From a virus, in the IMG/VR virus record IMGVR_UViG_3300008259_000347, positions 14,209 to 78,208 of that record: DNA of 64,000 bases; one strand, written 5' to 3'. Positions 1 to 64,000 of the stretch are shown piece by piece. Below the pieces are notes generated by a model that made no database searches, was not told the DNA's origin, and saw nothing but the letters and a program-made list of their open reading frames with translations. Position 1 is the first letter of the stretch; every line of letters begins with the position of its first letter. Made by a program: the position numbers and the translations under genes.

Positions 1-654
1 AAAATAAGCAAACGGATTATCTGATTTTGATTCATCGAATTGTAGTCCTATCTGTGTTAGTTGTAAAATAGCCTGTCCCCGCATTTCGTCGTTGTATGTG
101 TATCCTCTAACATTACCTCTAGTTGCGTATCTTTCACACAATTTAATATACATGCGAGCAAGCGTGTTAGTAATTTGCCCATGATCCTTGTTGAATTTGC
201 CTTTTTCTAAGCCACCTTTCCAATGGCTTTTCCCTACACATACAAGCACATCGTTTTCATCAAACTTCCAATGTTGGAAAGGCGGAAAATTTACCTTATC
301 TCTACCATCAGCAATAGTTTTAGGATTCTTTTTTCGTGTAGTATTTGTAGGAATATGATCAAAGGTCATAATCCTGAAAACTAAATCTGTTTTAGGAATC
401 TTTTTATAATCAATTTCGCACTCTGCTAGTTTCACTTTCTCGCCAGATGATTTACGTTCTTCGTAAATTTTTTGACTTAGGCGTTTAGCTTGTGCTCGTT
501 TAGCTTCGGCTATGGTTCGAATATTAATTTTATCTACATTAGGTAAAATTAGGTCATACCTATGATATTCTGGTTTGGTAAACGAACAGTATGTATTTTT
601 GGATTTGTGTATTTCTTCTAATAAGTCTTTGTTGTTTAAGTAATTAACTTTCAT
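1..654 (-). CDS. T4 gp55-like late transcription sigma factor (3' end runs off window), with a long extra segment after the N-terminal motif
   Basis: Not in the ORF track; translated by hand: MKVNYLNNKDLLEEIHKSK...GQITNTLARMYIKLCERYATRGNVRGYTYNDEMRGQA...QFDESKSDNPFAYF. The YLNNK, GYTY.DEM and NPFAYF motifs are typical of gp55-family sigmas. Confidence 0.85.
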   Translation of the reverse strand, partial: MKVNYLNNKDLLEEIHKSKNTYCSFTKPEYHRYDLILPNVDKINIRTIAEAKRAQAKRLSQKIYEERKSSGEKVKLAECEIDYKKIPKTDLVFRIMTFDHIPTNTTRKKNPKTIADGRDKVNFPPFQHWKFDENDVLVCVGKSHWKGGLEKGKFNKDHGQITNTLARMYIKLCERYATRGNVRGYTYNDEMRGQAILQLTQIGLQFDESKSDNPFAYF

Positions 655-674
655 GTAATGATCCTTGTTGTAAT

Positions 675-703
675 ATTGTAAACTACGCACTTTATTTTGT
701 CAA
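675..703 (-). promoter_or_regulatory. sigma70-type promoter for the late sigma gene (TTGACA-17-TACAAT)
   Basis: Minus strand TTGACA (703-698), 17 nt spacer, TACAAT (680-675), about 20 nt upstream of the ATG at 654. Confidence 0.75.
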
Positions 704-710
704 CTAAATA
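680..710 (+). promoter_or_regulatory. putative late promoter TACGCAC-N14-TAAATA (site 1)
   Basis: TACGCAC 684-690 and TAAATA 705-710, upstream of RBS AAGGA and ATG 730; same spacing as sites 2 and 3. Confidence 0.7.
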
Positions 711-729
711 ATGAATAAAGGAAACCAAA

Positions 730-1764
730 ATGGCAAATTTGTTTGATACATTGAAAAACGGTGCGACCACAGTAGTTAAAAATCTTAATGGACCAGGATC
801 TGGTGCTAACAATCTAGGTTCTGCTCTAGGCACTGCCGGAAGCTTATCAGGCATTTTAAATGGGCTATCTGATCCTAATAAATTACTGTCAAGTCTACGA
901 AGTTTTAACCTTCCATTGGGAGGTAACACATTCAAACCTATGGGTAGTACAGGTGTAACTTGGGCAGGCACAGCAGCAGATAAAGATTGGCGTGTAAGAC
1001 TTAGTTTACCCAATATTAGTTCTTTTAAAAGTAGTTACGTTCTGAAACCATTAGTTGCCGCAGGAGGTATGATATTTCCATATACTCCTGGCATCAGTAT
1101 TTCTCATAATGCTGGTTACGATGAACAATCGATAACACATAACAATTACCAGTTCATCACTTATCAAAATAGTAAAGTTGATAGGATCTCTATCAACGCA
1201 CCTTTTTTTGTAGAAGATGCTGTACAGGCACAATACTGGCTAGCTGCTGTTCATTACTTTAGATCAATGACCAAAATGTTTTCCGGAGCAGGCAATGGCG
1301 CAGAACAAGGCAATCCTCCTCCGATAGTGTATTTAAACGGTTACGGAGATTTTGTTTTTAAAAATATTCCTGTTGTGGTTAGTAGTTTTCAAGTCGAGCT
1401 AAGTGCTGATACAAATTATATTTCAACCAGTATGAGTAAAGATGTTTCAAGACCGGCTGGCTCTCCAGCTGCCGCACCTGTAGCACAGTCTGGAGGTTGG
1501 TTAAGTCTAGCTGGCGCAGCCTTACAAGCAGGCGGTCTTCAAAATGCTGGAGCATTTATCAGCGGATTAGATAATAAAAATAAAAGTGGCTCACCAGGAC
1601 AACAGCAACAAATACAAGCTATGAACGGTGATAGTCATGTACCAGTGAAAAGCACATTTCAAATTTCTCTTCAGCCTATATATAGTAGGCAAGCTATTAG
1701 AGAATTTAATTTACAAAGCTTTGTTCAAGGAGCTTATGTAAACAATCAAATAGGATATAATTAA
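730..1764 (+). CDS. baseplate/tail tube initiator-like structural protein
   Basis: 344 aa, first gene of the baseplate operon; FPYTP and PPPIVYLNGYG..VF.NIPVVV motifs resemble gp48/gp54-type tube initiators. Confidence 0.55.
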   Translation: MANLFDTLKNGATTVVKNLNGPGSGANNLGSALGTAGSLSGILNGLSDPNKLLSSLRSFNLPLGGNTFKPMGSTGVTWAGTAADKDWRVRLSLPNISSFKSSYVLKPLVAAGGMIFPYTPGISISHNAGYDEQSITHNNYQFITYQNSKVDRISINAPFFVEDAVQAQYWLAAVHYFRSMTKMFSGAGNGAEQGNPPPIVYLNGYGDFVFKNIPVVVSSFQVELSADTNYISTSMSKDVSRPAGSPAAAPVAQSGGWLSLAGAALQAGGLQNAGAFISGLDNKNKSGSPGQQQQIQAMNGDSHVPVKSTFQISLQPIYSRQAIREFNLQSFVQGAYVNNQIGYN

Positions 1765-2063
1765 TGGCTGTTTATAAACCTTCCAGTCCTTGGAAAGAAA
1801 CTCCAATCGAAAACAATTATCTTACCGTGCTTAGGATACGTCCAGTAAGCGCAGAGCCTGATGATTTTTTATACACTATTGAACCTCAATACACTTATCG
1901 ACCTGATTTGTTAGCCTACGATTTGTATGGTGATACAAAATTGTGGTGGGTATTCATTCAGAGAAATTTAGACGTATTACAAGATCCTGTTTATGATTTT
2001 GTAGCAGGTACAAAAATTTATATTCCCAAGGGCGATAGTTTAAAAACTGTGTTAGGATTGTAA
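1764..2063 (+). CDS. baseplate wedge protein, gp53/LysM-like
   Basis: YRPDLLAYDLYGDTKLWWVF motif; TAATG coupling to the upstream gene. Confidence 0.75.
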   Translation: MAVYKPSSPWKETPIENNYLTVLRIRPVSAEPDDFLYTIEPQYTYRPDLLAYDLYGDTKLWWVFIQRNLDVLQDPVYDFVAGTKIYIPKGDSLKTVLGL

Positions 2064-2064
2064 A

Positions 2065-4399
2065 ATGACAAATTTTGTTAAAGAACTTAAACAAGGAGCA
2101 ACCACTGCCTCTGAAAAAATATCTAAAACTGTTTCAGACATAATGACAAAAAATGGAGGATCTGCTACAGGTCCTGCATTAGATCAATTAAAAAAAGCAG
2201 TCATAGGAGGAATTCCTACTTTTGATCCTGCCAGTTTGGGTATACCGGGATTAGACGCAGTAGAGAAAAGGCCAACTAGGACCTATTATTTTAAAATCTG
2301 CTAACGGAGCCCCAGCAGAAAAATTAATTCAAACAGCGTACGGTGCTTATAATTTCTATATGGATAATTTTAAGATGACCACGATAATGGGGCTTAATGA
2401 AACAACAGGAGTTACTAATGCTACCACTGTTTCTTTTTCTGTTATCGAACCATACAGTATGGGATTATTCTTTCAGGCTTTACAGATAGGAGCATACCAA
2501 GCAGGTCATGCCAATTATACTCAAGTGCCATTATTACTAACTTTAGAATGGAAAGGCTGGACTGATTTAAACAAAGAAGTGCCATTAGTGATAAGACAGA
2601 TTCCTATCAAATTAAGAGAATTAGGAATGCAGGTAACTGGTAAAGGGTGTACGTATACTGTAGATGGATATCCTTGGAACGAACAGGCTTTATCAAAAAC
2701 ATATAATGAAGTAAAAACAGACATCGGCATAGAGTGCGACAAAGGCGGTCCTTACACTATACAAAATTTACTGCAAAGAGGCCAAAATAGTTTACAAGCA
2801 GTTTTGAATCGCAGATTACAAGAAGCAAAAAAAGGCGGCCGCGTCGATGTTCCAGATGAAATGTTGATAGTGTTCCCTACAGATTTAACATCTGATCCTA
2901 GTAGCACATCCCTTACAGGCAATGAACTAAACGAACGTGGCGCTACATCGTCCCCTAGCTCAGCAGGAGCTTCTGCTTTTTATAATAAATTAGGAGTCAC
3001 TGCCGGCGCGAACTCTACAAAAGTTCAAGGAGTAGATAATGGTACAGTTAATCTTATTGGACAAGCTCTTTTAGGGTTCAACGAAAAAATAAAAGGAGAA
3101 TCTCCATTTGCCAAAGATGCAGACAGTTACGATAAAGAAAAAGGCATTGTAAAAATTGGATCAATTGAAATTGATTTGAATAACTCTAAGTTTCATTTTA
3201 CTCAAGGTGCGTTAATTAGTGATATTATTGTTCAAGTTATATTAAACAGTGATTATGGTAGAAATGCGTTGAATCAAGCACAGCTTACTCCAGATGGACA
3301 GATAGTGTGGTTCAGAGTCGAAACTCAAGTTTATAATATTCCACAAGAGGATGGTAAAACAGGCACTAAACCAAAATGTATAGTATTCAGAGTAGTGCCT
3401 TATAAAGTTGACAGTTCAAGATTTATGCCTGTTAATTCTAAAAAACCAGGATTAGATAAATTAAAAACTCAAGCTTTAAAACAATATGATTATATCTATA
3501 CAGGAAAAAATACTGAAATTTTAAATTTTAATATTGATTTCCAAGCAGGATTTTATACAGCTATGTTTGCCGATAAAGGACAAAATTCTGAAGGCGAACG
3601 TATTAAAGAAAACACAGGTCAAGCAGCAGAGGAAGACAATAGAATTAGAACTCCAGGCAGCGCAAACAGCGGAGGAGTTGGAATTTTCCTACCAACAGTG
3701 AGAGGCACTTCGGCAGGATTACCTCAAAATCCAACACAGATCAGGTATGACAAAACAGAATCAAAAACAGCCAAACAAGGCGGAGCATCTGCTTTTGATG
3801 ATCCGGCCACAGTTGTAGCAAGGCAGTTCCAAGATGTTATAACTAATCAAGCTGATATGATTAATTTAGAGCTTGAAATTTTAGGAGACCCTTACTATAT
3901 TACTGATAGTGGTATGGGAAATTATAGTGCTAAGGAAGTTCAGGGCTATGATAACATTACTGGAGATGGATCTGTAAATTATCAAAATGGCGAAGTTGTT
4001 GTAGCAGTTAATTTTAGAACTCCTATAGATATAGATTTACAAAAAGGAATGTATTCTTTTGGAGATACTAGACCAGTAGCACAATTCAGCGGACTGTTTA
4101 GAGTGATAAGCGTTGACAATACTATCAATACAAATAAATTTACACAAGTGTTGCAGCTGGTAAGATTGCCTGGTCAAGAAGAAAAACTAGAGGAGAAATC
4201 TGCTGTATCAATAGCTAACAATGAAAGTAGTGGGTACACGGCTCAGTCACAAGCTCAAAGAAGTCCTGCTGCTCAATCGGTTAATAATTCAAGTAGTAGC
4301 TATTATGGTAGTACTACTAATCAAACAAACAATATTAATACTTCACCACCAAATCCTGGATTACCGGGAATAGTAAACACCGGAGGAAGATTCGCATAA
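2065..4399 (+). CDS. baseplate hub protein (gp27-like), broken near 2265 into ORFs 2065-2304 and 2360-4399
   Basis: The frame of the 2360 ORF stays open back to 2264 (RKGQLGPIILKSANG...YNFYMDNF). C-terminal LEILGDPYY and FSGLFRV..V...F.Q.L.LVR hub motifs; lies just before gp5. Confidence 0.6.
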
Positions 4400-6081
4400 T
4401 GGCTATTGAAACAAGACCGCAGTCAGGCAGTACACCCGTTGATCCGGGTCCGTTTTTAGCAAAAGTTGTTAGCCATTTAGACCCTACTTATATGGGTTGT
4501 TTGGAAGTTCAAGTTATGCGTGAAGTAGGAGGCGATGTTAACAGTGATGGACAGTTGACCACTGTGAAATATCTTAACCCTTTTTATGGAGTAACTGGCG
4601 CGGAGCATGTTACTGACACAGACGATTATAATAATACACAAAAAAGTTATGGAATGTGGTTTGTTCCTCCCGACCCAGGCAGCTTAGTTGTAGTAATTTT
4701 TATTGGAGGTGATCCTCGTAAAGGTTACTGGATTGGTTGTGTACAAGACGAAGGCATGAATTTTATGGTGCCAGGTATTGCTGCCACAGAGTATGTAGTA
4801 AGTGACACTAAAACAGATGATAGCGAGCGTGTTCCAGTAGCAGAATATAATAAAGTAGCTAATCAAAATACACAAGATCCTACAAAGCGCACAAAGCCAC
4901 AGCACCCTATTACAGAATTTTTAATTAAACAAGGTTTAATACTTGACGACACACGAGGCATTACAACTAGTTCAGCTAGGCGTGAAGTACCAAGTGCTGT
5001 ATTTGGAATTAGCACACCTGGACCAGTAGATAAAAACGGAAAAAGAGGTAAAATAGGCAAAGCCGAACACTTAGTCGATGGTGCGTTTGTAAGCAGACTA
5101 GGCGGCTCTACTTTTGTCATGGACGATGGCAATGACAAATTCATACGTAAAACTCCTGCTAGCGATGGCCCACCAGAATATAGTAATTTGCTCAACGGCG
5201 AGACAGACGGCGACAATACTATTCCGCACAATGAATGTATTAGATTTAGAACACGTACCGGCCATCAAATTTTGTTACACAACTCTGAAGACTTGATGTA
5301 CATTGGAAATAGTAAAGGAACTGCGTGGATAGAGTTAACTAGCGATGGCAAGATTGACATTTTTGCCGAGGATAGTATTAGTGTACACACTAAGCAAGAT
5401 CTTAACTTTTTTGCTGACAGAGACATAAATTTAGAATGTGTGAGAAATATGAATATCAAAGTCGGTAGTGAATTACATACTCACGTAATGATGGATCAAA
5501 TTTTAATTGTAGACGGCAAGCAAAAAATTCATGTAAAACAGGAAGTAGATAAAACTTATGAACTGTCATATAAACATCATGTGAAAAAAGATGTTGAAAA
5601 ACTATATGATGAAAATCATAAAGTAACAGTACTTAAAGATACAGATTTTAATACCACAGGCCATAATTGGTTTACGGCAGGAAAAACCACTGAAATCAAG
5701 AGCGGTGGTAATCATATTGAAACGGCAGCACTGATACACATGAACGGTCCTTCTGCTTCCGAAGCAGCTAAGGCAGCAGAAGCAGAACTTCCTCAGAGAT
5801 TGAAACTTCATACGTTACCTGATCAAGACGAACTGCCGTTAGTACCTTCTATTATGCGTCGAATTATCACACATGAGCCTTATCCACATCACGAAAACCT
5901 CGACCCTCTTAAAGTTAAACCTGAGCAAACTGATAGAGATATTGAAGGCAGATATGAAGATACTGACGAAGAACAGCTTAAAGATCAAGCAGAATTTTCA
6001 GTAACTATGCTTACACCTGCTAGCAGTTGGAAAACGTATAGTGCTGCTGTGGACCCATTTAGAAAGCTTCAGAGTGACTAA
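4399..6081 (+). CDS. baseplate central spike, gp5/VgrG-like OB-fold plus beta-helix, no lysozyme domain seen
   Basis: DPTYMGCLEV...YGMWFVPPDPGSLVVVIFIGGD...YWIG OB-fold; RTRTGHQILL; IHMNGP end of the beta-helix. Confidence 0.8.
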   Translation: MAIETRPQSGSTPVDPGPFLAKVVSHLDPTYMGCLEVQVMREVGGDVNSDGQLTTVKYLNPFYGVTGAEHVTDTDDYNNTQKSYGMWFVPPDPGSLVVVIFIGGDPRKGYWIGCVQDEGMNFMVPGIAATEYVVSDTKTDDSERVPVAEYNKVANQNTQDPTKRTKPQHPITEFLIKQGLILDDTRGITTSSARREVPSAVFGISTPGPVDKNGKRGKIGKAEHLVDGAFVSRLGGSTFVMDDGNDKFIRKTPASDGPPEYSNLLNGETDGDNTIPHNECIRFRTRTGHQILLHNSEDLMYIGNSKGTAWIELTSDGKIDIFAEDSISVHTKQDLNFFADRDINLECVRNMNIKVGSELHTHVMMDQILIVDGKQKIHVKQEVDKTYELSYKHHVKKDVEKLYDENHKVTVLKDTDFNTTGHNWFTAGKTTEIKSGGNHIETAALIHMNGPSASEAAKAAEAELPQRLKLHTLPDQDELPLVPSIMRRIITHEPYPHHENLDPLKVKPEQTDRDIEGRYEDTDEEQLKDQAEFSVTMLTPASSWKTYSAAVDPFRKLQSD

Positions 6082-6087
6082 TAAATA
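6082..6087 (+). promoter_or_regulatory. TAAATA late promoter box, possibly giving a leaderless mRNA
   Basis: ATAAATA-ATACT-ATG with no Shine-Dalgarno before the gp25-like gene. Confidence 0.45.
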
Positions 6088-6092
6088 ATACT

Positions 6093-6533
6093 ATGAGTTC
6101 AAGTTCACGTCTTTATGATAAAATTGTTCTGAGGGGAGACCTAACAGGACAACAAATACCTGGCACTAAAACTTACAAAGGTTTTAGCACTATTAGTCCT
6201 GACGCTAACAGTTTTGCTTTGTATGATTTGCCTTTGATTAAGCAGGATATTTTAAATCATTTTCATATAAGACAGGGCGAACGTTTAGAAAATCCAGAAT
6301 TCGGAACTATTATCTGGGATTGTTTATTCGAACCTTTAACAGAAGAAGTGAAATCACTTATTCAACAAAATGTAGAATCGATCGTGAACTACGATCCACG
6401 AGTAATTCCCGATCAAATAGTTGTTACTAGTTACGAAAGCGGCATTCAAATTGAATGTAGACTAACATATCTTCCATACAATATCAGCGAAACACTTCAA
6501 CTTAGATTCGATCAAGCTAACTCCATTTATTAA
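6093..6533 (+). CDS. baseplate wedge protein gp25-like
   Basis: IKQDILNHFHIRQGERLENPEFGTIIWDCLFEP...YDPRV is the gp25/GPW signature. Confidence 0.9.
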   Translation: MSSSSRLYDKIVLRGDLTGQQIPGTKTYKGFSTISPDANSFALYDLPLIKQDILNHFHIRQGERLENPEFGTIIWDCLFEPLTEEVKSLIQQNVESIVNYDPRVIPDQIVVTSYESGIQIECRLTYLPYNISETLQLRFDQANSIY

Positions 6534-6534
6534 T

Positions 6535-6565
6535 TAACTACGCACATTTCAAAATACGCTAAATA
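6535..6565 (+). promoter_or_regulatory. putative late promoter TACGCAC-N14-TAAATA (site 2)
   Basis: TACGCAC 6539-6545 and TAAATA 6560-6565, intergenic before the gp6-like gene. Confidence 0.7.
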
Positions 6566-6586
6566 TTGTATAATTGGGAATAGCGT

Positions 6587-9500
6587 ATGTCAGCAACTGA
6601 TAGACAAAATAGATTACTAGTAGCCGAAGACTGGAAAAGAATTTACCAGACTTTCCGTAACGCAGACTTTCAAAGCTATGATTTTGAAAATCTTCGTAGG
6701 GTGATGATTAATTACATCAGAGAAAATTATCCAGAAGATTTTAATGATTATATTGAAAGTTCTGAGTACCTTGCTCTCATCGACTTGATAGCTTTTCTAG
6801 GTCAAAGCATTAGTTTCCGTACAGATCTTAATGCTAGAGATAACTTCTTAGAACTAGCCGAACGTAGAGAAAGTGTACTGCGTCTTGCTAGATTATTAAG
6901 TTACAATCCAAAAAGAAACATTACCGGATCAGGACTATTAAAATTTAGTAGCGTAAGTACTACTCAAACAGTTATAGACTCTAATGGCCGCAATCTTTCC
7001 GGACAAAATATTTTATGGAACGATCCAGCAAATGCTAACTGGTATGATCAATTCATTAAAGTAGTAAATGCTGCGCTGCCAGCTAGTAGACAGTTTGGTA
7101 ATCCAGACGACAAAAATACTATCTACGGCATTCCTACCGAACAATACAGATTCCAAAGTGCTAATACAGATGCTCCAGTTTATACATTTCAAAAAGCAGT
7201 CGATGGTAGAACTATGCCTTTTGAAATTGTGTCTACAATTTTTAGAAATTCGCAAGACATTTACGAAGAGCCGCCTGCTGTAGGTAATAGATTGGCCTTT
7301 ATTTTTAGAAATGATGGCAAGGGCAATGCTAGTGTTAATACAGGATTTTTTCTACATTTTAGACAGGGAATTTTAAGTCAAGGAACGTTTGATATTACAC
7401 AGCCCAGTACTAGTGAAAGTATTGATATTGATGCTGTTAATATTAATAATTCAGATATCTGGTTATACAGATTAGATCAAAACGGATTAGAAACAGAATA
7501 TTGGCAACAGGTTCCAAGTTTAGAAGGCAACAATATCATCTATAACAGTCTTAAAAAATCTATTAAAAACATTTACAGTGTGATTACTAGAGCAGGCGAC
7601 AGAGTGAGTTTATTATTCAGCGATGGAACATTTGGTAATATACCAAGAGGAACCTTTAGGGTTTACTATAGAACAAGTACAGGGATAAGCTATACAATTA
7701 ATCCACGAGATATTAGAAATATCAGTATTGCTATTCCTTATATTAGTAATAACGCACAAGTAGAAACTCTAACTATTAATTTAAGTTTACAATCTAGTGT
7801 TGATAATAGTTCAGAAGCAGAAAGTAACGATAGTATTAAATCAAGAGCTCCATCTACTTATTATACACAAAATAGAATGATTACTGCTGAAGATTACAAC
7901 ATCAGTCCTCTCAGTGTTAACCAACAAGTTATTAAGATTAAAGCAGTTAATAGAAGTGCCAGCGGTATTAGTAGATATTTTGATTTAGTAGATCCTACTG
8001 GAAAATATAGTAAGACTAATTTGTTTGCTGACGACGGAATTCTTTATAAAGAAGAATTCACAGATAGTTTTAAATTCAATTATCAAAATAGAACAGATAT
8101 TGAAGCAGTAATTTACAATCAAGTTATTGAAGCACTTAAATCTGCTACTCTTAGAGATTTTTATTATAGTAACTTTACTACCGTTGTAACTGATTCTTTA
8201 TCTGTAGCATGGTATCGAAGAACAGTGGACACTAATCTATGTACAGGTTATATTAGTGATATTAGAGATTCTAGTATTGCTTATGACACTGATCCAACTC
8301 CTTATAAATTAGGAACTTTTACTAGTACTGCTCTTAGATTTATGACACCAGGTGCCTTGGTAGAATTTAGACCCCCTGAAGGATTTTATTTTGATAAAGC
8401 AGATGACAATAAACTTGTTCGAGGCACAGCCACAGTAAAAGATTCAGTGACCAGTTTGTGGTGTAAAGTAGTTGGTGTATCCGGTGACGGCACCGCAGGC
8501 GGTGACGGTATTTTTGCCGACGGCACAGGGCCACTCAGCTTTAATGACATCGTACCACAGGGTGCTATAATCTATCAAATTATTCCTGCTTGGAGAACAA
8601 CTTTAGATAATAGCACAGTATCTACAATGATAGACTTAATTTTTGCTAATAAGCCTTTTGGGTTACGATACGATACACAAAGTCGAACATGGAAGATTGT
8701 GTTTGAAGTTAACTTGAGTATCAATAGCAGATTTAGTCTAGGTAAGCAAGGCGACAACAGTAATCAACAATTAGATGCTAGTTGGCTGTTATTGTTTACT
8801 ACTGATACTGAATTTTATACTGTAAAATCTAGACTTTTACGTTATATTTTTGAAAGTGCTAATCAAGTTAGATTCTATTTTGATGCTAGCGATAAAATTT
8901 ACGACACACGAAATAATACCACAGTTAAGGACAAAATTAGAATTTTAAATATCAATACTCAGCCTGATAACACTATTCCTTTTACCATAGATAGAGACTG
9001 GGAAGTAAGTGAAGAATTTAAAGGTCTTGACGGTTATGTTGATACTAAAAAGATACAAGTTACTTTTAGTGACACTGATGACGACGGTGTAGTAGATAAT
9101 CCGACTATATTTGAAGATCTAGTTGCTCCTAATGTTGCCCCTTCTAATAAAAAAATTGTGTTAGAAAAATATGAAATATCAACAGGACAAGAAGATTATC
9201 GTTGGATGAATAATAATCAAACAGTTATTTTCACATCATCTTTAGATTCTTTTCAAAACCTAGGAATAATTCCAGATGGCCAATATGTATATGCTGAAGA
9301 TGCGGATGCGGTTTTTAAATTTAGTCTAGCAAGTGCTACTTTTGAGTTGTCTACTGATTATAAAGTTTATGTAGGACGCTCTGGATTTAAATTTCAGTAC
9401 ATTCATAATGCTGATTATGAATCAAGAATTGATCCAGGAATTACAAATTTAATAGACATTTATGTGCTCACTAAACAATACGATCAAAATTTTAGACAAT

Positions 9501-10063
9501 GGCTTAATGGTTCGTTAGACACTGAACCATTGCCTCCAAGTCAGGACACATTGTTTAGTTTAATGAGTACAGAGTTGAATAAAATAAAGTCAATCAGTGA
9601 TGAGATAGTGTATCATCCAGTAAAGTACAAAATTCTATTTGGAGAAAAAGCTACTCAAGATGTACAGGCAACATTTAAAATTGTTAAAAATTCAGAATTA
9701 GTAATTAGTGACAATGATATTAAATCAAGTGCTGTATCTGCTATCAACGAATTCTTCAGTTTAGAAAACTGGGAATTTGGAGAAACTTTTTATTTTACAG
9801 AATTAGCTACCTATGTAATGAATAGACTAGCACCATATGCTGTAAACTTTGTTATTGTTCCTAAGCAAACAGGTCTTTCTTTCGGAGCATTGTACGAAAT
9901 TAAATGCGAAAAAGATCAAATTTTTGTAAACGGTGCTACCGTAAATGATTTAGAAGTTATCACAGCTATCACAGCAAGTAAGTTAAAAGCAAGTGGGGCT
10001 ATTATAGCAAGTCGCACAGCAACAGGACAACAAATTATAACTAGCGCAGGAATTGAAGACTAA
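6587..10063 (+). CDS. baseplate wedge protein gp6-like (extended, 1158 aa)
   Basis: DFENLR...DFNDYIESS..LIDLIA...FL..AERRESVLRLA..L.YNP; FSDGTFG..P; ES.DSIK.RAP..Y.TQNRMITAEDY. Confidence 0.88.
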   Translation: MSATDRQNRLLVAEDWKRIYQTFRNADFQSYDFENLRRVMINYIRENYPEDFNDYIESSEYLALIDLIAFLGQSISFRTDLNARDNFLELAERRESVLRLARLLSYNPKRNITGSGLLKFSSVSTTQTVIDSNGRNLSGQNILWNDPANANWYDQFIKVVNAALPASRQFGNPDDKNTIYGIPTEQYRFQSANTDAPVYTFQKAVDGRTMPFEIVSTIFRNSQDIYEEPPAVGNRLAFIFRNDGKGNASVNTGFFLHFRQGILSQGTFDITQPSTSESIDIDAVNINNSDIWLYRLDQNGLETEYWQQVPSLEGNNIIYNSLKKSIKNIYSVITRAGDRVSLLFSDGTFGNIPRGTFRVYYRTSTGISYTINPRDIRNISIAIPYISNNAQVETLTINLSLQSSVDNSSEAESNDSIKSRAPSTYYTQNRMITAEDYNISPLSVNQQVIKIKAVNRSASGISRYFDLVDPTGKYSKTNLFADDGILYKEEFTDSFKFNYQNRTDIEAVIYNQVIEALKSATLRDFYYSNFTTVVTDSLSVAWYRRTVDTNLCTGYISDIRDSSIAYDTDPTPYKLGTFTSTALRFMTPGALVEFRPPEGFYFDKADDNKLVRGTATVKDSVTSLWCKVVGVSGDGTAGGDGIFADGTGPLSFNDIVPQGAIIYQIIPAWRTTLDNSTVSTMIDLIFANKPFGLRYDTQSRTWKIVFEVNLSINSRFSLGKQGDNSNQQLDASWLLLFTTDTEFYTVKSRLLRYIFESANQVRFYFDASDKIYDTRNNTTVKDKIRILNINTQPDNTIPFTIDRDWEVSEEFKGLDGYVDTKKIQVTFSDTDDDGVVDNPTIFEDLVAPNVAPSNKKIVLEKYEISTGQEDYRWMNNNQTVIFTSSLDSFQNLGIIPDGQYVYAEDADAVFKFSLASATFELSTDYKVYVGRSGFKFQYIHNADYESRIDPGITNLIDIYVLTKQYDQNFRQWLNGSLDTEPLPPSQDTLFSLMSTELNKIKSISDEIVYHPVKYKILFGEKATQDVQATFKIVKNSELVISDNDIKSSAVSAINEFFSLENWEFGETFYFTELATYVMNRLAPYAVNFVIVPKQTGLSFGALYEIKCEKDQIFVNGATVNDLEVITAITASKLKASGAIIASRTATGQQIITSAGIED

Positions 10064-13000
10064 TGGCAAATAACGATCAAGAAGAATCTGGACTACCAAT
10101 TGGCGGCAATGAGCCAAGAAAAACTGCTAATCTACTACCTAGATTTTATAGAACATCCAGTAATAAAAAATTTTTACAAGCCACGTTAGATCAACTAACA
10201 CAGCCTGGAAAAGTTAAAAAATTAAATGGGTTTATTGGAAGACAAAATGCCAAAGCAGCCAAGTCTGACGACATTTATATCGCTGCCACTGATAAAAATA
10301 GACAAGATTATCAGTTAGAACCTGCTGCGGTAATACAAGATAAATTTGAAAATGTTACCTTTTATAAAGACTATAATGATTTTATTAATCAAGTAAATGT
10401 GTTCGGAGGTGATGTTAAGAATCACGAAAGACTGAATAAACAAGAGTCTTATAGTTGGAATCCTCACGTTGATTGGGACAAGTTTGTTAATTTCCAAAAT
10501 TATTATTGGTTAGCCTACGGTCCTGACGTTATTAAAGTATTCGGGCAACAGCTAGAAATTGAAAGCACATACACTGTTGATCTAGTTGACGAAGACGATA
10601 ATTATGCGTTTTTATTCAGTCCAAACGGTTTAACAAGAAATCCAATCTTAAGATTATTCAGAGGGCAAACTTATAACTTTACTGTTAACAGCCCTGGTAA
10701 TCCATTTAGTTTTAAGTTATCAAGAACAGGCAGCGACTTAGATAGATACACCAAAGGAGTCAGCGCATTTGCTGTTGAAGAAGGTGTTATAACTTTTAAA
10801 GTTAGAAAAGATGCTCCTGATTTATTATACTATGTAAACGAAAAAGATCCTACTGCTGGCGGTGTTATACAAATATTAGACATTGAAGAAAATACTTTTT
10901 TAGATTTACAAAAAGATATTTTAGGAAAAAAAGATTATACTTTAACATCGGGAATTAAGTTATCCAATGGCATGAAACTTAATTTTGAAGGCAATGTAAG
11001 TCCTGCTGAATATAAGGAAGGTAATTGGTATGTAGACGGAGTAGGTACAGGTATTACACTTATTCCTGAATCAGCATTGGAAATTATCAGTACCTATACT
11101 GAAGAATCTGAATTACTGTTTGATGATACGGCATTTGATAAAGATCCGTTTAGCGTTGCTAGTGCGTATCCACGAGACAATGATTATATTGTCATGGCAA
11201 GAGGATCTAAAGATAGAAATCCTTGGAGTAGATATAATCGCTGGTTCCATGGGGATGTTATCAAAGTATCAGCAGAAGCTAATGGAAAAATTCCAGACAC
11301 TGATCAAAGTCTAAGAGCAACTCGTCCTATTATAGAATTTGAAGCAAATTTAAAACTTTATAATTTTGGACATGTGGCTAAAAAAGATATTGATTTAATA
11401 GATACATTTACTACAGATGTTTTTTCTACTATAGAAGGCACCGCAGGATATAATGTAGACGGTATTGATTTGGCTCCCAATATGCGAGTTTTATTTACAG
11501 CAGATAAGGATAGACTAGTAAAAGATAAAATTTTTAAAGTGAATTTTGTCACAATTACTATACCGCAACGTCAAATTGAATTTGTTACAGATTCAACAGT
11601 AAATCCAAATACAGACATTATAACTTTTGCTTCTGATCATTTTTTAAGCACAGGATCACAAGTCACATATCTGAATAATGGAAATGACAGTATCAATGGA
11701 TTAACCAATAGACAGCAGTATTATGTGTTTGTAGTCAGTGCTACACAGATTAAATTGTTTACTGATAGTAAATTAACAAAGCAAGTGGATTTACTATCAA
11801 GAGGCACAGGAATCCATAAGTTTGAAGTTTTTTCAGGTCGTAGACGACAAATTAACTTAGTAGAAGAGCCAGATGCCGCACCTCTTCATTATGAAACTGT
11901 ATTAGTTAAACTAGGCAATACTTATAAAGGTAAGATGTATTGGTACAATGGTGCCGATTGGAAACTAGCTCAGACTAAAACAACAGTTAATCAGCCAATT
12001 CATTTTGACATATTTGATGTTGACGGTAACAGCTACGGCGATAACAGTGTGTATGATGGTTCCACTTTCAACGGTAATAAAATTTTTAGTTATAAAACAG
12101 GAACCGGCGCAAATGATAAGGTATTAGGGTTTCCTTTAAGTTACAAAAATATTAATAATGTTGGGGATATTGTTTTTACCTTTGATTTACTACAGGGATC
12201 TTTCAACTATAAAACTTTGACATCTTTACAATCTAAACGCACAGATATTGGATTCGTGAGAAAATTTTCTGGCTTAGACACATGGACTTATGAAAATGGA
12301 TGGAAGAAGTCTGAAATTCTAAATCTACAACCAGTAGTAAGAGTTTTTAAAGAATCAGGATTAATAAACGATTTTCCTATAGATGTATATGACAATACTG
12401 ACGATCTAGCAGATCTGGAAGTAAGAGTATATGTAAACGAACGCAGATTAAATCGCGAAGAATATACCTTAGAAAGAGGTGTAGTAAGATTTATAGTTGT
12501 ACTAGACAATGATGTTGCCTTGACTGATATTGTTACCTTAAGATGTTTTGCCAAACAGCCAAAAAATGAAAATGGTTATTATGAATTACCTATTTCTTTA
12601 CAAAATAATCCGTTAAACAAAAACTTAGAAAGTTTTACCTTAGGTGAAGTTGTTGATCATGTAAATTCTATTGTTGATAATATCACGGACTTTAAAGGAG
12701 TATTTCCAGGTAACGGTAATTTAAGAGATTTAGGAAACCTTACTGCGTATGGATCAAGAGTAGTTCAGCACAGTAGCCCATTAAACTTGCCTCTTTATCA
12801 TTTAACCAAAGCTGACATAAATGTAGTCAAATCAATTATACAAGCACAAGAAGACTATGCTACCTTTAAGAGAACTTTCTTAATTACATCTGGAACTACC
12901 GGTGTGGAAATGGACGCTCGTAGGCATGTTGATTTGATTCTTGAAACTATGTTAAAGGACAAGCCTAAAACATCCACTTATTATCTTTCTGATATGTTTG

Positions 13001-16000
13001 GATATGCTGGCAGTACTAGATTAGAGTATCTTGTCGAAGACGGAAGATTCCAAAGAATATTTTCTATTTCAAGATCATTTAGTCTAAGTTCTTTAAGCAA
13101 CAAAGCAGTTTACGTTTATAGAAATGGCGAGCAATTAATTGAAGGGCAGGATTATGTATTCGGCAACGACGATGTATTTTTTAATATTATCGGCGAATTG
13201 AATGATGATGACATAATTGAAGTTTATGAATATGAGAGCACAGACGGAAGTTTTTGCCCACCAACACCTACTAAATTAGGATTATATCCTAAATTTAAAC
13301 CTAGAATATATGTTGACGACACTTACTTAGAGCCAAGAACAGTTATACAAGGTCACGATGGTAGTATTACATTAGCCTATGGCGATTACAGAGATGATCT
13401 GTTGTTAGAATTAGAACTAAGAATTTATAATAATTGTAAACAAGCATACGATCCAAGTATGTTTGACATCTACGATTATATTCCTGGATATAGTAGAAAA
13501 ACTGCTTACACTAAAGAAGAATTTGAACGTGTACTCAGTCCTAGCTTTTTTCAATGGACTAACAATATAAATCAAGATTTTACTAAGCAGACCTACTGGG
13601 ATAGAGAAGAACCTTTTACATTTAACTATAGAGGAAATTATTATCCAGACGGCACAGATAGTCAGGCCTTTTGGAGAGGAATTTATGCGTGGTTGTTTGA
13701 CACAGATAGGCCACACACTAATCCATGGGAGTGTTTAGGATTTAGTATTGAACCTTCATGGTGGCAAGAAGTTTACGGACCTGCTCCTTATACTAAAGAC
13801 AACCAATTATTATGGGAAGATCTTTCACAAGGTATTATTAGAGAGCCAGGTTTACCTCCAAGATATCATTCAAAATTTGCTAGACCTTTGATAATAAATC
13901 CTCCAGTAGATGAGTTAGGTAACTTAATTAATCCTTTAGACACTAACTATGTGTCAGGACCAATAAAATCTACTGCTGAAGGTTTTTATGCTTTCGGAGA
14001 CAGAAGTCCGGTTGAATCAGCTTGGCGTAGAAGCAGTTATTATCCCTTCGCAATAATTAAAACAATATTACTACTTTGTCCTAACACTGTAATGTCAGTG
14101 TGCTTTGATAGAAGTAGACAGATTAGAAATAAAACTAATCAAATAGTCTATCAACCAACCGGCTTAAGAATTAAGTTATCGGACATAGTATTACCGTCTA
14201 CTGTAAACAGCACTAGCAGAGTCTTTTCATCTGGGTTGATTAATTATATTGTTGATTATGCTACTTCAGATATAACATTTAAAATTGACGAATATAAAGA
14301 AGATTTACAATTATTAACTAATAAAATTTCTTATAGACTAGGCGGATTTACTAGTAAAAATAAATTTAATATTTTATTAGACAGTAAAAATCCTACAAGT
14401 TCAGGCGGCGTTTTTGTTCCTGATGACAATTTTAACGTATTCTTAAATGTATCTAGTCCTGTTAAAAAACTAGCATACAGTGGTGTAATTGTCAGTAAGT
14501 TTTCAGACGGCTACGAACTCAGAGGATACAATGTTGATGAACCTTTCTTTACTTACTATTCATTTAGACAAAATGATAGAACTATAAGAATTGGAGGAAT
14601 ATCAGAAAGTTATATTGAATGGGATACTAATAAAACTTATGTAGCAGGTAAAATTGTTTCTAACGGCAATGTGTATTACAGAGTTAAAACTACACATCAA
14701 TCTGGCGACGTGTTCGATGAAAATCTATATGCTAGGTTGCCAGGTCTTCCAATGATTGGTGGAACCGAAGCTATCTTAAGAAAGAGCTGGGATAAAAATC
14801 AAGAATTATATCTTGCTTATGGAACTCGATTGACTACAATTCAAGAAGTAGTTGATTTTCTACAAGGATACGGAGCCTATCTAGAAGAACAAGGTTTCGT
14901 CTTCGATCAATATAATCCACAAATAAAAGCAGTTGCTAATTGGGAAAACAGTGTTAACGAATTCCTATTCTGGACTACACAAAGTTGGGGAGAAGGTTCT
15001 GCTATTTCGTTAAGCCCCGCAGCTACTAAGCTGATAATTTCTAGCGAAAAGTCAGTAGTTGATGATATTAGAAATACTTTTTACGGATATAAAATTTTTA
15101 GAGTAGACGGGCAATTATTGCCTGCTGATTTTACTAGTACATTTAGAGAAGATACAACTTTTACTCTAGTTCCTGAAAATACTGCTCACGGAATTTATGG
15201 TGGTATTTTTTATCTAGTACAAAAAGAACATGTATTATTGTTAGATAATACTACATTGTTTAATGATGTAATCTATGATCAGGAACCTGGGTATAGACAA
15301 GAACGTGTTAAGGTTATAGGCTATGTGACCACAGACTGGAATGGTGGGTTTGATATTCCTGGATTTATATTCGATCAAGCTATTATACAAGATTACGAGC
15401 CTTGGACAGATTATAATCTAGGCGATATTGTCAAATACAAAGAATATTATTATAGTGCTAAAAAATTTGTAGTAGGAGCAGAGTCATTTTCTTCAGATGA
15501 ATGGACATTGCTAAGAGAAAAACCAACTCCAACATTATTACCTAATTGGGACTACAGGGCAGAACAATTTACAGATTTTTACGATTTAGATACTGATAAC
15601 TTTGATAGCGAGCAGCAGAGAATGGCGCAGCACTTGATTGGTTATCAAAATCGTCAATATCTTGAGAATATTATTAAAGACGATGTCAGCCAGTATAAAT
15701 TTTATCAAGGCATGATTATAGAAAAAGGCACGCAGAATGTTCTTAATAAGTTGTTTGATGTATTAAGTGCTGACAATCAAGAAAGTCTAACATTTAATGA
15801 AGAATGGGCTGTACGTGTTGGAGAGTACGGAGCAAGTAATGTATTTGATGAAGTTGAATTTAAATTAGACGAATCATCATTCAAATTAAATCCACAACCT
15901 ATACAGTTGGTAAATGAAATATCTACAAATACTGATTTAATTTATCGTATACGTACAGGAGAAGTATATGTAAAGCCAGTGGGTTATAATAATAATCCAT

Positions 16001-19000
16001 GGCCCACTGCTAATGTAAAGAAAACATTAAGATCCCCTGGATATGTAAGATATGAAGATGTAAAACTAAACGTAAACACTCTTGATGATGCTATCGTTAA
16101 TGATATTGATACATTCGAAGAAGGCGATTATGTCTGGGCTGCTTTTGAAAATAGAGACTGGAATGTATATAGATTTACTAAGAATACTTTTACAGTCGAA
16201 GACGTTGAGTATGCTGACGGAAAATTAACAATACAGTGTAATCAGTTTCCAAGTATGGTAGTGGGCGAAATTATCGGAATAACACACGCTGATAAGATAA
16301 GCGGTTTTTATAAAATAGACAGTATTGATGCTAGAAAAATCACAATTAACACTATAATTAAAGACTGGAAGCCTCCGTTTACAGACAGTAGTCAGATATT
16401 AACATATAAATTTATTTCTAGTAGAGTTGATTCTATTGATAATGCTAATGAAAGTTTGCCTCCTTACATAAAAAATAAAGAACTTTTATGGGCAGATGTT
16501 GGTAGTAGAAATTTATCTTACAATGGTCAAGTTCCTTATACTGTATATTCTAATGAAAAGGTATTTTTAAGAACAGCTTTAGAAAACACTACACCTGGAA
16601 CAGAATTACAATTTGGAACTAAAGTATCTATATCAAAGAATGGAAAATACTTAGCTTCATCTACCGCAGCAAATGAAGTTTATATTTTTGAAAAAGCCCC
16701 AGGAACTGATATATGGTTACAACAACAGTATATAACTCCTAATCTAAACTTAGCTAGTACAGTAAACTTAAACTTCGGAGCAGAAACTGCTTTTAGCTCT
16801 GACGGTAAATGGTTAGCTATTGCTGCTCCTACAGCATCTAGTATTAAAACAAACTGGAAAGGAGATTTTAATGCTAGTAGTTCTTACGCATTCGGGGACA
16901 TGGTACAGATTCGAAACACACATTTTAGTGCTAGAATAAGTTATGCGGGAGATGGATCGAGTATAGACAGATTCAGCCAAGATTGGGCACCAGCATATCT
17001 TGTTACCACAGAAGAATCTAAAACAGCAAATTCTAATGTAAATCAGGGGTATGTGAATTTATACATAAGAACCCCTGGCGGGCAATATAATCTATTCCAT
17101 TCATTTGTAAGTCCAAATCCTACTACAGGCGAAAAGTTTGGATCAAAGATGACCTTTGCTAAAAACGGCAGTGAGTATGTGCTGGCTATCACTAGTTCTG
17201 GTTACAATGAAAACTAATGCCAGCGGCTGGCAGCTATTAGACAATATTAATATTCTAGGATATTTTCCTCAGGAAGTTGTATCTAATGCTGTGGATAGAA
17301 CTCCTATTGTCATTACAAATATTTTACCAAATACACCAGCTGCGTTGCCTGGGAAAAAAATTACACGAGCCACAGTATATTATGCCGCCCAAGGTACCGC
17401 TCCTTTTGTAGCAGGCCAGTTTGTAGAAATTAGAGCAGTTGTACCGTTTGATTATAACGGAGATTGGTTAGTAATTAGTAGCACTACGACACAAACTGTT
17501 ATTGAATGTACCTTACTGGATAAACTACCAGGAACAAGTATTACCCATCCGAAATATATTTTTGTTTCAGGTGGTGTAATTACTTCAGCTATAATTTCAC
17601 CAACTAAAGAACAAAATGTAGAATCTGTTCTGGCTGGGGATCTATTCGGATACGACATGAAAATGTCCGGCGACGGAAGCAAATTAGTAATTAGTGCTCC
17701 GAACGCAGATCAAAACACATACACGAATTACAAAGGCACATTTAGATCAACAGAAAAGTATGACCTAAATGATGTAGTGTATTATCCTGGAGGTGTCGAC
17801 CCAGCGGGGTATTATAGGTATAATGTTACTTTTGATAGTTCAGTGGCAGGATCGTTTGATAGTACACAATGGACTTTAATATCTAATACTATAAACAAGA
17901 ATACAGGAAAAATATTTACTTACGAGTATGATGGCGATGCTTATGTATTAATTGATACACTGGGTGCTCAAAATCTTAATTTAGAATTAGAAGAAAGATT
18001 TGGAGAAAGTCTTAGTATATCAGACTCTGGAAGTCACTTAGCAGTTGGTTCTTCTTTATATACTGGTAAGTTTTCTAATCAAGGTGCTGTAAAAATATTT
18101 GAAGCATATTCTGGCTCTTGGTCTTTATATCAAAATTTAACCAGTGCTATACCGGGAACTAATCATAAATTTGGACATTATGTAGAGTTTATGAATGATG
18201 CTGATACTTTAGTTGTATACAGTCCAAACGCTGATATAAAAAATGAAACTACTTTTGATAATTCTACTACTGGATTTGATAATAGTACATTAAGAATTAT
18301 TGATTTACAAGTGTTAACTGGGCGTGTTGATATTTTTGACAAATATAATACTAACTATATTTTTGGAGAAAGTCTAACCACAGCATCTTACAATGATACT
18401 ACAGATGGATACGGAACCAGTATATCTGTAGGTTCAAACAACCTAGCAGTATCTGCTCCTAGAGAAGAAGATCAAATCTATAAAGATTCAGGAATAATTT
18501 ATACCTATAGAAAGCCATCAGGTAAAACTAGCTGGACTACCTTACATTATGAACGTGCTAGACCAAATGTGTATCAAATTAAAAAAGCATTTTTATATAA
18601 TCGTAGAGAAAACATCTTAATAAAATATCTTGATATTGTAGATCCTATCCAAGGAAAAATTCCTGGACCAGCTGATCAAGAAATTAAATTTAAAACATAC
18701 TTTGATCCAGCTACTTATTCAGTAGGAGATACTAGAGTAAATGTCGATGATGGTATGGCATGGACTAATATCAATGTTGGAACATTGTGGTGGGATTTAA
18801 CCAACGCTAAGTTCTTGGAAAATCAAGGCGGCGAGATTATATTTAGATCTACTACATGGAACACATTGTATGAAACAGCCAGCGTTGACATTTACGAGTG
18901 GACTGAAAGTAAATTATTACCTTCAGAAAGAGACAAAATTGCGGACACTGAAAAAGGTTTAATTTCAGGTATTAGCGGTAAATCTAAGTATGGAGATAGT

Positions 19001-22000
19001 GTTTATAGTATAAAGAAAAAGTATGACACTATAAGCAAGACATTTACTAACACCTATTACTATTGGGTAAAAAACAGCACTATTGTTCCTAACAAAGAAG
19101 GTAGAATTTTACCAGCAGAATCTATTTCAAGATTAATTTCTGATCCAAAGAGTTACGGGTATCCATGTTTAGCACTACTAGGACCTGATAGCTTTAGTTT
19201 AGTAAACTGCGATAGCTACTTAAAAGATAAAGATATTGTATTAAGTGTTCAATATTGGATCACTGACAACAAAGAAGGTAATGCTCACACACAGTGGAAA
19301 ATCATAAGTGAAAATATTAACACAGTTATTCCTTATGAAATAGAGCAAAAATGGTTAGACAGTTTGTTAGGTAAAGACAAAAATGGTCGCACCGTACCAG
19401 ATCTCAGATTACCAGTAAAACAACGTTTTGGTATTGAAAACAGACCAAGACAAAGTATGTTCTTGAATAGAATAGAAGCTCTTAAACAGTTTATTGAACG
19501 TACAAATACTGTACTAAAAGATAATTTAATTGTTGACGAATTTGATTTAACACCTTTGGCTAGATTTGAAGAAAAACCCAGTGCTGTAACTGGATTATGG
19601 GACGTTACAATCGATACAGATCCAGAATTAAGATTTGTAGGTACTAGTCAATTATCGCAAATTGCGTTATCTCCTGTGATTGAAAATGGTAAAATTATTG
19701 ACGTGGAAGTAATTAGTCCCGGTAAAGGCTATGTAAATTCTCCTCCAGTTCGTATAACTGGTAAAGGCACAGGAGCGGAAATTAAGATTATTCTTTCTGA
19801 TACTGGATCTGTACAGACAGTTGAAATTTTATCACAAGGCATTGGATATAAAAACGACACTGTATTAACAGTTCGTCCTTTTAGTGTGTTAGTCTTAAGC
19901 GATAGCGAAAGTTATGATAAGTGGACAATTTATCACTATAATAGATTAGACAGGTCGTGGAGTAAAGCCAGAACACAAACTTTTGATGTGACTAAATTCT
20001 GGAATTATATTGATTGGTATTCATCTAATTATAATCAGTTTACTAAAGTAAATCATATTGTAGAAAATACCTACGAGTTGGCTTCATTAGAATCTAATAT
20101 AGGCAGTATTGTAAAAGTTAAGAATGTAGGATCTGGCGGGTGGTTATTGCTTGAGAAATACAGTAATGTTGTAACCATTGATTATACACAAAATTATAGA
20201 GTGGTTGGAAGACAGAATGGAACTATTAAATTCTTAGATTTACTATATAACTTTAAAAACCAATCTTTAGGATTTGATGGACCTCTTTACGATTCTGACC
20301 AGTACGACACTGTGCCTACAACAGAATTATCTATAATCTTAGATACAATTAAGACAAAGATATTAGTAGATAATTTAAGAGTAGAATATCTAAAACTATT
20401 CTTTGCCAGCGTAAGATATGCTTTATATGAACAGCCTTTCTTAGATTGGGCTATGAAGACTAGCTTTGTAAAAGCCACTCATAATGCCGGCGAATTGAAA
20501 CAAAAAATTACTTTTAACAGTGATAATTTAGAAGATTTTGAAAATTATGTTAAAGAAGTAAAACCATTCAGAACAAAGGTTAGAGAATATGTCAGTGCTT
20601 ATACTAGAGTAGAAAATGCTCCACTGTCAGTAACAGACTTTGATTTGCCGCCAATTATCGACGATGATTTTAAAATTCTTCCTTTGAGTGCTGTACTTAG
20701 TGAAAATTATTCTATAGGATCTTCGTATGCTCAACTACTTGATTATCCTTGGAGACATTGGTATGATAATGCCAGTTACAGTGTAGAAACACTGGAACTT
20801 GTAGACGGTGGTACAGGGTATGTTGAACCTCCTGTAGTTAAAATAATAGACGATTATGGTATAGTAACTTCTACTAACGAGTTAAAATCTAATTTTGATG
20901 GTCCTAATAGTTTTTGGATTTTAGAAGAAGGCACTATGAAGATTGTGGCTACCGGCTTGCCGTACCACAGTTACGGTAATCAAGAAGCTGAACACGTAGC
21001 CACAGATCAAGGGTATAGTCAAATTTTACCTTTAAGAGGCGGCACGTATACAGCTGGCGGACACGCTGATATTCCAGAAGGTATCATAGGATATTGGTTA
21101 AATGGAGTAGCAGTATATAATCCTAGTGCTGAAAATCTTGCTCCTCAAGGTTTAGAATCTATAACAGATTACAATTATAATGCTGCTTATGCTAGTACTC
21201 AAGTATTAGAATACACATTTAATCAGGATCAAACAGGAGGCATAGCAGATCAAGACGGACGATATTCTTATAGAGATTTTAGTTTTAGAAGTGCTTGGTT
21301 ATCTGGTATCGGTAACGATTTAGGAGATATCGATAGAATAGACACATCTGAAATTCCTTATCTAAGATCCGGCCTCGAACATGCTGACGGACACAGTAAA
21401 ATATTAGGGTTTGCTTTAGATGGTTACCCAATATATGGACCTAACGGTTACAGTTTAGCTACAGATCCTACAAGCGGAATTTCTAGAATGACTTCTAGTT
21501 ATGATTTAAAAGTTCCATCTTATAGAACAGGTGTGATAGCAGATTTACAAACATATCCTATGGGCATGTTTATACAAGACTATACATACACAGGTAACGG
21601 AACCTTAGACAAACACAACGGAAGATATTGTATTACTCCTGATTATCCTAACGGAACTTATGCTTATTTTGTTACTACAACAAATGCTGGAACTCCAGTT
21701 TATCCTTATGTAGTTGGACCAACTTTCTTTGGAGATGCTGCTCCTCAAGATCGTAATGATGCTAGCAATGGAAAAGGAACACCTCCAAGAACTTATAGTA
21801 TCTTTAACAGTAAAGCTATTCAAGCTACAGCTAAGGCTTATATTACTAATGGTAAAGTTACCAGAATCACATTAATTACTGCTGGTTCTGGTTATTTAAA
21901 AGCTCCTAGGGTAGAGTTTGATGGCGGGTTAGACACTAATATTATTCATAGGCCTGCTCAAGCAGTGGCCATGTTAAAGAGTAATGTGGTTAGATCTAAT

Positions 22001-25000
22001 AAAATAGTAATTAAGTTTGATAGAATAACCAGAAATTATGTTGTTACTGAGTTGTCGCAAACAGAAACATTTACAGGAACAGGTAGTAGAAAACAATTTG
22101 CGTTAAGATTTAGTCCAGTGCTAACTGTTGGTAATACTATAGTCAAAATAAATGGCAATGAAATTCTAAGAGATGATTACGCATTGTCTGTTAAGAAAAC
22201 CACAGTAAAAGGATTTACAAGTTATTACGGTGTCCTTACTTTCGAAAATGCTCCTGTTGTTAATAGTAGTATAGAAATCACTTACGATAAGAATTTTGAA
22301 CATTTATCTGCTGCTGATAGAATTAATTTCTATTACAATCCGCAAACTGGCCAATTAGGTAAAGACCTAGCACAGTTAATGACAGGTATTGATTATGGCG
22401 GCGTAATCGTCAGCGGATTAGGATTAAGTCTAGGCGGCGGTTGGGATAGTCAACCTTGGTTTAACGACGGCTGGGATTCTTATGACGTAGGATTTACTGA
22501 TTACATCGTTACTGTGAGCGATAGTACTTACGTATATGATTTACCTTATACTCCTGCTATAGGAGAACAAATTAACGTCTATGTAAATGGTGTAAGAATT
22601 GATGACGAGTATTTTGACAGTTACAATGGTGTAACAGTACAACCTAACGGTAGAACTAGTGCTCCTGAAGGTAGGGCAATGCAGACTTGGACAGGTGACG
22701 GATTAAGTAAAACCATAGAATTACCAAATCTGACCAGTGCTGTACCAGTCGATATTAATACTGGCGACAAAGTAATTTTCCGTAAGAGTACTAGTGATGG
22801 TAGTATTAACCCAGATCCAAAGAGTTTTGATACTCAACTACAAGGCGGAAATTTAAGTTATACAACTGCCACAGGATTTGCTCCTGATGATATTTTAGTA
22901 GAAGGTGGTGGTAGATTTATTACTCCTGAAACTAGTCATGCTCCAGAAGAAATAGTGCCTGGACATATTACTGACACACTGAATATTAAGGTATTCAGAG
23001 TACCTCGTTCAGGTTCATCTACGATTGTAAGTAAAAATTACATTTGTGACGGTGTAACTACTGAATTCAGTATCGGACAATTTCCTAACAATACAGCAGG
23101 AGTGTTTGTTAACTTAGATAATGTTATTTTACAATTAGACACAGACTATACTATTGACTGGCAATCAAAGACAGTGAATATGATTGTAGCACCAGCAGAT
23201 AAGAAAATTATTAATATTTCTAGTTTTGGTGCCGCTAGCGAAAATATTTTAGATTCAAATTATTTTATTGCTGACGGTAGCACTTCAGATTATATTACAA
23301 ATGCTCCTTGGCCACAATTATACTCAGACGATGACTTCCAACAAAGTATAGATCGTTTAGGATCTGTAGTTCTTGTTAATAATCAAGCAGTAGAGTATGA
23401 ACTGTTTAGAACAGACGAGTCATACGAAACTACTGGATTTGTGGGAATAAGATTCCCACAGCCTCCTGATTATGATGCTATCATTAATTATATTATGACA
23501 GGAGATGCTAACACTAGTATATCAATTGTCAATTCTGTTACTTTAGACATTGATGGTTCTACTTCTAGTTATAGTTTAGACAGTGTTCCTTTAGACATGT
23601 CTAAGCCGTATGAAAACTACATGCTAGTAACTAACAATGGAGACTTATTACGTCCTATGGATTCAATCTATTGGACATTAAAAGATAATGAATATCTATA
23701 CACTATACCTACTTATAAAGTACTACCATTTACTTTAGACCCAAGCACTATCAAAGTCTATATTAATGGAGAACAGTTAAGTTCGTTGGATTATACTTTA
23801 AACAATGTGAACTTAACTATTGAAATTCGAGACTTTGTTTATGTAGAAAGCGGTATATTAACACTGGTAAGATTTGAAGATAGTGATTATACAATCAGTG
23901 GAAACAACATTATATTTGATACAGCACCATCTGGAAATGTAGAAGTTACTACTTTCTTTAATCATTCTGTTCAAAACATTATAAGAACCAAAGAATTTTT
24001 TAATATTACTTCCGCTTTAGTTCCTGGCAGTATTTCATACTATCAGTATCAGAGTATGCGAGGAGGTTCTTTAAGATTGTTTAGAACTACACAAGCAGAC
24101 GATTATGTATGGATAGCCAAGAATAGAAAGTTATTAGTTCATAGTATAGATTACTATCTAGATGATGATTATAGAACCGTTAAATTCAAAGATGCTTTTG
24201 AAGAAACTGATGTGATTGACGTAATTCTATTTGGTGATAAAAATGTAACCAATGGATTTGGATTCATGCAGTTTAAGGATATGCTGAACAGAACTCATTA
24301 CAAGAGAATCAGCAAAGACAAGAGCACACGACTAGCAAAAGATTTAAAACAAAAGGATCTTACCATAGAAGTAGAAAATGGTGCTGTATTAACTGAGCCT
24401 AATCGTACACTAAATCTTCCAGGTATTATTGAAATTAATGGAGAACGTATCGAGTATTTGACTAAAACTGGCAACGTTTTAGGACAATTGCGTAGAGCTA
24501 CATTAGGCACAGGTAGTCCTGCTATCCATAAACTTACTTCTGTAGTGTTAGATATTGGTCCTACTGAAACTATACCTTACAATGATGAATTTATTGTAGA
24601 ATCTAGTATTGGTGACGGTAGCACTAAAAACATTAGATTAAGTTATGCTCCTACTAAAGTTGATGTAGACTGGTATACAGACACTATTCCAGCCAATAAC
24701 GGACGCAGCGATGAAATTGAAGTGTTTGTCGGCGGCTATAGATTGAAGAAAAATGCTTATAGTTTATTTGGAGAGAATAATCAGTATCCAGATAGCCCAG
24801 AAGGTGATAGCCAATACGAAGCTGAATTCAGTGTCGATGGAACCGAACAAGTACGATTAACTAACGAAGTAGCTGAAAATGTTAAGATTACTGTTATTAA
24901 GAAAGTTGGAAGAGTGTGGGAAGATCCTGCTCCAGCAGAAAGAGTATTTAAAAACATTCAAGCAGGCAGCGGCGGCGCAACTTTTGATGTGACTAAAAAC

Positions 25001-25363
25001 GGCACTACCTACGTGTTGACTATGAAACGTGGCGGCATTAACTATACTGTAGGTGATACTTTAATAATATTGGGGTCAAGATTGGGCGGTGTTACTCCTG
25101 AAAATGATATCACTATAACAGTTACAGACGTATCTGATGATAGTTCGTCTAGTATCTTAACTTATACATATCAAGGCCAAGGTGCTAGATCTGGATATAC
25201 TACTTCAAGTTTATCAGATTCTGACAATGCAGTAGCTAATTTCTTGAAAAACACTGAGGCAGTTTGGCCACAATACTTGGCTGATAAATATCAATATGTA
25301 TTATTAACTGAAACCGGCGAAAGTATTACTGTAGACGGCGACGAACCCCTGGAGCTCGATTAA
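10063..25363 (+). CDS. giant baseplate wedge/fibre-associated virion protein, probably one gene >5000 aa broken near 17213 (ORFs 10063-17217 and 17156-25363)
   Basis: gp7-like N-terminus (NLLPRFYRT..NKKFL.ATLDQL). FG-GAP propeller blades continue across the break. CBM-like W...Y..GD.V repeats, a YHYH domain and DG.T..F Ig-like repeats. Confidence 0.7.
16610..18490 (+). repeat. about seven FG-GAP/integrin-alpha-like beta-propeller blades
   Basis: FGTKVSISKNGKYLA, FGAETAFSSDGKWLAIAAP, FGSKMTF, FGYDMKMSGDGSKLVISAP, FGESLSISDSGSHLAVGS, FGHYVEF, YGTSISVGSNNLAVSAP. Confidence 0.7.
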
Positions 25364-28051
25364 TGGCAAAAATATCAGATTTAGTAAAAGTTACCACACC
25401 TAATGACGCAAATGTCTTTCCAATTAGTGATGGGTTAACTACTAAGAAAATTAGTTTCTTAGATCTAAAAACATCTATTAATACAGTAGCTTCAGGAACT
25501 CAGTTGGGCACAATTAAGATTGGTACAGGGCTTAGTATAGACAATACAGGCACAGTAAGTGTTTTGAATTTTGATGCTTTTACATTAGCGCCAGCTACAC
25601 AGAATCAACTAGGCGGTGTAATTATAGGCGAAGGATTAACTGTAAACGAAGCAGGAGTACTTACTTCTGCGTACACTTTGCCCATAGCTACTCCTACAGT
25701 ACTAGGTGGAATAAAAGTTGGGGAAGGCCTTACTATTTCCAACGGCATACTTTCCACGATTCCGATCAGTGTAGACGCATTTGATGATTCCGGAATAACA
25801 ATTGGGAATCAAAGTGATTTCTTATTTTATGTAGAAAATAGTAATACACCAACTATCAAAGATGATGTAAACGGTGTAATAGTTCTAAGTGTAAGAGATA
25901 CTAGTATGGCCGGTAATCTTGCTGACATACGTCTGATATCTCGTGCTAATACAGTAGGGCTAGGAGACGAAACTGCTCCTGCTTTAATTCCAGATTTTAG
26001 CGGTCAAGCAATGAATTTAGGAACTCCAAGTATAAAATGGAGTAAAGTATACGCAAATAATTTCATTGGTAATGTAACTGGTACAGCAGCACGTAGTACA
26101 GAAGCAGACAGTTTATTAGTAGGGCTAGATTATTTGCCTGCTAGTACCAGTGCTATAACCGATACTATTGTAGCAAGAGACAGTATAGGCAACATCAATG
26201 CTAATAACTTTATTGGTAATGTTACAGGCAATATTACAGGTAATGCCAGCACTGCTACACAACTTCAAACATCGAGATTAATTAATGGCGAGCCATTCAA
26301 CGGCACACAGAATATTACTATAACTGCTGCTAACCCTCAAGCATTAACAAGAGGAAATTACGTCACAGGCGGCTCTGATACTTACGATGGTAGTAGTGCT
26401 AGTACTTGGAGTGTGGTGTTTCTTTTGATGGATCGCAGAACATACAACTTCCTGCTAATCCAGCAAGAGTCGACGAACTTGCAGGTAGTATAAAAATGTG
26501 GGGAAGTGCTACTCCTCCCGCTAATTGGTTATTATGTAACGGACAAAGTGTAAGTAAGTTTGTGTATGCGACTTTATTTTCTAGAATAGGTTATACATAT
26601 GGCGGCAGTGGAGATTTCTTTAATGTTCCAAATCTAACTAATAGATTCGCAGTCGGAGCAGGCGGGTTATACGATGCCAATTCAACAGGCGGTAATAAAG
26701 ATCAGTTAGTTATAAGTCATTCACATACCGCAAGTGCTAGTTCTACGTTTACAGGCAATACATTACCTAATCATAGTCATTCATTTACAGCTTATGTGAA
26801 CGATCCGGGGCACTCTCATACTACGGTTCAAATGATCGGCGATAACAATATTGACGGGGTCGATAGTACTACTAGAAGATCGGGCGACCATCATAACGAA
26901 ACAAGAAATACAGGAACATCTACAACAGGTATATCTGTAACAGGAAGTATCGGGTCTAGCAATTCTGGTGTACCTAGTGGTTCGGTTAGCACATCTATTT
27001 CTATCGGATCCACCGGTAGTAGCGGCACAAATGCTAATCTTCCTCCATATATTGGAGTGTATTACATTATTAAAGCAAGCGACGACGGCAGCGGTGGTGG
27101 CACATTACAAGCAGGTACAGGAATTGATATACAAACATCGGGTAGTTATAGTATAATTTCTAGCACAGTAAACACTAGTGTGTTCTTGCCTACAACAGGC
27201 GGCTCAATGAGCGGATTTTTAACGCTACATAGTAATCCGTCTAGTGCTAATCATGCTGCTACTAAAGCTTATGTAGATAATCAAATTGCTGCTGTTCCTT
27301 CTAGCAATGATAAACTGCCATTAACAGGCGGTAGCTTATCTGGACCATTGTACTTACATGCTAATCCAGCTGGCGCACTTCAAGCAGCCACTAAAGCGTA
27401 TGTAGATAATCAAATCGCGCAGATAAGCAATTATCAAAAAGTCCTAGCATATAAACATGTCGGATGGGGTGTAGGTTACAATACCTACGGTGACCATTAT
27501 TGGGAAGTGTTATCTACAACACATCAGTATATTAGATTCGGCGAGCAATATATGGAAATAAGTCTTACTCCACAGGCCACAAATTCTAGGATATCAGTAT
27601 TTGTAGAAATAGCTTTCCAGAATCAGTACGTAGCCCATTTTCAAATTAGACGAGCATATGGAAACGGCGCATTTAATCCAACTATAACTAATACTAGTCC
27701 GGTAAATTATCATATGGAAACGGCGCATTTAATCCAACTATAACTAATACTAGTCCGGTAAATTATTTTGCTGCTAAAACTTATAGCGGAAATTTAGGCC
27801 TTTCAGGACATAACATAGCCAACTCTAATTATACACATTATGGTCGAATTGAAAATGCTCAAGGAGCCATGGAAAGAGAAACTATAAGTTATACTGAATT
27901 CACTAACAATAATACTCAACTGCGTACTTTTAGAGTAGCAGCTTGCGGACAATGGGCTAATAGTGGCACTTGGTTAAGTGTCAATGATAGAAAATTGTAT
28001 AGAGATATGCCAACTTATAGCACGATGACAATTGTCGAATGGTTATCATAA
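25363..28051 (+). CDS. long tail fibre with tail-collar domain, broken near 26414 and at 27655-27766 (ORFs 25363-26493, 26406-27743, 27869-28051)
   Basis: Three LGG(I/V)K(I/V)GxGL repeats; GNASTATQL..SRLINGE.FNGT.NI; collar GSIKMW...WLLCNGQ.VS...Y.TLF..IG.TYG...FNVPNL; two AATKAYVDNQIA repeats. Removing one 56-bp duplicate joins the last two ORFs in frame. Confidence 0.75.
27655..27766 (+). repeat. exact 56-bp tandem duplication causing a frameshift
   Basis: CATATGGAAACGGCGCATTTAATCCAACTATAACTAATACTAGTCCGGTAAATTAT at 27655-27710 and 27711-27766. Confidence 0.97.
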
Positions 28052-28068
28052 TAATTTAGGAACAAATA

Positions 28069-28374
28069 ATGACTTCGTATATTTTTACAATCGGGGACGC
28101 AATTCATTCATTATTACCAAACGCTGAATTCAGTGTTTCAGGTAATGATTATGATCGAATTGAATGGTATTCGGAAAATATTCCCAAGCCAACGTTAGCC
28201 GAGATTGATGCCGAATTACAAAGATTACAAGCAGATCATGATAGGAAAGATTATCAAAGACAACGAGTAGAAGCTTACCCTAGTATTGAAGAACAGTTAG
28301 ATTTGATGTTTCATGGCGGCTATGACGTATGGAAAGCACAGATTCAAGCAATTAAAGATCAGTTTCCTAAGTAA
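28069..28374 (+). CDS. tail fibre assembly/chaperone-like protein
   Basis: AIHSLLPNAEF...PKPTLAEI...YQRQR.EAYPSIEEQLD, a small-protein type that commonly follows phage fibres. Confidence 0.6.
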   Translation: MTSYIFTIGDAIHSLLPNAEFSVSGNDYDRIEWYSENIPKPTLAEIDAELQRLQADHDRKDYQRQRVEAYPSIEEQLDLMFHGGYDVWKAQIQAIKDQFPK

Positions 28375-28403
28375 AATACGCACTTTATACTTTTAGGTAA
28401 ATA
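28373..28403 (+). promoter_or_regulatory. putative late promoter TACGCAC-N14-TAAATA (site 3)
   Basis: TACGCAC 28377-28383 and TAAATA 28398-28403, upstream of ATG 28424. Confidence 0.7.
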
Positions 28404-28423
28404 TTCAAATAAAGAGAAAACTT

Positions 28424-29035
28424 ATGCAAGGTAGAGATTTATCAGGAATACATATCGAAGGGCATATTAAAATTTATGACCCTACTACACAAGAGATATT
28501 CATTAACAAGCGTAATGCTATTCATTATGAAAATATGAGTATCGCTCTTGCCGAATCTATTGCTAATTCAGGACAAGGATTTATTTACGAACTTGTTTTT
28601 GGCAACGGAGGAACTACTGTTGATCCTACTGGTATAATTACCTATCTGACTCCTAATAGTACAGGTACTAATGCTGCCTTATATAATCAAACTTACAGTA
28701 AAGTTGTTGATGATCGCAGTGTAAGTAACGTAGATCCAATTCGTAATAGAATAGAAACAAGACATATCACTGGTGTAAACTACACAGATGTGTTTGTAAC
28801 CTGTTTGTTGGATTACGGCGAGCCCACAGGACAAGAAGCGTTTGATAATACCAGTGATAATAAAAGTGATTATGTGTTTGACGAACTAGGATTAAAAAGT
28901 TATAGCAACACAGGCACTAGCAGATTATTAACTCATGTAATTTTTCACCCTGTTCAAAAAAGTTTGAATAGATTAATTCAAATTGATTATACTGTGAGAA
29001 TACAAAGTCTAACAGGTTTAAGTGAGGTTCAATAA
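28424..29035 (+). CDS. virion structural protein (baseplate/fibre attachment)
   Basis: 203 aa; FDELGL...LLTHVIFHPVQKS.NR.IQIDYT; heads the short-fibre operon. Confidence 0.55.
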   Translation: MQGRDLSGIHIEGHIKIYDPTTQEIFINKRNAIHYENMSIALAESIANSGQGFIYELVFGNGGTTVDPTGIITYLTPNSTGTNAALYNQTYSKVVDDRSVSNVDPIRNRIETRHITGVNYTDVFVTCLLDYGEPTGQEAFDNTSDNKSDYVFDELGLKSYSNTGTSRLLTHVIFHPVQKSLNRLIQIDYTVRIQSLTGLSEVQ

Positions 29036-31167
29036 TGTCATATCAGATTGATCATACAGATAGACCAAACTTTGGTACAATTACAGTAGAAGATCAAACA
29101 GTAAATGTTGAAAAAAGTATCGGATTTGTAGGTAAAAACTACACAGGCTACAGCAAGGTAATCGCTGAAAATTTTTTACATATATTAGAAAATTTTGCCA
29201 GCGCCAGTGCTCCTACTAATCCTGTAGTAGGTCAGTTATGGTATGACACTGAAGCTGATGTTGTAGAAGAAAATAGACAACCTCAGTTAAAATTATGGGA
29301 CGGTACAAACTGGACACCAGCAGGTAATCTAGTTAAAGCAGGTAGTGCTCCAGCAAATGCCATTAAAGGCGACCTATGGACAGATACTACTAATCAACAG
29401 CTTTACTTATTTTCAGGATCTAATTGGGTACTAGTGGGTCCACAATTCAGTGAAGGTACACTTACTGGTCCTAAAGTTGAAACAGTATACGACACTGGAA
29501 ATGCCACACATTTATTAATCAGTTTTTACATTGGCAATCGTGTAGTTGTTATTTTTAGTAAAACTGAATTTACACCAAAAGTTGCTATTCCTGGATTTAG
29601 TATAGTTAAGCGTGGCATTAACGTTACGTCTGTAGACGATAGTGGAAATACTTCTACATTAAACAAATTATGGGGTACTGCTGAAAAAGCAGATGCTCTA
29701 GTTGTAGCCGGACGAACTATTTCATCAGATAATTTTTTAAGATCTGATGTAGCAAGTACTTCAAACAGTAGTTTTAGCATTAGAAATAATCTAGGATTAA
29801 CAATAGGTTCGGATTTGGCCACAAGCTTGACCATTGATAATAACGGTGCTGCTATTCTGTACAATAAAACAGAAGGCTCTAGCATTTTTATTAGAACAAA
29901 TCAAGCAGGTACAACTAATGATGTGATTTCAATCAGCGGCACTAACGTTGGTATTAACAAAACTAATCCTACCGCCACGCTAGATGTTGTAGGAAATATT
30001 CAAACTAATGATCAATTAGTAGTCACAGGAACTACAAATGCGGTAGATTTAACCACAGGCAGTATCAGAACTGCCGGTGGTGTCAGTATAACAAAAAGTT
30101 TATATGTAGGTACAGGAGCAGTAGTTACAGGACAAATAAGTTCTCAAAGTATTATTCCTTTGACTAACAGCACGTATGATATAGGATCGTCGAACAATAG
30201 ATATAGAGTAATACACAGCAAAGAAATGTATGCTGATACATTTTTTGGTAGTTTTTCCGGACAATTAGCAGGTAGTGTGTCAGGAACAGCCAGCAGATTA
30301 GCCAGTAGTACAGCTTTTTCTTTAACTGGCGATGTGAGCAGTAATACAATTAACTTTAATGGTCAGCAACCTAGCGGTGTAGCTACTTTTAATACTACAA
30401 TTACAGCAGATTTAATTAATGCTAAGACTGCTGTTGAAACAACCACTGCTGGCGCACAACTTTTAGTTAATATACCTAGTGTTGGTTTAAGAAAAATTAC
30501 TAAAACTAACTTCTTATCAAATGCCGGTGTTATGCCAGCAGGAATAATTTTACCTTTTGCTGGTACCGCTGTTCCAAACGGATTTTTATTATGTGATGGT
30601 AGCGAACAGCTAATCAGTGCTTATCCAAATTTATTTGCAGTTGTTGGTTACACTTATAGAGCACAGAGTTTATTACAAGGTGCTTCTACATTCTGTGTAC
30701 CAGATCTGAGAGGAAGATTTGCTCTAGGTGCTGACAACATGGATAATGGTACATTAATTCCTGATCCATTAGGCAATTTTATTACTACAACCTTAGATAA
30801 GAACGGAGTTCCAAACGCTACAGCAAATAGAGTAACAGATGTTACTGCTGACAACATTGGATCGGGTAATGGAGAAGAAGAAACTACGTTAGCAGTTAAT
30901 CAATTACCGGATCACAAACACGATATGCGTGGTACTACATCTACAGGCGATAAAGGTAATCAATATTACGGTATAAGAAATAGCTCTGATGCGATTACCG
31001 ATGTTGACGCTGTTCCTCATACTACTAACGGTCCTGACAGTTTAGCTAATGGACAGTACTTGACTAACAGTGGCGGAGTGGCATCTGCCACACTTGGACA
31101 GCCTGTTAACAAGATGAATCCGTACTTAACTATCAATTATATTATTTTCACCGGCACTTATGCTTAA
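29035..31167 (+). CDS. tail fibre with C-terminal collar domain (paralog 1)
   Basis: Shared N-terminus GKNY.GY...AENFL..LENFA...P..GQLWYD; MPAGIILPFAG..VPNGFLLCDG collar; MNPYLTINYII end. Confidence 0.8.
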   Translation: MSYQIDHTDRPNFGTITVEDQTVNVEKSIGFVGKNYTGYSKVIAENFLHILENFASASAPTNPVVGQLWYDTEADVVEENRQPQLKLWDGTNWTPAGNLVKAGSAPANAIKGDLWTDTTNQQLYLFSGSNWVLVGPQFSEGTLTGPKVETVYDTGNATHLLISFYIGNRVVVIFSKTEFTPKVAIPGFSIVKRGINVTSVDDSGNTSTLNKLWGTAEKADALVVAGRTISSDNFLRSDVASTSNSSFSIRNNLGLTIGSDLATSLTIDNNGAAILYNKTEGSSIFIRTNQAGTTNDVISISGTNVGINKTNPTATLDVVGNIQTNDQLVVTGTTNAVDLTTGSIRTAGGVSITKSLYVGTGAVVTGQISSQSIIPLTNSTYDIGSSNNRYRVIHSKEMYADTFFGSFSGQLAGSVSGTASRLASSTAFSLTGDVSSNTINFNGQQPSGVATFNTTITADLINAKTAVETTTAGAQLLVNIPSVGLRKITKTNFLSNAGVMPAGIILPFAGTAVPNGFLLCDGSEQLISAYPNLFAVVGYTYRAQSLLQGASTFCVPDLRGRFALGADNMDNGTLIPDPLGNFITTTLDKNGVPNATANRVTDVTADNIGSGNGEEETTLAVNQLPDHKHDMRGTTSTGDKGNQYYGIRNSSDAITDVDAVPHTTNGPDSLANGQYLTNSGGVASATLGQPVNKMNPYLTINYIIFTGTYA

Positions 31168-31177
31168 GGATTAATCA

Positions 31178-33040
31178 ATGGCGTATCAAATTAATAAAAC
31201 AGACGGAACATTATTAACTGAGATAGTAGATAGTGCTATTGACCAAACTGCTACCGATTTAACTCTAATAGGTAAAAATGTTTCTGGGTACGGCGAGTAC
31301 ATAAATGAAAATTTTATTAAACTGTTAGAAAATTTTGCTTCAGAAAGTCAACCTAGTAATCCTATTAAAGGTCAATTGTGGTATGATACTACAGAAAACA
31401 GATTAAAAGCCTACGACGGCGGTGGGTTTAGACTAGGTAGCGGTCCTATTGTATCAGGGGAAGCACCTCTTACACTAGTACAAGGCGACTTATGGATCGA
31501 CAGTGCTGAAAATCAGCTATATTTTTATGATGGCACAGACCTGCAGCTAGCAGGACCTATATATAAAGACAGTCAAGGTATCAGCGGTGAAACTGTAGAA
31601 ACTATTGTTGACACAAATAATATACCACGAGTTATTGTTAAGCAATGGGTCGGTAGTGCACTAATAGGTATTTGGAGCAAAGAAGTATTACAGTTCTTTC
31701 CTAAACAGGCTATACCTGGATTTAGCGGAGCTATTGGACCAGGATTTAATGCCAGCACCTTAAGCGGATTAAAATTTAATGTCACTGCTACTAGGGCTAA
31801 TAATTTAATAGATGATGTTGGTAATGTAATCAGTCCTAACTTCTTTATGAGAACTAATCAGTCGACTGGTACGTCGGGCACTGTTTCTATAGCAAATACA
31901 CTACCACTTATATTAGGTCCATTTGGTAATAATGAAATAATATCAGACGGAACTAATTTTCAGTTAAAATCAAATATCACTAATCAGAATTTTAGAATTC
32001 TTATCAAAGATTCTTTAAGCACTAAAGATGCTATAACTATTAATGCTGCTAATAATAAGATAGGTATTTTTCAATCCACTCCGGCATACACACTAGATGT
32101 CGATGGTACTGTAAGAATTACTGGAGACTTGTTAGTTGAAGGCGCAACTACTACAATAAACACAAATAATCTTGTTATTGAAGATCATGTAATTGAATTA
32201 GCTGCTAATCAAGATAGTTCAGTATCGGATGAATATGCTAACCAAGGTGGAATAGTTTTAAGAGGCACAACTGATCACAGTATTATTTGGAGTAAAGCGC
32301 CAGCAAGTAGTTGGAAAAGTAGCGAGCATTGGGATTTAGCATCAGGTAAAGAATACAGAATTAATGGCGTAAAAGTTATTGATGGTACTTCTTTAGGAGC
32401 CAGTATTACTAGTGCTCCTGGAATTACTTCGTTAACTGGATTAACTTCTCTTGTAGTTGATTTTATTGATCTAAACAGTAATACTATCAGTACTGTTTCT
32501 GGATCTGTTCAAGATCTTGTACTCAGTCCAGATGGCGCTGCTAATGTCAGCGTAGCCAGCTCTAGAATAGTAAACTTAGCTAATCCTGTAAGTTCAAACG
32601 ATGCTGTTAATTTAACTACATTAGAAACACAGGTAAAAACAAAACCTTTGGCGTTTAGTATGGATGCTACAGGGTTAAATGATAATGATATTGCCACTTA
32701 CTTAGACGAAATAGCACCCTATCCTGATTTTGAAGAAGGAACTATAGCAAGAATTCTGTGTACATATCAGTTAATTTCATACCCGTCAGTGTCATTTACA
32801 TCCAGTACAGGGCCTCTTGACACATCTGGGGATTTTGTAAAATACTATATTGCTGTAGATAACAGTGGAAATGTGGGTACTAAACCAAACGAACCAGTAC
32901 TACAGGATTTTGATACTAATGCTAGTATAGATTTAGGCAGTGCTACTGTACAGGTTTCTAGAATTGTTAAATTATTCCAGATATCAAGTGGTGTTTGGAT
33001 CTGGACTGGTAATGGTAGCGGACCAATCATAACACCGTAA
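31178..33040 (+). CDS. tail fibre-like protein (paralog 2)
   Basis: Same N-terminal module (LIGKNVSGYGEYINENFIKLLENFA...GQLWYD). Confidence 0.7.
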   Translation: MAYQINKTDGTLLTEIVDSAIDQTATDLTLIGKNVSGYGEYINENFIKLLENFASESQPSNPIKGQLWYDTTENRLKAYDGGGFRLGSGPIVSGEAPLTLVQGDLWIDSAENQLYFYDGTDLQLAGPIYKDSQGISGETVETIVDTNNIPRVIVKQWVGSALIGIWSKEVLQFFPKQAIPGFSGAIGPGFNASTLSGLKFNVTATRANNLIDDVGNVISPNFFMRTNQSTGTSGTVSIANTLPLILGPFGNNEIISDGTNFQLKSNITNQNFRILIKDSLSTKDAITINAANNKIGIFQSTPAYTLDVDGTVRITGDLLVEGATTTINTNNLVIEDHVIELAANQDSSVSDEYANQGGIVLRGTTDHSIIWSKAPASSWKSSEHWDLASGKEYRINGVKVIDGTSLGASITSAPGITSLTGLTSLVVDFIDLNSNTISTVSGSVQDLVLSPDGAANVSVASSRIVNLANPVSSNDAVNLTTLETQVKTKPLAFSMDATGLNDNDIATYLDEIAPYPDFEEGTIARILCTYQLISYPSVSFTSSTGPLDTSGDFVKYYIAVDNSGNVGTKPNEPVLQDFDTNASIDLGSATVQVSRIVKLFQISSGVWIWTGNGSGPIITP

Positions 33041-33046
33041 TCAAAC

Positions 33047-33052
33047 TAAATA
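33047..33052 (+). promoter_or_regulatory. TAAATA late promoter box
   Basis: Intergenic CTAAATA followed by RBS AAGGGG and ATG 33075; lacks the TACGCAC element. Confidence 0.5.
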
Positions 33053-33074
33053 TATAAAGTTAAGGGGTAATTAG

Positions 33075-34547
33075 ATGCCATACAGCATTGATAGATATAA
33101 TGGTACAACACTAACAGTTATAGAAGATGGTACAATCGATACCACACTGGATATTAAACTTATTGGTAAAAACTATGCTGGTTACGGCGAAGTTCAAAAT
33201 GAGAATTTTTTACACATTCTCGAAAGCTTTTCAGGAACAGCCGCTCCACCAAAGCCAATAAGCGGGCAAATTTGGTACGATAGTGGGCTTAAAAAGCTAA
33301 AATTTTATGACGCTACTAAATGGAGAACAACAGGTGGAGCCGAAGTAGCTCCTGCTGCTCCTACAGGACTGACCACAGGCGATTTTTGGTGGGACAGCTC
33401 CAATGATCAATTATACGCTAATAAGAATGGTACTGAATTTGTTCTTATTGGACCACAAGGTGTAGCAGGTTTTGGAACTACTGCTATGCGTTCCAGAGCT
33501 ATCAGAGATGTAGGAAATGTTAACCATGCGGTGATTGAAGCTATTTCCGATGGTGATGTTGTTTTTGTAATTAATTCCGACTCTGAATTTGACTTAGATA
33601 CTGTTTTCCATACTGATTTAGCAGCACTAGGATTCACAAAAATTAAAACTGGTGTTACTATGGCCAATACTGGCACATCTGGAGTAACATCAAGTGCTCA
33701 TAGATTCTGGGGAACTGCTAGTAACAGTATTAAATTAAATGGTTTCTCTGATACTGAATTTGTAAAAGCAGCATCTGCGCAATTTACAGCAGTGGCCAAG
33801 TTTGTAGATCCTGGTCTTACTGTTGGTGCTAGTGACGATTTAGGAATTTTTATAGACGTCGATGGCGTTACACCAATTATTAAAAATAACCTAGCAGATA
33901 CAATAAAATTTCAAACTACTAGTGCTGGTACTAAAACTCCATTGACTCTAGTAGGCAATGATATTTTACCAGGATCTAATATCCAATCAAATATTGGATC
34001 TACTACTTTAAAATATAACACTGTTCATGCTTTGACTTTTGACGGAGTTGCTACACAAGCAAATACATTAAATGTTGGAGGAACATATCGTTCATCTTCT
34101 ACAGCGGCTAGTGTAAACACTATCGCAGCTAGAGATAATGCTGGAGATATATATGCTGTTCTTTTCCAAGGTACAGCTACAAGAGCAAGATTCGCTGACT
34201 TAGCAGAAAAATATCTTGCTGATGCCGAGTATGATGTGGGTACTGTAGTTGTAATAGGTGGAGAGAAAGAAGTAACAGCTTGCTCTCCAGGACAATTAGC
34301 GATTGGAGCAGTTAGTGCGAATCCAGCTCACTTGATGAACAGCGAATTACAAGGCGGTACAGCAATTGCACTAAAGGGTCGTGTACCAGTTAAAGTTAAT
34401 GGATCTGTAATTAAAGGACAAAAATTAGTTGCTGGTCCAAACGGATCTGCACAAGCAGCTTTTGGAAACAATGTCGATGTATTTGCTGTGGCATTAGAAA
34501 CAAATGAAGATGTTGGTGTAAAATTAGTAGAATGCCTAGTGCTGTAA
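33075..34547 (+). CDS. tail fibre-like protein (paralog 3) with C-terminal autocleaving chaperone-like (peptidase G2/IMC-type) domain
   Basis: Shared N-terminus; ARFADLAEKY...GTVV...GAVS.NPA.LMN...ALKGRVPVKV.G. Confidence 0.7.
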   Translation: MPYSIDRYNGTTLTVIEDGTIDTTLDIKLIGKNYAGYGEVQNENFLHILESFSGTAAPPKPISGQIWYDSGLKKLKFYDATKWRTTGGAEVAPAAPTGLTTGDFWWDSSNDQLYANKNGTEFVLIGPQGVAGFGTTAMRSRAIRDVGNVNHAVIEAISDGDVVFVINSDSEFDLDTVFHTDLAALGFTKIKTGVTMANTGTSGVTSSAHRFWGTASNSIKLNGFSDTEFVKAASAQFTAVAKFVDPGLTVGASDDLGIFIDVDGVTPIIKNNLADTIKFQTTSAGTKTPLTLVGNDILPGSNIQSNIGSTTLKYNTVHALTFDGVATQANTLNVGGTYRSSSTAASVNTIAARDNAGDIYAVLFQGTATRARFADLAEKYLADAEYDVGTVVVIGGEKEVTACSPGQLAIGAVSANPAHLMNSELQGGTAIALKGRVPVKVNGSVIKGQKLVAGPNGSAQAAFGNNVDVFAVALETNEDVGVKLVECLVL

Positions 34548-34556
34548 CGGAAAATT

Positions 34557-35462
34557 ATGTCAACACCAATTACCGCATCCACTTATAACAACTTACGTGA
34601 TAGATTAAACTTAGTCATGGGTTTAGGATCTACCGGGTACGGGCAAACTTTATTAAGTTCTGCTGTGCAATCTGGTGAAACTTTTACCTTGGCTATGTGG
34701 AATAATCTAAGAACAGATTTGTTAAAAACAAGACAACACCAAACTGGTGTAAGTGAAGCTGGTAATTTAGCCACAGTTACAACTTCTACAGACATTTCTA
34801 CAGCATTAGTTACTCAGTATGATGCGTTTACTACACTAATTACTACAAATCAGCGTTTAATTGCTAATAACCAAGGCACAGTCGAAAGCTTAGTAAGTGG
34901 TGTTAGAACGTTAGCATGGAATGGAGTTCTTACTCATACAGTTACAGTGACCTTTGCTAACACATTACAAGCAAGATATTTTTTTAATGCCGGCGGTCAA
35001 ATAAGATTCGCTGCTTCAAGAGCCGGCGCTGCTGCCACAACTAAAGACACTGACTGGACTAACATATTAAGTAGTATGGGAACTCTGTATATGAATTACA
35101 ATACCACTGGCTTTTTAGCTGGCGGCAGTGGAACAGGCAGTGCTAGAGGTTTTTATAATCTTACTACGTCTTATCAAACTCTGTATGTCAAAGGCTCAAG
35201 TGTGTATGCCTACACAGAAAATGACTATAACATAGCAGCAAGAGTAGATAATGCCACTAATCCAAGTATTGTAACATTTAAGATTGAATTTAGGGACGAC
35301 GATTTAGGCAACAGGCCAATTCCAGCTCCACCACCTCCATACGGACCAAAAATAGATGAAACAGTAACAGGAACTTTAACCAGTACTGTGTCTATGTTTA
35401 GACCTTCGGGTGCTAATGTTTCTGTAACAGGACCAGCTGCTACACAAACCACAATAACTTAA
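34557..35462 (+). CDS. Thr/Ser-rich virion structural protein A with a proline-rich loop
   Basis: 301 aa; paralog of the next gene (GYGQ, WNNLR.DL, HQTG, ARYFFNAGG.I); loop PIPAPPPPYGP. Confidence 0.65.
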   Translation: MSTPITASTYNNLRDRLNLVMGLGSTGYGQTLLSSAVQSGETFTLAMWNNLRTDLLKTRQHQTGVSEAGNLATVTTSTDISTALVTQYDAFTTLITTNQRLIANNQGTVESLVSGVRTLAWNGVLTHTVTVTFANTLQARYFFNAGGQIRFAASRAGAAATTKDTDWTNILSSMGTLYMNYNTTGFLAGGSGTGSARGFYNLTTSYQTLYVKGSSVYAYTENDYNIAARVDNATNPSIVTFKIEFRDDDLGNRPIPAPPPPYGPKIDETVTGTLTSTVSMFRPSGANVSVTGPAATQTTIT

Positions 35463-35471
35463 GGATTTGTA

Positions 35472-36338
35472 ATGACTATAGCTACTGGTCAAAAAATCCA
35501 AGCCAGCGATTATAATGTAATTTATAATAAAATAGATGCTGTCATGGGTGTTAATAACGATGGATATGGGCAAGTAGTGTCTAGTAGCTCTCAGTCTTTA
35601 AATGCAGATATTTCTCTTGCTGTTTGGAATAATTTACGAAACGATTTAATCAAATCAAGATATCATCAAACTGGTGTAGATCCTTCAGGAAGTCTTACAG
35701 CAGTAACATCTGCTGATAAAATTTCTTTCACAGTTTGGAACCAAGCTAACGCATTGGCTGATGTTATTACAACTAATAAAAGAGCAGTGGCCAGCAATCA
35801 AGGTAGTATAGAAACTATTACAGGTGGTAATTCAACTATCTCTAATTGGAATGTTAGCATTTCTCATACAGTTACAATTGATTTTGGTTCAAATACTGCT
35901 GCTAGATATTTTTTTAATGCCGGAGGCGATATAAGAATACGTGCTTATAGATCAGGTACTGCGGCTAATAATAAAGATTCTGCGTGGACGTCTATGTTAG
36001 GCGATAATGCTACAATTAAAGGCCAAGGCACTATCTACATGAATTATACACTTACAGACACAGTAGATGGTAGTTATTATTATCAAATTCAAGCTAGAGT
36101 AAACACCGCATCGAACCCTTCGCAAGTGATTATCACTGTTAATTTTGTCGATGCCGATACTGGTGGTCCTGCTCTTCCTCCTGCTCCAGGATCAAGTCCT
36201 GGTCAACCACCTGGACCAACAATCGACGATGTGGTTACAGGCACGACCGGTAGCGTTGTAACTGTATTTAGACCGTCTGGCTCTAACGTTTCTGTAGCAT
36301 CACCTTCTGGATCTTCCGTCGGTCTGTCTGGTTCATAA
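35472..36338 (+). CDS. Thr/Ser-rich virion structural protein B with a proline-rich loop
   Basis: 288 aa paralog; loop PALPPAPGSSPGQPPGP at the same position; about 35 aa shorter than paralog A near 36075. Confidence 0.65.
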   Translation: MTIATGQKIQASDYNVIYNKIDAVMGVNNDGYGQVVSSSSQSLNADISLAVWNNLRNDLIKSRYHQTGVDPSGSLTAVTSADKISFTVWNQANALADVITTNKRAVASNQGSIETITGGNSTISNWNVSISHTVTIDFGSNTAARYFFNAGGDIRIRAYRSGTAANNKDSAWTSMLGDNATIKGQGTIYMNYTLTDTVDGSYYYQIQARVNTASNPSQVIITVNFVDADTGGPALPPAPGSSPGQPPGPTIDDVVTGTTGSVVTVFRPSGSNVSVASPSGSSVGLSGS

Positions 36339-36393
36339 ATCGCTCTACTAAACTAAAAAACGTATAATTATAATATACTGTTATAATTACGGA

Positions 36394-36750
36394 GTGTCTG
36401 TGAATCAAAATATTGAAAAAGCTTTTGAAATAAGCAATCTTATGGCCACAGTGGCTAACCAAAAACGTGTACTAAAAGAAGAATACGAGCAGTCTCTTAT
36501 GTATTTTGAGAATGGAGGCTCTTTTCGAGCAGATCACACTACCATATCCTACATCAAAACTTTAAAAGAATTAACAAATGAAAAACGTTTGGTAATAATT
36601 GATGCTAATTTCACACCAATTGAAATTTTAGATATTGATAAATTTTTAGCTTCTTTATTAGACAAGCACTTTCAAGCGATTAATGCTTATTTTTCTAAAT
36701 TCAATGTTTTGAAAAAAAGTAGAAATATTAAAAATATATTAGATTTATGA
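36394..36750 (+). CDS. hypothetical protein, possibly fibre-assembly related; first gene of the modification cluster
   Basis: 118 aa ORF with GTG start; ATGA overlap with the next gene. Confidence 0.55.
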   Translation: MSVNQNIEKAFEISNLMATVANQKRVLKEEYEQSLMYFENGGSFRADHTTISYIKTLKELTNEKRLVIIDANFTPIEILDIDKFLASLLDKHFQAINAYFSKFNVLKKSRNIKNILDL

Positions 36751-37580
36751 ATAAAGGCATATTGCTCTACGCACTAAATTCAGAAATGGATTATGTTAAG
36801 TTAGCCGTAAAGTTAACTGAGCGCATTAAGCATTATTTAAATTTGCCAGTCACTATCATAACTGACAGTGAAGATTATCTACGTAAAAATTATAATATAG
36901 AATTATTTGATAGTATTATCAAAAGAAAAGACACGACAGATCAAACAAAAAAATTCAGTGACGGGCATGGATTTTCTGAAAGGTATGTTTGGAAAAATTC
37001 TAATAGAGCTAGTGCATTTGAAATTACACCCTACGAACAGACACTAGTGCTAGATGTGGATTATGTTATAAATTCTGATTTTTTACTTAGTGTATTCAAT
37101 CAAAATAAAGAATTTTTATGTTTTAGAAAATCATGTGATCTAGCAGGATGGCGAAATACAGCAGAATTTGAATATCTAAATCAGTACTCTATTCCATTTT
37201 ATTGGGCCACAGTGTTTTATTTTACTAAAACAAAATCAAATGAGATATTTTTTAACTTAGTAGAATACATTAGAGATCATTGGGAATACTATAGATTAAT
37301 ATATCAAATTAACGATAAAAAATTTAGAAATGATTACGCATTTAGCATCGCTATTCACATACTCAACGGAACTGATGTTGATTTATTTGATAGTACAATA
37401 GCAGGAAAAATGTTTTATACTTTGGATAAAGACGTTTTATTAAAAATTAATAAAAGTTCTATGACATTTCTTGTGGAAAAAGAAAAAGTTTTAGGGGAGT
37501 TTACTGGCCTAAGAACTACAGATTTAGATGTACATGTAATGAATAAATTTAGTTTATTAAGGGCATACGATGAGCAATAG
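36747..37580 (+). CDS. GT-A fold glycosyltransferase (GT8-like)
   Basis: PYEQTLVLDVD (DxD); WATVFYF; FRNDYAFSIA. Confidence 0.7.
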   Translation: MNKGILLYALNSEMDYVKLAVKLTERIKHYLNLPVTIITDSEDYLRKNYNIELFDSIIKRKDTTDQTKKFSDGHGFSERYVWKNSNRASAFEITPYEQTLVLDVDYVINSDFLLSVFNQNKEFLCFRKSCDLAGWRNTAEFEYLNQYSIPFYWATVFYFTKTKSNEIFFNLVEYIRDHWEYYRLIYQINDKKFRNDYAFSIAIHILNGTDVDLFDSTIAGKMFYTLDKDVLLKINKSSMTFLVEKEKVLGEFTGLRTTDLDVHVMNKFSLLRAYDEQ

Positions 37581-38403
37581 AGGTCATTTATTTTTTGCTC
37601 AAAACACAGGTACAGATTATGTTACTCAGGCCTATGCTGCTGCGCTGACTATAAAAAAATTTAATAGATATAATAAAACATGCTTGGTCACAAACGACGT
37701 GGTTCCGTTAAAGTATCTAAAAGCTTTTGACAGAATAGAAACAGTTCCTTGGACTGACGATGCTGTTAATAGTGATTGGAAAATTGAAAATCGTTGGAAA
37801 TTAATCCATGTCAGCCCGTTTGATGAAACATTGGTTTATGATAGCGATATGCTATTATTGTCCTCGAACGATCATTGGTGGAATTATTTAGAAAACAAAA
37901 GTGTAGCATTAACTAGCAAAGTTAAAACTTATAAAAATTCTCCTGTTTTTGATTATGTTTATAGAAAAACTTTCGTAGATAATAATCTACCTAACGTTTA
38001 TTTTGGATTACATTATTTTAAGAAAGATAAACAATCTCTTGAATTTTATAAATGGTTAGAAATTATTGTTAAAAATTGGAGAAAGTATTACAACGAATAC
38101 ACAATAAACAATACTCAAAAATTTTGTAGTATGGATGTAAGTTCAGCTATAGCAACACTGTTAATGGATTCAGAAGATGAGTTTTCAAAATTTAATCCTT
38201 TGTCATTTACTCATATGAAACCAGCTATACAAGGATGGTATCCGTCGCCAGCGACATGGCAGTCGGCAGTTAGTGTTCAATTTAATGAACAACTGGAACT
38301 CAGAATAAACAATATACTACAACAAGGTGTCTTTCATTACACAGAAGATAATTTTTTAACAGATAATTTATTAAAGAAAATAGAGGTTAGTTGTGGGATT
38401 TAA
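37570..38403 (+). CDS. GT-A fold glycosyltransferase (GT8-like), paralog of the previous gene
   Basis: SPFDETLVYDSDML (DxD); FTHMKP. Confidence 0.7.
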   Translation: MSNRGHLFFAQNTGTDYVTQAYAAALTIKKFNRYNKTCLVTNDVVPLKYLKAFDRIETVPWTDDAVNSDWKIENRWKLIHVSPFDETLVYDSDMLLLSSNDHWWNYLENKSVALTSKVKTYKNSPVFDYVYRKTFVDNNLPNVYFGLHYFKKDKQSLEFYKWLEIIVKNWRKYYNEYTINNTQKFCSMDVSSAIATLLMDSEDEFSKFNPLSFTHMKPAIQGWYPSPATWQSAVSVQFNEQLELRINNILQQGVFHYTEDNFLTDNLLKKIEVSCGI

Positions 38404-38896
38404 ATTTTTTGTTTATTACGATGACGACGGCAATATAACTGCTATCACTAATGAAAAGAGACCCTCTGGCAATTTTTTAGAAACAGACGAATCTGAAATT
38501 TTGGACTTTTTAAATGGATCAAAAGATTTTACTAAATTTAAAATCACTAGTTTATCCTCCGGCACAAAGCAGATAAAATTAGCAACAGAATCGACTTCAT
38601 TAATTTATAAAGATTTTTACATAGTAGGAAAAGCAAATGATACAGAGCAAGTTTTAATTTTTCATGATGTGTTTAATTCTTGTTGGAATATCTCGTTAGA
38701 CAGTCAAGCAAAACAAGTAGAATTCAGCCTGTATATTTGTAAGAAAGAAAATTTAAATTTTTTAATTAGAGAAATAAAAGTACCAGCTAGAAAAAATGTA
38801 TCAATTCCATTTGATCTAGATACAGAAAAAAATATTTCAAATTTAATGATATTAGTTAAAAAAATTCATCAATCATACGGAATAAAATATGTCTAA
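38393..38896 (+). CDS. hypothetical protein
   Basis: 167 aa ORF overlapping both neighbours in the operon. Confidence 0.55.
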   Translation: MGFKFFVYYDDDGNITAITNEKRPSGNFLETDESEILDFLNGSKDFTKFKITSLSSGTKQIKLATESTSLIYKDFYIVGKANDTEQVLIFHDVFNSCWNISLDSQAKQVEFSLYICKKENLNFLIREIKVPARKNVSIPFDLDTEKNISNLMILVKKIHQSYGIKYV

Positions 38897-39806
38897 AATT
38901 AAAGTTGCTGAGTGCGATGTTGTATATCTAAGTTACGACGAGCCTAACGCTGAACAAAATTATGCGGATCTACTGACTAAAATTCCTTGGGCTAAACGTA
39001 TTCATGGAGTGGACGGCAGTGACAGCGCACACAAAGCCTGCGCACGGATAGCAGAAACAGAAAGAGTAGTGATTATCGACGGTGATAATATTGTCAGACC
39101 TGAATTAATTCAACAAGAAGTAGAATTTTACAACGACTCTGATATGAATTGTGTAATCAGCTGGGGAGCAAGAAATGTTATCAATGGTCTGATTTACGGA
39201 AACGGTGGTGTTAAATGTTGGCCAACAGAATTGATATTAAACATGCGAACACATGAAAATGCCGAATCAGATAATGCTAAAACACAAGTAGACTTTTGTT
39301 GGGACATTAATTATGTACAAATGGATAAGTGTATGAGTGATGTTTACAATAATGGCAGTGCTCAACAAGCATGGAGAGCAGGGTTTAGGGAAGGTGTTAA
39401 AATGAGTTTGTTAGAAGGATCCAAACCTACAAAAGATAAACTTTTTAATAAACAAGTTCATTGGAAAAATTTACATCGACTATTAATATGGATGCACGTA
39501 GGCATGGATATCCAAAATGGCGACTGGGCAATTTACGGAGCCCGACAAGGCTGCTATATGACTAATTGTACTGACTGGGATTATCTAAATGTTAGAGACT
39601 TCAAATGGCTGAACACTTTCTGGGAAGAAAAAGAAAGTAAAATATCTACTGATATGTTGAAGTATGAAATAATGGGGATAGGCGAAACATTAGAACATGA
39701 ATTAGGTATTAGTATTGATTTGCCATTTAATAACAATCAAAGTATCTTATTTAAAACACTGTATACAAATCCTCCAAGAATGAAAAATAATACGGTGATT
39801 TCATAA
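38889..39806 (+). CDS. GT-A fold glycosyltransferase (GT2-like)
   Basis: YLSYDEPNAE...AHKACA...VIIDGDN; YGNGGVK; AWRAGFREGVKM. Confidence 0.65.
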   Translation: MSKIKVAECDVVYLSYDEPNAEQNYADLLTKIPWAKRIHGVDGSDSAHKACARIAETERVVIIDGDNIVRPELIQQEVEFYNDSDMNCVISWGARNVINGLIYGNGGVKCWPTELILNMRTHENAESDNAKTQVDFCWDINYVQMDKCMSDVYNNGSAQQAWRAGFREGVKMSLLEGSKPTKDKLFNKQVHWKNLHRLLIWMHVGMDIQNGDWAIYGARQGCYMTNCTDWDYLNVRDFKWLNTFWEEKESKISTDMLKYEIMGIGETLEHELGISIDLPFNNNQSILFKTLYTNPPRMKNNTVIS

Positions 39807-40492
39807 TGTACGATATTGTTTTTATAAGTTATAATGAACTAAATGCTGAAAAAAACTGGCAAAATTTAACTGCTAGATTTTCTTGGGCCAAGCGTGTGTC
39901 AGGAGTTACTGGCATTCACAGAGCACACATAGCTGCTGCCAGCAAATGTTTTACAAATATGTTTTGGGTAGTAGACGGTGATGCTGAAATATTAGAAACA
40001 TTTGATTTTAGTTATACTACAAAAGAAACAAAATTTGTTCACGTATGGCGCAGTCTTAATCCTATCAATGATTTAGAATACGGTTTTGGAGGAGTTAAGC
40101 TGTTACCGAGATTAGCTACGCTGAATATGGACACATCTAAACCGGATATGACAACTAGTATAAGTCCTCACTTTAAACCTATGCCCGAAGTCAGCAATGT
40201 TACAGCATTTAATACGGATCCTTTCAGTACTTGGCGTAGTGCCTTTAGGGAATGTTCTAAGTTATCCAGTAAGGTTATAGATAGACAAAAAAATGATGAA
40301 ACAGAAAATCGTTTATTAACTTGGAAAATAAAAGGAGCAGATCGTCCATTCGGAGAATATGCATTGAAAGGTGCTGCTGATGGAGAGCAGTTCGGAGTGT
40401 TGAACAAGGGCAATATAGAGGAACTAAAGAAAATTAATGATTTTGCTTGGTTAAGAGAACAATTTGAAAGGAGTTACAATGGAAGAAGTTGA
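39806..40492 (+). CDS. GT-A fold glycosyltransferase (GT2-like), paralog of the previous gene
   Basis: FISYNELNAE...AHIAAA...WVVDGDA; YGFGGVKL; TWRSAFRECSKL. Confidence 0.65.
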   Translation: MYDIVFISYNELNAEKNWQNLTARFSWAKRVSGVTGIHRAHIAAASKCFTNMFWVVDGDAEILETFDFSYTTKETKFVHVWRSLNPINDLEYGFGGVKLLPRLATLNMDTSKPDMTTSISPHFKPMPEVSNVTAFNTDPFSTWRSAFRECSKLSSKVIDRQKNDETENRLLTWKIKGADRPFGEYALKGAADGEQFGVLNKGNIEELKKINDFAWLREQFERSYNGRS

Positions 40493-41330
40493 TAAAAGTG
40501 CCATATCATGGCTACATGGACTACAAGAATTTTTTAAGTTCCAAGGAGACGAAACGTCCAGTAATTATGTGGATTTTATTTTAAAATTACTGTATGCTAA
40601 TAATCCTATGATTACAATTACTGAAGAAGCAGATATTGTTGAATTTATCAGCATGTTAAGAAAATTTACACACAACAGTATTTTTACTGCTTTCCATAAG
40701 TATTATAGGGAAGAACATAATCCAAAATATTTACAAGATGCTTTTAGTCGTGGACAAGTACAAAGTAAAATTTGGCTAGCAGAGGAATTACAGAAAATAC
40801 GAGTCGAACATAAAAATGTATTAATTCTAGCAGGCTGGTACGGACAACTATTACAGTATTTTCGAGAATTAAAATTTGGTAAAGTGCGTGTAGTAGATAT
40901 GGATAGAGAAGCCTGTTTAATTAGTGACGATATTTTTAATTTAAATTTTATTGAAAATTATAGAGTAAAAGCTATACGTTCTGATATAAATGATTTAGTA
41001 ATACACAAGTCTGGATATGTTCTGAATGTAGAAAACTTTAAAAATCCAGATGCTAAGATTTTCAGCGAAACATTTATGCCTGATCTTATTGTTAATACGT
41101 CTGCTGAACACATGGACGAAAGATGGTATGATGCTATTAGATTTAAAGAATTTGAAAATAAACCTATTGTTGTAATTCAGAGTAATAACTTGTTTGATGT
41201 AGAAGAACACATTAACTGTGTTCATAGTATAGAACATATAAAGAAAAAATATCCTATGAGTGAAATTCTGTACGAGGGAGAATTACAACTTAGGGGTTAC
41301 AAACGAGTAATGATCATCGGAAAACCATGA
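40479..41330 (+). CDS. class I SAM-dependent methyltransferase-like protein
   Basis: VLILAGWYG motif I, VVDMD motif II, IVNTSAEHM; ATG 40479 follows an AGGAG RBS. Confidence 0.65.
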   Translation: MEEVDKSAISWLHGLQEFFKFQGDETSSNYVDFILKLLYANNPMITITEEADIVEFISMLRKFTHNSIFTAFHKYYREEHNPKYLQDAFSRGQVQSKIWLAEELQKIRVEHKNVLILAGWYGQLLQYFRELKFGKVRVVDMDREACLISDDIFNLNFIENYRVKAIRSDINDLVIHKSGYVLNVENFKNPDAKIFSETFMPDLIVNTSAEHMDERWYDAIRFKEFENKPIVVIQSNNLFDVEEHINCVHSIEHIKKKYPMSEILYEGELQLRGYKRVMIIGKP

Positions 41331-41554
41331 TTGATTTAGACCAATACGATTTAAGGACGCTACAAAAAGAGTGTGCTCGTGCGGTTGCTACAATGGAAGC
41401 AACTAACAATAACATATATAAGTTTAATCAACAAGCACATCATGATAGTCAAAATTGGTATAAAGCAGTGATTGAGTGGTATGTTGAACAATATGGAGAT
41501 TTGCCAAGTCGTGTTGGTCCAGGTGTAGATATTAAATTTGTGACGGACTACTGA
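41327..41554 (+). CDS. small hypothetical protein
   Basis: 75 aa; ATGA and TGATG coupling on both sides. Confidence 0.65.
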   Translation: MIDLDQYDLRTLQKECARAVATMEATNNNIYKFNQQAHHDSQNWYKAVIEWYVEQYGDLPSRVGPGVDIKFVTDY

Positions 41555-42141
41555 TGAAAGAACTTGATTTTTATTCTGAAAATTTTTGGTTTTCACAAAT
41601 AGATCAACACGGAGATGTAGACAACTATGGTGAAGATTATTATGCTTATAAGTTTTTCAAAAATGTAATTTTGAATCTAACAGATATTCCTAATAATGGG
41701 CATATTGTTGTGATGGGAACCCACAACTGTGTAAGTTTTAATTTACTTTGCGAACACTTTGGAAAAGATAGGTGTATAGGATATGATATAGCAAATCCTA
41801 CAAATCATCCTTGCGTGAAAGTAAAAAATATTTTGGAAGTAACTGACAATATTCCTATAAGTTTTGTACATAATGATATAGGTAATTACGGTTTTACTCC
41901 TACTGCAAAATTTTATGCTCAACAATGGGCAGCAAATAATGTAGTAGAAGGCGGTTATTTTTTGGGTAGAAATAATTTGAATAGAGCAAAACTACCTATT
42001 GAGCAGTATATGGAAAGATTAGGTTTTCTTAATACAAATATGTTAGCATTAACAGGCGTTTTTAATTTATCTAATATTGCTTACAGAGAATTAGAAGGAC
42101 ATATGATATCAAAAAAAGTAGGCATAAGACATTATGTATAG
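41554..42141 (+). CDS. methyltransferase-like protein (degenerate Rossmann fold)
   Basis: IVVMGT...CIGYDI...FVHND...VVEGGYF pattern. Confidence 0.45.
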   Translation: MKELDFYSENFWFSQIDQHGDVDNYGEDYYAYKFFKNVILNLTDIPNNGHIVVMGTHNCVSFNLLCEHFGKDRCIGYDIANPTNHPCVKVKNILEVTDNIPISFVHNDIGNYGFTPTAKFYAQQWAANNVVEGGYFLGRNNLNRAKLPIEQYMERLGFLNTNMLALTGVFNLSNIAYRELEGHMISKKVGIRHYV

Positions 42142-43353
42142 ATATAATGAAATACAAACTGTTCATTTAGAAATGACAGATAACTGTAATGCTGCCTGTC
42201 CTATGTGCGCAAGAAACATCAATGGTGGAGAAGATAATCCGCAGTTACCAGGTACTGAACTAAGTTTAGAGGATTGTAAAACTATATTTGATCCTAATTT
42301 TATAGCACAATTGAAACGTATGTATATGTGTGGAAATTATGGAGATCCTATTGCTGCTCGAGATACTCTAGAAGTTTTTGATTATTTTAGACAACATAAT
42401 TCTAAAATGAGTCTTAACATGTATACTAACGGTAGTGCTAAAAAACCAGATTGGTGGAAAAATTTAGCAAAGGTTTTAGGAAAAAATAGTTATGTAGTTT
42501 TTAGCATAGACGGGTTAGAAGACACAAATCATTTGTATAGACAAAATACTGTATGGTCCAAGATAATGGAAAATGCTCAAGCATTTATCAAAATACTGTA
42601 TGGTCCAAGATAATGGAAAATGCTCAAGCATTTATTGATGCCGGCGGCAATGCTCGATGGGATTATATCGTATTCGCACATAACGAACATCAGGTAGAAC
42701 AAGCAGAAGAATTAAGTAAAATCATGGGGTTTGAAAGATTTCAATATAAAAAAAGTGCGAGATTTTTCAGTAACGCTAGTGGAACTACCAAAGAAATACA
42801 CCAAGCAGCCAATCGCAAAGGCATGGCTACTACGCTATTACAGTCTCCAACAAATACAAAATACAGAAATAATAGTTTACAAGAATTGAGTAAAATAGCC
42901 AGCGATGTAACCAGCGAAATAAATTTTTTGCCCAGTACTGCTAAAGATGCGTTAGAAATTCAAGGTAGACAAATGTTTAGTTTTGATCCTAAGAAAAAGA
43001 AAGAGATGGAAAAATATTGGGATTCGGTTGAAATTAAATGTAAAGTAGCAGAGGAAAAGTCTGTTTATATCAGTGCAGAGGGCATAGTTCAGCCGTGTTG
43101 TTGGACAGCTGGACAGATGTATGTGTGGTATTGGAAACCATTAGGCGGTCAAATTTGGCAAGCAATTAATGAAGTTGGTAAAGATAATCTTAATGCTAAA
43201 AATTATAGATTAGAAGAAATAATTGATGGAAGATACTTTCAGGAAGTTGTACCTGAAAGTTGGAATAAATCAAGTTGTGCTGATGGTAAATTAGCTATCT
43301 GCGCTAAAACGTGTGGTGCTAAATATGATGCCTTCGGTGATCAATTCAAATGA
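42134..43353 (+). CDS. radical SAM enzyme 1 with C-terminal Twitch/SPASM-like domain, split by a 47-bp duplication
   Basis: CNAACPMC; CGNYGDP; TNG; FSIDG; C-terminal C...YISAEG.VQPCC...CAKTC. Confidence 0.85.
42542..42635 (+). repeat. exact 47-bp tandem duplication causing a frameshift
   Basis: CAAAATACTGTATGGTCCAAGATAATGGAAAATGCTCAAGCATTTAT at 42542-42588 and 42589-42635. Confidence 0.97.
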
Positions 43354-44417
43354 ATATAGACAGCATTAAAAAAATAGAATTAGAAATTACTAGTAATTGT
43401 AATGCTGCCTGTCCTGGTTGTGCTCGTACCCAGAACGCTGATATATTAGAATTAAACAGTTTTGGTTTAGAAGATTTGCGTAGGATGTTTCCTGCTCAAA
43501 ATTATATACAGGGTAAAGAGTTTAAATTTTGTGGAGTACTAGGCGATCCTATTGCTAACAAAGAATGTTACGAAATGGTAGAATACATAGTTGCTAATAA
43601 CGGGTATGTTCAGATTAGTACTAATGGTGGATTATTACCTTCTAGTTGGTGGAGTAAGTTAGGTACTCTGAGTAAAGAAACTGGATTAGTAGATGTAAAT
43701 TTTTGTGTCGATGGACATAAAGAAACTAATCACATTTATAGAGTTAATACACTGTTTAGTGTTATTGAAAAAAATATGACAGCGTATTCGCAAGCGCAAG
43801 GACAAGCATCGTGGATATATATTGTATTTGATCATAATGAACATGAGTTACAGCTCGCTCAACAACACGCAGAAAATTTAGGATTTAAATTTGCTACACG
43901 AACAGGCATGAGAAATAGCTATCATAATTGGATAGCAGAAATTAGAAAAAAAGATAAAACTAAAGAACAAGTTGTAATAACAACAACAGGTAATAAGGAA
44001 CATAGTAAAAAAGATCTAGTTCAAGATTTAGACAAGTTTATTTCGACTTACAACAGAGGAATGTTTATGATTCCGATAGTTGATAAAAAACAAGAAATCT
44101 TAAATTCAATTACATGTAAGTTAGTACACGAAGGCGAAATTTTTATAGCCAGCAATCAAACTATGTGGCCTTGTTGTTTTTTATGGGATAGTATGTTTAA
44201 AAATAAAGAAAGTATTATAGAAAAATTAAGCGAGTATTCAGAAGGTTGGAATAGTTTACGTGATCATTCTATTGATGAAGTATTAGCACATCCTTGGTTT
44301 GATCATATATTATCCGAAAGTTGGAATCCAGCACATGCCAAACATTTTATAAGATGTATTAGGACTTGTGCCTACAATAAAGCATATCAAAACGAAATAA
44401 ATTATGTCAACAAATAA
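43350..44417 (+). CDS. radical SAM enzyme 2 with C-terminal Twitch/SPASM-like domain (paralog of enzyme 1)
   Basis: CNAACPGC; CGVLGDP; STNG; C...WPCC...CIRTC. Confidence 0.88.
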   Translation: MNIDSIKKIELEITSNCNAACPGCARTQNADILELNSFGLEDLRRMFPAQNYIQGKEFKFCGVLGDPIANKECYEMVEYIVANNGYVQISTNGGLLPSSWWSKLGTLSKETGLVDVNFCVDGHKETNHIYRVNTLFSVIEKNMTAYSQAQGQASWIYIVFDHNEHELQLAQQHAENLGFKFATRTGMRNSYHNWIAEIRKKDKTKEQVVITTTGNKEHSKKDLVQDLDKFISTYNRGMFMIPIVDKKQEILNSITCKLVHEGEIFIASNQTMWPCCFLWDSMFKNKESIIEKLSEYSEGWNSLRDHSIDEVLAHPWFDHILSESWNPAHAKHFIRCIRTCAYNKAYQNEINYVNK

Positions 44418-45810
44418 CCTACCCAGCAAAACATTTTGTCTCCTTCCATGGATACATTTAAGCACACGACCAGATGGCAGTATGAGAGTATGTTGTACAG
44501 CTAATGCTAGTAGTGTAGGTCCTACTAATGATAAACAACATGGAGGAATGGTAGGAGTATTAAAAACAGACGAAGGAAAGCCTAATAATTTAAATGTTAG
44601 TGATTTTCTAAGCAGCTGGAATAGTACCTACATGAAAAATGTAAGATTAAAAATGTTAGCGGGAGAAGAGCCTCCGAGCTGTACTAAATGCTATAGAGAA
44701 GAAGAAGCCGGCCACAATAGTAAGCGTATGTGGGAAACAGAGTATTGGCGGCAAAGAGTAGATTTAGAACAGTTAGTAGCCGACACTTCAGAAGATGGTA
44801 GCACACCTCCTCAACTTAGTTATATTGATTTACGTTTCGGAACCAAATGTCAGTTAGCCTGTGTAATGTGTAGCCCGCATGATAGCTCTGGATGGATTAA
44901 AGATTGGCAAGCTATATATCCTCAGATACAGAATACAAGTTTAAAGGAAACTGCACAGTGGTCAAATAAAGGCAGTATTAACGGTAGTAGTTATAATTGG
45001 CATAAAAATAATCCTACATTTTGGAAACAATTTAATGAACAAATACCGCACATGCAGCAATTATACTTTGCTGGTGGCGAAAGTTTAATTATCGAAGAAC
45101 ATTACGAAATATTAGAAGAAGCTATTAGACAAGGCCATGCTAAAAATTTAGAGTTGCGGTATAATAGTAATGGTGTAGAATGGAGAGAAGATTTATTTAA
45201 ATTATGGAAAGAATTTAAACTTGTTCGTTTTCATTATAGTGTAGATAGTATTGGAGAAATGAACAGTTATATTCGTTATCCAAGCGAATGGGAACGCACA
45301 CATGAAGTGTTTCATATACTAGATAAAGGAACTCCTCCTAACACAGAGATTACAGTGGCCTGCGCTGTACAAGCATTGAATGTGTATTATTTGCCAGATT
45401 TTCTAAAATGGAAATTGACACAAAATTTTAAAAAGGTTAATATGTGGCCTTTAGGCGCAGGTGGAATAAATTATCATTTTGTATATCATCCTCCGCATCT
45501 GAATGTTAAAGTTCTTCCAAAATGGTTCAAAGAAAAATGTAGACAAAAATACGAAGAATTTTATCCCTGGTGGGAAGCTAATTGGCAAAAAGGAGTTCCT
45601 GAATCAAAGAAGGATTATGTGACATATGACATGTGGCGTGATGCTAGTTACGGAATTAATAGATTAGAAGGTATGTTACAATTTATGGAAAGTGAAGATT
45701 GGAGTGTAAGATTGCCTGAATTAAAAGAGTATATTCAGCTGATTGACAATCAGCGTGGTCTCAATTTTTCCGAGACCTTTCCTGAAATGAAGGATATTTT
45801 TAATGGGTAA
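44404..45810 (+). CDS. radical SAM enzyme 3 with N-terminal Twitch/SPASM-like domain
   Basis: N-terminal CLLPW...DG..RVCC...CTKC; CQLACVMC; FAGGES; YNSNG. Confidence 0.88.
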   Translation: MSTNNLPSKTFCLLPWIHLSTRPDGSMRVCCTANASSVGPTNDKQHGGMVGVLKTDEGKPNNLNVSDFLSSWNSTYMKNVRLKMLAGEEPPSCTKCYREEEAGHNSKRMWETEYWRQRVDLEQLVADTSEDGSTPPQLSYIDLRFGTKCQLACVMCSPHDSSGWIKDWQAIYPQIQNTSLKETAQWSNKGSINGSSYNWHKNNPTFWKQFNEQIPHMQQLYFAGGESLIIEEHYEILEEAIRQGHAKNLELRYNSNGVEWREDLFKLWKEFKLVRFHYSVDSIGEMNSYIRYPSEWERTHEVFHILDKGTPPNTEITVACAVQALNVYYLPDFLKWKLTQNFKKVNMWPLGAGGINYHFVYHPPHLNVKVLPKWFKEKCRQKYEEFYPWWEANWQKGVPESKKDYVTYDMWRDASYGINRLEGMLQFMESEDWSVRLPELKEYIQLIDNQRGLNFSETFPEMKDIFNG

Positions 45811-47140
45811 AAAGATATCTTGCTGGTATACACTAGGAGGCCTTAATTATAAAAATGGCTTTGTTACTTCATGCCCTCAGCAAAGTGATAAACTTCACAT
45901 AATGGAAGGTACACAAGTTATTAAACCTTCTGAAATTATCAATAGCGAAGGATTTCGTAAACACAGAATGGACATGATGTCTGGTAAATGGAGTCCTGGA
46001 TGTCATCTATGTAAGAACGTCGAAGATGCTAATGCTGGCCATAGTATGCGTATGGACTATCCAGCAGACGAATCTTACTACGATGACTTGTCAGGCATGA
46101 TAGATTTTAAAGGCTTAAATCATGTAGAGTTTAGATTTAGTAATGCTTGTAACATGGCTTGTTTACATTGTAGCGAAGTTTTTAGCAGTGGATGGATGGC
46201 TAAACTTAAACACTACGAACCAGATAAAGATGACTGGAACCACAGACTTATACAATTAACTAAGACAATGCATCGTGCTGGATTTAATGATACTCTTAGT
46301 ATCGATATGAGTATCGAGGACATGCACAAAATTGTAGACGATTTAAATGAGAATTTTCCAAATCTTCAAAAGATTGATTTTACCGGTGGCGAAGTTCTTT
46401 ATCAAAAACAATTTATACCTTGTTTACAAGCATTAGCTAAACATCCACATGCTGATCAACTTCATATTAGTTTTCATACTAACTTTAATGCCAAATTTAA
46501 TCCAGAGGAATTGTCTAAAGCTCTTGAACCTTTCAGATATGTAACTATTATGATGAGTATTGATGCTGGTACAAACATCTATAGTTATTTTAGAACAGGC
46601 GATTGGGATGTTTTAAAGGATAATATCAAACGTTTTAAACTAGCAAATACTCATAAGAATGTAGATTTAAATGTAGTTTGTACAACTAGTGTCTATCAAA
46701 TGATGGATATTGAAAATATATTCGCTAGTTTTCTAACATTAGATATTGATTGGATAGATAGTTCTATTGTATATACTCCTGACTATCTAAATCCTGCTAT
46801 CTTAATGTTTGATTACAAGGATCATGTATTACAAGATATTAAAAATACTTATGCTATGATTGACAGAGTAAAACAAGAACGCATGAATAATTTTGAAGAA
46901 AGCCAAAAGATGCGTACTTGGCGCAAGGGTAAACAGATATTTCAAGATATAGAAAGTGCGTATAGAGCACTAAAAGGCGTTGAAGACTACGTGTTGAATC
47001 ACAAGCCTCAGTATAAACATTGGGAAGCTTTTATGGTATACATTAGGAAAACAGATCAACTGTGGCAACAGAATTTTAATGACCATTACGAAAATTATAA
47101 ATTTGTAGATTATAAAATTCTACGAAAGGAAATGTTATGA
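45803..47140 (+). CDS. radical SAM enzyme 4 with N-terminal Cys domain
   Basis: CWY...SCP...CHLC; CNMACLHC; FTGGEV; HTN. Confidence 0.85.
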   Translation: MGKKISCWYTLGGLNYKNGFVTSCPQQSDKLHIMEGTQVIKPSEIINSEGFRKHRMDMMSGKWSPGCHLCKNVEDANAGHSMRMDYPADESYYDDLSGMIDFKGLNHVEFRFSNACNMACLHCSEVFSSGWMAKLKHYEPDKDDWNHRLIQLTKTMHRAGFNDTLSIDMSIEDMHKIVDDLNENFPNLQKIDFTGGEVLYQKQFIPCLQALAKHPHADQLHISFHTNFNAKFNPEELSKALEPFRYVTIMMSIDAGTNIYSYFRTGDWDVLKDNIKRFKLANTHKNVDLNVVCTTSVYQMMDIENIFASFLTLDIDWIDSSIVYTPDYLNPAILMFDYKDHVLQDIKNTYAMIDRVKQERMNNFEESQKMRTWRKGKQIFQDIESAYRALKGVEDYVLNHKPQYKHWEAFMVYIRKTDQLWQQNFNDHYENYKFVDYKILRKEML

Positions 47141-47994
47141 ATTTTAAAGACAACAACAGTATCTATGATCAATTAGATCCAAGTAGCGGAATTCAACTAT
47201 TTAGATTTAATGGATTAGATATTCCGTTCAATACTTCTTGGAGAAGGATCGGAATAAATCTAAGTGGTGGAGCAGACAGCAGTTGTTTACTAACACTACT
47301 CTGTAATATTATTACAAGAAATAAATTGAGATGTGTAATACATGTTATTAGTCATGTTCGCTGTTATAATACTAGACCGTGGCAAGGACCAATTGCTCAG
47401 GATGTTTATGATAAGTTTGTTAAAGATTACTATCCTAGTATACATTTTGTAAGACACACAAATTTTATACCTCCTGAATTGGAATGGGGTGCTATAGGCC
47501 CAATTACTCAAGATGAAGATGGAAGACCCCGCAGCGGCGATCAAATCTGTGTAGGCAGCTTTAATAATTATATTATTCATAAAGAAAAACTAGATGTAGT
47601 TTATAATGCCACTAGTGCCAATCCTCAAGGAAGTGATTGGATAGGTGGAATGAAAAACAGAGAAAAGCCTGCTAGTGAAGGAGTGTTAAAAGATCTTATT
47701 ATGCAAAAAGAAGGTTATACTATTTGTCATCCTTTTAGATTCGTAGATAAGTCTTATATTTTAGCTCAGTATCATTTATTTGACAAACTTGATCTTTATA
47801 ATATGACACGTAGTTGTGAAGGGGATATTAATGATCCTACAATCAAAGAAGTCGTACCTACCTTATATGAGTATGATCCAGTAGAACATACAGTGGAAAC
47901 CTTGCCCAAGTGCGGACATTGTTGGTGGTGTAAAGAAAGAGATTGGGCAGAAAGTGTAGTAGAGAAAGCAGTGGAGGAACTAAAAGATGTCTGA
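47137..47994 (+). CDS. QueC-like PP-loop ATP pyrophosphatase 1
   Basis: LSGGADS PP-loop; PF..VDK; TRSC...CGHCWWCKER zinc site. Confidence 0.78.
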   Translation: MNFKDNNSIYDQLDPSSGIQLFRFNGLDIPFNTSWRRIGINLSGGADSSCLLTLLCNIITRNKLRCVIHVISHVRCYNTRPWQGPIAQDVYDKFVKDYYPSIHFVRHTNFIPPELEWGAIGPITQDEDGRPRSGDQICVGSFNNYIIHKEKLDVVYNATSANPQGSDWIGGMKNREKPASEGVLKDLIMQKEGYTICHPFRFVDKSYILAQYHLFDKLDLYNMTRSCEGDINDPTIKEVVPTLYEYDPVEHTVETLPKCGHCWWCKERDWAESVVEKAVEELKDV

Positions 47995-49297
47995 TACATA
48001 TTGTCCTATACCTTGGATATTTCAAGCAGTAAGAGCTAACGGTGACATTCGTGTTTGCTGTCAAGCCAATGTAACAAAAAATCAAGGAGTAATAAGAAAG
48101 TTGGATGGTACGGCATATAATGCTGGTCGGGATGTGTTAGAAGAAAGCAGAAACGCAGAAATGATGAAAGCTATTCGTCTTAATATGCTTAACGGTGTAT
48201 GGAGCGAAGAGTGTGGTCGTTGTAAAAAAGAAGAAGAAAACGGATTAGTAAGTCGTAGAACTTATGAAAATCAACAGTGGAAATTTACAATAGACGAAGC
48301 AAGATCAAAAACAGCATCAGATGGAACTATTAGTGACGTTCCTGTAATTTATTATGATTTAAGATTTGGAAATTTCTGTAATTTAAAATGTCGTATGTGC
48401 GGCCCAACTGATAGTAGTGCGTGGTATGACGATTGGATTAAACTTACAGGAACAAATAAATTTAAGGATACTTCAGGCGAAGTTTCTATATTAGAAGATG
48501 GCAAAGGGTATTATTCGACAGAATTTGATTGGCCTAATTACGAACCGTTTTGGGATCAATTAGAATCAAATGTTCACAACATTCAGCACGTTTACTTTGC
48601 TGGCGGTGAACCTATGCTCATAGAACGACATTACGACTTTTTGGAAAGATGTATAGAACAAAATGTTGCTAAAAATATAATTATCGAGTATAATACTAAT
48701 ATGAGCACCTTGCCTACTCGTGTGACTAAACTATGGGAAAGCTTTAAACAGGTTAGAGTTGGCGCTAGTATAGATGGTATGGGTAGTATGTTAGAGTATC
48801 AAAGATATCCTGCTAAGTGGGAAAAAACTTTGAGAAATCTAGAATATCTAGACAGTATGCCTGCTAACATTATAGCCTGGTTAGCATTTACTGTGACTGC
48901 GTATAATGTTAACCATATGGTTGATTTTATGAAATGGAAATTAGTAAAAAGCGGATTCGCCAAAATTAATAGTACTAATAGGCGTCCTATTATTACACAT
49001 CATGTTGCTCATAATCCTAAGCATTTGAACATCAGAGTATTGCCGCATGAGTATAAACAAGAATTAACAGAAAAATTTTATGATTTCTTAAAGTGGGTCG
49101 AAGAAAACAAGTTCAACAACTATGTTCAAAAACAGGCTCATGAAATTGTAAATGGAGTAGTTAGCTATATGAATAGCGAAAATTATTATGATACACACTG
49201 GCAAGAATTTGTAGACTATACTAAAAAGTTAGACATTATACGACATGAAAGTATTTTTTATGTAGAACCAAGATTTAGAGATTTTATTAATGACTAA
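47987..49297 (+). CDS. radical SAM enzyme 5 with N-terminal Twitch/SPASM-like domain
   Basis: CPIPW...NG..RVCC...CGRC; CNLKCRMC; FAGGEP; YNTN; ASIDG. Confidence 0.9.
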   Translation: MSDTYCPIPWIFQAVRANGDIRVCCQANVTKNQGVIRKLDGTAYNAGRDVLEESRNAEMMKAIRLNMLNGVWSEECGRCKKEEENGLVSRRTYENQQWKFTIDEARSKTASDGTISDVPVIYYDLRFGNFCNLKCRMCGPTDSSAWYDDWIKLTGTNKFKDTSGEVSILEDGKGYYSTEFDWPNYEPFWDQLESNVHNIQHVYFAGGEPMLIERHYDFLERCIEQNVAKNIIIEYNTNMSTLPTRVTKLWESFKQVRVGASIDGMGSMLEYQRYPAKWEKTLRNLEYLDSMPANIIAWLAFTVTAYNVNHMVDFMKWKLVKSGFAKINSTNRRPIITHHVAHNPKHLNIRVLPHEYKQELTEKFYDFLKWVEENKFNNYVQKQAHEIVNGVVSYMNSENYYDTHWQEFVDYTKKLDIIRHESIFYVEPRFRDFIND

Positions 49298-50174
49298 GTT
49301 AGGAACTGTGGGTTTTGAAAGATATAATATCAAAACTTTTCCAGAGAATCATTATTTTATTAAATTACAAGAATGGATAGACCAAAATATTGAGGCTAAT
49401 AAATTTTTCAATTATATTATAGTTAACGGTATTCCTATACATTTTGATTATAGATACAAATCTGTAGGTATATGTTTTAGTGGAGGCGCAGACAGTACGA
49501 TGTTATTGTATCTATTGGCTACAATAATAAAAAAATTTAATTTTCAGATTAAAATTTATCCTATATCGGTAACAAGATTTTATCACTTAGACGATTTTAG
49601 TGATACATCTAGAAATAAAATTCTTGATTATTTAAAGGAAATTTTTCCTAATATAATAGAATCTACTATACAAGGATTTTTACCTTCTATATTTGAAAAA
49701 ATTTCTATTAAAAGTTTGCAATTGGATGATACTATTTCTTCTCATATAGAATATTTAATAGATAACAATGCTACTACAGATGTAGTATATTTTCAATATT
49801 TGTTAGATTGGGCAAGTAAACAATATAATTTGGATGCAGTGTACGATGGAACAACTACAAACCCAGTTAACGCAAAGCACATTAACACTGGCCCTGATTT
49901 TAGAAATAGTTTAGAAAATTTAAAGAATTGTGTACCTACAATTTATCAATTTCCGCATCTACCTAATTCGACTGTTGTAAGTCCTTTCGAACGTATTGAA
50001 AAAAGTTGGGTAATTGCGCAGTATTATAATTTTAACATTGTTGACCTTCTAGACATAACTCAAAGTTGTACAGTTCTAAAAGGGGGGTGTAATAATGAAG
50101 AATGTTTTCATTGTTCCGAAAAATCGTGGGCATTGGAAAATAAGGTTTATTTTTTAGAAGATAGAAAATTATGA
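49290..50174 (+). CDS. QueC-like PP-loop ATP pyrophosphatase 2
   Basis: FSGGADS; PFERIEK; TQSC...CNNEECFHCSEK. Confidence 0.72.
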   Translation: MTKLGTVGFERYNIKTFPENHYFIKLQEWIDQNIEANKFFNYIIVNGIPIHFDYRYKSVGICFSGGADSTMLLYLLATIIKKFNFQIKIYPISVTRFYHLDDFSDTSRNKILDYLKEIFPNIIESTIQGFLPSIFEKISIKSLQLDDTISSHIEYLIDNNATTDVVYFQYLLDWASKQYNLDAVYDGTTTNPVNAKHINTGPDFRNSLENLKNCVPTIYQFPHLPNSTVVSPFERIEKSWVIAQYYNFNIVDLLDITQSCTVLKGGCNNEECFHCSEKSWALENKVYFLEDRKL

Positions 50175-51231
50175 GTTTTGATACAGTAGATTTATTGGAC
50201 GGTAATGTATTTCAAGTTACATGGGATCTTGGTCGCAGGTGTAACTATGATTGTAGTTATTGTCCTAGTCACAGACACGATAATTTTAGTCCACATGCTA
50301 GTTTAGAAACTTTAAAAGGTAATGTTGATTTTTTATACAAATATATCGACTTGTATATGAATCATAGATATTTTAAAGAAACTAGTATCAGTTTTACTGG
50401 CGGCGAACCCACTGTGAACCCTAATTTTATTCCTTTTATACAATATCTTAAACAGCAGTATCAAGAAAAATATCAGGGCAAGTGGCGAGCTGGATTTGCT
50501 TTAACAAGTAATGGCGCTATGAGTGCCAAGATGGCAGATGCTGTTATGGAACACTTAGACCATATTACTATCAGTGTGCTTATTTTGACAGTAAAGGTAT
50601 TAAATATGTTCCTCGTGTTATAGGCGAAGAACCAGATAGTCGTAGTAATTTCGCTCATCAATACACTGAGAAACAATTAGTATGGATGAAAGATTATTGG
50701 AAAAATAATACAGATAAAGTTAATAGTCCTAGTAGAGAAGAAATAAAACAAAATGTTGATTTTGGAACTAGTGCTGCTACAGAAGATAATTCCACTCCGC
50801 AGAAAAAATTAGGTTTAACTATTGGTCGTCCGTGCTGCGGAAGTCGAACAATGTGTTTGAGTAATCAAGGAGACAGTCGCAAGAGTAAATTTGTTGACTT
50901 GCGTGAGTTTAAAGGGTGGCATTGTAGTGTTAACTGGTTCTTTATGCACATTGAACAACAAACAGACAGTGTGTTTCACCATCAAACGTGCCAAGCACAG
51001 TTCGGCCAAACAAGAGGTCCAATTGGTAAATTAAGTGAAAGTGATAAGATTTTAGAAAATTTAGAACGTAATTTGCTCGAGCAGACAATGCCAACAATTA
51101 TATGTCCTAAACATACTTGCGGATGTGGATTGTGTGCTCCAAAAAGTAAATTTGAAGAAAACTACAAAACTGTTTTGTTTAATCATGTTGACAAATCTGT
51201 TTTTAAACATACATTATTGCTAGATTCGTGA
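50171..51231 (+). CDS. radical SAM enzyme 6 with Cys-rich C-terminus, broken near 50575 (ORFs 50171-50623 and 50686-51231)
   Basis: CNYDCSYC; FTGGEPT; TSNG. The second frame is open from about 50575 (CAYFDSKGIKYVPRVIG) to PCCG...WHC...TC...CPKHTCGCGLC. Confidence 0.8.
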
Positions 51232-51791
51232 AAATATTAATTACAGGAAATAAGAATTTTGGAATAGCTAAGGAGCTTTTTCAGTTATACCCAGATGCTA
51301 CATTTGTTAGCAGATCTTCAGGTGTTGATTTAACTTCTCAGATAGGACAAAGTAAATTAGCAGATCTTAGTTTAGAACACGATATCTTTGTCAATTGTTC
51401 AGCATTGTGGAAGTTTAATCAAACAGTGTTGTTAGAGACAGTGTATAAAATTTGTTTCAATGCTAAACACGACATACATATTATTAACATAGGTAGTACA
51501 ACAGATAGAGTTAAAAACGGTAAGGCTTGGTTATATAATGCTGAGAAGAAGGCACTAAGAGATTATTCGAATACGTTAGGAATTTCAGGCGTATGGGATC
51601 AAGGTCCAAAAATTAGTTATATCAGTTTTGGAACGCTAAGTAACAATCAAGAAAAACATCCTGATAGACGCACAATGAACATAACACAAGCAGCCCAGTA
51701 TATTAAATGGATCATGGATCAGCCTAAAGAAATCAGTATTAACGAACTTAGTATTGATCCAATTCAGAATGAAAGGTGGTACAATGAATAA
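51228..51791 (+). CDS. short-chain dehydrogenase/reductase (SDR)-like protein
   Basis: KILITGNKNFGIA; FVNCS; INIGS; YNAEK (YxxxK). Confidence 0.8.
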   Translation: MKILITGNKNFGIAKELFQLYPDATFVSRSSGVDLTSQIGQSKLADLSLEHDIFVNCSALWKFNQTVLLETVYKICFNAKHDIHIINIGSTTDRVKNGKAWLYNAEKKALRDYSNTLGISGVWDQGPKISYISFGTLSNNQEKHPDRRTMNITQAAQYIKWIMDQPKEISINELSIDPIQNERWYNE

Positions 51792-52902
51792 AGAAGATGT
51801 AGTATGTCCTTTACCATGGCATCATATAGCTATTAGACCTAATGGCAGAGTGTATCCTTGCTGTTATTTTAGACACGAAAGTACTCCAGAAGAATTTAAT
51901 TTATCTCATAATGATGTGTTTAATCATCCTTTTTTATTAAACATACGTGACAAGATGTCAGAAGGAGAGACTGTACAAGGATGTAAACAGTGCTACCAAA
52001 ATGAAAAAAATTCTGGCAAAAGTATGAGACTAGAAGTGTTAGAAAATGCAGAGAAAAATTTAGGACGTCCATTCACTATTCCAGAAGAGCCTTCTTTAGT
52101 TTATATAGATCTAGCATTAAGTAATGTGTGTAATAATAAATGTAGAATGTGCGGCCCAGATTTAAGTACAAATTGGTATCCTGATGCTAAAGCACTTGGT
52201 ATTCCGATCAATAAGGGTATTATAGAAAATGTAGATCCTTTATCAAAAATTGATATAAGCAAATTAACTAATCTAAAATTGATTGGCGGTGAGCCGATGC
52301 TAGAACAAGGAAAGTTTATAAAAATATTGGAAAGATGTTACTTGCCAGGTTTATCAATTTTTCTTACTACAAATGTAACTACTAAACCTGAAATGGAATT
52401 AATGAAGTTGTTCAGACGCTGTAAGCAGGTTAAGGTATCTTGTAGTATTGATGCTTACGGTAAGCTAAATGATTTTTTAAGAAAAGGTAGCCATTGGGAA
52501 GAAGTTGATAAAAATTTACGCTGGTACGCAAATAATTTTGAAATCGTAATGGTACACAGTGTAATCAGTATCTATAATATAAATCAAATAGAAAAATTAT
52601 TTGAACATGTTAAAGATCAATATCCGAATGTTCATTTTCAATTTGTAATGGTAGATGGGCCTGATTGGATCAGACCTTGTAATTTACCAGTAGATGTAAA
52701 AGATAAAATTATGAAAAAGATAAACACTCTAGAACACGAAGAAATTATTAATTTTAGAGGTATAGTCTATGAACATTTATCTAGACCAGGAAGTTTTTCT
52801 AAATTTAAAGAAATGGATGACAAGCTCAATGATTTACGTAACGAGCACTGGAAAGATGTGAATCCTGAACTTTACGAAATGCTTAAAGAGTATTATGAGT
52901 GA
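51784..52902 (+). CDS. radical SAM enzyme 7 with N-terminal Twitch/SPASM-like domain
   Basis: CPLPW...NG..YPCC...CKQC; CNNKCRMC; LIGGEP; TTN; SID. Confidence 0.9.
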   Translation: MNKEDVVCPLPWHHIAIRPNGRVYPCCYFRHESTPEEFNLSHNDVFNHPFLLNIRDKMSEGETVQGCKQCYQNEKNSGKSMRLEVLENAEKNLGRPFTIPEEPSLVYIDLALSNVCNNKCRMCGPDLSTNWYPDAKALGIPINKGIIENVDPLSKIDISKLTNLKLIGGEPMLEQGKFIKILERCYLPGLSIFLTTNVTTKPEMELMKLFRRCKQVKVSCSIDAYGKLNDFLRKGSHWEEVDKNLRWYANNFEIVMVHSVISIYNINQIEKLFEHVKDQYPNVHFQFVMVDGPDWIRPCNLPVDVKDKIMKKINTLEHEEIINFRGIVYEHLSRPGSFSKFKEMDDKLNDLRNEHWKDVNPELYEMLKEYYE

Positions 52903-54067
52903 TTTAGAAAAAAGTAGTTACGATTTTACAAAAATACCTTACAATGATATTGTACGTGTGGGTCAGCGTACAATGTTATATAGAGACATCTTTACAGTAA
53001 GCTGGCTACTAGGAAGATATTGTAATTATAGATGTAGTTATTGTTGGCCTTACGCTCGTAGTGATACAAAAGACCACAGACCAACAGAACTTTGTCTTAA
53101 AACTATAGATGAAATAAAACGTCAAGCCAGAGAAAGAAATTTCAATAGCTTTCATTTTAGTCTAAGTGGGGGTGAGCCTACTTTTCATCCTGGATATATA
53201 GACATACTTAAACATCTAAATGATGATGTAGTAAACACAAATTATACTAGTGTTCATATGACTAGTAATATGAGTAGGCCCATGTCTTGGTTCGAAACAC
53301 AGTATTGTCCTAATGTGAACAGATTTCATAGAGCTAGCATCACTGCCAGTTTACATACTGAACATGTAAACACAAAAGAAAAGATGCAGGACTTTGCTGA
53401 CAAATTAAAGTTATGTCAAGTTCATGATGTACAAGTAACGATTAACATGGTAATGGTTCCTGAATGGTTTGATAGAGATTACGACAATGCTTTATTTTTT
53501 CATGAACAAGGAATTAATGTTACTTTAAAACCTCAAAGCGATCCTACTGCTAGTTTTGTAGTTAATGGCTATACTCCTGAAATGTTAGAAAAATTACATA
53601 ATGGCATGCCACAAAGAGCGTTTACTGAGAATAGAGCTAAAATTTATAACATAGTAAAACGTCCTGAACCTAAATTTTACAAAACACCAGATCCATTATA
53701 TTCAGACGAACACGCTAACATACCCCAACATTTTCAAGTTGAGTTTACAGATAAAAATCGTAAAGTTTGGTACATGGATCAAGCTGAAAGATTCAATGCT
53801 TTTAATTTTAATCGATTTGAAGGATGGGAGTGTTCTAGCGGATATCGTAGTATTATTATAAGAGAACCAGATGGTAGTATAAAACGAAGTTATAGTTGTT
53901 ACGATGTGCCTTTGGGAAATATAGAAACAGGGTTTAAGTTATTTGATGGACCACAACCGTGTATAAGTCCTAGTTGTGTGAGCAGTGCTGACAGTAAGAT
54001 TCCTAAAAGAGCGCCAGGAACAGAATTGCCATTATGGCCAGGTGATGAATCTTTTATTCAAAAATAG
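52895..54067 (+). CDS. radical SAM enzyme 8 (related to enzyme 6)
   Basis: CNYRCSYC; LSGGEPT; TSN; ASLH; C-terminal WEC...SC...PC...C. Confidence 0.88.
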   Translation: MSDLEKSSYDFTKIPYNDIVRVGQRTMLYRDIFTVSWLLGRYCNYRCSYCWPYARSDTKDHRPTELCLKTIDEIKRQARERNFNSFHFSLSGGEPTFHPGYIDILKHLNDDVVNTNYTSVHMTSNMSRPMSWFETQYCPNVNRFHRASITASLHTEHVNTKEKMQDFADKLKLCQVHDVQVTINMVMVPEWFDRDYDNALFFHEQGINVTLKPQSDPTASFVVNGYTPEMLEKLHNGMPQRAFTENRAKIYNIVKRPEPKFYKTPDPLYSDEHANIPQHFQVEFTDKNRKVWYMDQAERFNAFNFNRFEGWECSSGYRSIIIREPDGSIKRSYSCYDVPLGNIETGFKLFDGPQPCISPSCVSSADSKIPKRAPGTELPLWPGDESFIQK

Positions 54068-55403
54068 GACGATATACGCCTTTTAACGAATCGATGTACA
54101 GTTGCCCTGCGTTTAATTTAACGTAGTGATCGTAGTTATACATCATAGTTTCCTTCCAACTGTCATTTAATTTGTTCTTCTCTGCCAACGATAAACTATC
54201 TAAGTATTTCATTTTATCTATAACTTGATCTAATTCTCGGTATAAATTGCCATCTGCTTGAAAGTTTAAATCTTCGTATAATTCAAACCCATAATGTTTA
54301 AGTAACTTAGTTAAGTCTTTGCCGCCAAATGTAATGAAAGGTAATCCTTCTATAATAGGTTTAGCAGTCTTTTCCGTAAGCATAGTATGTGTACTCAGAT
54401 CCTCTCGTTCTCCTAGTCGGTGATCCAGTGTTTCTAATACAATATTATACCAAATATCTTCTACACTGCTACGAGGAATAATCTCTTCTTTAGGTTTTCT
54501 AATCGGATTATGTAACTCATCTATAACATGTATATCGTCTAATACTGCTAATAGTTCTTCTGTTATCCAAGGAACTTCTGCGAAAATTTCTTTGTAATAA
54601 TGAATAAATCCTTTACGTAGAGGCATTAATAAGCTGTATTTTCCCTTACCACTAACAAGATTCTCTAAGTGAACACGCATAAAGAATAGCATACGATTTA
54701 ATCTTTCAGTGTAAGAGTATGCTACCCATTGAACAGTGTTGTCAGTTATTTTTTTATTTTTTATAGATTCGAATAAGCTATCTCTGTTATTAATAATTTG
54801 ATCTAATAATTTTGGACGTAGATAAAAAAATGGAGTTGGAAACATTACATTTTTAATGTTTTTAAAATTTAATCCGTAGTTATTTTTTTCTGCTAAAGGT
54901 CTGTACATAGGATGTACAACAATAAATTCTAAAGTCTCTACACCTCTTAAAAATTTATCAGATTCTGTAATATCAAGTCCTCTGTCAAAAAACTTTGTAA
55001 ACGTACCTATACTTAAAAAATCTAATGGGTGTGTGATTTCCATTGAGCTATCAATAATGACAGGAATTTTATGCTTTTTAAGAAAATTAATTACTTCAAC
55101 GTCGATTCCTAATAAGTTCATAAAATGAAAAGTCTGTAAAGCATGAATCGTGCTTATAAAATAATACACTTCGTAATCGTCAGAAATTTCTCCTAATCCT
55201 ACATCGCGGACAAAATCTGTCGCTCGAACAAATTTAATTGTTTTATATAAGTCGGAGTTCAATAGTGTAGGAGTTTCGTCGAAGTTCGGAATTCCAATAA
55301 GTTCCTGCCTATTCCGTGACAGCACAGGACTGTATATTTTTTCAGTCAGCGTAATTGGTCTATTATCTATTATATCTTCAACTAAAAAAATGTATTGTTT
55401 CAT
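54054..55403 (-). CDS. hypothetical protein with a GT10/GT-B-like C-terminal domain
   Basis: NIVLET...LTEKTAKPI..G.PFITFG...L..YGF resembles the fucosyltransferase-type TEK motif. Confidence 0.45.
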   Translation of the reverse strand: MKQYIFLVEDIIDNRPITLTEKIYSPVLSRNRQELIGIPNFDETPTLLNSDLYKTIKFVRATDFVRDVGLGEISDDYEVYYFISTIHALQTFHFMNLLGIDVEVINFLKKHKIPVIIDSSMEITHPLDFLSIGTFTKFFDRGLDITESDKFLRGVETLEFIVVHPMYRPLAEKNNYGLNFKNIKNVMFPTPFFYLRPKLLDQIINNRDSLFESIKNKKITDNTVQWVAYSYTERLNRMLFFMRVHLENLVSGKGKYSLLMPLRKGFIHYYKEIFAEVPWITEELLAVLDDIHVIDELHNPIRKPKEEIIPRSSVEDIWYNIVLETLDHRLGEREDLSTHTMLTEKTAKPIIEGLPFITFGGKDLTKLLKHYGFELYEDLNFQADGNLYRELDQVIDKMKYLDSLSLAEKNKLNDSWKETMMYNYDHYVKLNAGQLYIDSLKGVYRPIFE

Positions 55404-56047
55404 CGTATGTAAGGAGTAAACACTGGTTGCTTGCTTAAATCTTTATATGTAAGGTTGCTGCCTGTATCTGGATTATACTCGCTTATGTTTTCCATTAAGA
55501 GTAGACCTTTAGCTGCTTCCTCAGGTGTCATGTACATATGATATCCAATACATGAATAGTCGTCATATTCGTGTGGAACATTTTTGTGTCTGCCATCATA
55601 TATCATAGGCCTACACCATTCTACAAACGCAGAATCATTAGTAAGTATAACACCGCCTTTGCCTATTTTTAATGTTTTTCTATGATGAAAGCTTACACAA
55701 AAATATGAATTGGGTATATACATTCCTTGACAAAATCTAGTAGCAGCATCGACAATACTTGTGTAGCCGATTTTATACCAGCCTGACCACTCTTTGTCTA
55801 CAAATCGAATAAAATTTCCAGCATGAATAGCCTGCATGACAGGACTTGAATAAGTGTGCTTGGGAAATTCTAGAACTTGATTTTTGATATCAAGATATTT
55901 AAGACAAAGAAATATACCGTTGCTACAACTGTCTACACAGACAGCGTAACGACTTCCGGCATACTCTGCTAGACGTTCTTCAAATAATGTAACAGCATCC
56001 CAAGGATCAGTGATTGCATAACCTTTATTTCTGAGTTCGGTTATCAT
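55400..56047 (-). CDS. DegT/DnrJ/EryC1/StrS family PLP aminotransferase (short form)
   Basis: FEERLAEYAG..YAVCVDSCSNG; IVDAA; SFHHRKTLKIGKGGVILT; GYHMYM; likely start MITELR at 56047. Confidence 0.8.
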   Translation of the reverse strand: MITELRNKGYAITDPWDAVTLFEERLAEYAGSRYAVCVDSCSNGIFLCLKYLDIKNQVLEFPKHTYSSPVMQAIHAGNFIRFVDKEWSGWYKIGYTSIVDAATRFCQGMYIPNSYFCVSFHHRKTLKIGKGGVILTNDSAFVEWCRPMIYDGRHKNVPHEYDDYSCIGYHMYMTPEEAAKGLLLMENISEYNPDTGSNLTYKDLSKQPVFTPYIR

Positions 56048-56765
56048 AGGCAGTATTGTTGTTAGTATCGTACCAGTATAGACTTCTATGTGGTGGGTCG
56101 TCGTCGAGATATTGACTATTGCTAACATAATAGAAAAGTCTAAGAGTATTTCTACTTAGGCCTTCTGGACACTGTATTGGTGTAGGGTATCCGTGAAATC
56201 CTGTTTTATGATATTGCCAAATAACACATCTATTAAATTTAGTAAAAACTTTTTTAACTAGAGTTGTATTCGAATCATCATAAAATTCAATATGCCCGCC
56301 ATATTCTTCCTGCCAATGTTCGCTTAGATAAACAATCAAGGTTAGTTTTCTATGTAATCTAAGATCATCGTTCCAATTAAAATCGGTATGTATCTTAAGA
56401 CTATCTCCATTAAAACTTCGACTATACCCTGCTCCGGTTAGGTGCGGATCAGGTAGTAATCCTTGTATTCCAGTAATATTTTCTAACCATTTTAAACCTT
56501 GGCTACTATGAAGTTGATTAATTAGATTAACTGCTGCTGGACTATAATCTAAATTCTTACACTCTTTCATGTAACTGCCTCGACGTGTGAATTCGGTCCA
56601 ATGTTCTACAGGTACACTTTCACATTCTTTTTGAAGAACGTGCGCAGTTTCGGTAGGTAAAAAATCATCCAATACAAGTATTGGATGAGGTTGTGTTTCT
56701 GTAAATTTTGAATTAAGTTCTTGTAGATTCGAAAACTTAGTTCTTATGTGTTGTATATCATACAT
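56025..56765 (-). CDS. 2OG-Fe(II) oxygenase, prolyl-4-hydroxylase-like
   Basis: LKIHTDFN (HxD); RKLTLIVYL; GGHIEF; FNRCVI; FHG; R..LRLFYY. Confidence 0.85.
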   Translation of the reverse strand: MYDIQHIRTKFSNLQELNSKFTETQPHPILVLDDFLPTETAHVLQKECESVPVEHWTEFTRRGSYMKECKNLDYSPAAVNLINQLHSSQGLKWLENITGIQGLLPDPHLTGAGYSRSFNGDSLKIHTDFNWNDDLRLHRKLTLIVYLSEHWQEEYGGHIEFYDDSNTTLVKKVFTKFNRCVIWQYHKTGFHGYPTPIQCPEGLSRNTLRLFYYVSNSQYLDDDPPHRSLYWYDTNNNTAYDNRTQK

Positions 56766-57430
56766 CAACTATTTATAGTGTCAATTATAGGAAATACATT
56801 GGATATAACTTCTGCACAAGCTCGAGCAACTTCTTGATGTTCTTGTTGAGTGCCGTTGGCACTACGTAGTTCAATAAAGTGTACCCAACTACGCAGAGTA
56901 CCATTCATGTATAAACGGCTTTCGATCAACCCCTCCGGCAATACAACACGGGCTTGTTCTTTAGCTATACCGTTTTCAATAGCCCAGTTATAAGCCATTC
57001 GTGCTTCGGTAATTACATTATTTTGCCATATATCCCACTTCTTTTGTAATTCAGTGTCTTCGGTTTTTATACTGTTTTGTCTATTCTTTGTGTCTTGGAG
57101 TCTTGCTTCTCGTCTAACGAAGTTAAGATCTTTTGTAGGGTCTGCATATCGTTGACTGAACTCCTGGAAACTGAAACTTCTGTGACGTAGGATTTGCCTT
57201 GCAATATCTCGTGTCGTCGTAATTTCCAAGCAAGCTGATACCATCTCGAGTGGACTCCAGTGTTTGTGTCGTACGAGGTACCCGATGAGCTTGCTACTGG
57301 TGTCGTTGTTGAACTGATTACTCGGGTTTGAGACTCGGGCACAGTAGGCGATGAGTTCTTGGGCATCGGTAATTCCAAGGGAGGTAAACTCGCTAGTTGG
57401 TTGACTGTAGGATAAAAGTTTGACATTCAT
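56765..57430 (-). CDS. thyX: FAD-dependent thymidylate synthase
   Basis: HWSPLE; RQILRHRSFSFQEFSQRY ThyX motif; AKEQAR.VLP. Confidence 0.96.
   Translation of the reverse strand: MNVKLLSYSQPTSEFTSLGITDAQELIAYCARVSNPSNQFNNDTSSKLIGYLVRHKHWSPLEMVSACLEITTTRDIARQILRHRSFSFQEFSQRYADPTKDLNFVRREARLQDTKNRQNSIKTEDTELQKKWDIWQNNVITEARMAYNWAIENGIAKEQARVVLPEGLIESRLYMNGTLRSWVHFIELRSANGTQQEHQEVARACAEVISNVFPIIDTINS
56770..56777 (-). promoter_or_regulatory. TATAAATA T4-type late promoter inside the thyX 3' end
   Basis: Exact T4 late consensus on the minus strand, 4 nt before the ATG of the 2OG oxygenase. Confidence 0.55.
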
Positions 57431-57739
57431 TTATTTAAGCTTTCTTTTCTTTAAAAATTTGTTTGTGTGTTTAATAATATCTTTTTTGATTCTCTCTGTG
57501 TCTAATTTAAAGTCTACGTTATCAATTTCGCTTTCATAAGTGGACAGCATATCTTTGAGACTTGGCTCAAATACTTCCCAATCCTTGTTGGCTAAATCTA
57601 TCTCCCAAACCTTGCCGTTTTTAAACTTTATAGTAATTGAATCTAAATATCGTAGGGGTACAACATTTAAATTAATTTCTCCAAATACTTCTGGCCAGTG
57701 TTCTATTACATCTTTGGGAAATTTCTTCCCTTGCGTCAC
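57431..57739 (-). CDS. hypothetical protein
   Basis: 102 aa ORF coupled to its neighbours. Confidence 0.7.
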   Translation of the reverse strand: MTQGKKFPKDVIEHWPEVFGEINLNVVPLRYLDSITIKFKNGKVWEIDLANKDWEVFEPSLKDMLSTYESEIDNVDFKLDTERIKKDIIKHTNKFLKKRKLK

Positions 57740-58359
57740 TTAACTACAGCAACCTTTTTCTTTGTAGGAATCAATTCTTCTGCTAATCTTCTAAGATGAG
57801 CAGCTTCTTTGCTCAATCTATCAGCGTCGCTTCTGTACTTTTTAGCTATATCTTCATCAGATAAGCCTTGAAGTCCATTTTGATCTATCAAAGGATCGGT
57901 ATTGTTTGTTTTTGGACTAATGTCGCTGGCACTAGCAATTTCTTTAACTTGGACATCTGTTTTAGGAGCGTCTGGTTGAAGAGCTAGATCCTGTACACTA
58001 ATACCCTTTTGCTCAGCTATTAACTGATTTAATTCAGATAATAAAATACTGACAGAGGGATTGGGTATCATTTCTATAGAAGCAGTAGGTACTTTAGTCA
58101 ATAATCCTTTTACGTGTAAAGATGGAAGCATAGTACTTCCATCTGAAAACACAGCTCTTGCTAATACTTCACTGAGCTCTGGATTAACCTGAGCAGCATT
58201 TGATTCTACAAGACTAATAATACTGTCATGATAGCTTTCGCTTAATGCTTCTGTCATTACAACTAGAGCACTAAAAGCATCTCCAGGCAGAGTTCTGAAC
58301 ACTACAATACACTTTCTACCGTTGTCTTTGATTCTGCCTACATGTTTTAGATCAGCCAT
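57736..58359 (-). CDS. hypothetical protein
   Basis: 207 aa ORF with an upstream GGAG RBS. Confidence 0.75.
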   Translation of the reverse strand: MADLKHVGRIKDNGRKCIVVFRTLPGDAFSALVVMTEALSESYHDSIISLVESNAAQVNPELSEVLARAVFSDGSTMLPSLHVKGLLTKVPTASIEMIPNPSVSILLSELNQLIAEQKGISVQDLALQPDAPKTDVQVKEIASASDISPKTNNTDPLIDQNGLQGLSDEDIAKKYRSDADRLSKEAAHLRRLAEELIPTKKKVAVVK

Positions 58360-58360
58360 T

Positions 58361-58603
58361 TTAGACTCCTTTTGGTTGTTGTTTAGTCACAGAATCTAAG
58401 AAATTAGTTAGTTTTGTATAAGTTTGGCCAACAATAGTCATTTCGCCTGGTTTAAATGCGCCTCTAGAACTAGCTACATCGATAATAGTTTTCATTGCGT
58501 TAAGATCGGCAATGTTTAGTTCAGCTGATTCAGGTGCTGCGGCCTCAGCTGGTGGCGGAGGTGGTACTGCGGTTTCCATAACGTTTTTAGTTTCTTCGGT
58601 CAT
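58361..58603 (-). CDS. hypothetical protein with Pro/Ala/Glu-rich N-terminus
   Basis: 80 aa; strong AAGGAG RBS. Confidence 0.75.
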   Translation of the reverse strand: MTEETKNVMETAVPPPPPAEAAAPESAELNIADLNAMKTIIDVASSRGAFKPGEMTIVGQTYTKLTNFLDSVTKQQPKGV

Positions 58604-58640
58604 ACTTACTCCTTAGTTAAAAGTATATGTTTAATTATCT

Positions 58641-58919
58641 TTATTTTATATAAGGACAGGCAATTTTGAAGAAGCTTACTTCTTTTTCTTGTTCGAAACC
58701 AACTTTGAGAATATATCCAATAGTGTTGTCAACAATACCAACAGACTGTCCTATATAATAACGTCCGTTCAAATTACCATAGATCCATTTGTCTATACTT
58801 TTATAACTGAGAGGGCTATATTTGGGAATAGTAACAAAATAAAAATGATGCGCTGGGAAATTGCATTTTCTGATACCCAGCGCATTTAAAGGATTTACTT
58901 TGCCGTTTTTTAGGGCCAT
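58641..58919 (-). CDS. hypothetical protein
   Basis: 92 aa; TAATG coupling to the vWA gene. Confidence 0.7.
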   Translation of the reverse strand: MALKNGKVNPLNALGIRKCNFPAHHFYFVTIPKYSPLSYKSIDKWIYGNLNGRYYIGQSVGIVDNTIGYILKVGFEQEKEVSFFKIACPYIK

Positions 58920-60088
58920 TACTTCTTGAACTCGTAATAAGCATGAGCGCCAAACGGAGGAACAATCGTGTCATTACCGTGAATAATAAACACAGTGTCG
59001 CAGTAGTCAGCATCACCCCAACTGTCCCAAGGATAACCGTCTGTGAACATAATAAACTTTTTAGGAACGATATCGTGGTCTTTCATGTATGTCCAGTTGC
59101 ACATAAAGTCAGTACCACCACCGCCCATAAGTTCATAGCCCATGATGTCATCATTATAGCCATCAAAATCTGCTTCGTTGTAAACCTTGGTATCAAAGCA
59201 CCACAATTTAATTTTGTAGTCTTTGTATTCTTCCATTATGCCCTTGACTTCACTAATAAAGTCCTTGCCCATTTCGTCACTAATACTGCCAGACATATCA
59301 ATTGAACAGCAGATATCAATGGTTTCGTCGAATTGTGTACCAGGAAGTATAGCACTCATGTGCCAAGCTTTGCGACTAGGACGCATAAAGGTATAATCGT
59401 TTTTAATCACACTTTGAATTTGCTGACGTAGAATTTCACGCCAGTTCATTTTAGGCTCGGTTAAATCTTTAATCATACGTGCTATGCTAGCAGGAGTATT
59501 ACCTGCTCCTGCTGCCTGTGCTGCCTGGATAGTAGCTTCCTTAATCTCGTCACGTATTTGTTTCAGCTCTTCTTTAGTGTAAGAAGGACGATTGCCTTTA
59601 CCTTCTTTCTCCCAGTCAATGTGCTCATCAAGTAATTGACCAAGTGCTGCTAGTTGCTCCGCATCCATTTTTTCAAAAATTTCGTCGTAGATTTGTTCGG
59701 TACCTTTACCGTAATGCTGAGGATCGTGAAAGATTTTAATGTCTGGAGGCACTTCGCCGATACGGTCACGAATCAATTGTCCGTTAACGCTGTAGTCGGC
59801 AGCGGCATTCCAAATAAAACGATCTCGGCCTTCGACACGCATCATATGATCAAATACATTATGAAGAATTTCGTGTGCTACAACAAATTCGACTTGTTTA
59901 TTAGTAAGTTTTTCGAAAAACCCACGATTGTAATATAAGTTACGCCCATCGGTAGCCGCAGTAGGACACCAGTCACTACCGTCCATAATTTTAAGACGAG
60001 TAGCCATATTACCAAAAAATGGATGACGAAGTAGTAGACCTACTCGTGCTACAACAATTTTATCAACTACAGGATCTAAATAGCTCAT
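58919..60088 (-). CDS. metallopeptidase-vWA domain protein (DUF2201-like), MoxR partner
   Basis: TAATDG; HEILH (HExxH); WNAAAD; IDMSGS MIDAS; GGGGTDF; FTDG. Confidence 0.9.
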   Translation of the reverse strand: MSYLDPVVDKIVVARVGLLLRHPFFGNMATRLKIMDGSDWCPTAATDGRNLYYNRGFFEKLTNKQVEFVVAHEILHNVFDHMMRVEGRDRFIWNAAADYSVNGQLIRDRIGEVPPDIKIFHDPQHYGKGTEQIYDEIFEKMDAEQLAALGQLLDEHIDWEKEGKGNRPSYTKEELKQIRDEIKEATIQAAQAAGAGNTPASIARMIKDLTEPKMNWREILRQQIQSVIKNDYTFMRPSRKAWHMSAILPGTQFDETIDICCSIDMSGSISDEMGKDFISEVKGIMEEYKDYKIKLWCFDTKVYNEADFDGYNDDIMGYELMGGGGTDFMCNWTYMKDHDIVPKKFIMFTDGYPWDSWGDADYCDTVFIIHGNDTIVPPFGAHAYYEFKK

Positions 60089-60117
60089 TTTTGCTCCGTT
60101 ATTTACTGTACTTATAC

Positions 60118-60146
60118 ATTATAACAGGGCCCGCAGGCCCTGTCAA
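60118..60146 (-). promoter_or_regulatory. perfect sigma70 promoter TTGACA-17-TATAAT whose spacer is a GC-rich hairpin
   Basis: Minus strand TTGACAGGGCCTGCGGGCCCTGTTATAAT. Confidence 0.8.
60122..60145 (-). terminator. hairpin just downstream of the MoxR stop; possible weak terminator or operator
   Basis: ACAGGGCC-TGCG-GGCCCTGT perfect 8-bp stem, 12-14 nt after the stop codon; U-tract is poor. Confidence 0.45.
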
Positions 60147-60157
60147 TGGCTGTTGGA

Positions 60158-61249
60158 TCAATTTCGATCTGTAGCCGCTGCGATATACTTTCCGTACTTT
60201 GCGTGAAACTGGTCGAAACATTCGATTTCGTCCGGATCCAAAGGCAGTTGATACTGTGTAAGTGCCAACTTAGTACCCATAACAACCAACTCAGTTTCAA
60301 AGTTGTTCATGATGAAATTGAAGAAGTTGTTAACTTTCTTATTCCAATCTTTTTCTTGCTTGTCGCAAGAATCTTTAAGCTCATAGCACAGGCTAACAGT
60401 TAAAGAATACATAGCCGAAATCTCTTTAGATTCCATTTTAGTAACTTTGCCGCTCAAAATATCTTCTGGCTTAGGCATTTTGCTGGCAATTTTGCGATGT
60501 GCCATAAACTTAACAGCAAGGCCTTCACCAACAGCACCTGAAACAAGGTCAGTCAAAGTGCTTTCATCTTCTTCGTCATCGAACAATAGTTCGCTAACGA
60601 ATGCCCATGAACGAGGAGTAGCAAAAGCACGGCTACCGCTCTTAGGATCAAAATCGTACAAGTCTTTCTTACTAAACGAAAGAAAACCTAGTACATCTTT
60701 ATGAATACGATTGTCAGTAGCCCAACCAAAGTAGTCATCCCAGTCAACACGCATTTCCAAGTGAACGAAACGATTTGCCAACGGAGCAGGCATACGATAA
60801 GTAACACCTTTGTCGCTTTCGCGATTACCTGCGGCAACGATTAGAACATTGTCCGGCAAGTAGTAAGTGCCAACACGACGATTAAGAACCAACTGATAAG
60901 CCGCTGCCTGAACAGCAGGAGCTGCTGAATTCATTTCGTCCATGAACAAAATGATTTGTTTGTGTTTTTTTGCCATTACAGCGTCAGGCAATTCAATAGG
61001 AGGCGCCCACGCCATCTTACCATTGTCACCGTCAAAATAAGGAATACCTTTGATGTCAGTAGGTTCCCACAAACTCAAACGAATATCAATAACGTGAGCA
61101 TCGAGCTCTTCGCCCATTTGTTTAATGATATCTGACTTACCAATACCTGGAGGACCCCAAAGAAAGATTGGACGTTTAGCTTTGAAAGCTCGACGCAGAG
61201 ATTTCTTAGCTGCCTTAGGACCAACTTGACGCGATGAAATTTCGCTCAT
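60158..61249 (-). CDS. MoxR-family AAA+ ATPase
   Basis: GPPGIGKS Walker A; LFMDEMN Walker B; AAGNR; LANRF; TPRSW. Confidence 0.92.
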   Translation of the reverse strand: MSEISSRQVGPKAAKKSLRRAFKAKRPIFLWGPPGIGKSDIIKQMGEELDAHVIDIRLSLWEPTDIKGIPYFDGDNGKMAWAPPIELPDAVMAKKHKQIILFMDEMNSAAPAVQAAAYQLVLNRRVGTYYLPDNVLIVAAGNRESDKGVTYRMPAPLANRFVHLEMRVDWDDYFGWATDNRIHKDVLGFLSFSKKDLYDFDPKSGSRAFATPRSWAFVSELLFDDEEDESTLTDLVSGAVGEGLAVKFMAHRKIASKMPKPEDILSGKVTKMESKEISAMYSLTVSLCYELKDSCDKQEKDWNKKVNNFFNFIMNNFETELVVMGTKLALTQYQLPLDPDEIECFDQFHAKYGKYIAAATDRN

Positions 61250-61308
61250 TTATATGCCTTTCGAAAAGTTAATAAAAATTACTGTGTGTTTTGTATCGCA
61301 GTGTTGTT

Positions 61309-61337
61309 ATTATATGGCAAAACACTATAAATGTCAA
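61309..61337 (-). promoter_or_regulatory. perfect sigma70 early promoter for the MoxR gene
   Basis: TTGACA (61337-61332), 17 nt spacer, TATAAT (61314-61309). Confidence 0.85.
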
Positions 61338-61352
61338 AGGATATTTGATGAT

Positions 61353-61754
61353 TTAGAAACCGTTTTGGCTATCTTTTTGTTGATTGTTCATAGCTTTGAC
61401 TAGTCCATAACGACGGATGTCGTCGGAAAACATATAAAGTTCAAAACTTTTCTTTTCGGAAAAAACGATTATTGCTTTATTTGTAAGAAAATATGGACAG
61501 TCCATGTGTCTGTCGAAAAAAATGATTACTTGTGGACTTAAATCGATTGGGTCTGTAAATGGAATTTCATAACTTCTAAGATCTAATTCTGTTGTTAAAA
61601 AATTAAAACCTTCTTCGCTCAATCTAAGACCGCCAGTGTCTTTACTTCGATGACTTTGCCACCATTTATAAAGATGTAGTTTTATATTAGCAGAATCTAT
61701 ACTTTTGTCTGATTGTTTGAGAAATATTTTGGTGTATGTTTCTTTGCTAATCAT
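61353..61754 (-). CDS. hypothetical protein
   Basis: 133 aa; GGLRLSEEG motif; ATGA overlap. Confidence 0.7.
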   Translation of the reverse strand: MISKETYTKIFLKQSDKSIDSANIKLHLYKWWQSHRSKDTGGLRLSEEGFNFLTTELDLRSYEIPFTDPIDLSPQVIIFFDRHMDCPYFLTNKAIIVFSEKKSFELYMFSDDIRRYGLVKAMNNQQKDSQNGF

Positions 61755-62035
61755 TTTATTATTTCGCCGGACGTCAATTTGACAACTTCAAATTCATCCG
61801 TATTAAACATTTGATTTAATTTTTTAGCGAGATTATGTGCGTGACCAGGGTTACTGAAACTAACTTTTTTGTATTTAGGACCAGGGTAGCTTGTTAGACT
61901 ATTAGAGCTTTTTAAGTTAAATGGTTCGCCCTTATAAAAAACTGCCCAAATGGCTTCGGCTTCTAATACTTGTTCGCTTTTATAATTTTTTTTATTAATA
62001 TACTCTAATAAAACTTTTGGTTTTGGCCTGCTCAT
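61751..62035 (-). CDS. hypothetical protein
   Basis: Likely start MSRPKP after a GGAG RBS; TAAATA box at 62064-62059 upstream. Confidence 0.7.
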   Translation of the reverse strand: MSRPKPKVLLEYINKKNYKSEQVLEAEAIWAVFYKGEPFNLKSSNSLTSYPGPKYKKVSFSNPGHAHNLAKKLNQMFNTDEFEVVKLTSGEIIK

Positions 62036-62071
62036 ATACGTCTCCAAATATACGTATATATTTATCTGGTT

Positions 62072-62308
62072 TTATTTAAAGCCGCCGCCATCCATTTGAA
62101 TATTAACACTTTCTCCTGTATTTTGTGCTACTTTTTGTAATAAAGCGTCATAATTTTCTAATAGTCGAGCATTCACGTCTGCTAGACAATACATTAACAG
62201 TTTAGCAGTCTTTATATCTAACTTTACTTCTTTTTGCTGACTTAATTCGGCTGCTTTAACCTGTTGTATAAATTGCTGTATAGGTTGAGTGTTAATTGGA
62301 TTTTGCAT
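62072..62308 (-). CDS. hypothetical protein
   Basis: 78 aa ORF in the operon. Confidence 0.65.
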   Translation of the reverse strand: MQNPINTQPIQQFIQQVKAAELSQQKEVKLDIKTAKLLMYCLADVNARLLENYDALLQKVAQNTGESVNIQMDGGGFK

Positions 62309-62768
62309 TGCTCAGTGCCTGTTTCATTTCTAATTCAGTTTTGAAAGGACCACGATATTCGTATCTTTCAATAGTGATTAATTTTGGACAAAAACTTTTG
62401 ACCCAGCCTTTGTCAAATTTAATTGTGTAATATCCAGCACAATACAGGCTTTTACTCGCACCACTTTTAGTAAACAGTGGTAATTTTTTTTGTACATTGA
62501 ACAACGGATTGAACGGATAGCAACTTGTAGGAAATCCGTACACTTCTCTGACATCACTATGACTTACTTGTGTTTTTATTTTTGTTTCAAAAAAGTCTTG
62601 GCCAAAAATCTTTGTAAGTTCATCTTTACGATTAAAAAACTTTTCTCCATTTTTAGAACTTAACATAAATTTGTTATTTTCTTTTTTGTGTAACGTACCA
62701 ATTTTCTCACCATCTTCTTCGATGATCCAAAACTTTCCGTCAACTACTGGTTTAGCTTTTATGTTCAT
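62292..62768 (-). CDS. hypothetical protein
   Basis: Likely start MNIKAKP at 62768; PLFTKS..SKSLYCAGYY motif. Confidence 0.7.
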   Translation of the reverse strand: MNIKAKPVVDGKFWIIEEDGEKIGTLHKKENNKFMLSSKNGEKFFNRKDELTKIFGQDFFETKIKTQVSHSDVREVYGFPTSCYPFNPLFNVQKKLPLFTKSGASKSLYCAGYYTIKFDKGWVKSFCPKLITIERYEYRGPFKTELEMKQALSNAKSN

Positions 62769-63750
62769 GTGTATATCTCGCTTGAAAGGGCTCCGCATAA
62801 CTCTGGATGCTGTCTATAATTTTTTTCATATCGTATAGTTGACAGAACTTCATTAGTCTGATACCGACTTGACTAATGTTTTTAGGTTCCTGTGTTTGTG
62901 TACGTATTGTTTCTTGTATAATTTCTTTTATATTATCTGGTTGATGGCTTAGATCAATCAGTCTGCGATTGCGTTCGTAATCGTCTAATACTCTGTGTTC
63001 TTTCTTTTCATGATCTACCCATTTTTGCAACATGAGATTGTTCCATGAATAACCTTTTTTATTCTTATCTTCAAATGCTTCTTGTAATCCTACTTTATTT
63101 TTTGTACCTTTAGTACGAACTCCAGGAAAAGCAGAAAATACATTATCGCTAGTGTCACCTCTCATACACTTTTCGAAAAGTATCCATTCTGGATTAGGCA
63201 CTGGAACTTCTTCTTTAGTTTTTTTATCAATAATTCGCTTGCCTTTTTTATCAAATATACCGGTGTGTGTAGTTGTTGTTTCTGCTACACCATTATATTG
63301 ACTTACGTTTGGAGCAATAAGTTGATGAAAATCACTATCAGTGCTGATAATAATGTGATTATCGTTAGGATGAGATTGTATAAATCCAGCGATAAGATCG
63401 TCTGCTTCTAATTGAGAATTATGTAATACAGTGCAATTAGTTTTTTCTACAATGAAGTTTTTAAATTCATCAAATGTTTCCCAGAATAATTTATCTTCTT
63501 CTTGTTCTTTTACAGTCATAGCGGCACGACTTTCTGCTCGATTAGCCTTGTAAGGAGCATAAAAGTCTTTGCGCCAAGATCTACCTTCGAGGCAGAATAC
63601 TACATGATTGCCATCGAAATCTTGCCATGCTTTTTTGATACTGTTAAAAGTAATATGAAGAGCCATGCCTAACTTAATATCAGCATCTCCCCTTACTACG
63701 TGTCGTGATCTAAAAAATGTATTAGCAGTATCTACTAGAATATAGTTCAT
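62752..63750 (-). CDS. rnh: T4 RNase H-like 5'-3' exonuclease (FEN/PIN fold)
   Basis: ILVD; SWRK...YKANR; EADD; STDSDF.QL; GDTSDNV. Confidence 0.9.
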   Translation of the reverse strand: MNYILVDTANTFFRSRHVVRGDADIKLGMALHITFNSIKKAWQDFDGNHVVFCLEGRSWRKDFYAPYKANRAESRAAMTVKEQEEDKLFWETFDEFKNFIVEKTNCTVLHNSQLEADDLIAGFIQSHPNDNHIIISTDSDFHQLIAPNVSQYNGVAETTTTHTGIFDKKGKRIIDKKTKEEVPVPNPEWILFEKCMRGDTSDNVFSAFPGVRTKGTKNKVGLQEAFEDKNKKGYSWNNLMLQKWVDHEKKEHRVLDDYERNRRLIDLSHQPDNIKEIIQETIRTQTQEPKNISQVGIRLMKFCQLYDMKKIIDSIQSYAEPFQARYTHEHKS

Positions 63751-64000
63751 GAAACTTCTGAACGACCTTTCTCAATCGGAATAACATTAATGTAACCAGC
63801 ACCTCGAGTAATATCTTGTCCTTCTTCGGCTAGAATATTACGTGCTAGATCTCTGAACCAACGATCTACAATTTCTTCTTCTGGATCGCCATCAAATCCA
63901 TATCCAGCTTGCTTCAATTGTACAACAAAATACTCGTTCCAGTCAAGTTCAAAGAAGCCGTTTTTAATATTATCAGGATTAACTTTGGTATCTAGTACAG
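63747..64000 (-). CDS. hypothetical protein (5' end runs off window)
   Basis: Translated by hand: ...NGFFELDWNEYFVVQLKQAGYGFDGDPEEEIVDRWFRDLARN...RSEVS*; ATGA overlap with rnh. Confidence 0.7.
   Translation of the reverse strand, partial: VLDTKVNPDNIKNGFFELDWNEYFVVQLKQAGYGFDGDPEEEIVDRWFRDLARNILAEEGQDITRGAGYINVIPIEKGRSEVS

Follow-up and report, generated by a model that had tools for sequence, protein, structure and literature searches.

Three predicted promoters of an uncultured, giant freshwater phage combine a TAAATA core with a second box held 14 nt upstream of it. Judged from their sequences, these sites are a real, conserved variant of the T4-type late promoter, whose mechanism we infer. 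The reading that we prefer, with a probability of about 0.45, is that they form a conserved T4-type subclass serving baseplate, tube-junction and tail-fibre operons, and that the box docks a phage protein which raises or times initiation. The source is a T4-related jumbo phage with a genome of ~350 kb, of which the 78,208-bp contig represents ~22%; PA5oct, RaK2 and Atu_ph07 are its closest relatives with names. Its gp6-like protein is 38–44% identical to the counterparts in PA5oct, Atu_ph07, CBB, RaK2 and 121Q, and its late sigma factor is 40–47% identical to the sigmas of the same five phages. This aquatic clade is very frequent in lakes and seas, with more than 8,000 sigma homologues (E 1e-10 or better) among the IMG/VR matches listed.

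Results

Three paired sites precede structural operons

There are exactly three copies of the pattern TACGCAC-N14-TAAATA in the 64-kb stretch of the contig that was analysed (the window), always on the + strand (684–710, 6539–6565 and 28377–28403), and none in 100 dinucleotide-preserving shuffles. No extra copy was found across the whole 78,208-bp contig. All three strings named in the original prediction are present where it had placed them and the 14-nt spacing is exact; they are intergenic, as it had said, and the measured distances from TAAATA to the ATG (19, 21 and 20 nt at sites 1, 2 and 3) agree with the 19–21 nt that it gave. The heptamer alone is not enriched: the window has six copies where 4.15 were expected, and 25 of the 100 shuffles had six or more; since the paired pattern is absent from the shuffles, the signal lies in the pairing at fixed spacing. 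The motif scan that had been proposed therefore upheld the pairing at N14, in the contig and in relatives, while leaving the heptamer itself at chance. Allowing two mismatches added only two sites, and the resulting five, against 2.78 expected, are at chance level.

At site 1, which lies between the gene at 730 and the divergent late-sigma gene, the upstream box spans 681–692 (heptamer 684–690; extended form AACTACGCACTT) at predicted positions −35 to −24, and the putative T4-type −10 core TAAATA spans 705–710, at predicted −11 to −6. With geometry borrowed from T4, transcription is predicted to start at ~716, ahead of the ATG at 730. Site 2 begins 6 nt past the stop codon of the preceding gene and has its box at 6536–6547 (heptamer 6539–6545; AACTACGCACAT), TAAATA at 6560–6565, a predicted start at ~6571 and the ATG at 6587. 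Site 3 begins 3 nt past the preceding stop codon, with the box at 28374–28385 (heptamer 28377–28383; AAATACGCACTT), TAAATA at 28398–28403, a predicted start at ~28409 and the ATG at 28424. If TAAATA is the T4-type −10 core, the heptamer falls at predicted −32 to −26. Likeness among the three + strand sites is confined to the box and the −10, and the spacer sequences differ. The bases before TAAATA are AC, GC and GG (giving CTAAATA, CTAAATA and GTAAATA), so that the 5′ TA of TATAAATA is absent at all three sites and only the 6-bp core is found. The box of site 1 also sits within the spacer of a divergent sigma70-type promoter (TTGACA-17-TACAAT, 703–675 on the − strand, 11 of 12 matches) that faces the late-sigma gene, and the TGTCAA of this promoter is kept in the orthologous spacers.

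The genes behind the sites, all on the + strand, encode virion parts. The operon behind site 1 (730–6533) encodes a virion protein, a gp53-like wedge (1764–2063), a gp5-like hub/lysozyme (4399–6081) and a gp25-like wedge (6093–6533). Behind site 2 (6587–27743) lie a gp6-like wedge (6587–10063), two giant virion proteins (10063–17217 and 17156–25363) and fibre-like proteins (25363–27743), and behind site 3 (28424–33040) a phrog_11259 protein (28424–29035) and two tail-fibre/collar-like proteins (29035–31167 and 31178–33040). In the clade, the genes downstream of boxed promoters also include a tail-tube-like paralogue.

Could the pair be read by host sigma70, or by another sigma with region 4, taking the heptamer as −35 and TAAATA as −10? 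Such a promoter would likewise have two parts, the upstream one near −30 to −35, and CBB-like relatives are described as carrying an extra RpoD-like sigma (PMC5259590). We regard this as highly improbable. The hexamers would be 14–15 bp apart against 17 ± 1, TAAATA does not end in the T of TAnnnT, TACGCA agrees with TTGACA at three of six positions, the genes downstream are structural, and relatives show the gp55-type ATAAATA or TATAAATA. A sigma70 −35/−10 promoter (TTGACA, TATAAT) was rejected on this spacing and on the poor hexamer matches.

The spacing of the box is kept in relatives

Conservation was assessed at 80 loci of relatives, among the IMG/VR matches listed, that had been picked by protein and not by motif. 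Across these listed loci, 63 box–TAAATA pairs were found at N14, three at N13 and one at N23, with none at the remaining spacings between 6 and 24, and all on the gene strand. For gp6 orthologues (57–100% amino-acid identity among the matches listed), TAAATA lies 16–22 nt ahead of the ATG in 70 of 70 listed loci; a heptamer with at most two mismatches stands at N14 in 47 of them, and the other 23 have three or more mismatches. Counted as distinct upstream regions among the matches listed, 31 of 45 hold such a heptamer at N14, while N13, N15 and N18 account for one, one and seven heptamers and other spacings for none. The 54 distinct upstream regions listed for site 3 orthologues gave a relaxed box at N14 in 19 cases and at N13 in two, with none at N10–12 or N15–19, and site 1 orthologues keep TAYGCAC-like boxes at N14. 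Two sites in the related contig G001 have a spacing of 13 or 11 instead. The original prediction of a second element near −30 is thus borne out: the element is position-fixed, common to non-orthologous promoters and found at the same spacing in relatives.

The heptamer TACGCAC is exact at the three sites of the window, but the box proved to be degenerate in relatives (TRYNCAS, with TAGCAC forms), where variants include TATGCAC, TACACAC, TGCGCAC, TACCCAG, CTAGCAC and ATAGCAC. The consensus is AA-n-TA(C)GCAC-w-T, in which CA and the T two bases past the heptamer are best kept, and the −10 of orthologous sites reads ATAAATA or TATAAATA. Information content over the heptamer is moderate, at ~0.2–1.4 bits per position in the unbiased gp6 set (among the matches listed). 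Orthologous promoters that have no box likewise retain their own upstream sequences, so part of the conservation of the box may be inertia.

This degeneracy suits a further explanation, in which the box has no dedicated reader and is either a DNA-shape or affinity element for non-specific contact by polymerase (or by a gp33-like or DsbA-like protein) or a weakly constrained inherited sequence. In T4, core polymerase and gp33 are described as touching upstream DNA in a sequence-blind manner (PMC2988020, PMC7892883), and DsbA as weakly binding low-affinity, A/T-rich sites that overlap two late promoters, with no in vitro effect reported in that account (PMC2988020). An 87-aa DsbA-like protein (PF11126 at 25 bits, phrog_639 at 2e-11), of the small DNA-binding type linked to late promoters in T4, is encoded in G001; it was not seen in the source contig, itself a genome fragment. 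However, the homologue occurs also in PA5oct, Atu_ph07, SCTP-2 and Phosso, all of which lack the box class, and a G/C-containing core in AT-rich surroundings, at one spacing in four non-orthologous promoters, argues for base-specific reading. We therefore consider the absence of a dedicated reader quite unlikely.

The box marks a small subclass of late promoters

A relaxed box at N14 was found at 14 places in six contigs (618,707 bp). Twelve of these places correspond by orthology to four gene starts, and the other two fall within coding sequence. The four boxed gene starts all belong to baseplate, tube-junction or tail-fibre genes. Exact matches in IMG/VR number at least 122, and among those listed 109 precede gp6-like (71), site-1 (23) or tube-like (15) genes. 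At the tube-like gene the ATG lies 5 nt past TAAATA in 14 of the 15 matches listed and 4 nt in the other, a distance that fits a leaderless message with the T4-predicted start and so supports TAAATA as the −10. Many other TAAATA promoters in the source and related contigs have no box. The TAAATA sites at 6082–6087 (+ strand; 5 nt before the gp25-like ATG, again a leaderless geometry), at 33047–33052 (+ strand; the ATG at 33075 follows after 22 nt) and at 56770 lack the heptamer, as had been predicted. The box is therefore the mark of a small subclass and not a general feature of late promoters; the distinct late class originally proposed holds as a separate box-bearing group, although most TAAATA promoters stand outside it.

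The restriction of the box to genes for low-copy virion parts would also be expected of an operator, at which a phage protein bound at −30 holds down or delays baseplate and fibre genes, whose products are needed in low copy relative to those of head, sheath and tube genes. The sheath, tube and head-related promoters of the related contigs G001 and G002 have no box, and its position overlaps the promoter. Repressor sites frequently do so. Nevertheless, the site is asymmetric and strictly fixed in its orientation and distance relative to the −10, which one would sooner expect of a factor that acts in register with polymerase than of a dimeric repressor; the three sites contain no palindrome and no candidate repressor was found. 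We judge negative or timing control of this kind to be unlikely.

Among cultured phages, the relaxed pattern shows no excess over a reversed control in PA5oct, Atu_ph07, SCTP-2, CBB or 121Q. In five of six cultured phages gp6 has no promoter directly upstream, and what PA5oct shows at the two matching promoters amounts to box-like remnants.

The late sigma factor carries a conserved insertion

The sigma factor encoded beside site 1 is a member of the gp55 family. The window holds the N-terminal part of its gene (1–654, − strand; full gene, contig 14041–14898), which probably starts at the ATG at 654, an in-frame GTG lying upstream at 690; most homologues among the matches listed begin at M13. 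Profile matches are to phrog_12791 (1.8e-78) and phrog_234 (2.5e-24), and gp55 itself is matched in the PDB (7d7c_F, E 8e-6). The AF2 model (pLDDT 92.6, pTM 0.81) superposes on 7d7d_F with a VIA Z of 14.7 and an rmsd of 2.8 over 120 aligned residues. The protein resembles gp55 and, as originally stated for gp55, lacks region 4. An insertion of ~140 residues separates its region-1.2-like helix from the sigma-2 core, in the position that the non-conserved region occupies in sigma70. Searched within the full-length sigma, the insertion showed no recognisable DNA-binding fold and no match past the sigma-2 core. T4 gp55 is described as binding the clamp through a 21-residue linker and a motif (PMC7892883); the source sigma ends 13 residues beyond the equivalent of gp55 residue 152, which should leave no room for the two together, and this makes clamp-independent strengthening of promoters plausible.

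These features bear on whether the box is read by the sigma, with its insertion reaching the duplex near −30 and making base contacts, an idea that we find unlikely. One rigid protein would then recognise a bipartite promoter without region 4, the box serving as an optional −35. The insertion is confidently modelled as one body with the core and highly conserved (more than 120 clusters at 82% identity or above among the matches listed; R106, H112 and F135 invariant), near-invariant spacing is what a rigid reader would call for, the 47 proteins of the contig (a partial genome) yielded no separate reader, and a T4-type clamp-binding tail is probably missing. Yet PA5oct, Atu_ph07, 121Q and others share the long sigma (40–47% identity over ~90% of its length) and show no such promoter class, most late promoters of the same genomes are boxless, and the insertion lacks a known DNA-binding fold. 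Against the original suggestion that the sigma may read the box stands PA5oct, which has the same long form at 46% identity and no such class. That a gp55-type sigma gained −30 reading by its insertion, or by a flap-bound partner acting as a detached region 4, seems to us unlikely.

Discussion

Late transcription in T4 is the classic example of promoters with a −10 only, which the gp45 sliding clamp, together with gp33 and by way of C-terminal clamp-binding tails, activates without sequence specificity. The likeness of the boxed promoters to this system lies in a phage-encoded gp55-family sigma without region 4, a TAAATA core 16–22 nt before structural-gene ATGs (among the matches listed) and a position ahead of virion genes (baseplate, wedge, hub and fibre). 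They differ in the box, which some of the promoters carry at a constant 14 nt upstream, and their sigma differs in its insertion and in probably having no room for a clamp-binding tail. The T4 late promoter is the 8-bp box TATAAATA, roughly one helical turn ahead of the start; it spans −13 to −6 (PMC7892883). T4 late promoters are described as lacking sequence conservation around −35 (PMC2988020), in line with the original statement that they consist of a −10 alone. For the RaK2-like jumbo phages CBB and GAP32, which belong to the same phage group and share the −10 core, the late promoter predicted in PMC5259590 is ATAAATA with an AT-rich downstream stretch only.

T4 middle promoters resemble the boxed sites in having an asymmetric box near −30, in fixed register with the −10, and a reader other than region 4. 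Their difference lies in the −10, which is here a gp55-type TAAATA ending in A and not a sigma70-type TAnnnT, and in the genes served, which are here late structural ones. In the middle mode, AsiA and MotA appropriate sigma; the MotA box lies at −30 with a sigma70-type −10 (TAnnnT) 11–13 bp downstream, and its consensus differs from the TACGCAC-like box. A MotA-dependent middle promoter was rejected on both elements, the TACGCAC-like box and the TAAATA −10.

In the docking model that we prefer, (A)TAAATA would be the −10 element. The gp55-type sigma of the phage, carried by host core RNA polymerase, would read it in the non-template strand of the unwound DNA, and we infer that transcription starts ~6 nt past it. 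The box covers about −35 to −24, a stretch in which DNA is touched by sigma region 4, T4 gp33 or T4 MotA. It would be the asymmetric site at which a protein encoded by the phage docks, being held on polymerase at a set distance from sigma, and the docked protein would raise or time initiation at boxed promoters only. Possible readers are the insertion in the sigma, a DsbA-like protein or a factor yet unseen. Pfam searches of the 47 proteins of the contig (a partial genome) gave no MotA, AsiA or region-4 domain, and the 147 small proteins of G001 (a fragment contig) gave no transcription-factor PHROG besides sigma and the DsbA-like protein; a sequence search of the PDB with a 243-aa protein encoded after the G001 DNA polymerase brought up no clamp.

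From sequence comparison, the box points to an extra layer of late-gene control that is absent in phage T4. If the −30 element is indeed read through the sigma insertion or a flap-bound partner, baseplate and tail-fibre genes would be set apart by bipartite promoters from all other late genes, and the clamp-coupled, sequence-blind activation of T4 would have been replaced in a very abundant aquatic jumbo-phage clade. The box is a practical marker of baseplate operon starts. A conserved −30 box on a subset of gp55-type promoters would show that sequence-specific upstream recognition evolved in this family, and, being module-specific, would show that late genes are divisible into separately controlled groups.

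The paired motif in the contig

The original prediction described a bipartite promoter in which the heptamer TACGCAC (the box) stands 14 nt (N14) ahead of TAAATA, the core of T4-type late promoters. The three promoter strings that it listed are present in the window where it had placed them, at 684–710 (site 1, ahead of the gene at 730), 6539–6565 (site 2, ahead of the gp6-like gene at 6587) and 28377–28403 (site 3, ahead of the phrog_11259 gene at 28424). The pattern TACGCAC-N14-TAAATA has exactly three matches in the window, each on the + strand, and was absent from all 100 dinucleotide-preserving shuffles. The window represents bases 14209–78208 of a 78,208-bp contig, in which no further copy was found. 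TACGCAC alone occurs at chance level in the window (6 observed versus 4.15 expected), and allowing two mismatches in the pattern added sites at chance level only; the signal therefore lies in the pairing of the two elements at a fixed spacing. The distance from the end of TAAATA to the ATG is 19, 21 and 20 nt at sites 1, 2 and 3, within the range originally claimed, and a purine-rich ribosome site lies in between in each case. The three regions share no likeness beyond the box and TAAATA and thus do not represent a single cassette in three copies. No Rfam family reached its gathering score within the window.

Genes of the contig stand in a T4-like order: portal, prohead protease, gp46/gp47-like nuclease and gp55-like sigma are followed by baseplate genes resembling gp53, gp5, gp25 and gp6, then by those for two giant virion proteins and the fibres. 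The giant virion proteins follow the gp6-like gene (10063–25363, + strand), are adjacent (2,384 and 2,735 aa) and both match phrog_10938. Behind the fibre genes, the region 42134–54067 (+ strand) has strong GC skew and encodes about eight successive radical SAM domain proteins, one of them containing a SPASM domain. The nearest named relatives are the jumbo phages PA5oct, Phosso, Atu_ph07, SCTP-2, 121Q, RaK2, CBB and GAP32, to which the late sigma is 40–47% and the gp6-like protein 38–44% identical. CheckV completeness values of 22% for this contig and 51% for a 180,861-bp relative indicate a genome size of around 350 kb. Contigs of 290–330 kb are on record for the clade, which is highly abundant, with more than 8,000 sigma homologues at E 1e-10, the best 120 clusters being 82–100% identical. 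Many sigma homologues reach 420–980 aa, with two to three separate stretches aligning to the query, a pattern suggesting that the late-sigma gene of some relatives contains inteins or other insertions. The phage genome collection searched held no near-identical record. A sequencing-run search found no RNA run carrying the phage, and three lake metatranscriptome runs had next to no matching words.

Conservation of the box and its spacing

Loci orthologous to site 2 were picked by the gp6-like protein and not by the motif; 80 IMG/VR loci were listed, 70 of them with enough upstream DNA. TAAATA was present 16–22 nt ahead of the gp6 ATG in all 70, and the heptamer, with up to two mismatches, was found at N14 in 47 (31 of the 45 distinct sequences). 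Other spacings were N13 (one locus), N15 (one) and N18 (seven), the rest of the range 8–22 being empty. When both strands of the 80 loci were scanned for pairs of the heptamer (up to one mismatch) and TAAATA, we observed 63 pairs at N14, three at N13, one at N23 and none at any other spacing between 6 and 24. All lay on the gene strand and corresponded to orthologues of sites 1 and 2. The spacing scan of the contig and its relatives, which had been put forward as a check of the prediction, thus shows a strong preference for N14 at loci found by protein (63 pairs versus 4 elsewhere). Site 3 orthologues, picked by the protein encoded at 28424–29035, comprised 54 distinct sequences among the matches listed; a relaxed box was present at N14 in 19 and at N13 in two, with none at N10–12 or N15–19. 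Many of the more distant relatives have this promoter within the last part of the gene before it, and it carries no box.

Variants of the box include TATGCAC, TACACAC, TGCGCAC, TACTCAC and TACCCAG, as well as a CTAGCAC form that is one base shorter. Conservation is strongest at the CA of the heptamer and at a T two bases past it. The variants were site-specific, with no concerted change seen across the sites of one genome. Nor, judged by eye, was there a clear correlation between the box and −10 elements lacking the 5′ TA, as compensation would imply. The weakest boxes were those of the related contig G001, where the spacing is 13 nt at site 1 and 11 nt before a tube-like gene (14 nt in contig G002 and elsewhere), as if the constraint on the box had been relaxed in the G001 lineage.

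At site 1, the box lies in the spacer of a near-consensus sigma70-type promoter, TTGACA-17-TACAAT (11/12 matches; 675–703, − strand), which faces the divergently encoded gp55-like late-sigma gene, so that the two promoters overlap back to back. The sigma70-type promoter consequently accounts for some of the conservation seen at and near site 1, and occupancy of either promoter could exclude the other. Loci beside sigma genes of 39–89% identity carry box-like sequences at N13–14: ATAATAGCACATTTT was found in 44 distinct sequences of the group with 67–76% sigma identity, and ACAGTGC followed by TTAAT at 46% sigma identity. The most distant of these cases are suggestive only.

Genes marked by the box

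We searched six contigs (618,707 bp) for the relaxed box at N14 and obtained 14 matches, two in coding sequence and 12 at orthologues of four gene starts: those of the site 1 gene, gp6, the site 3 gene and a tail-tube-like gene (360 aa) located after the tube gene and a terminator hairpin. The exact pattern matched at least 122 times in IMG/VR; among the matches listed, the gene behind was gp6-like in 71, the site 1 gene in 23, the tube-like gene in 15 and other in 13. These last included one before a baseplate-hub homologue, one cut gp6 and about 10 with no gene behind; the baseplate-hub gene of the contig studied here has no box. Many of the TAAATA sequences that precede genes in the six contigs lack the box, including those of sheath, tube and head-related genes. 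The idea that the box marks the late promoters of this phage in general is thus not supported.

We observed little sign of the box in cultured relatives. No promoter was found directly upstream of gp6 in PA5oct, Atu_ph07, SCTP-2, 121Q or RaK2, and in CBB a terminator is followed by GATAAATA. In five complete genomes, TRYGYAS-N12–16-TAAATA showed no excess over its reversed control (3 versus 4, 1 versus 2, 0 versus 1, 2 versus 1 and 0 versus 2). The 77 TAAATA sequences listed ahead of PA5oct genes share the consensus GATAAATA and no common upstream box. In PA5oct, box-like sequences at N13 are present only at the two baseplate promoters, ATTAGCAT at the site 1 orthologue and TATGTAG at gp25; with two cases, this pair is a lead rather than a finding. 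The two sequences stand ahead of gp347 and gp353, near record positions 70,700 and 65,600. As far as the available text of each paper goes, the published late-promoter prediction for the CBB/RaK2-like group is ATAAATA alone (PMC5259590), and sigma70-like motifs only are given for PA5oct (PMC7318152). No description of the box was found in the literature searched, which for CBB and PA5oct comprised passages of the articles themselves.

Predicted promoter geometry

According to the part of the T4 open complex study available to us, adenines are flipped at −12, −9 and −8, which places TATAAATA at −13 to −6 (PMC7892883). By this geometry TAAATA is predicted at −11 to −6, the heptamer at −32 to −26 and an extended box, AA-n-TACGCAC-w-T, roughly between −35 and −24. 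T4 late promoters, in contrast, are described in the available text as having no conserved sequence where the box sits here (PMC2988020), and T4 gp33 as contacting only the backbone at that upstream position (PMC7892883). In relatives, TAAATA is separated from the ATG of the tube-like gene by 5 nt in 14 cases and 4 nt in one (15 among the matches listed; promoters at about 142,360–142,390 in G001 and 97,687–97,700 in G002). The gp25-like gene in the window has the same 5-nt layout (TAAATA 6082–6087, ATG 6093). No ribosome site was found between TAAATA and the ATG of either gene, and their messages would be leaderless if transcription starts 6 nt after TAAATA. That the A of the ATG falls at +1 by T4 geometry provides indirect support for TAAATA as the −10 element.

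Candidate readers of the box

The late sigma has 285 residues counted from the first GTG, M13 being the start in most homologues. Its N-terminus is a helix like that of T4 gp55, and gp55 homology resumes at about residue 163. An AlphaFold model (55 sequences; pLDDT 92.6, pTM 0.81) had T4 gp55 (7d7d_F) as its top structural match (Z 14.7, rmsd 2.8, 120 residues aligned, model residues 17–272). The protein lacks region 4, and its chain stops 13 residues past the equivalent of gp55 residue 152, after which gp55 is reported, in the portion of the article available, to carry a 21-residue linker and a clamp-binding motif (PMC7892883). From this ending we infer that the late sigma has no T4-type clamp tether.

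Residues ~33–172 are inserted where, by topology, sigma70 has its non-conserved region, and this insertion may read the box. However, the same long form of sigma with the insertion is present in phages that lack the box promoter class, and the proposal that sigma is the reader is not supported. Foldseek and VIA-align wide searches with the sigma model matched the sigma-2 core only, and an ESM Atlas search with residues 33–172, a segment modelled within the whole sigma, gave scores below 0.9 throughout. A T4 DsbA-like protein of 87 aa, encoded in G001 at 31,776–32,039, is a weak candidate. Its gene directly precedes that for DNA polymerase, whereas T4 dsbA precedes the gp33 gene. Homologues also occur in the box-less phages PA5oct (annotated there as a structural protein), Atu_ph07, SCTP-2 and Phosso, and we rejected it as a clade-specific reader on this basis. 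Two other proteins were discarded: of the relatives, G004 alone, the closest one, shares a 52-aa ORF after the sigma gene, which is not conserved in G001, G002, G003 or G005, and the phrog_3636 ‘DNA binding protein’ of G001 is a ferritin-like domain.

With its asymmetric sequence, strictly kept orientation and almost constant spacing, the box fits a separate monomeric factor held in register with sigma on the polymerase; these features point to no particular protein. Overall, the comparative evidence supports a second, upstream promoter element as originally proposed, and the box promoters are best described, on the sequences compared here, as a variant T4-type late promoter specific to one gene module.
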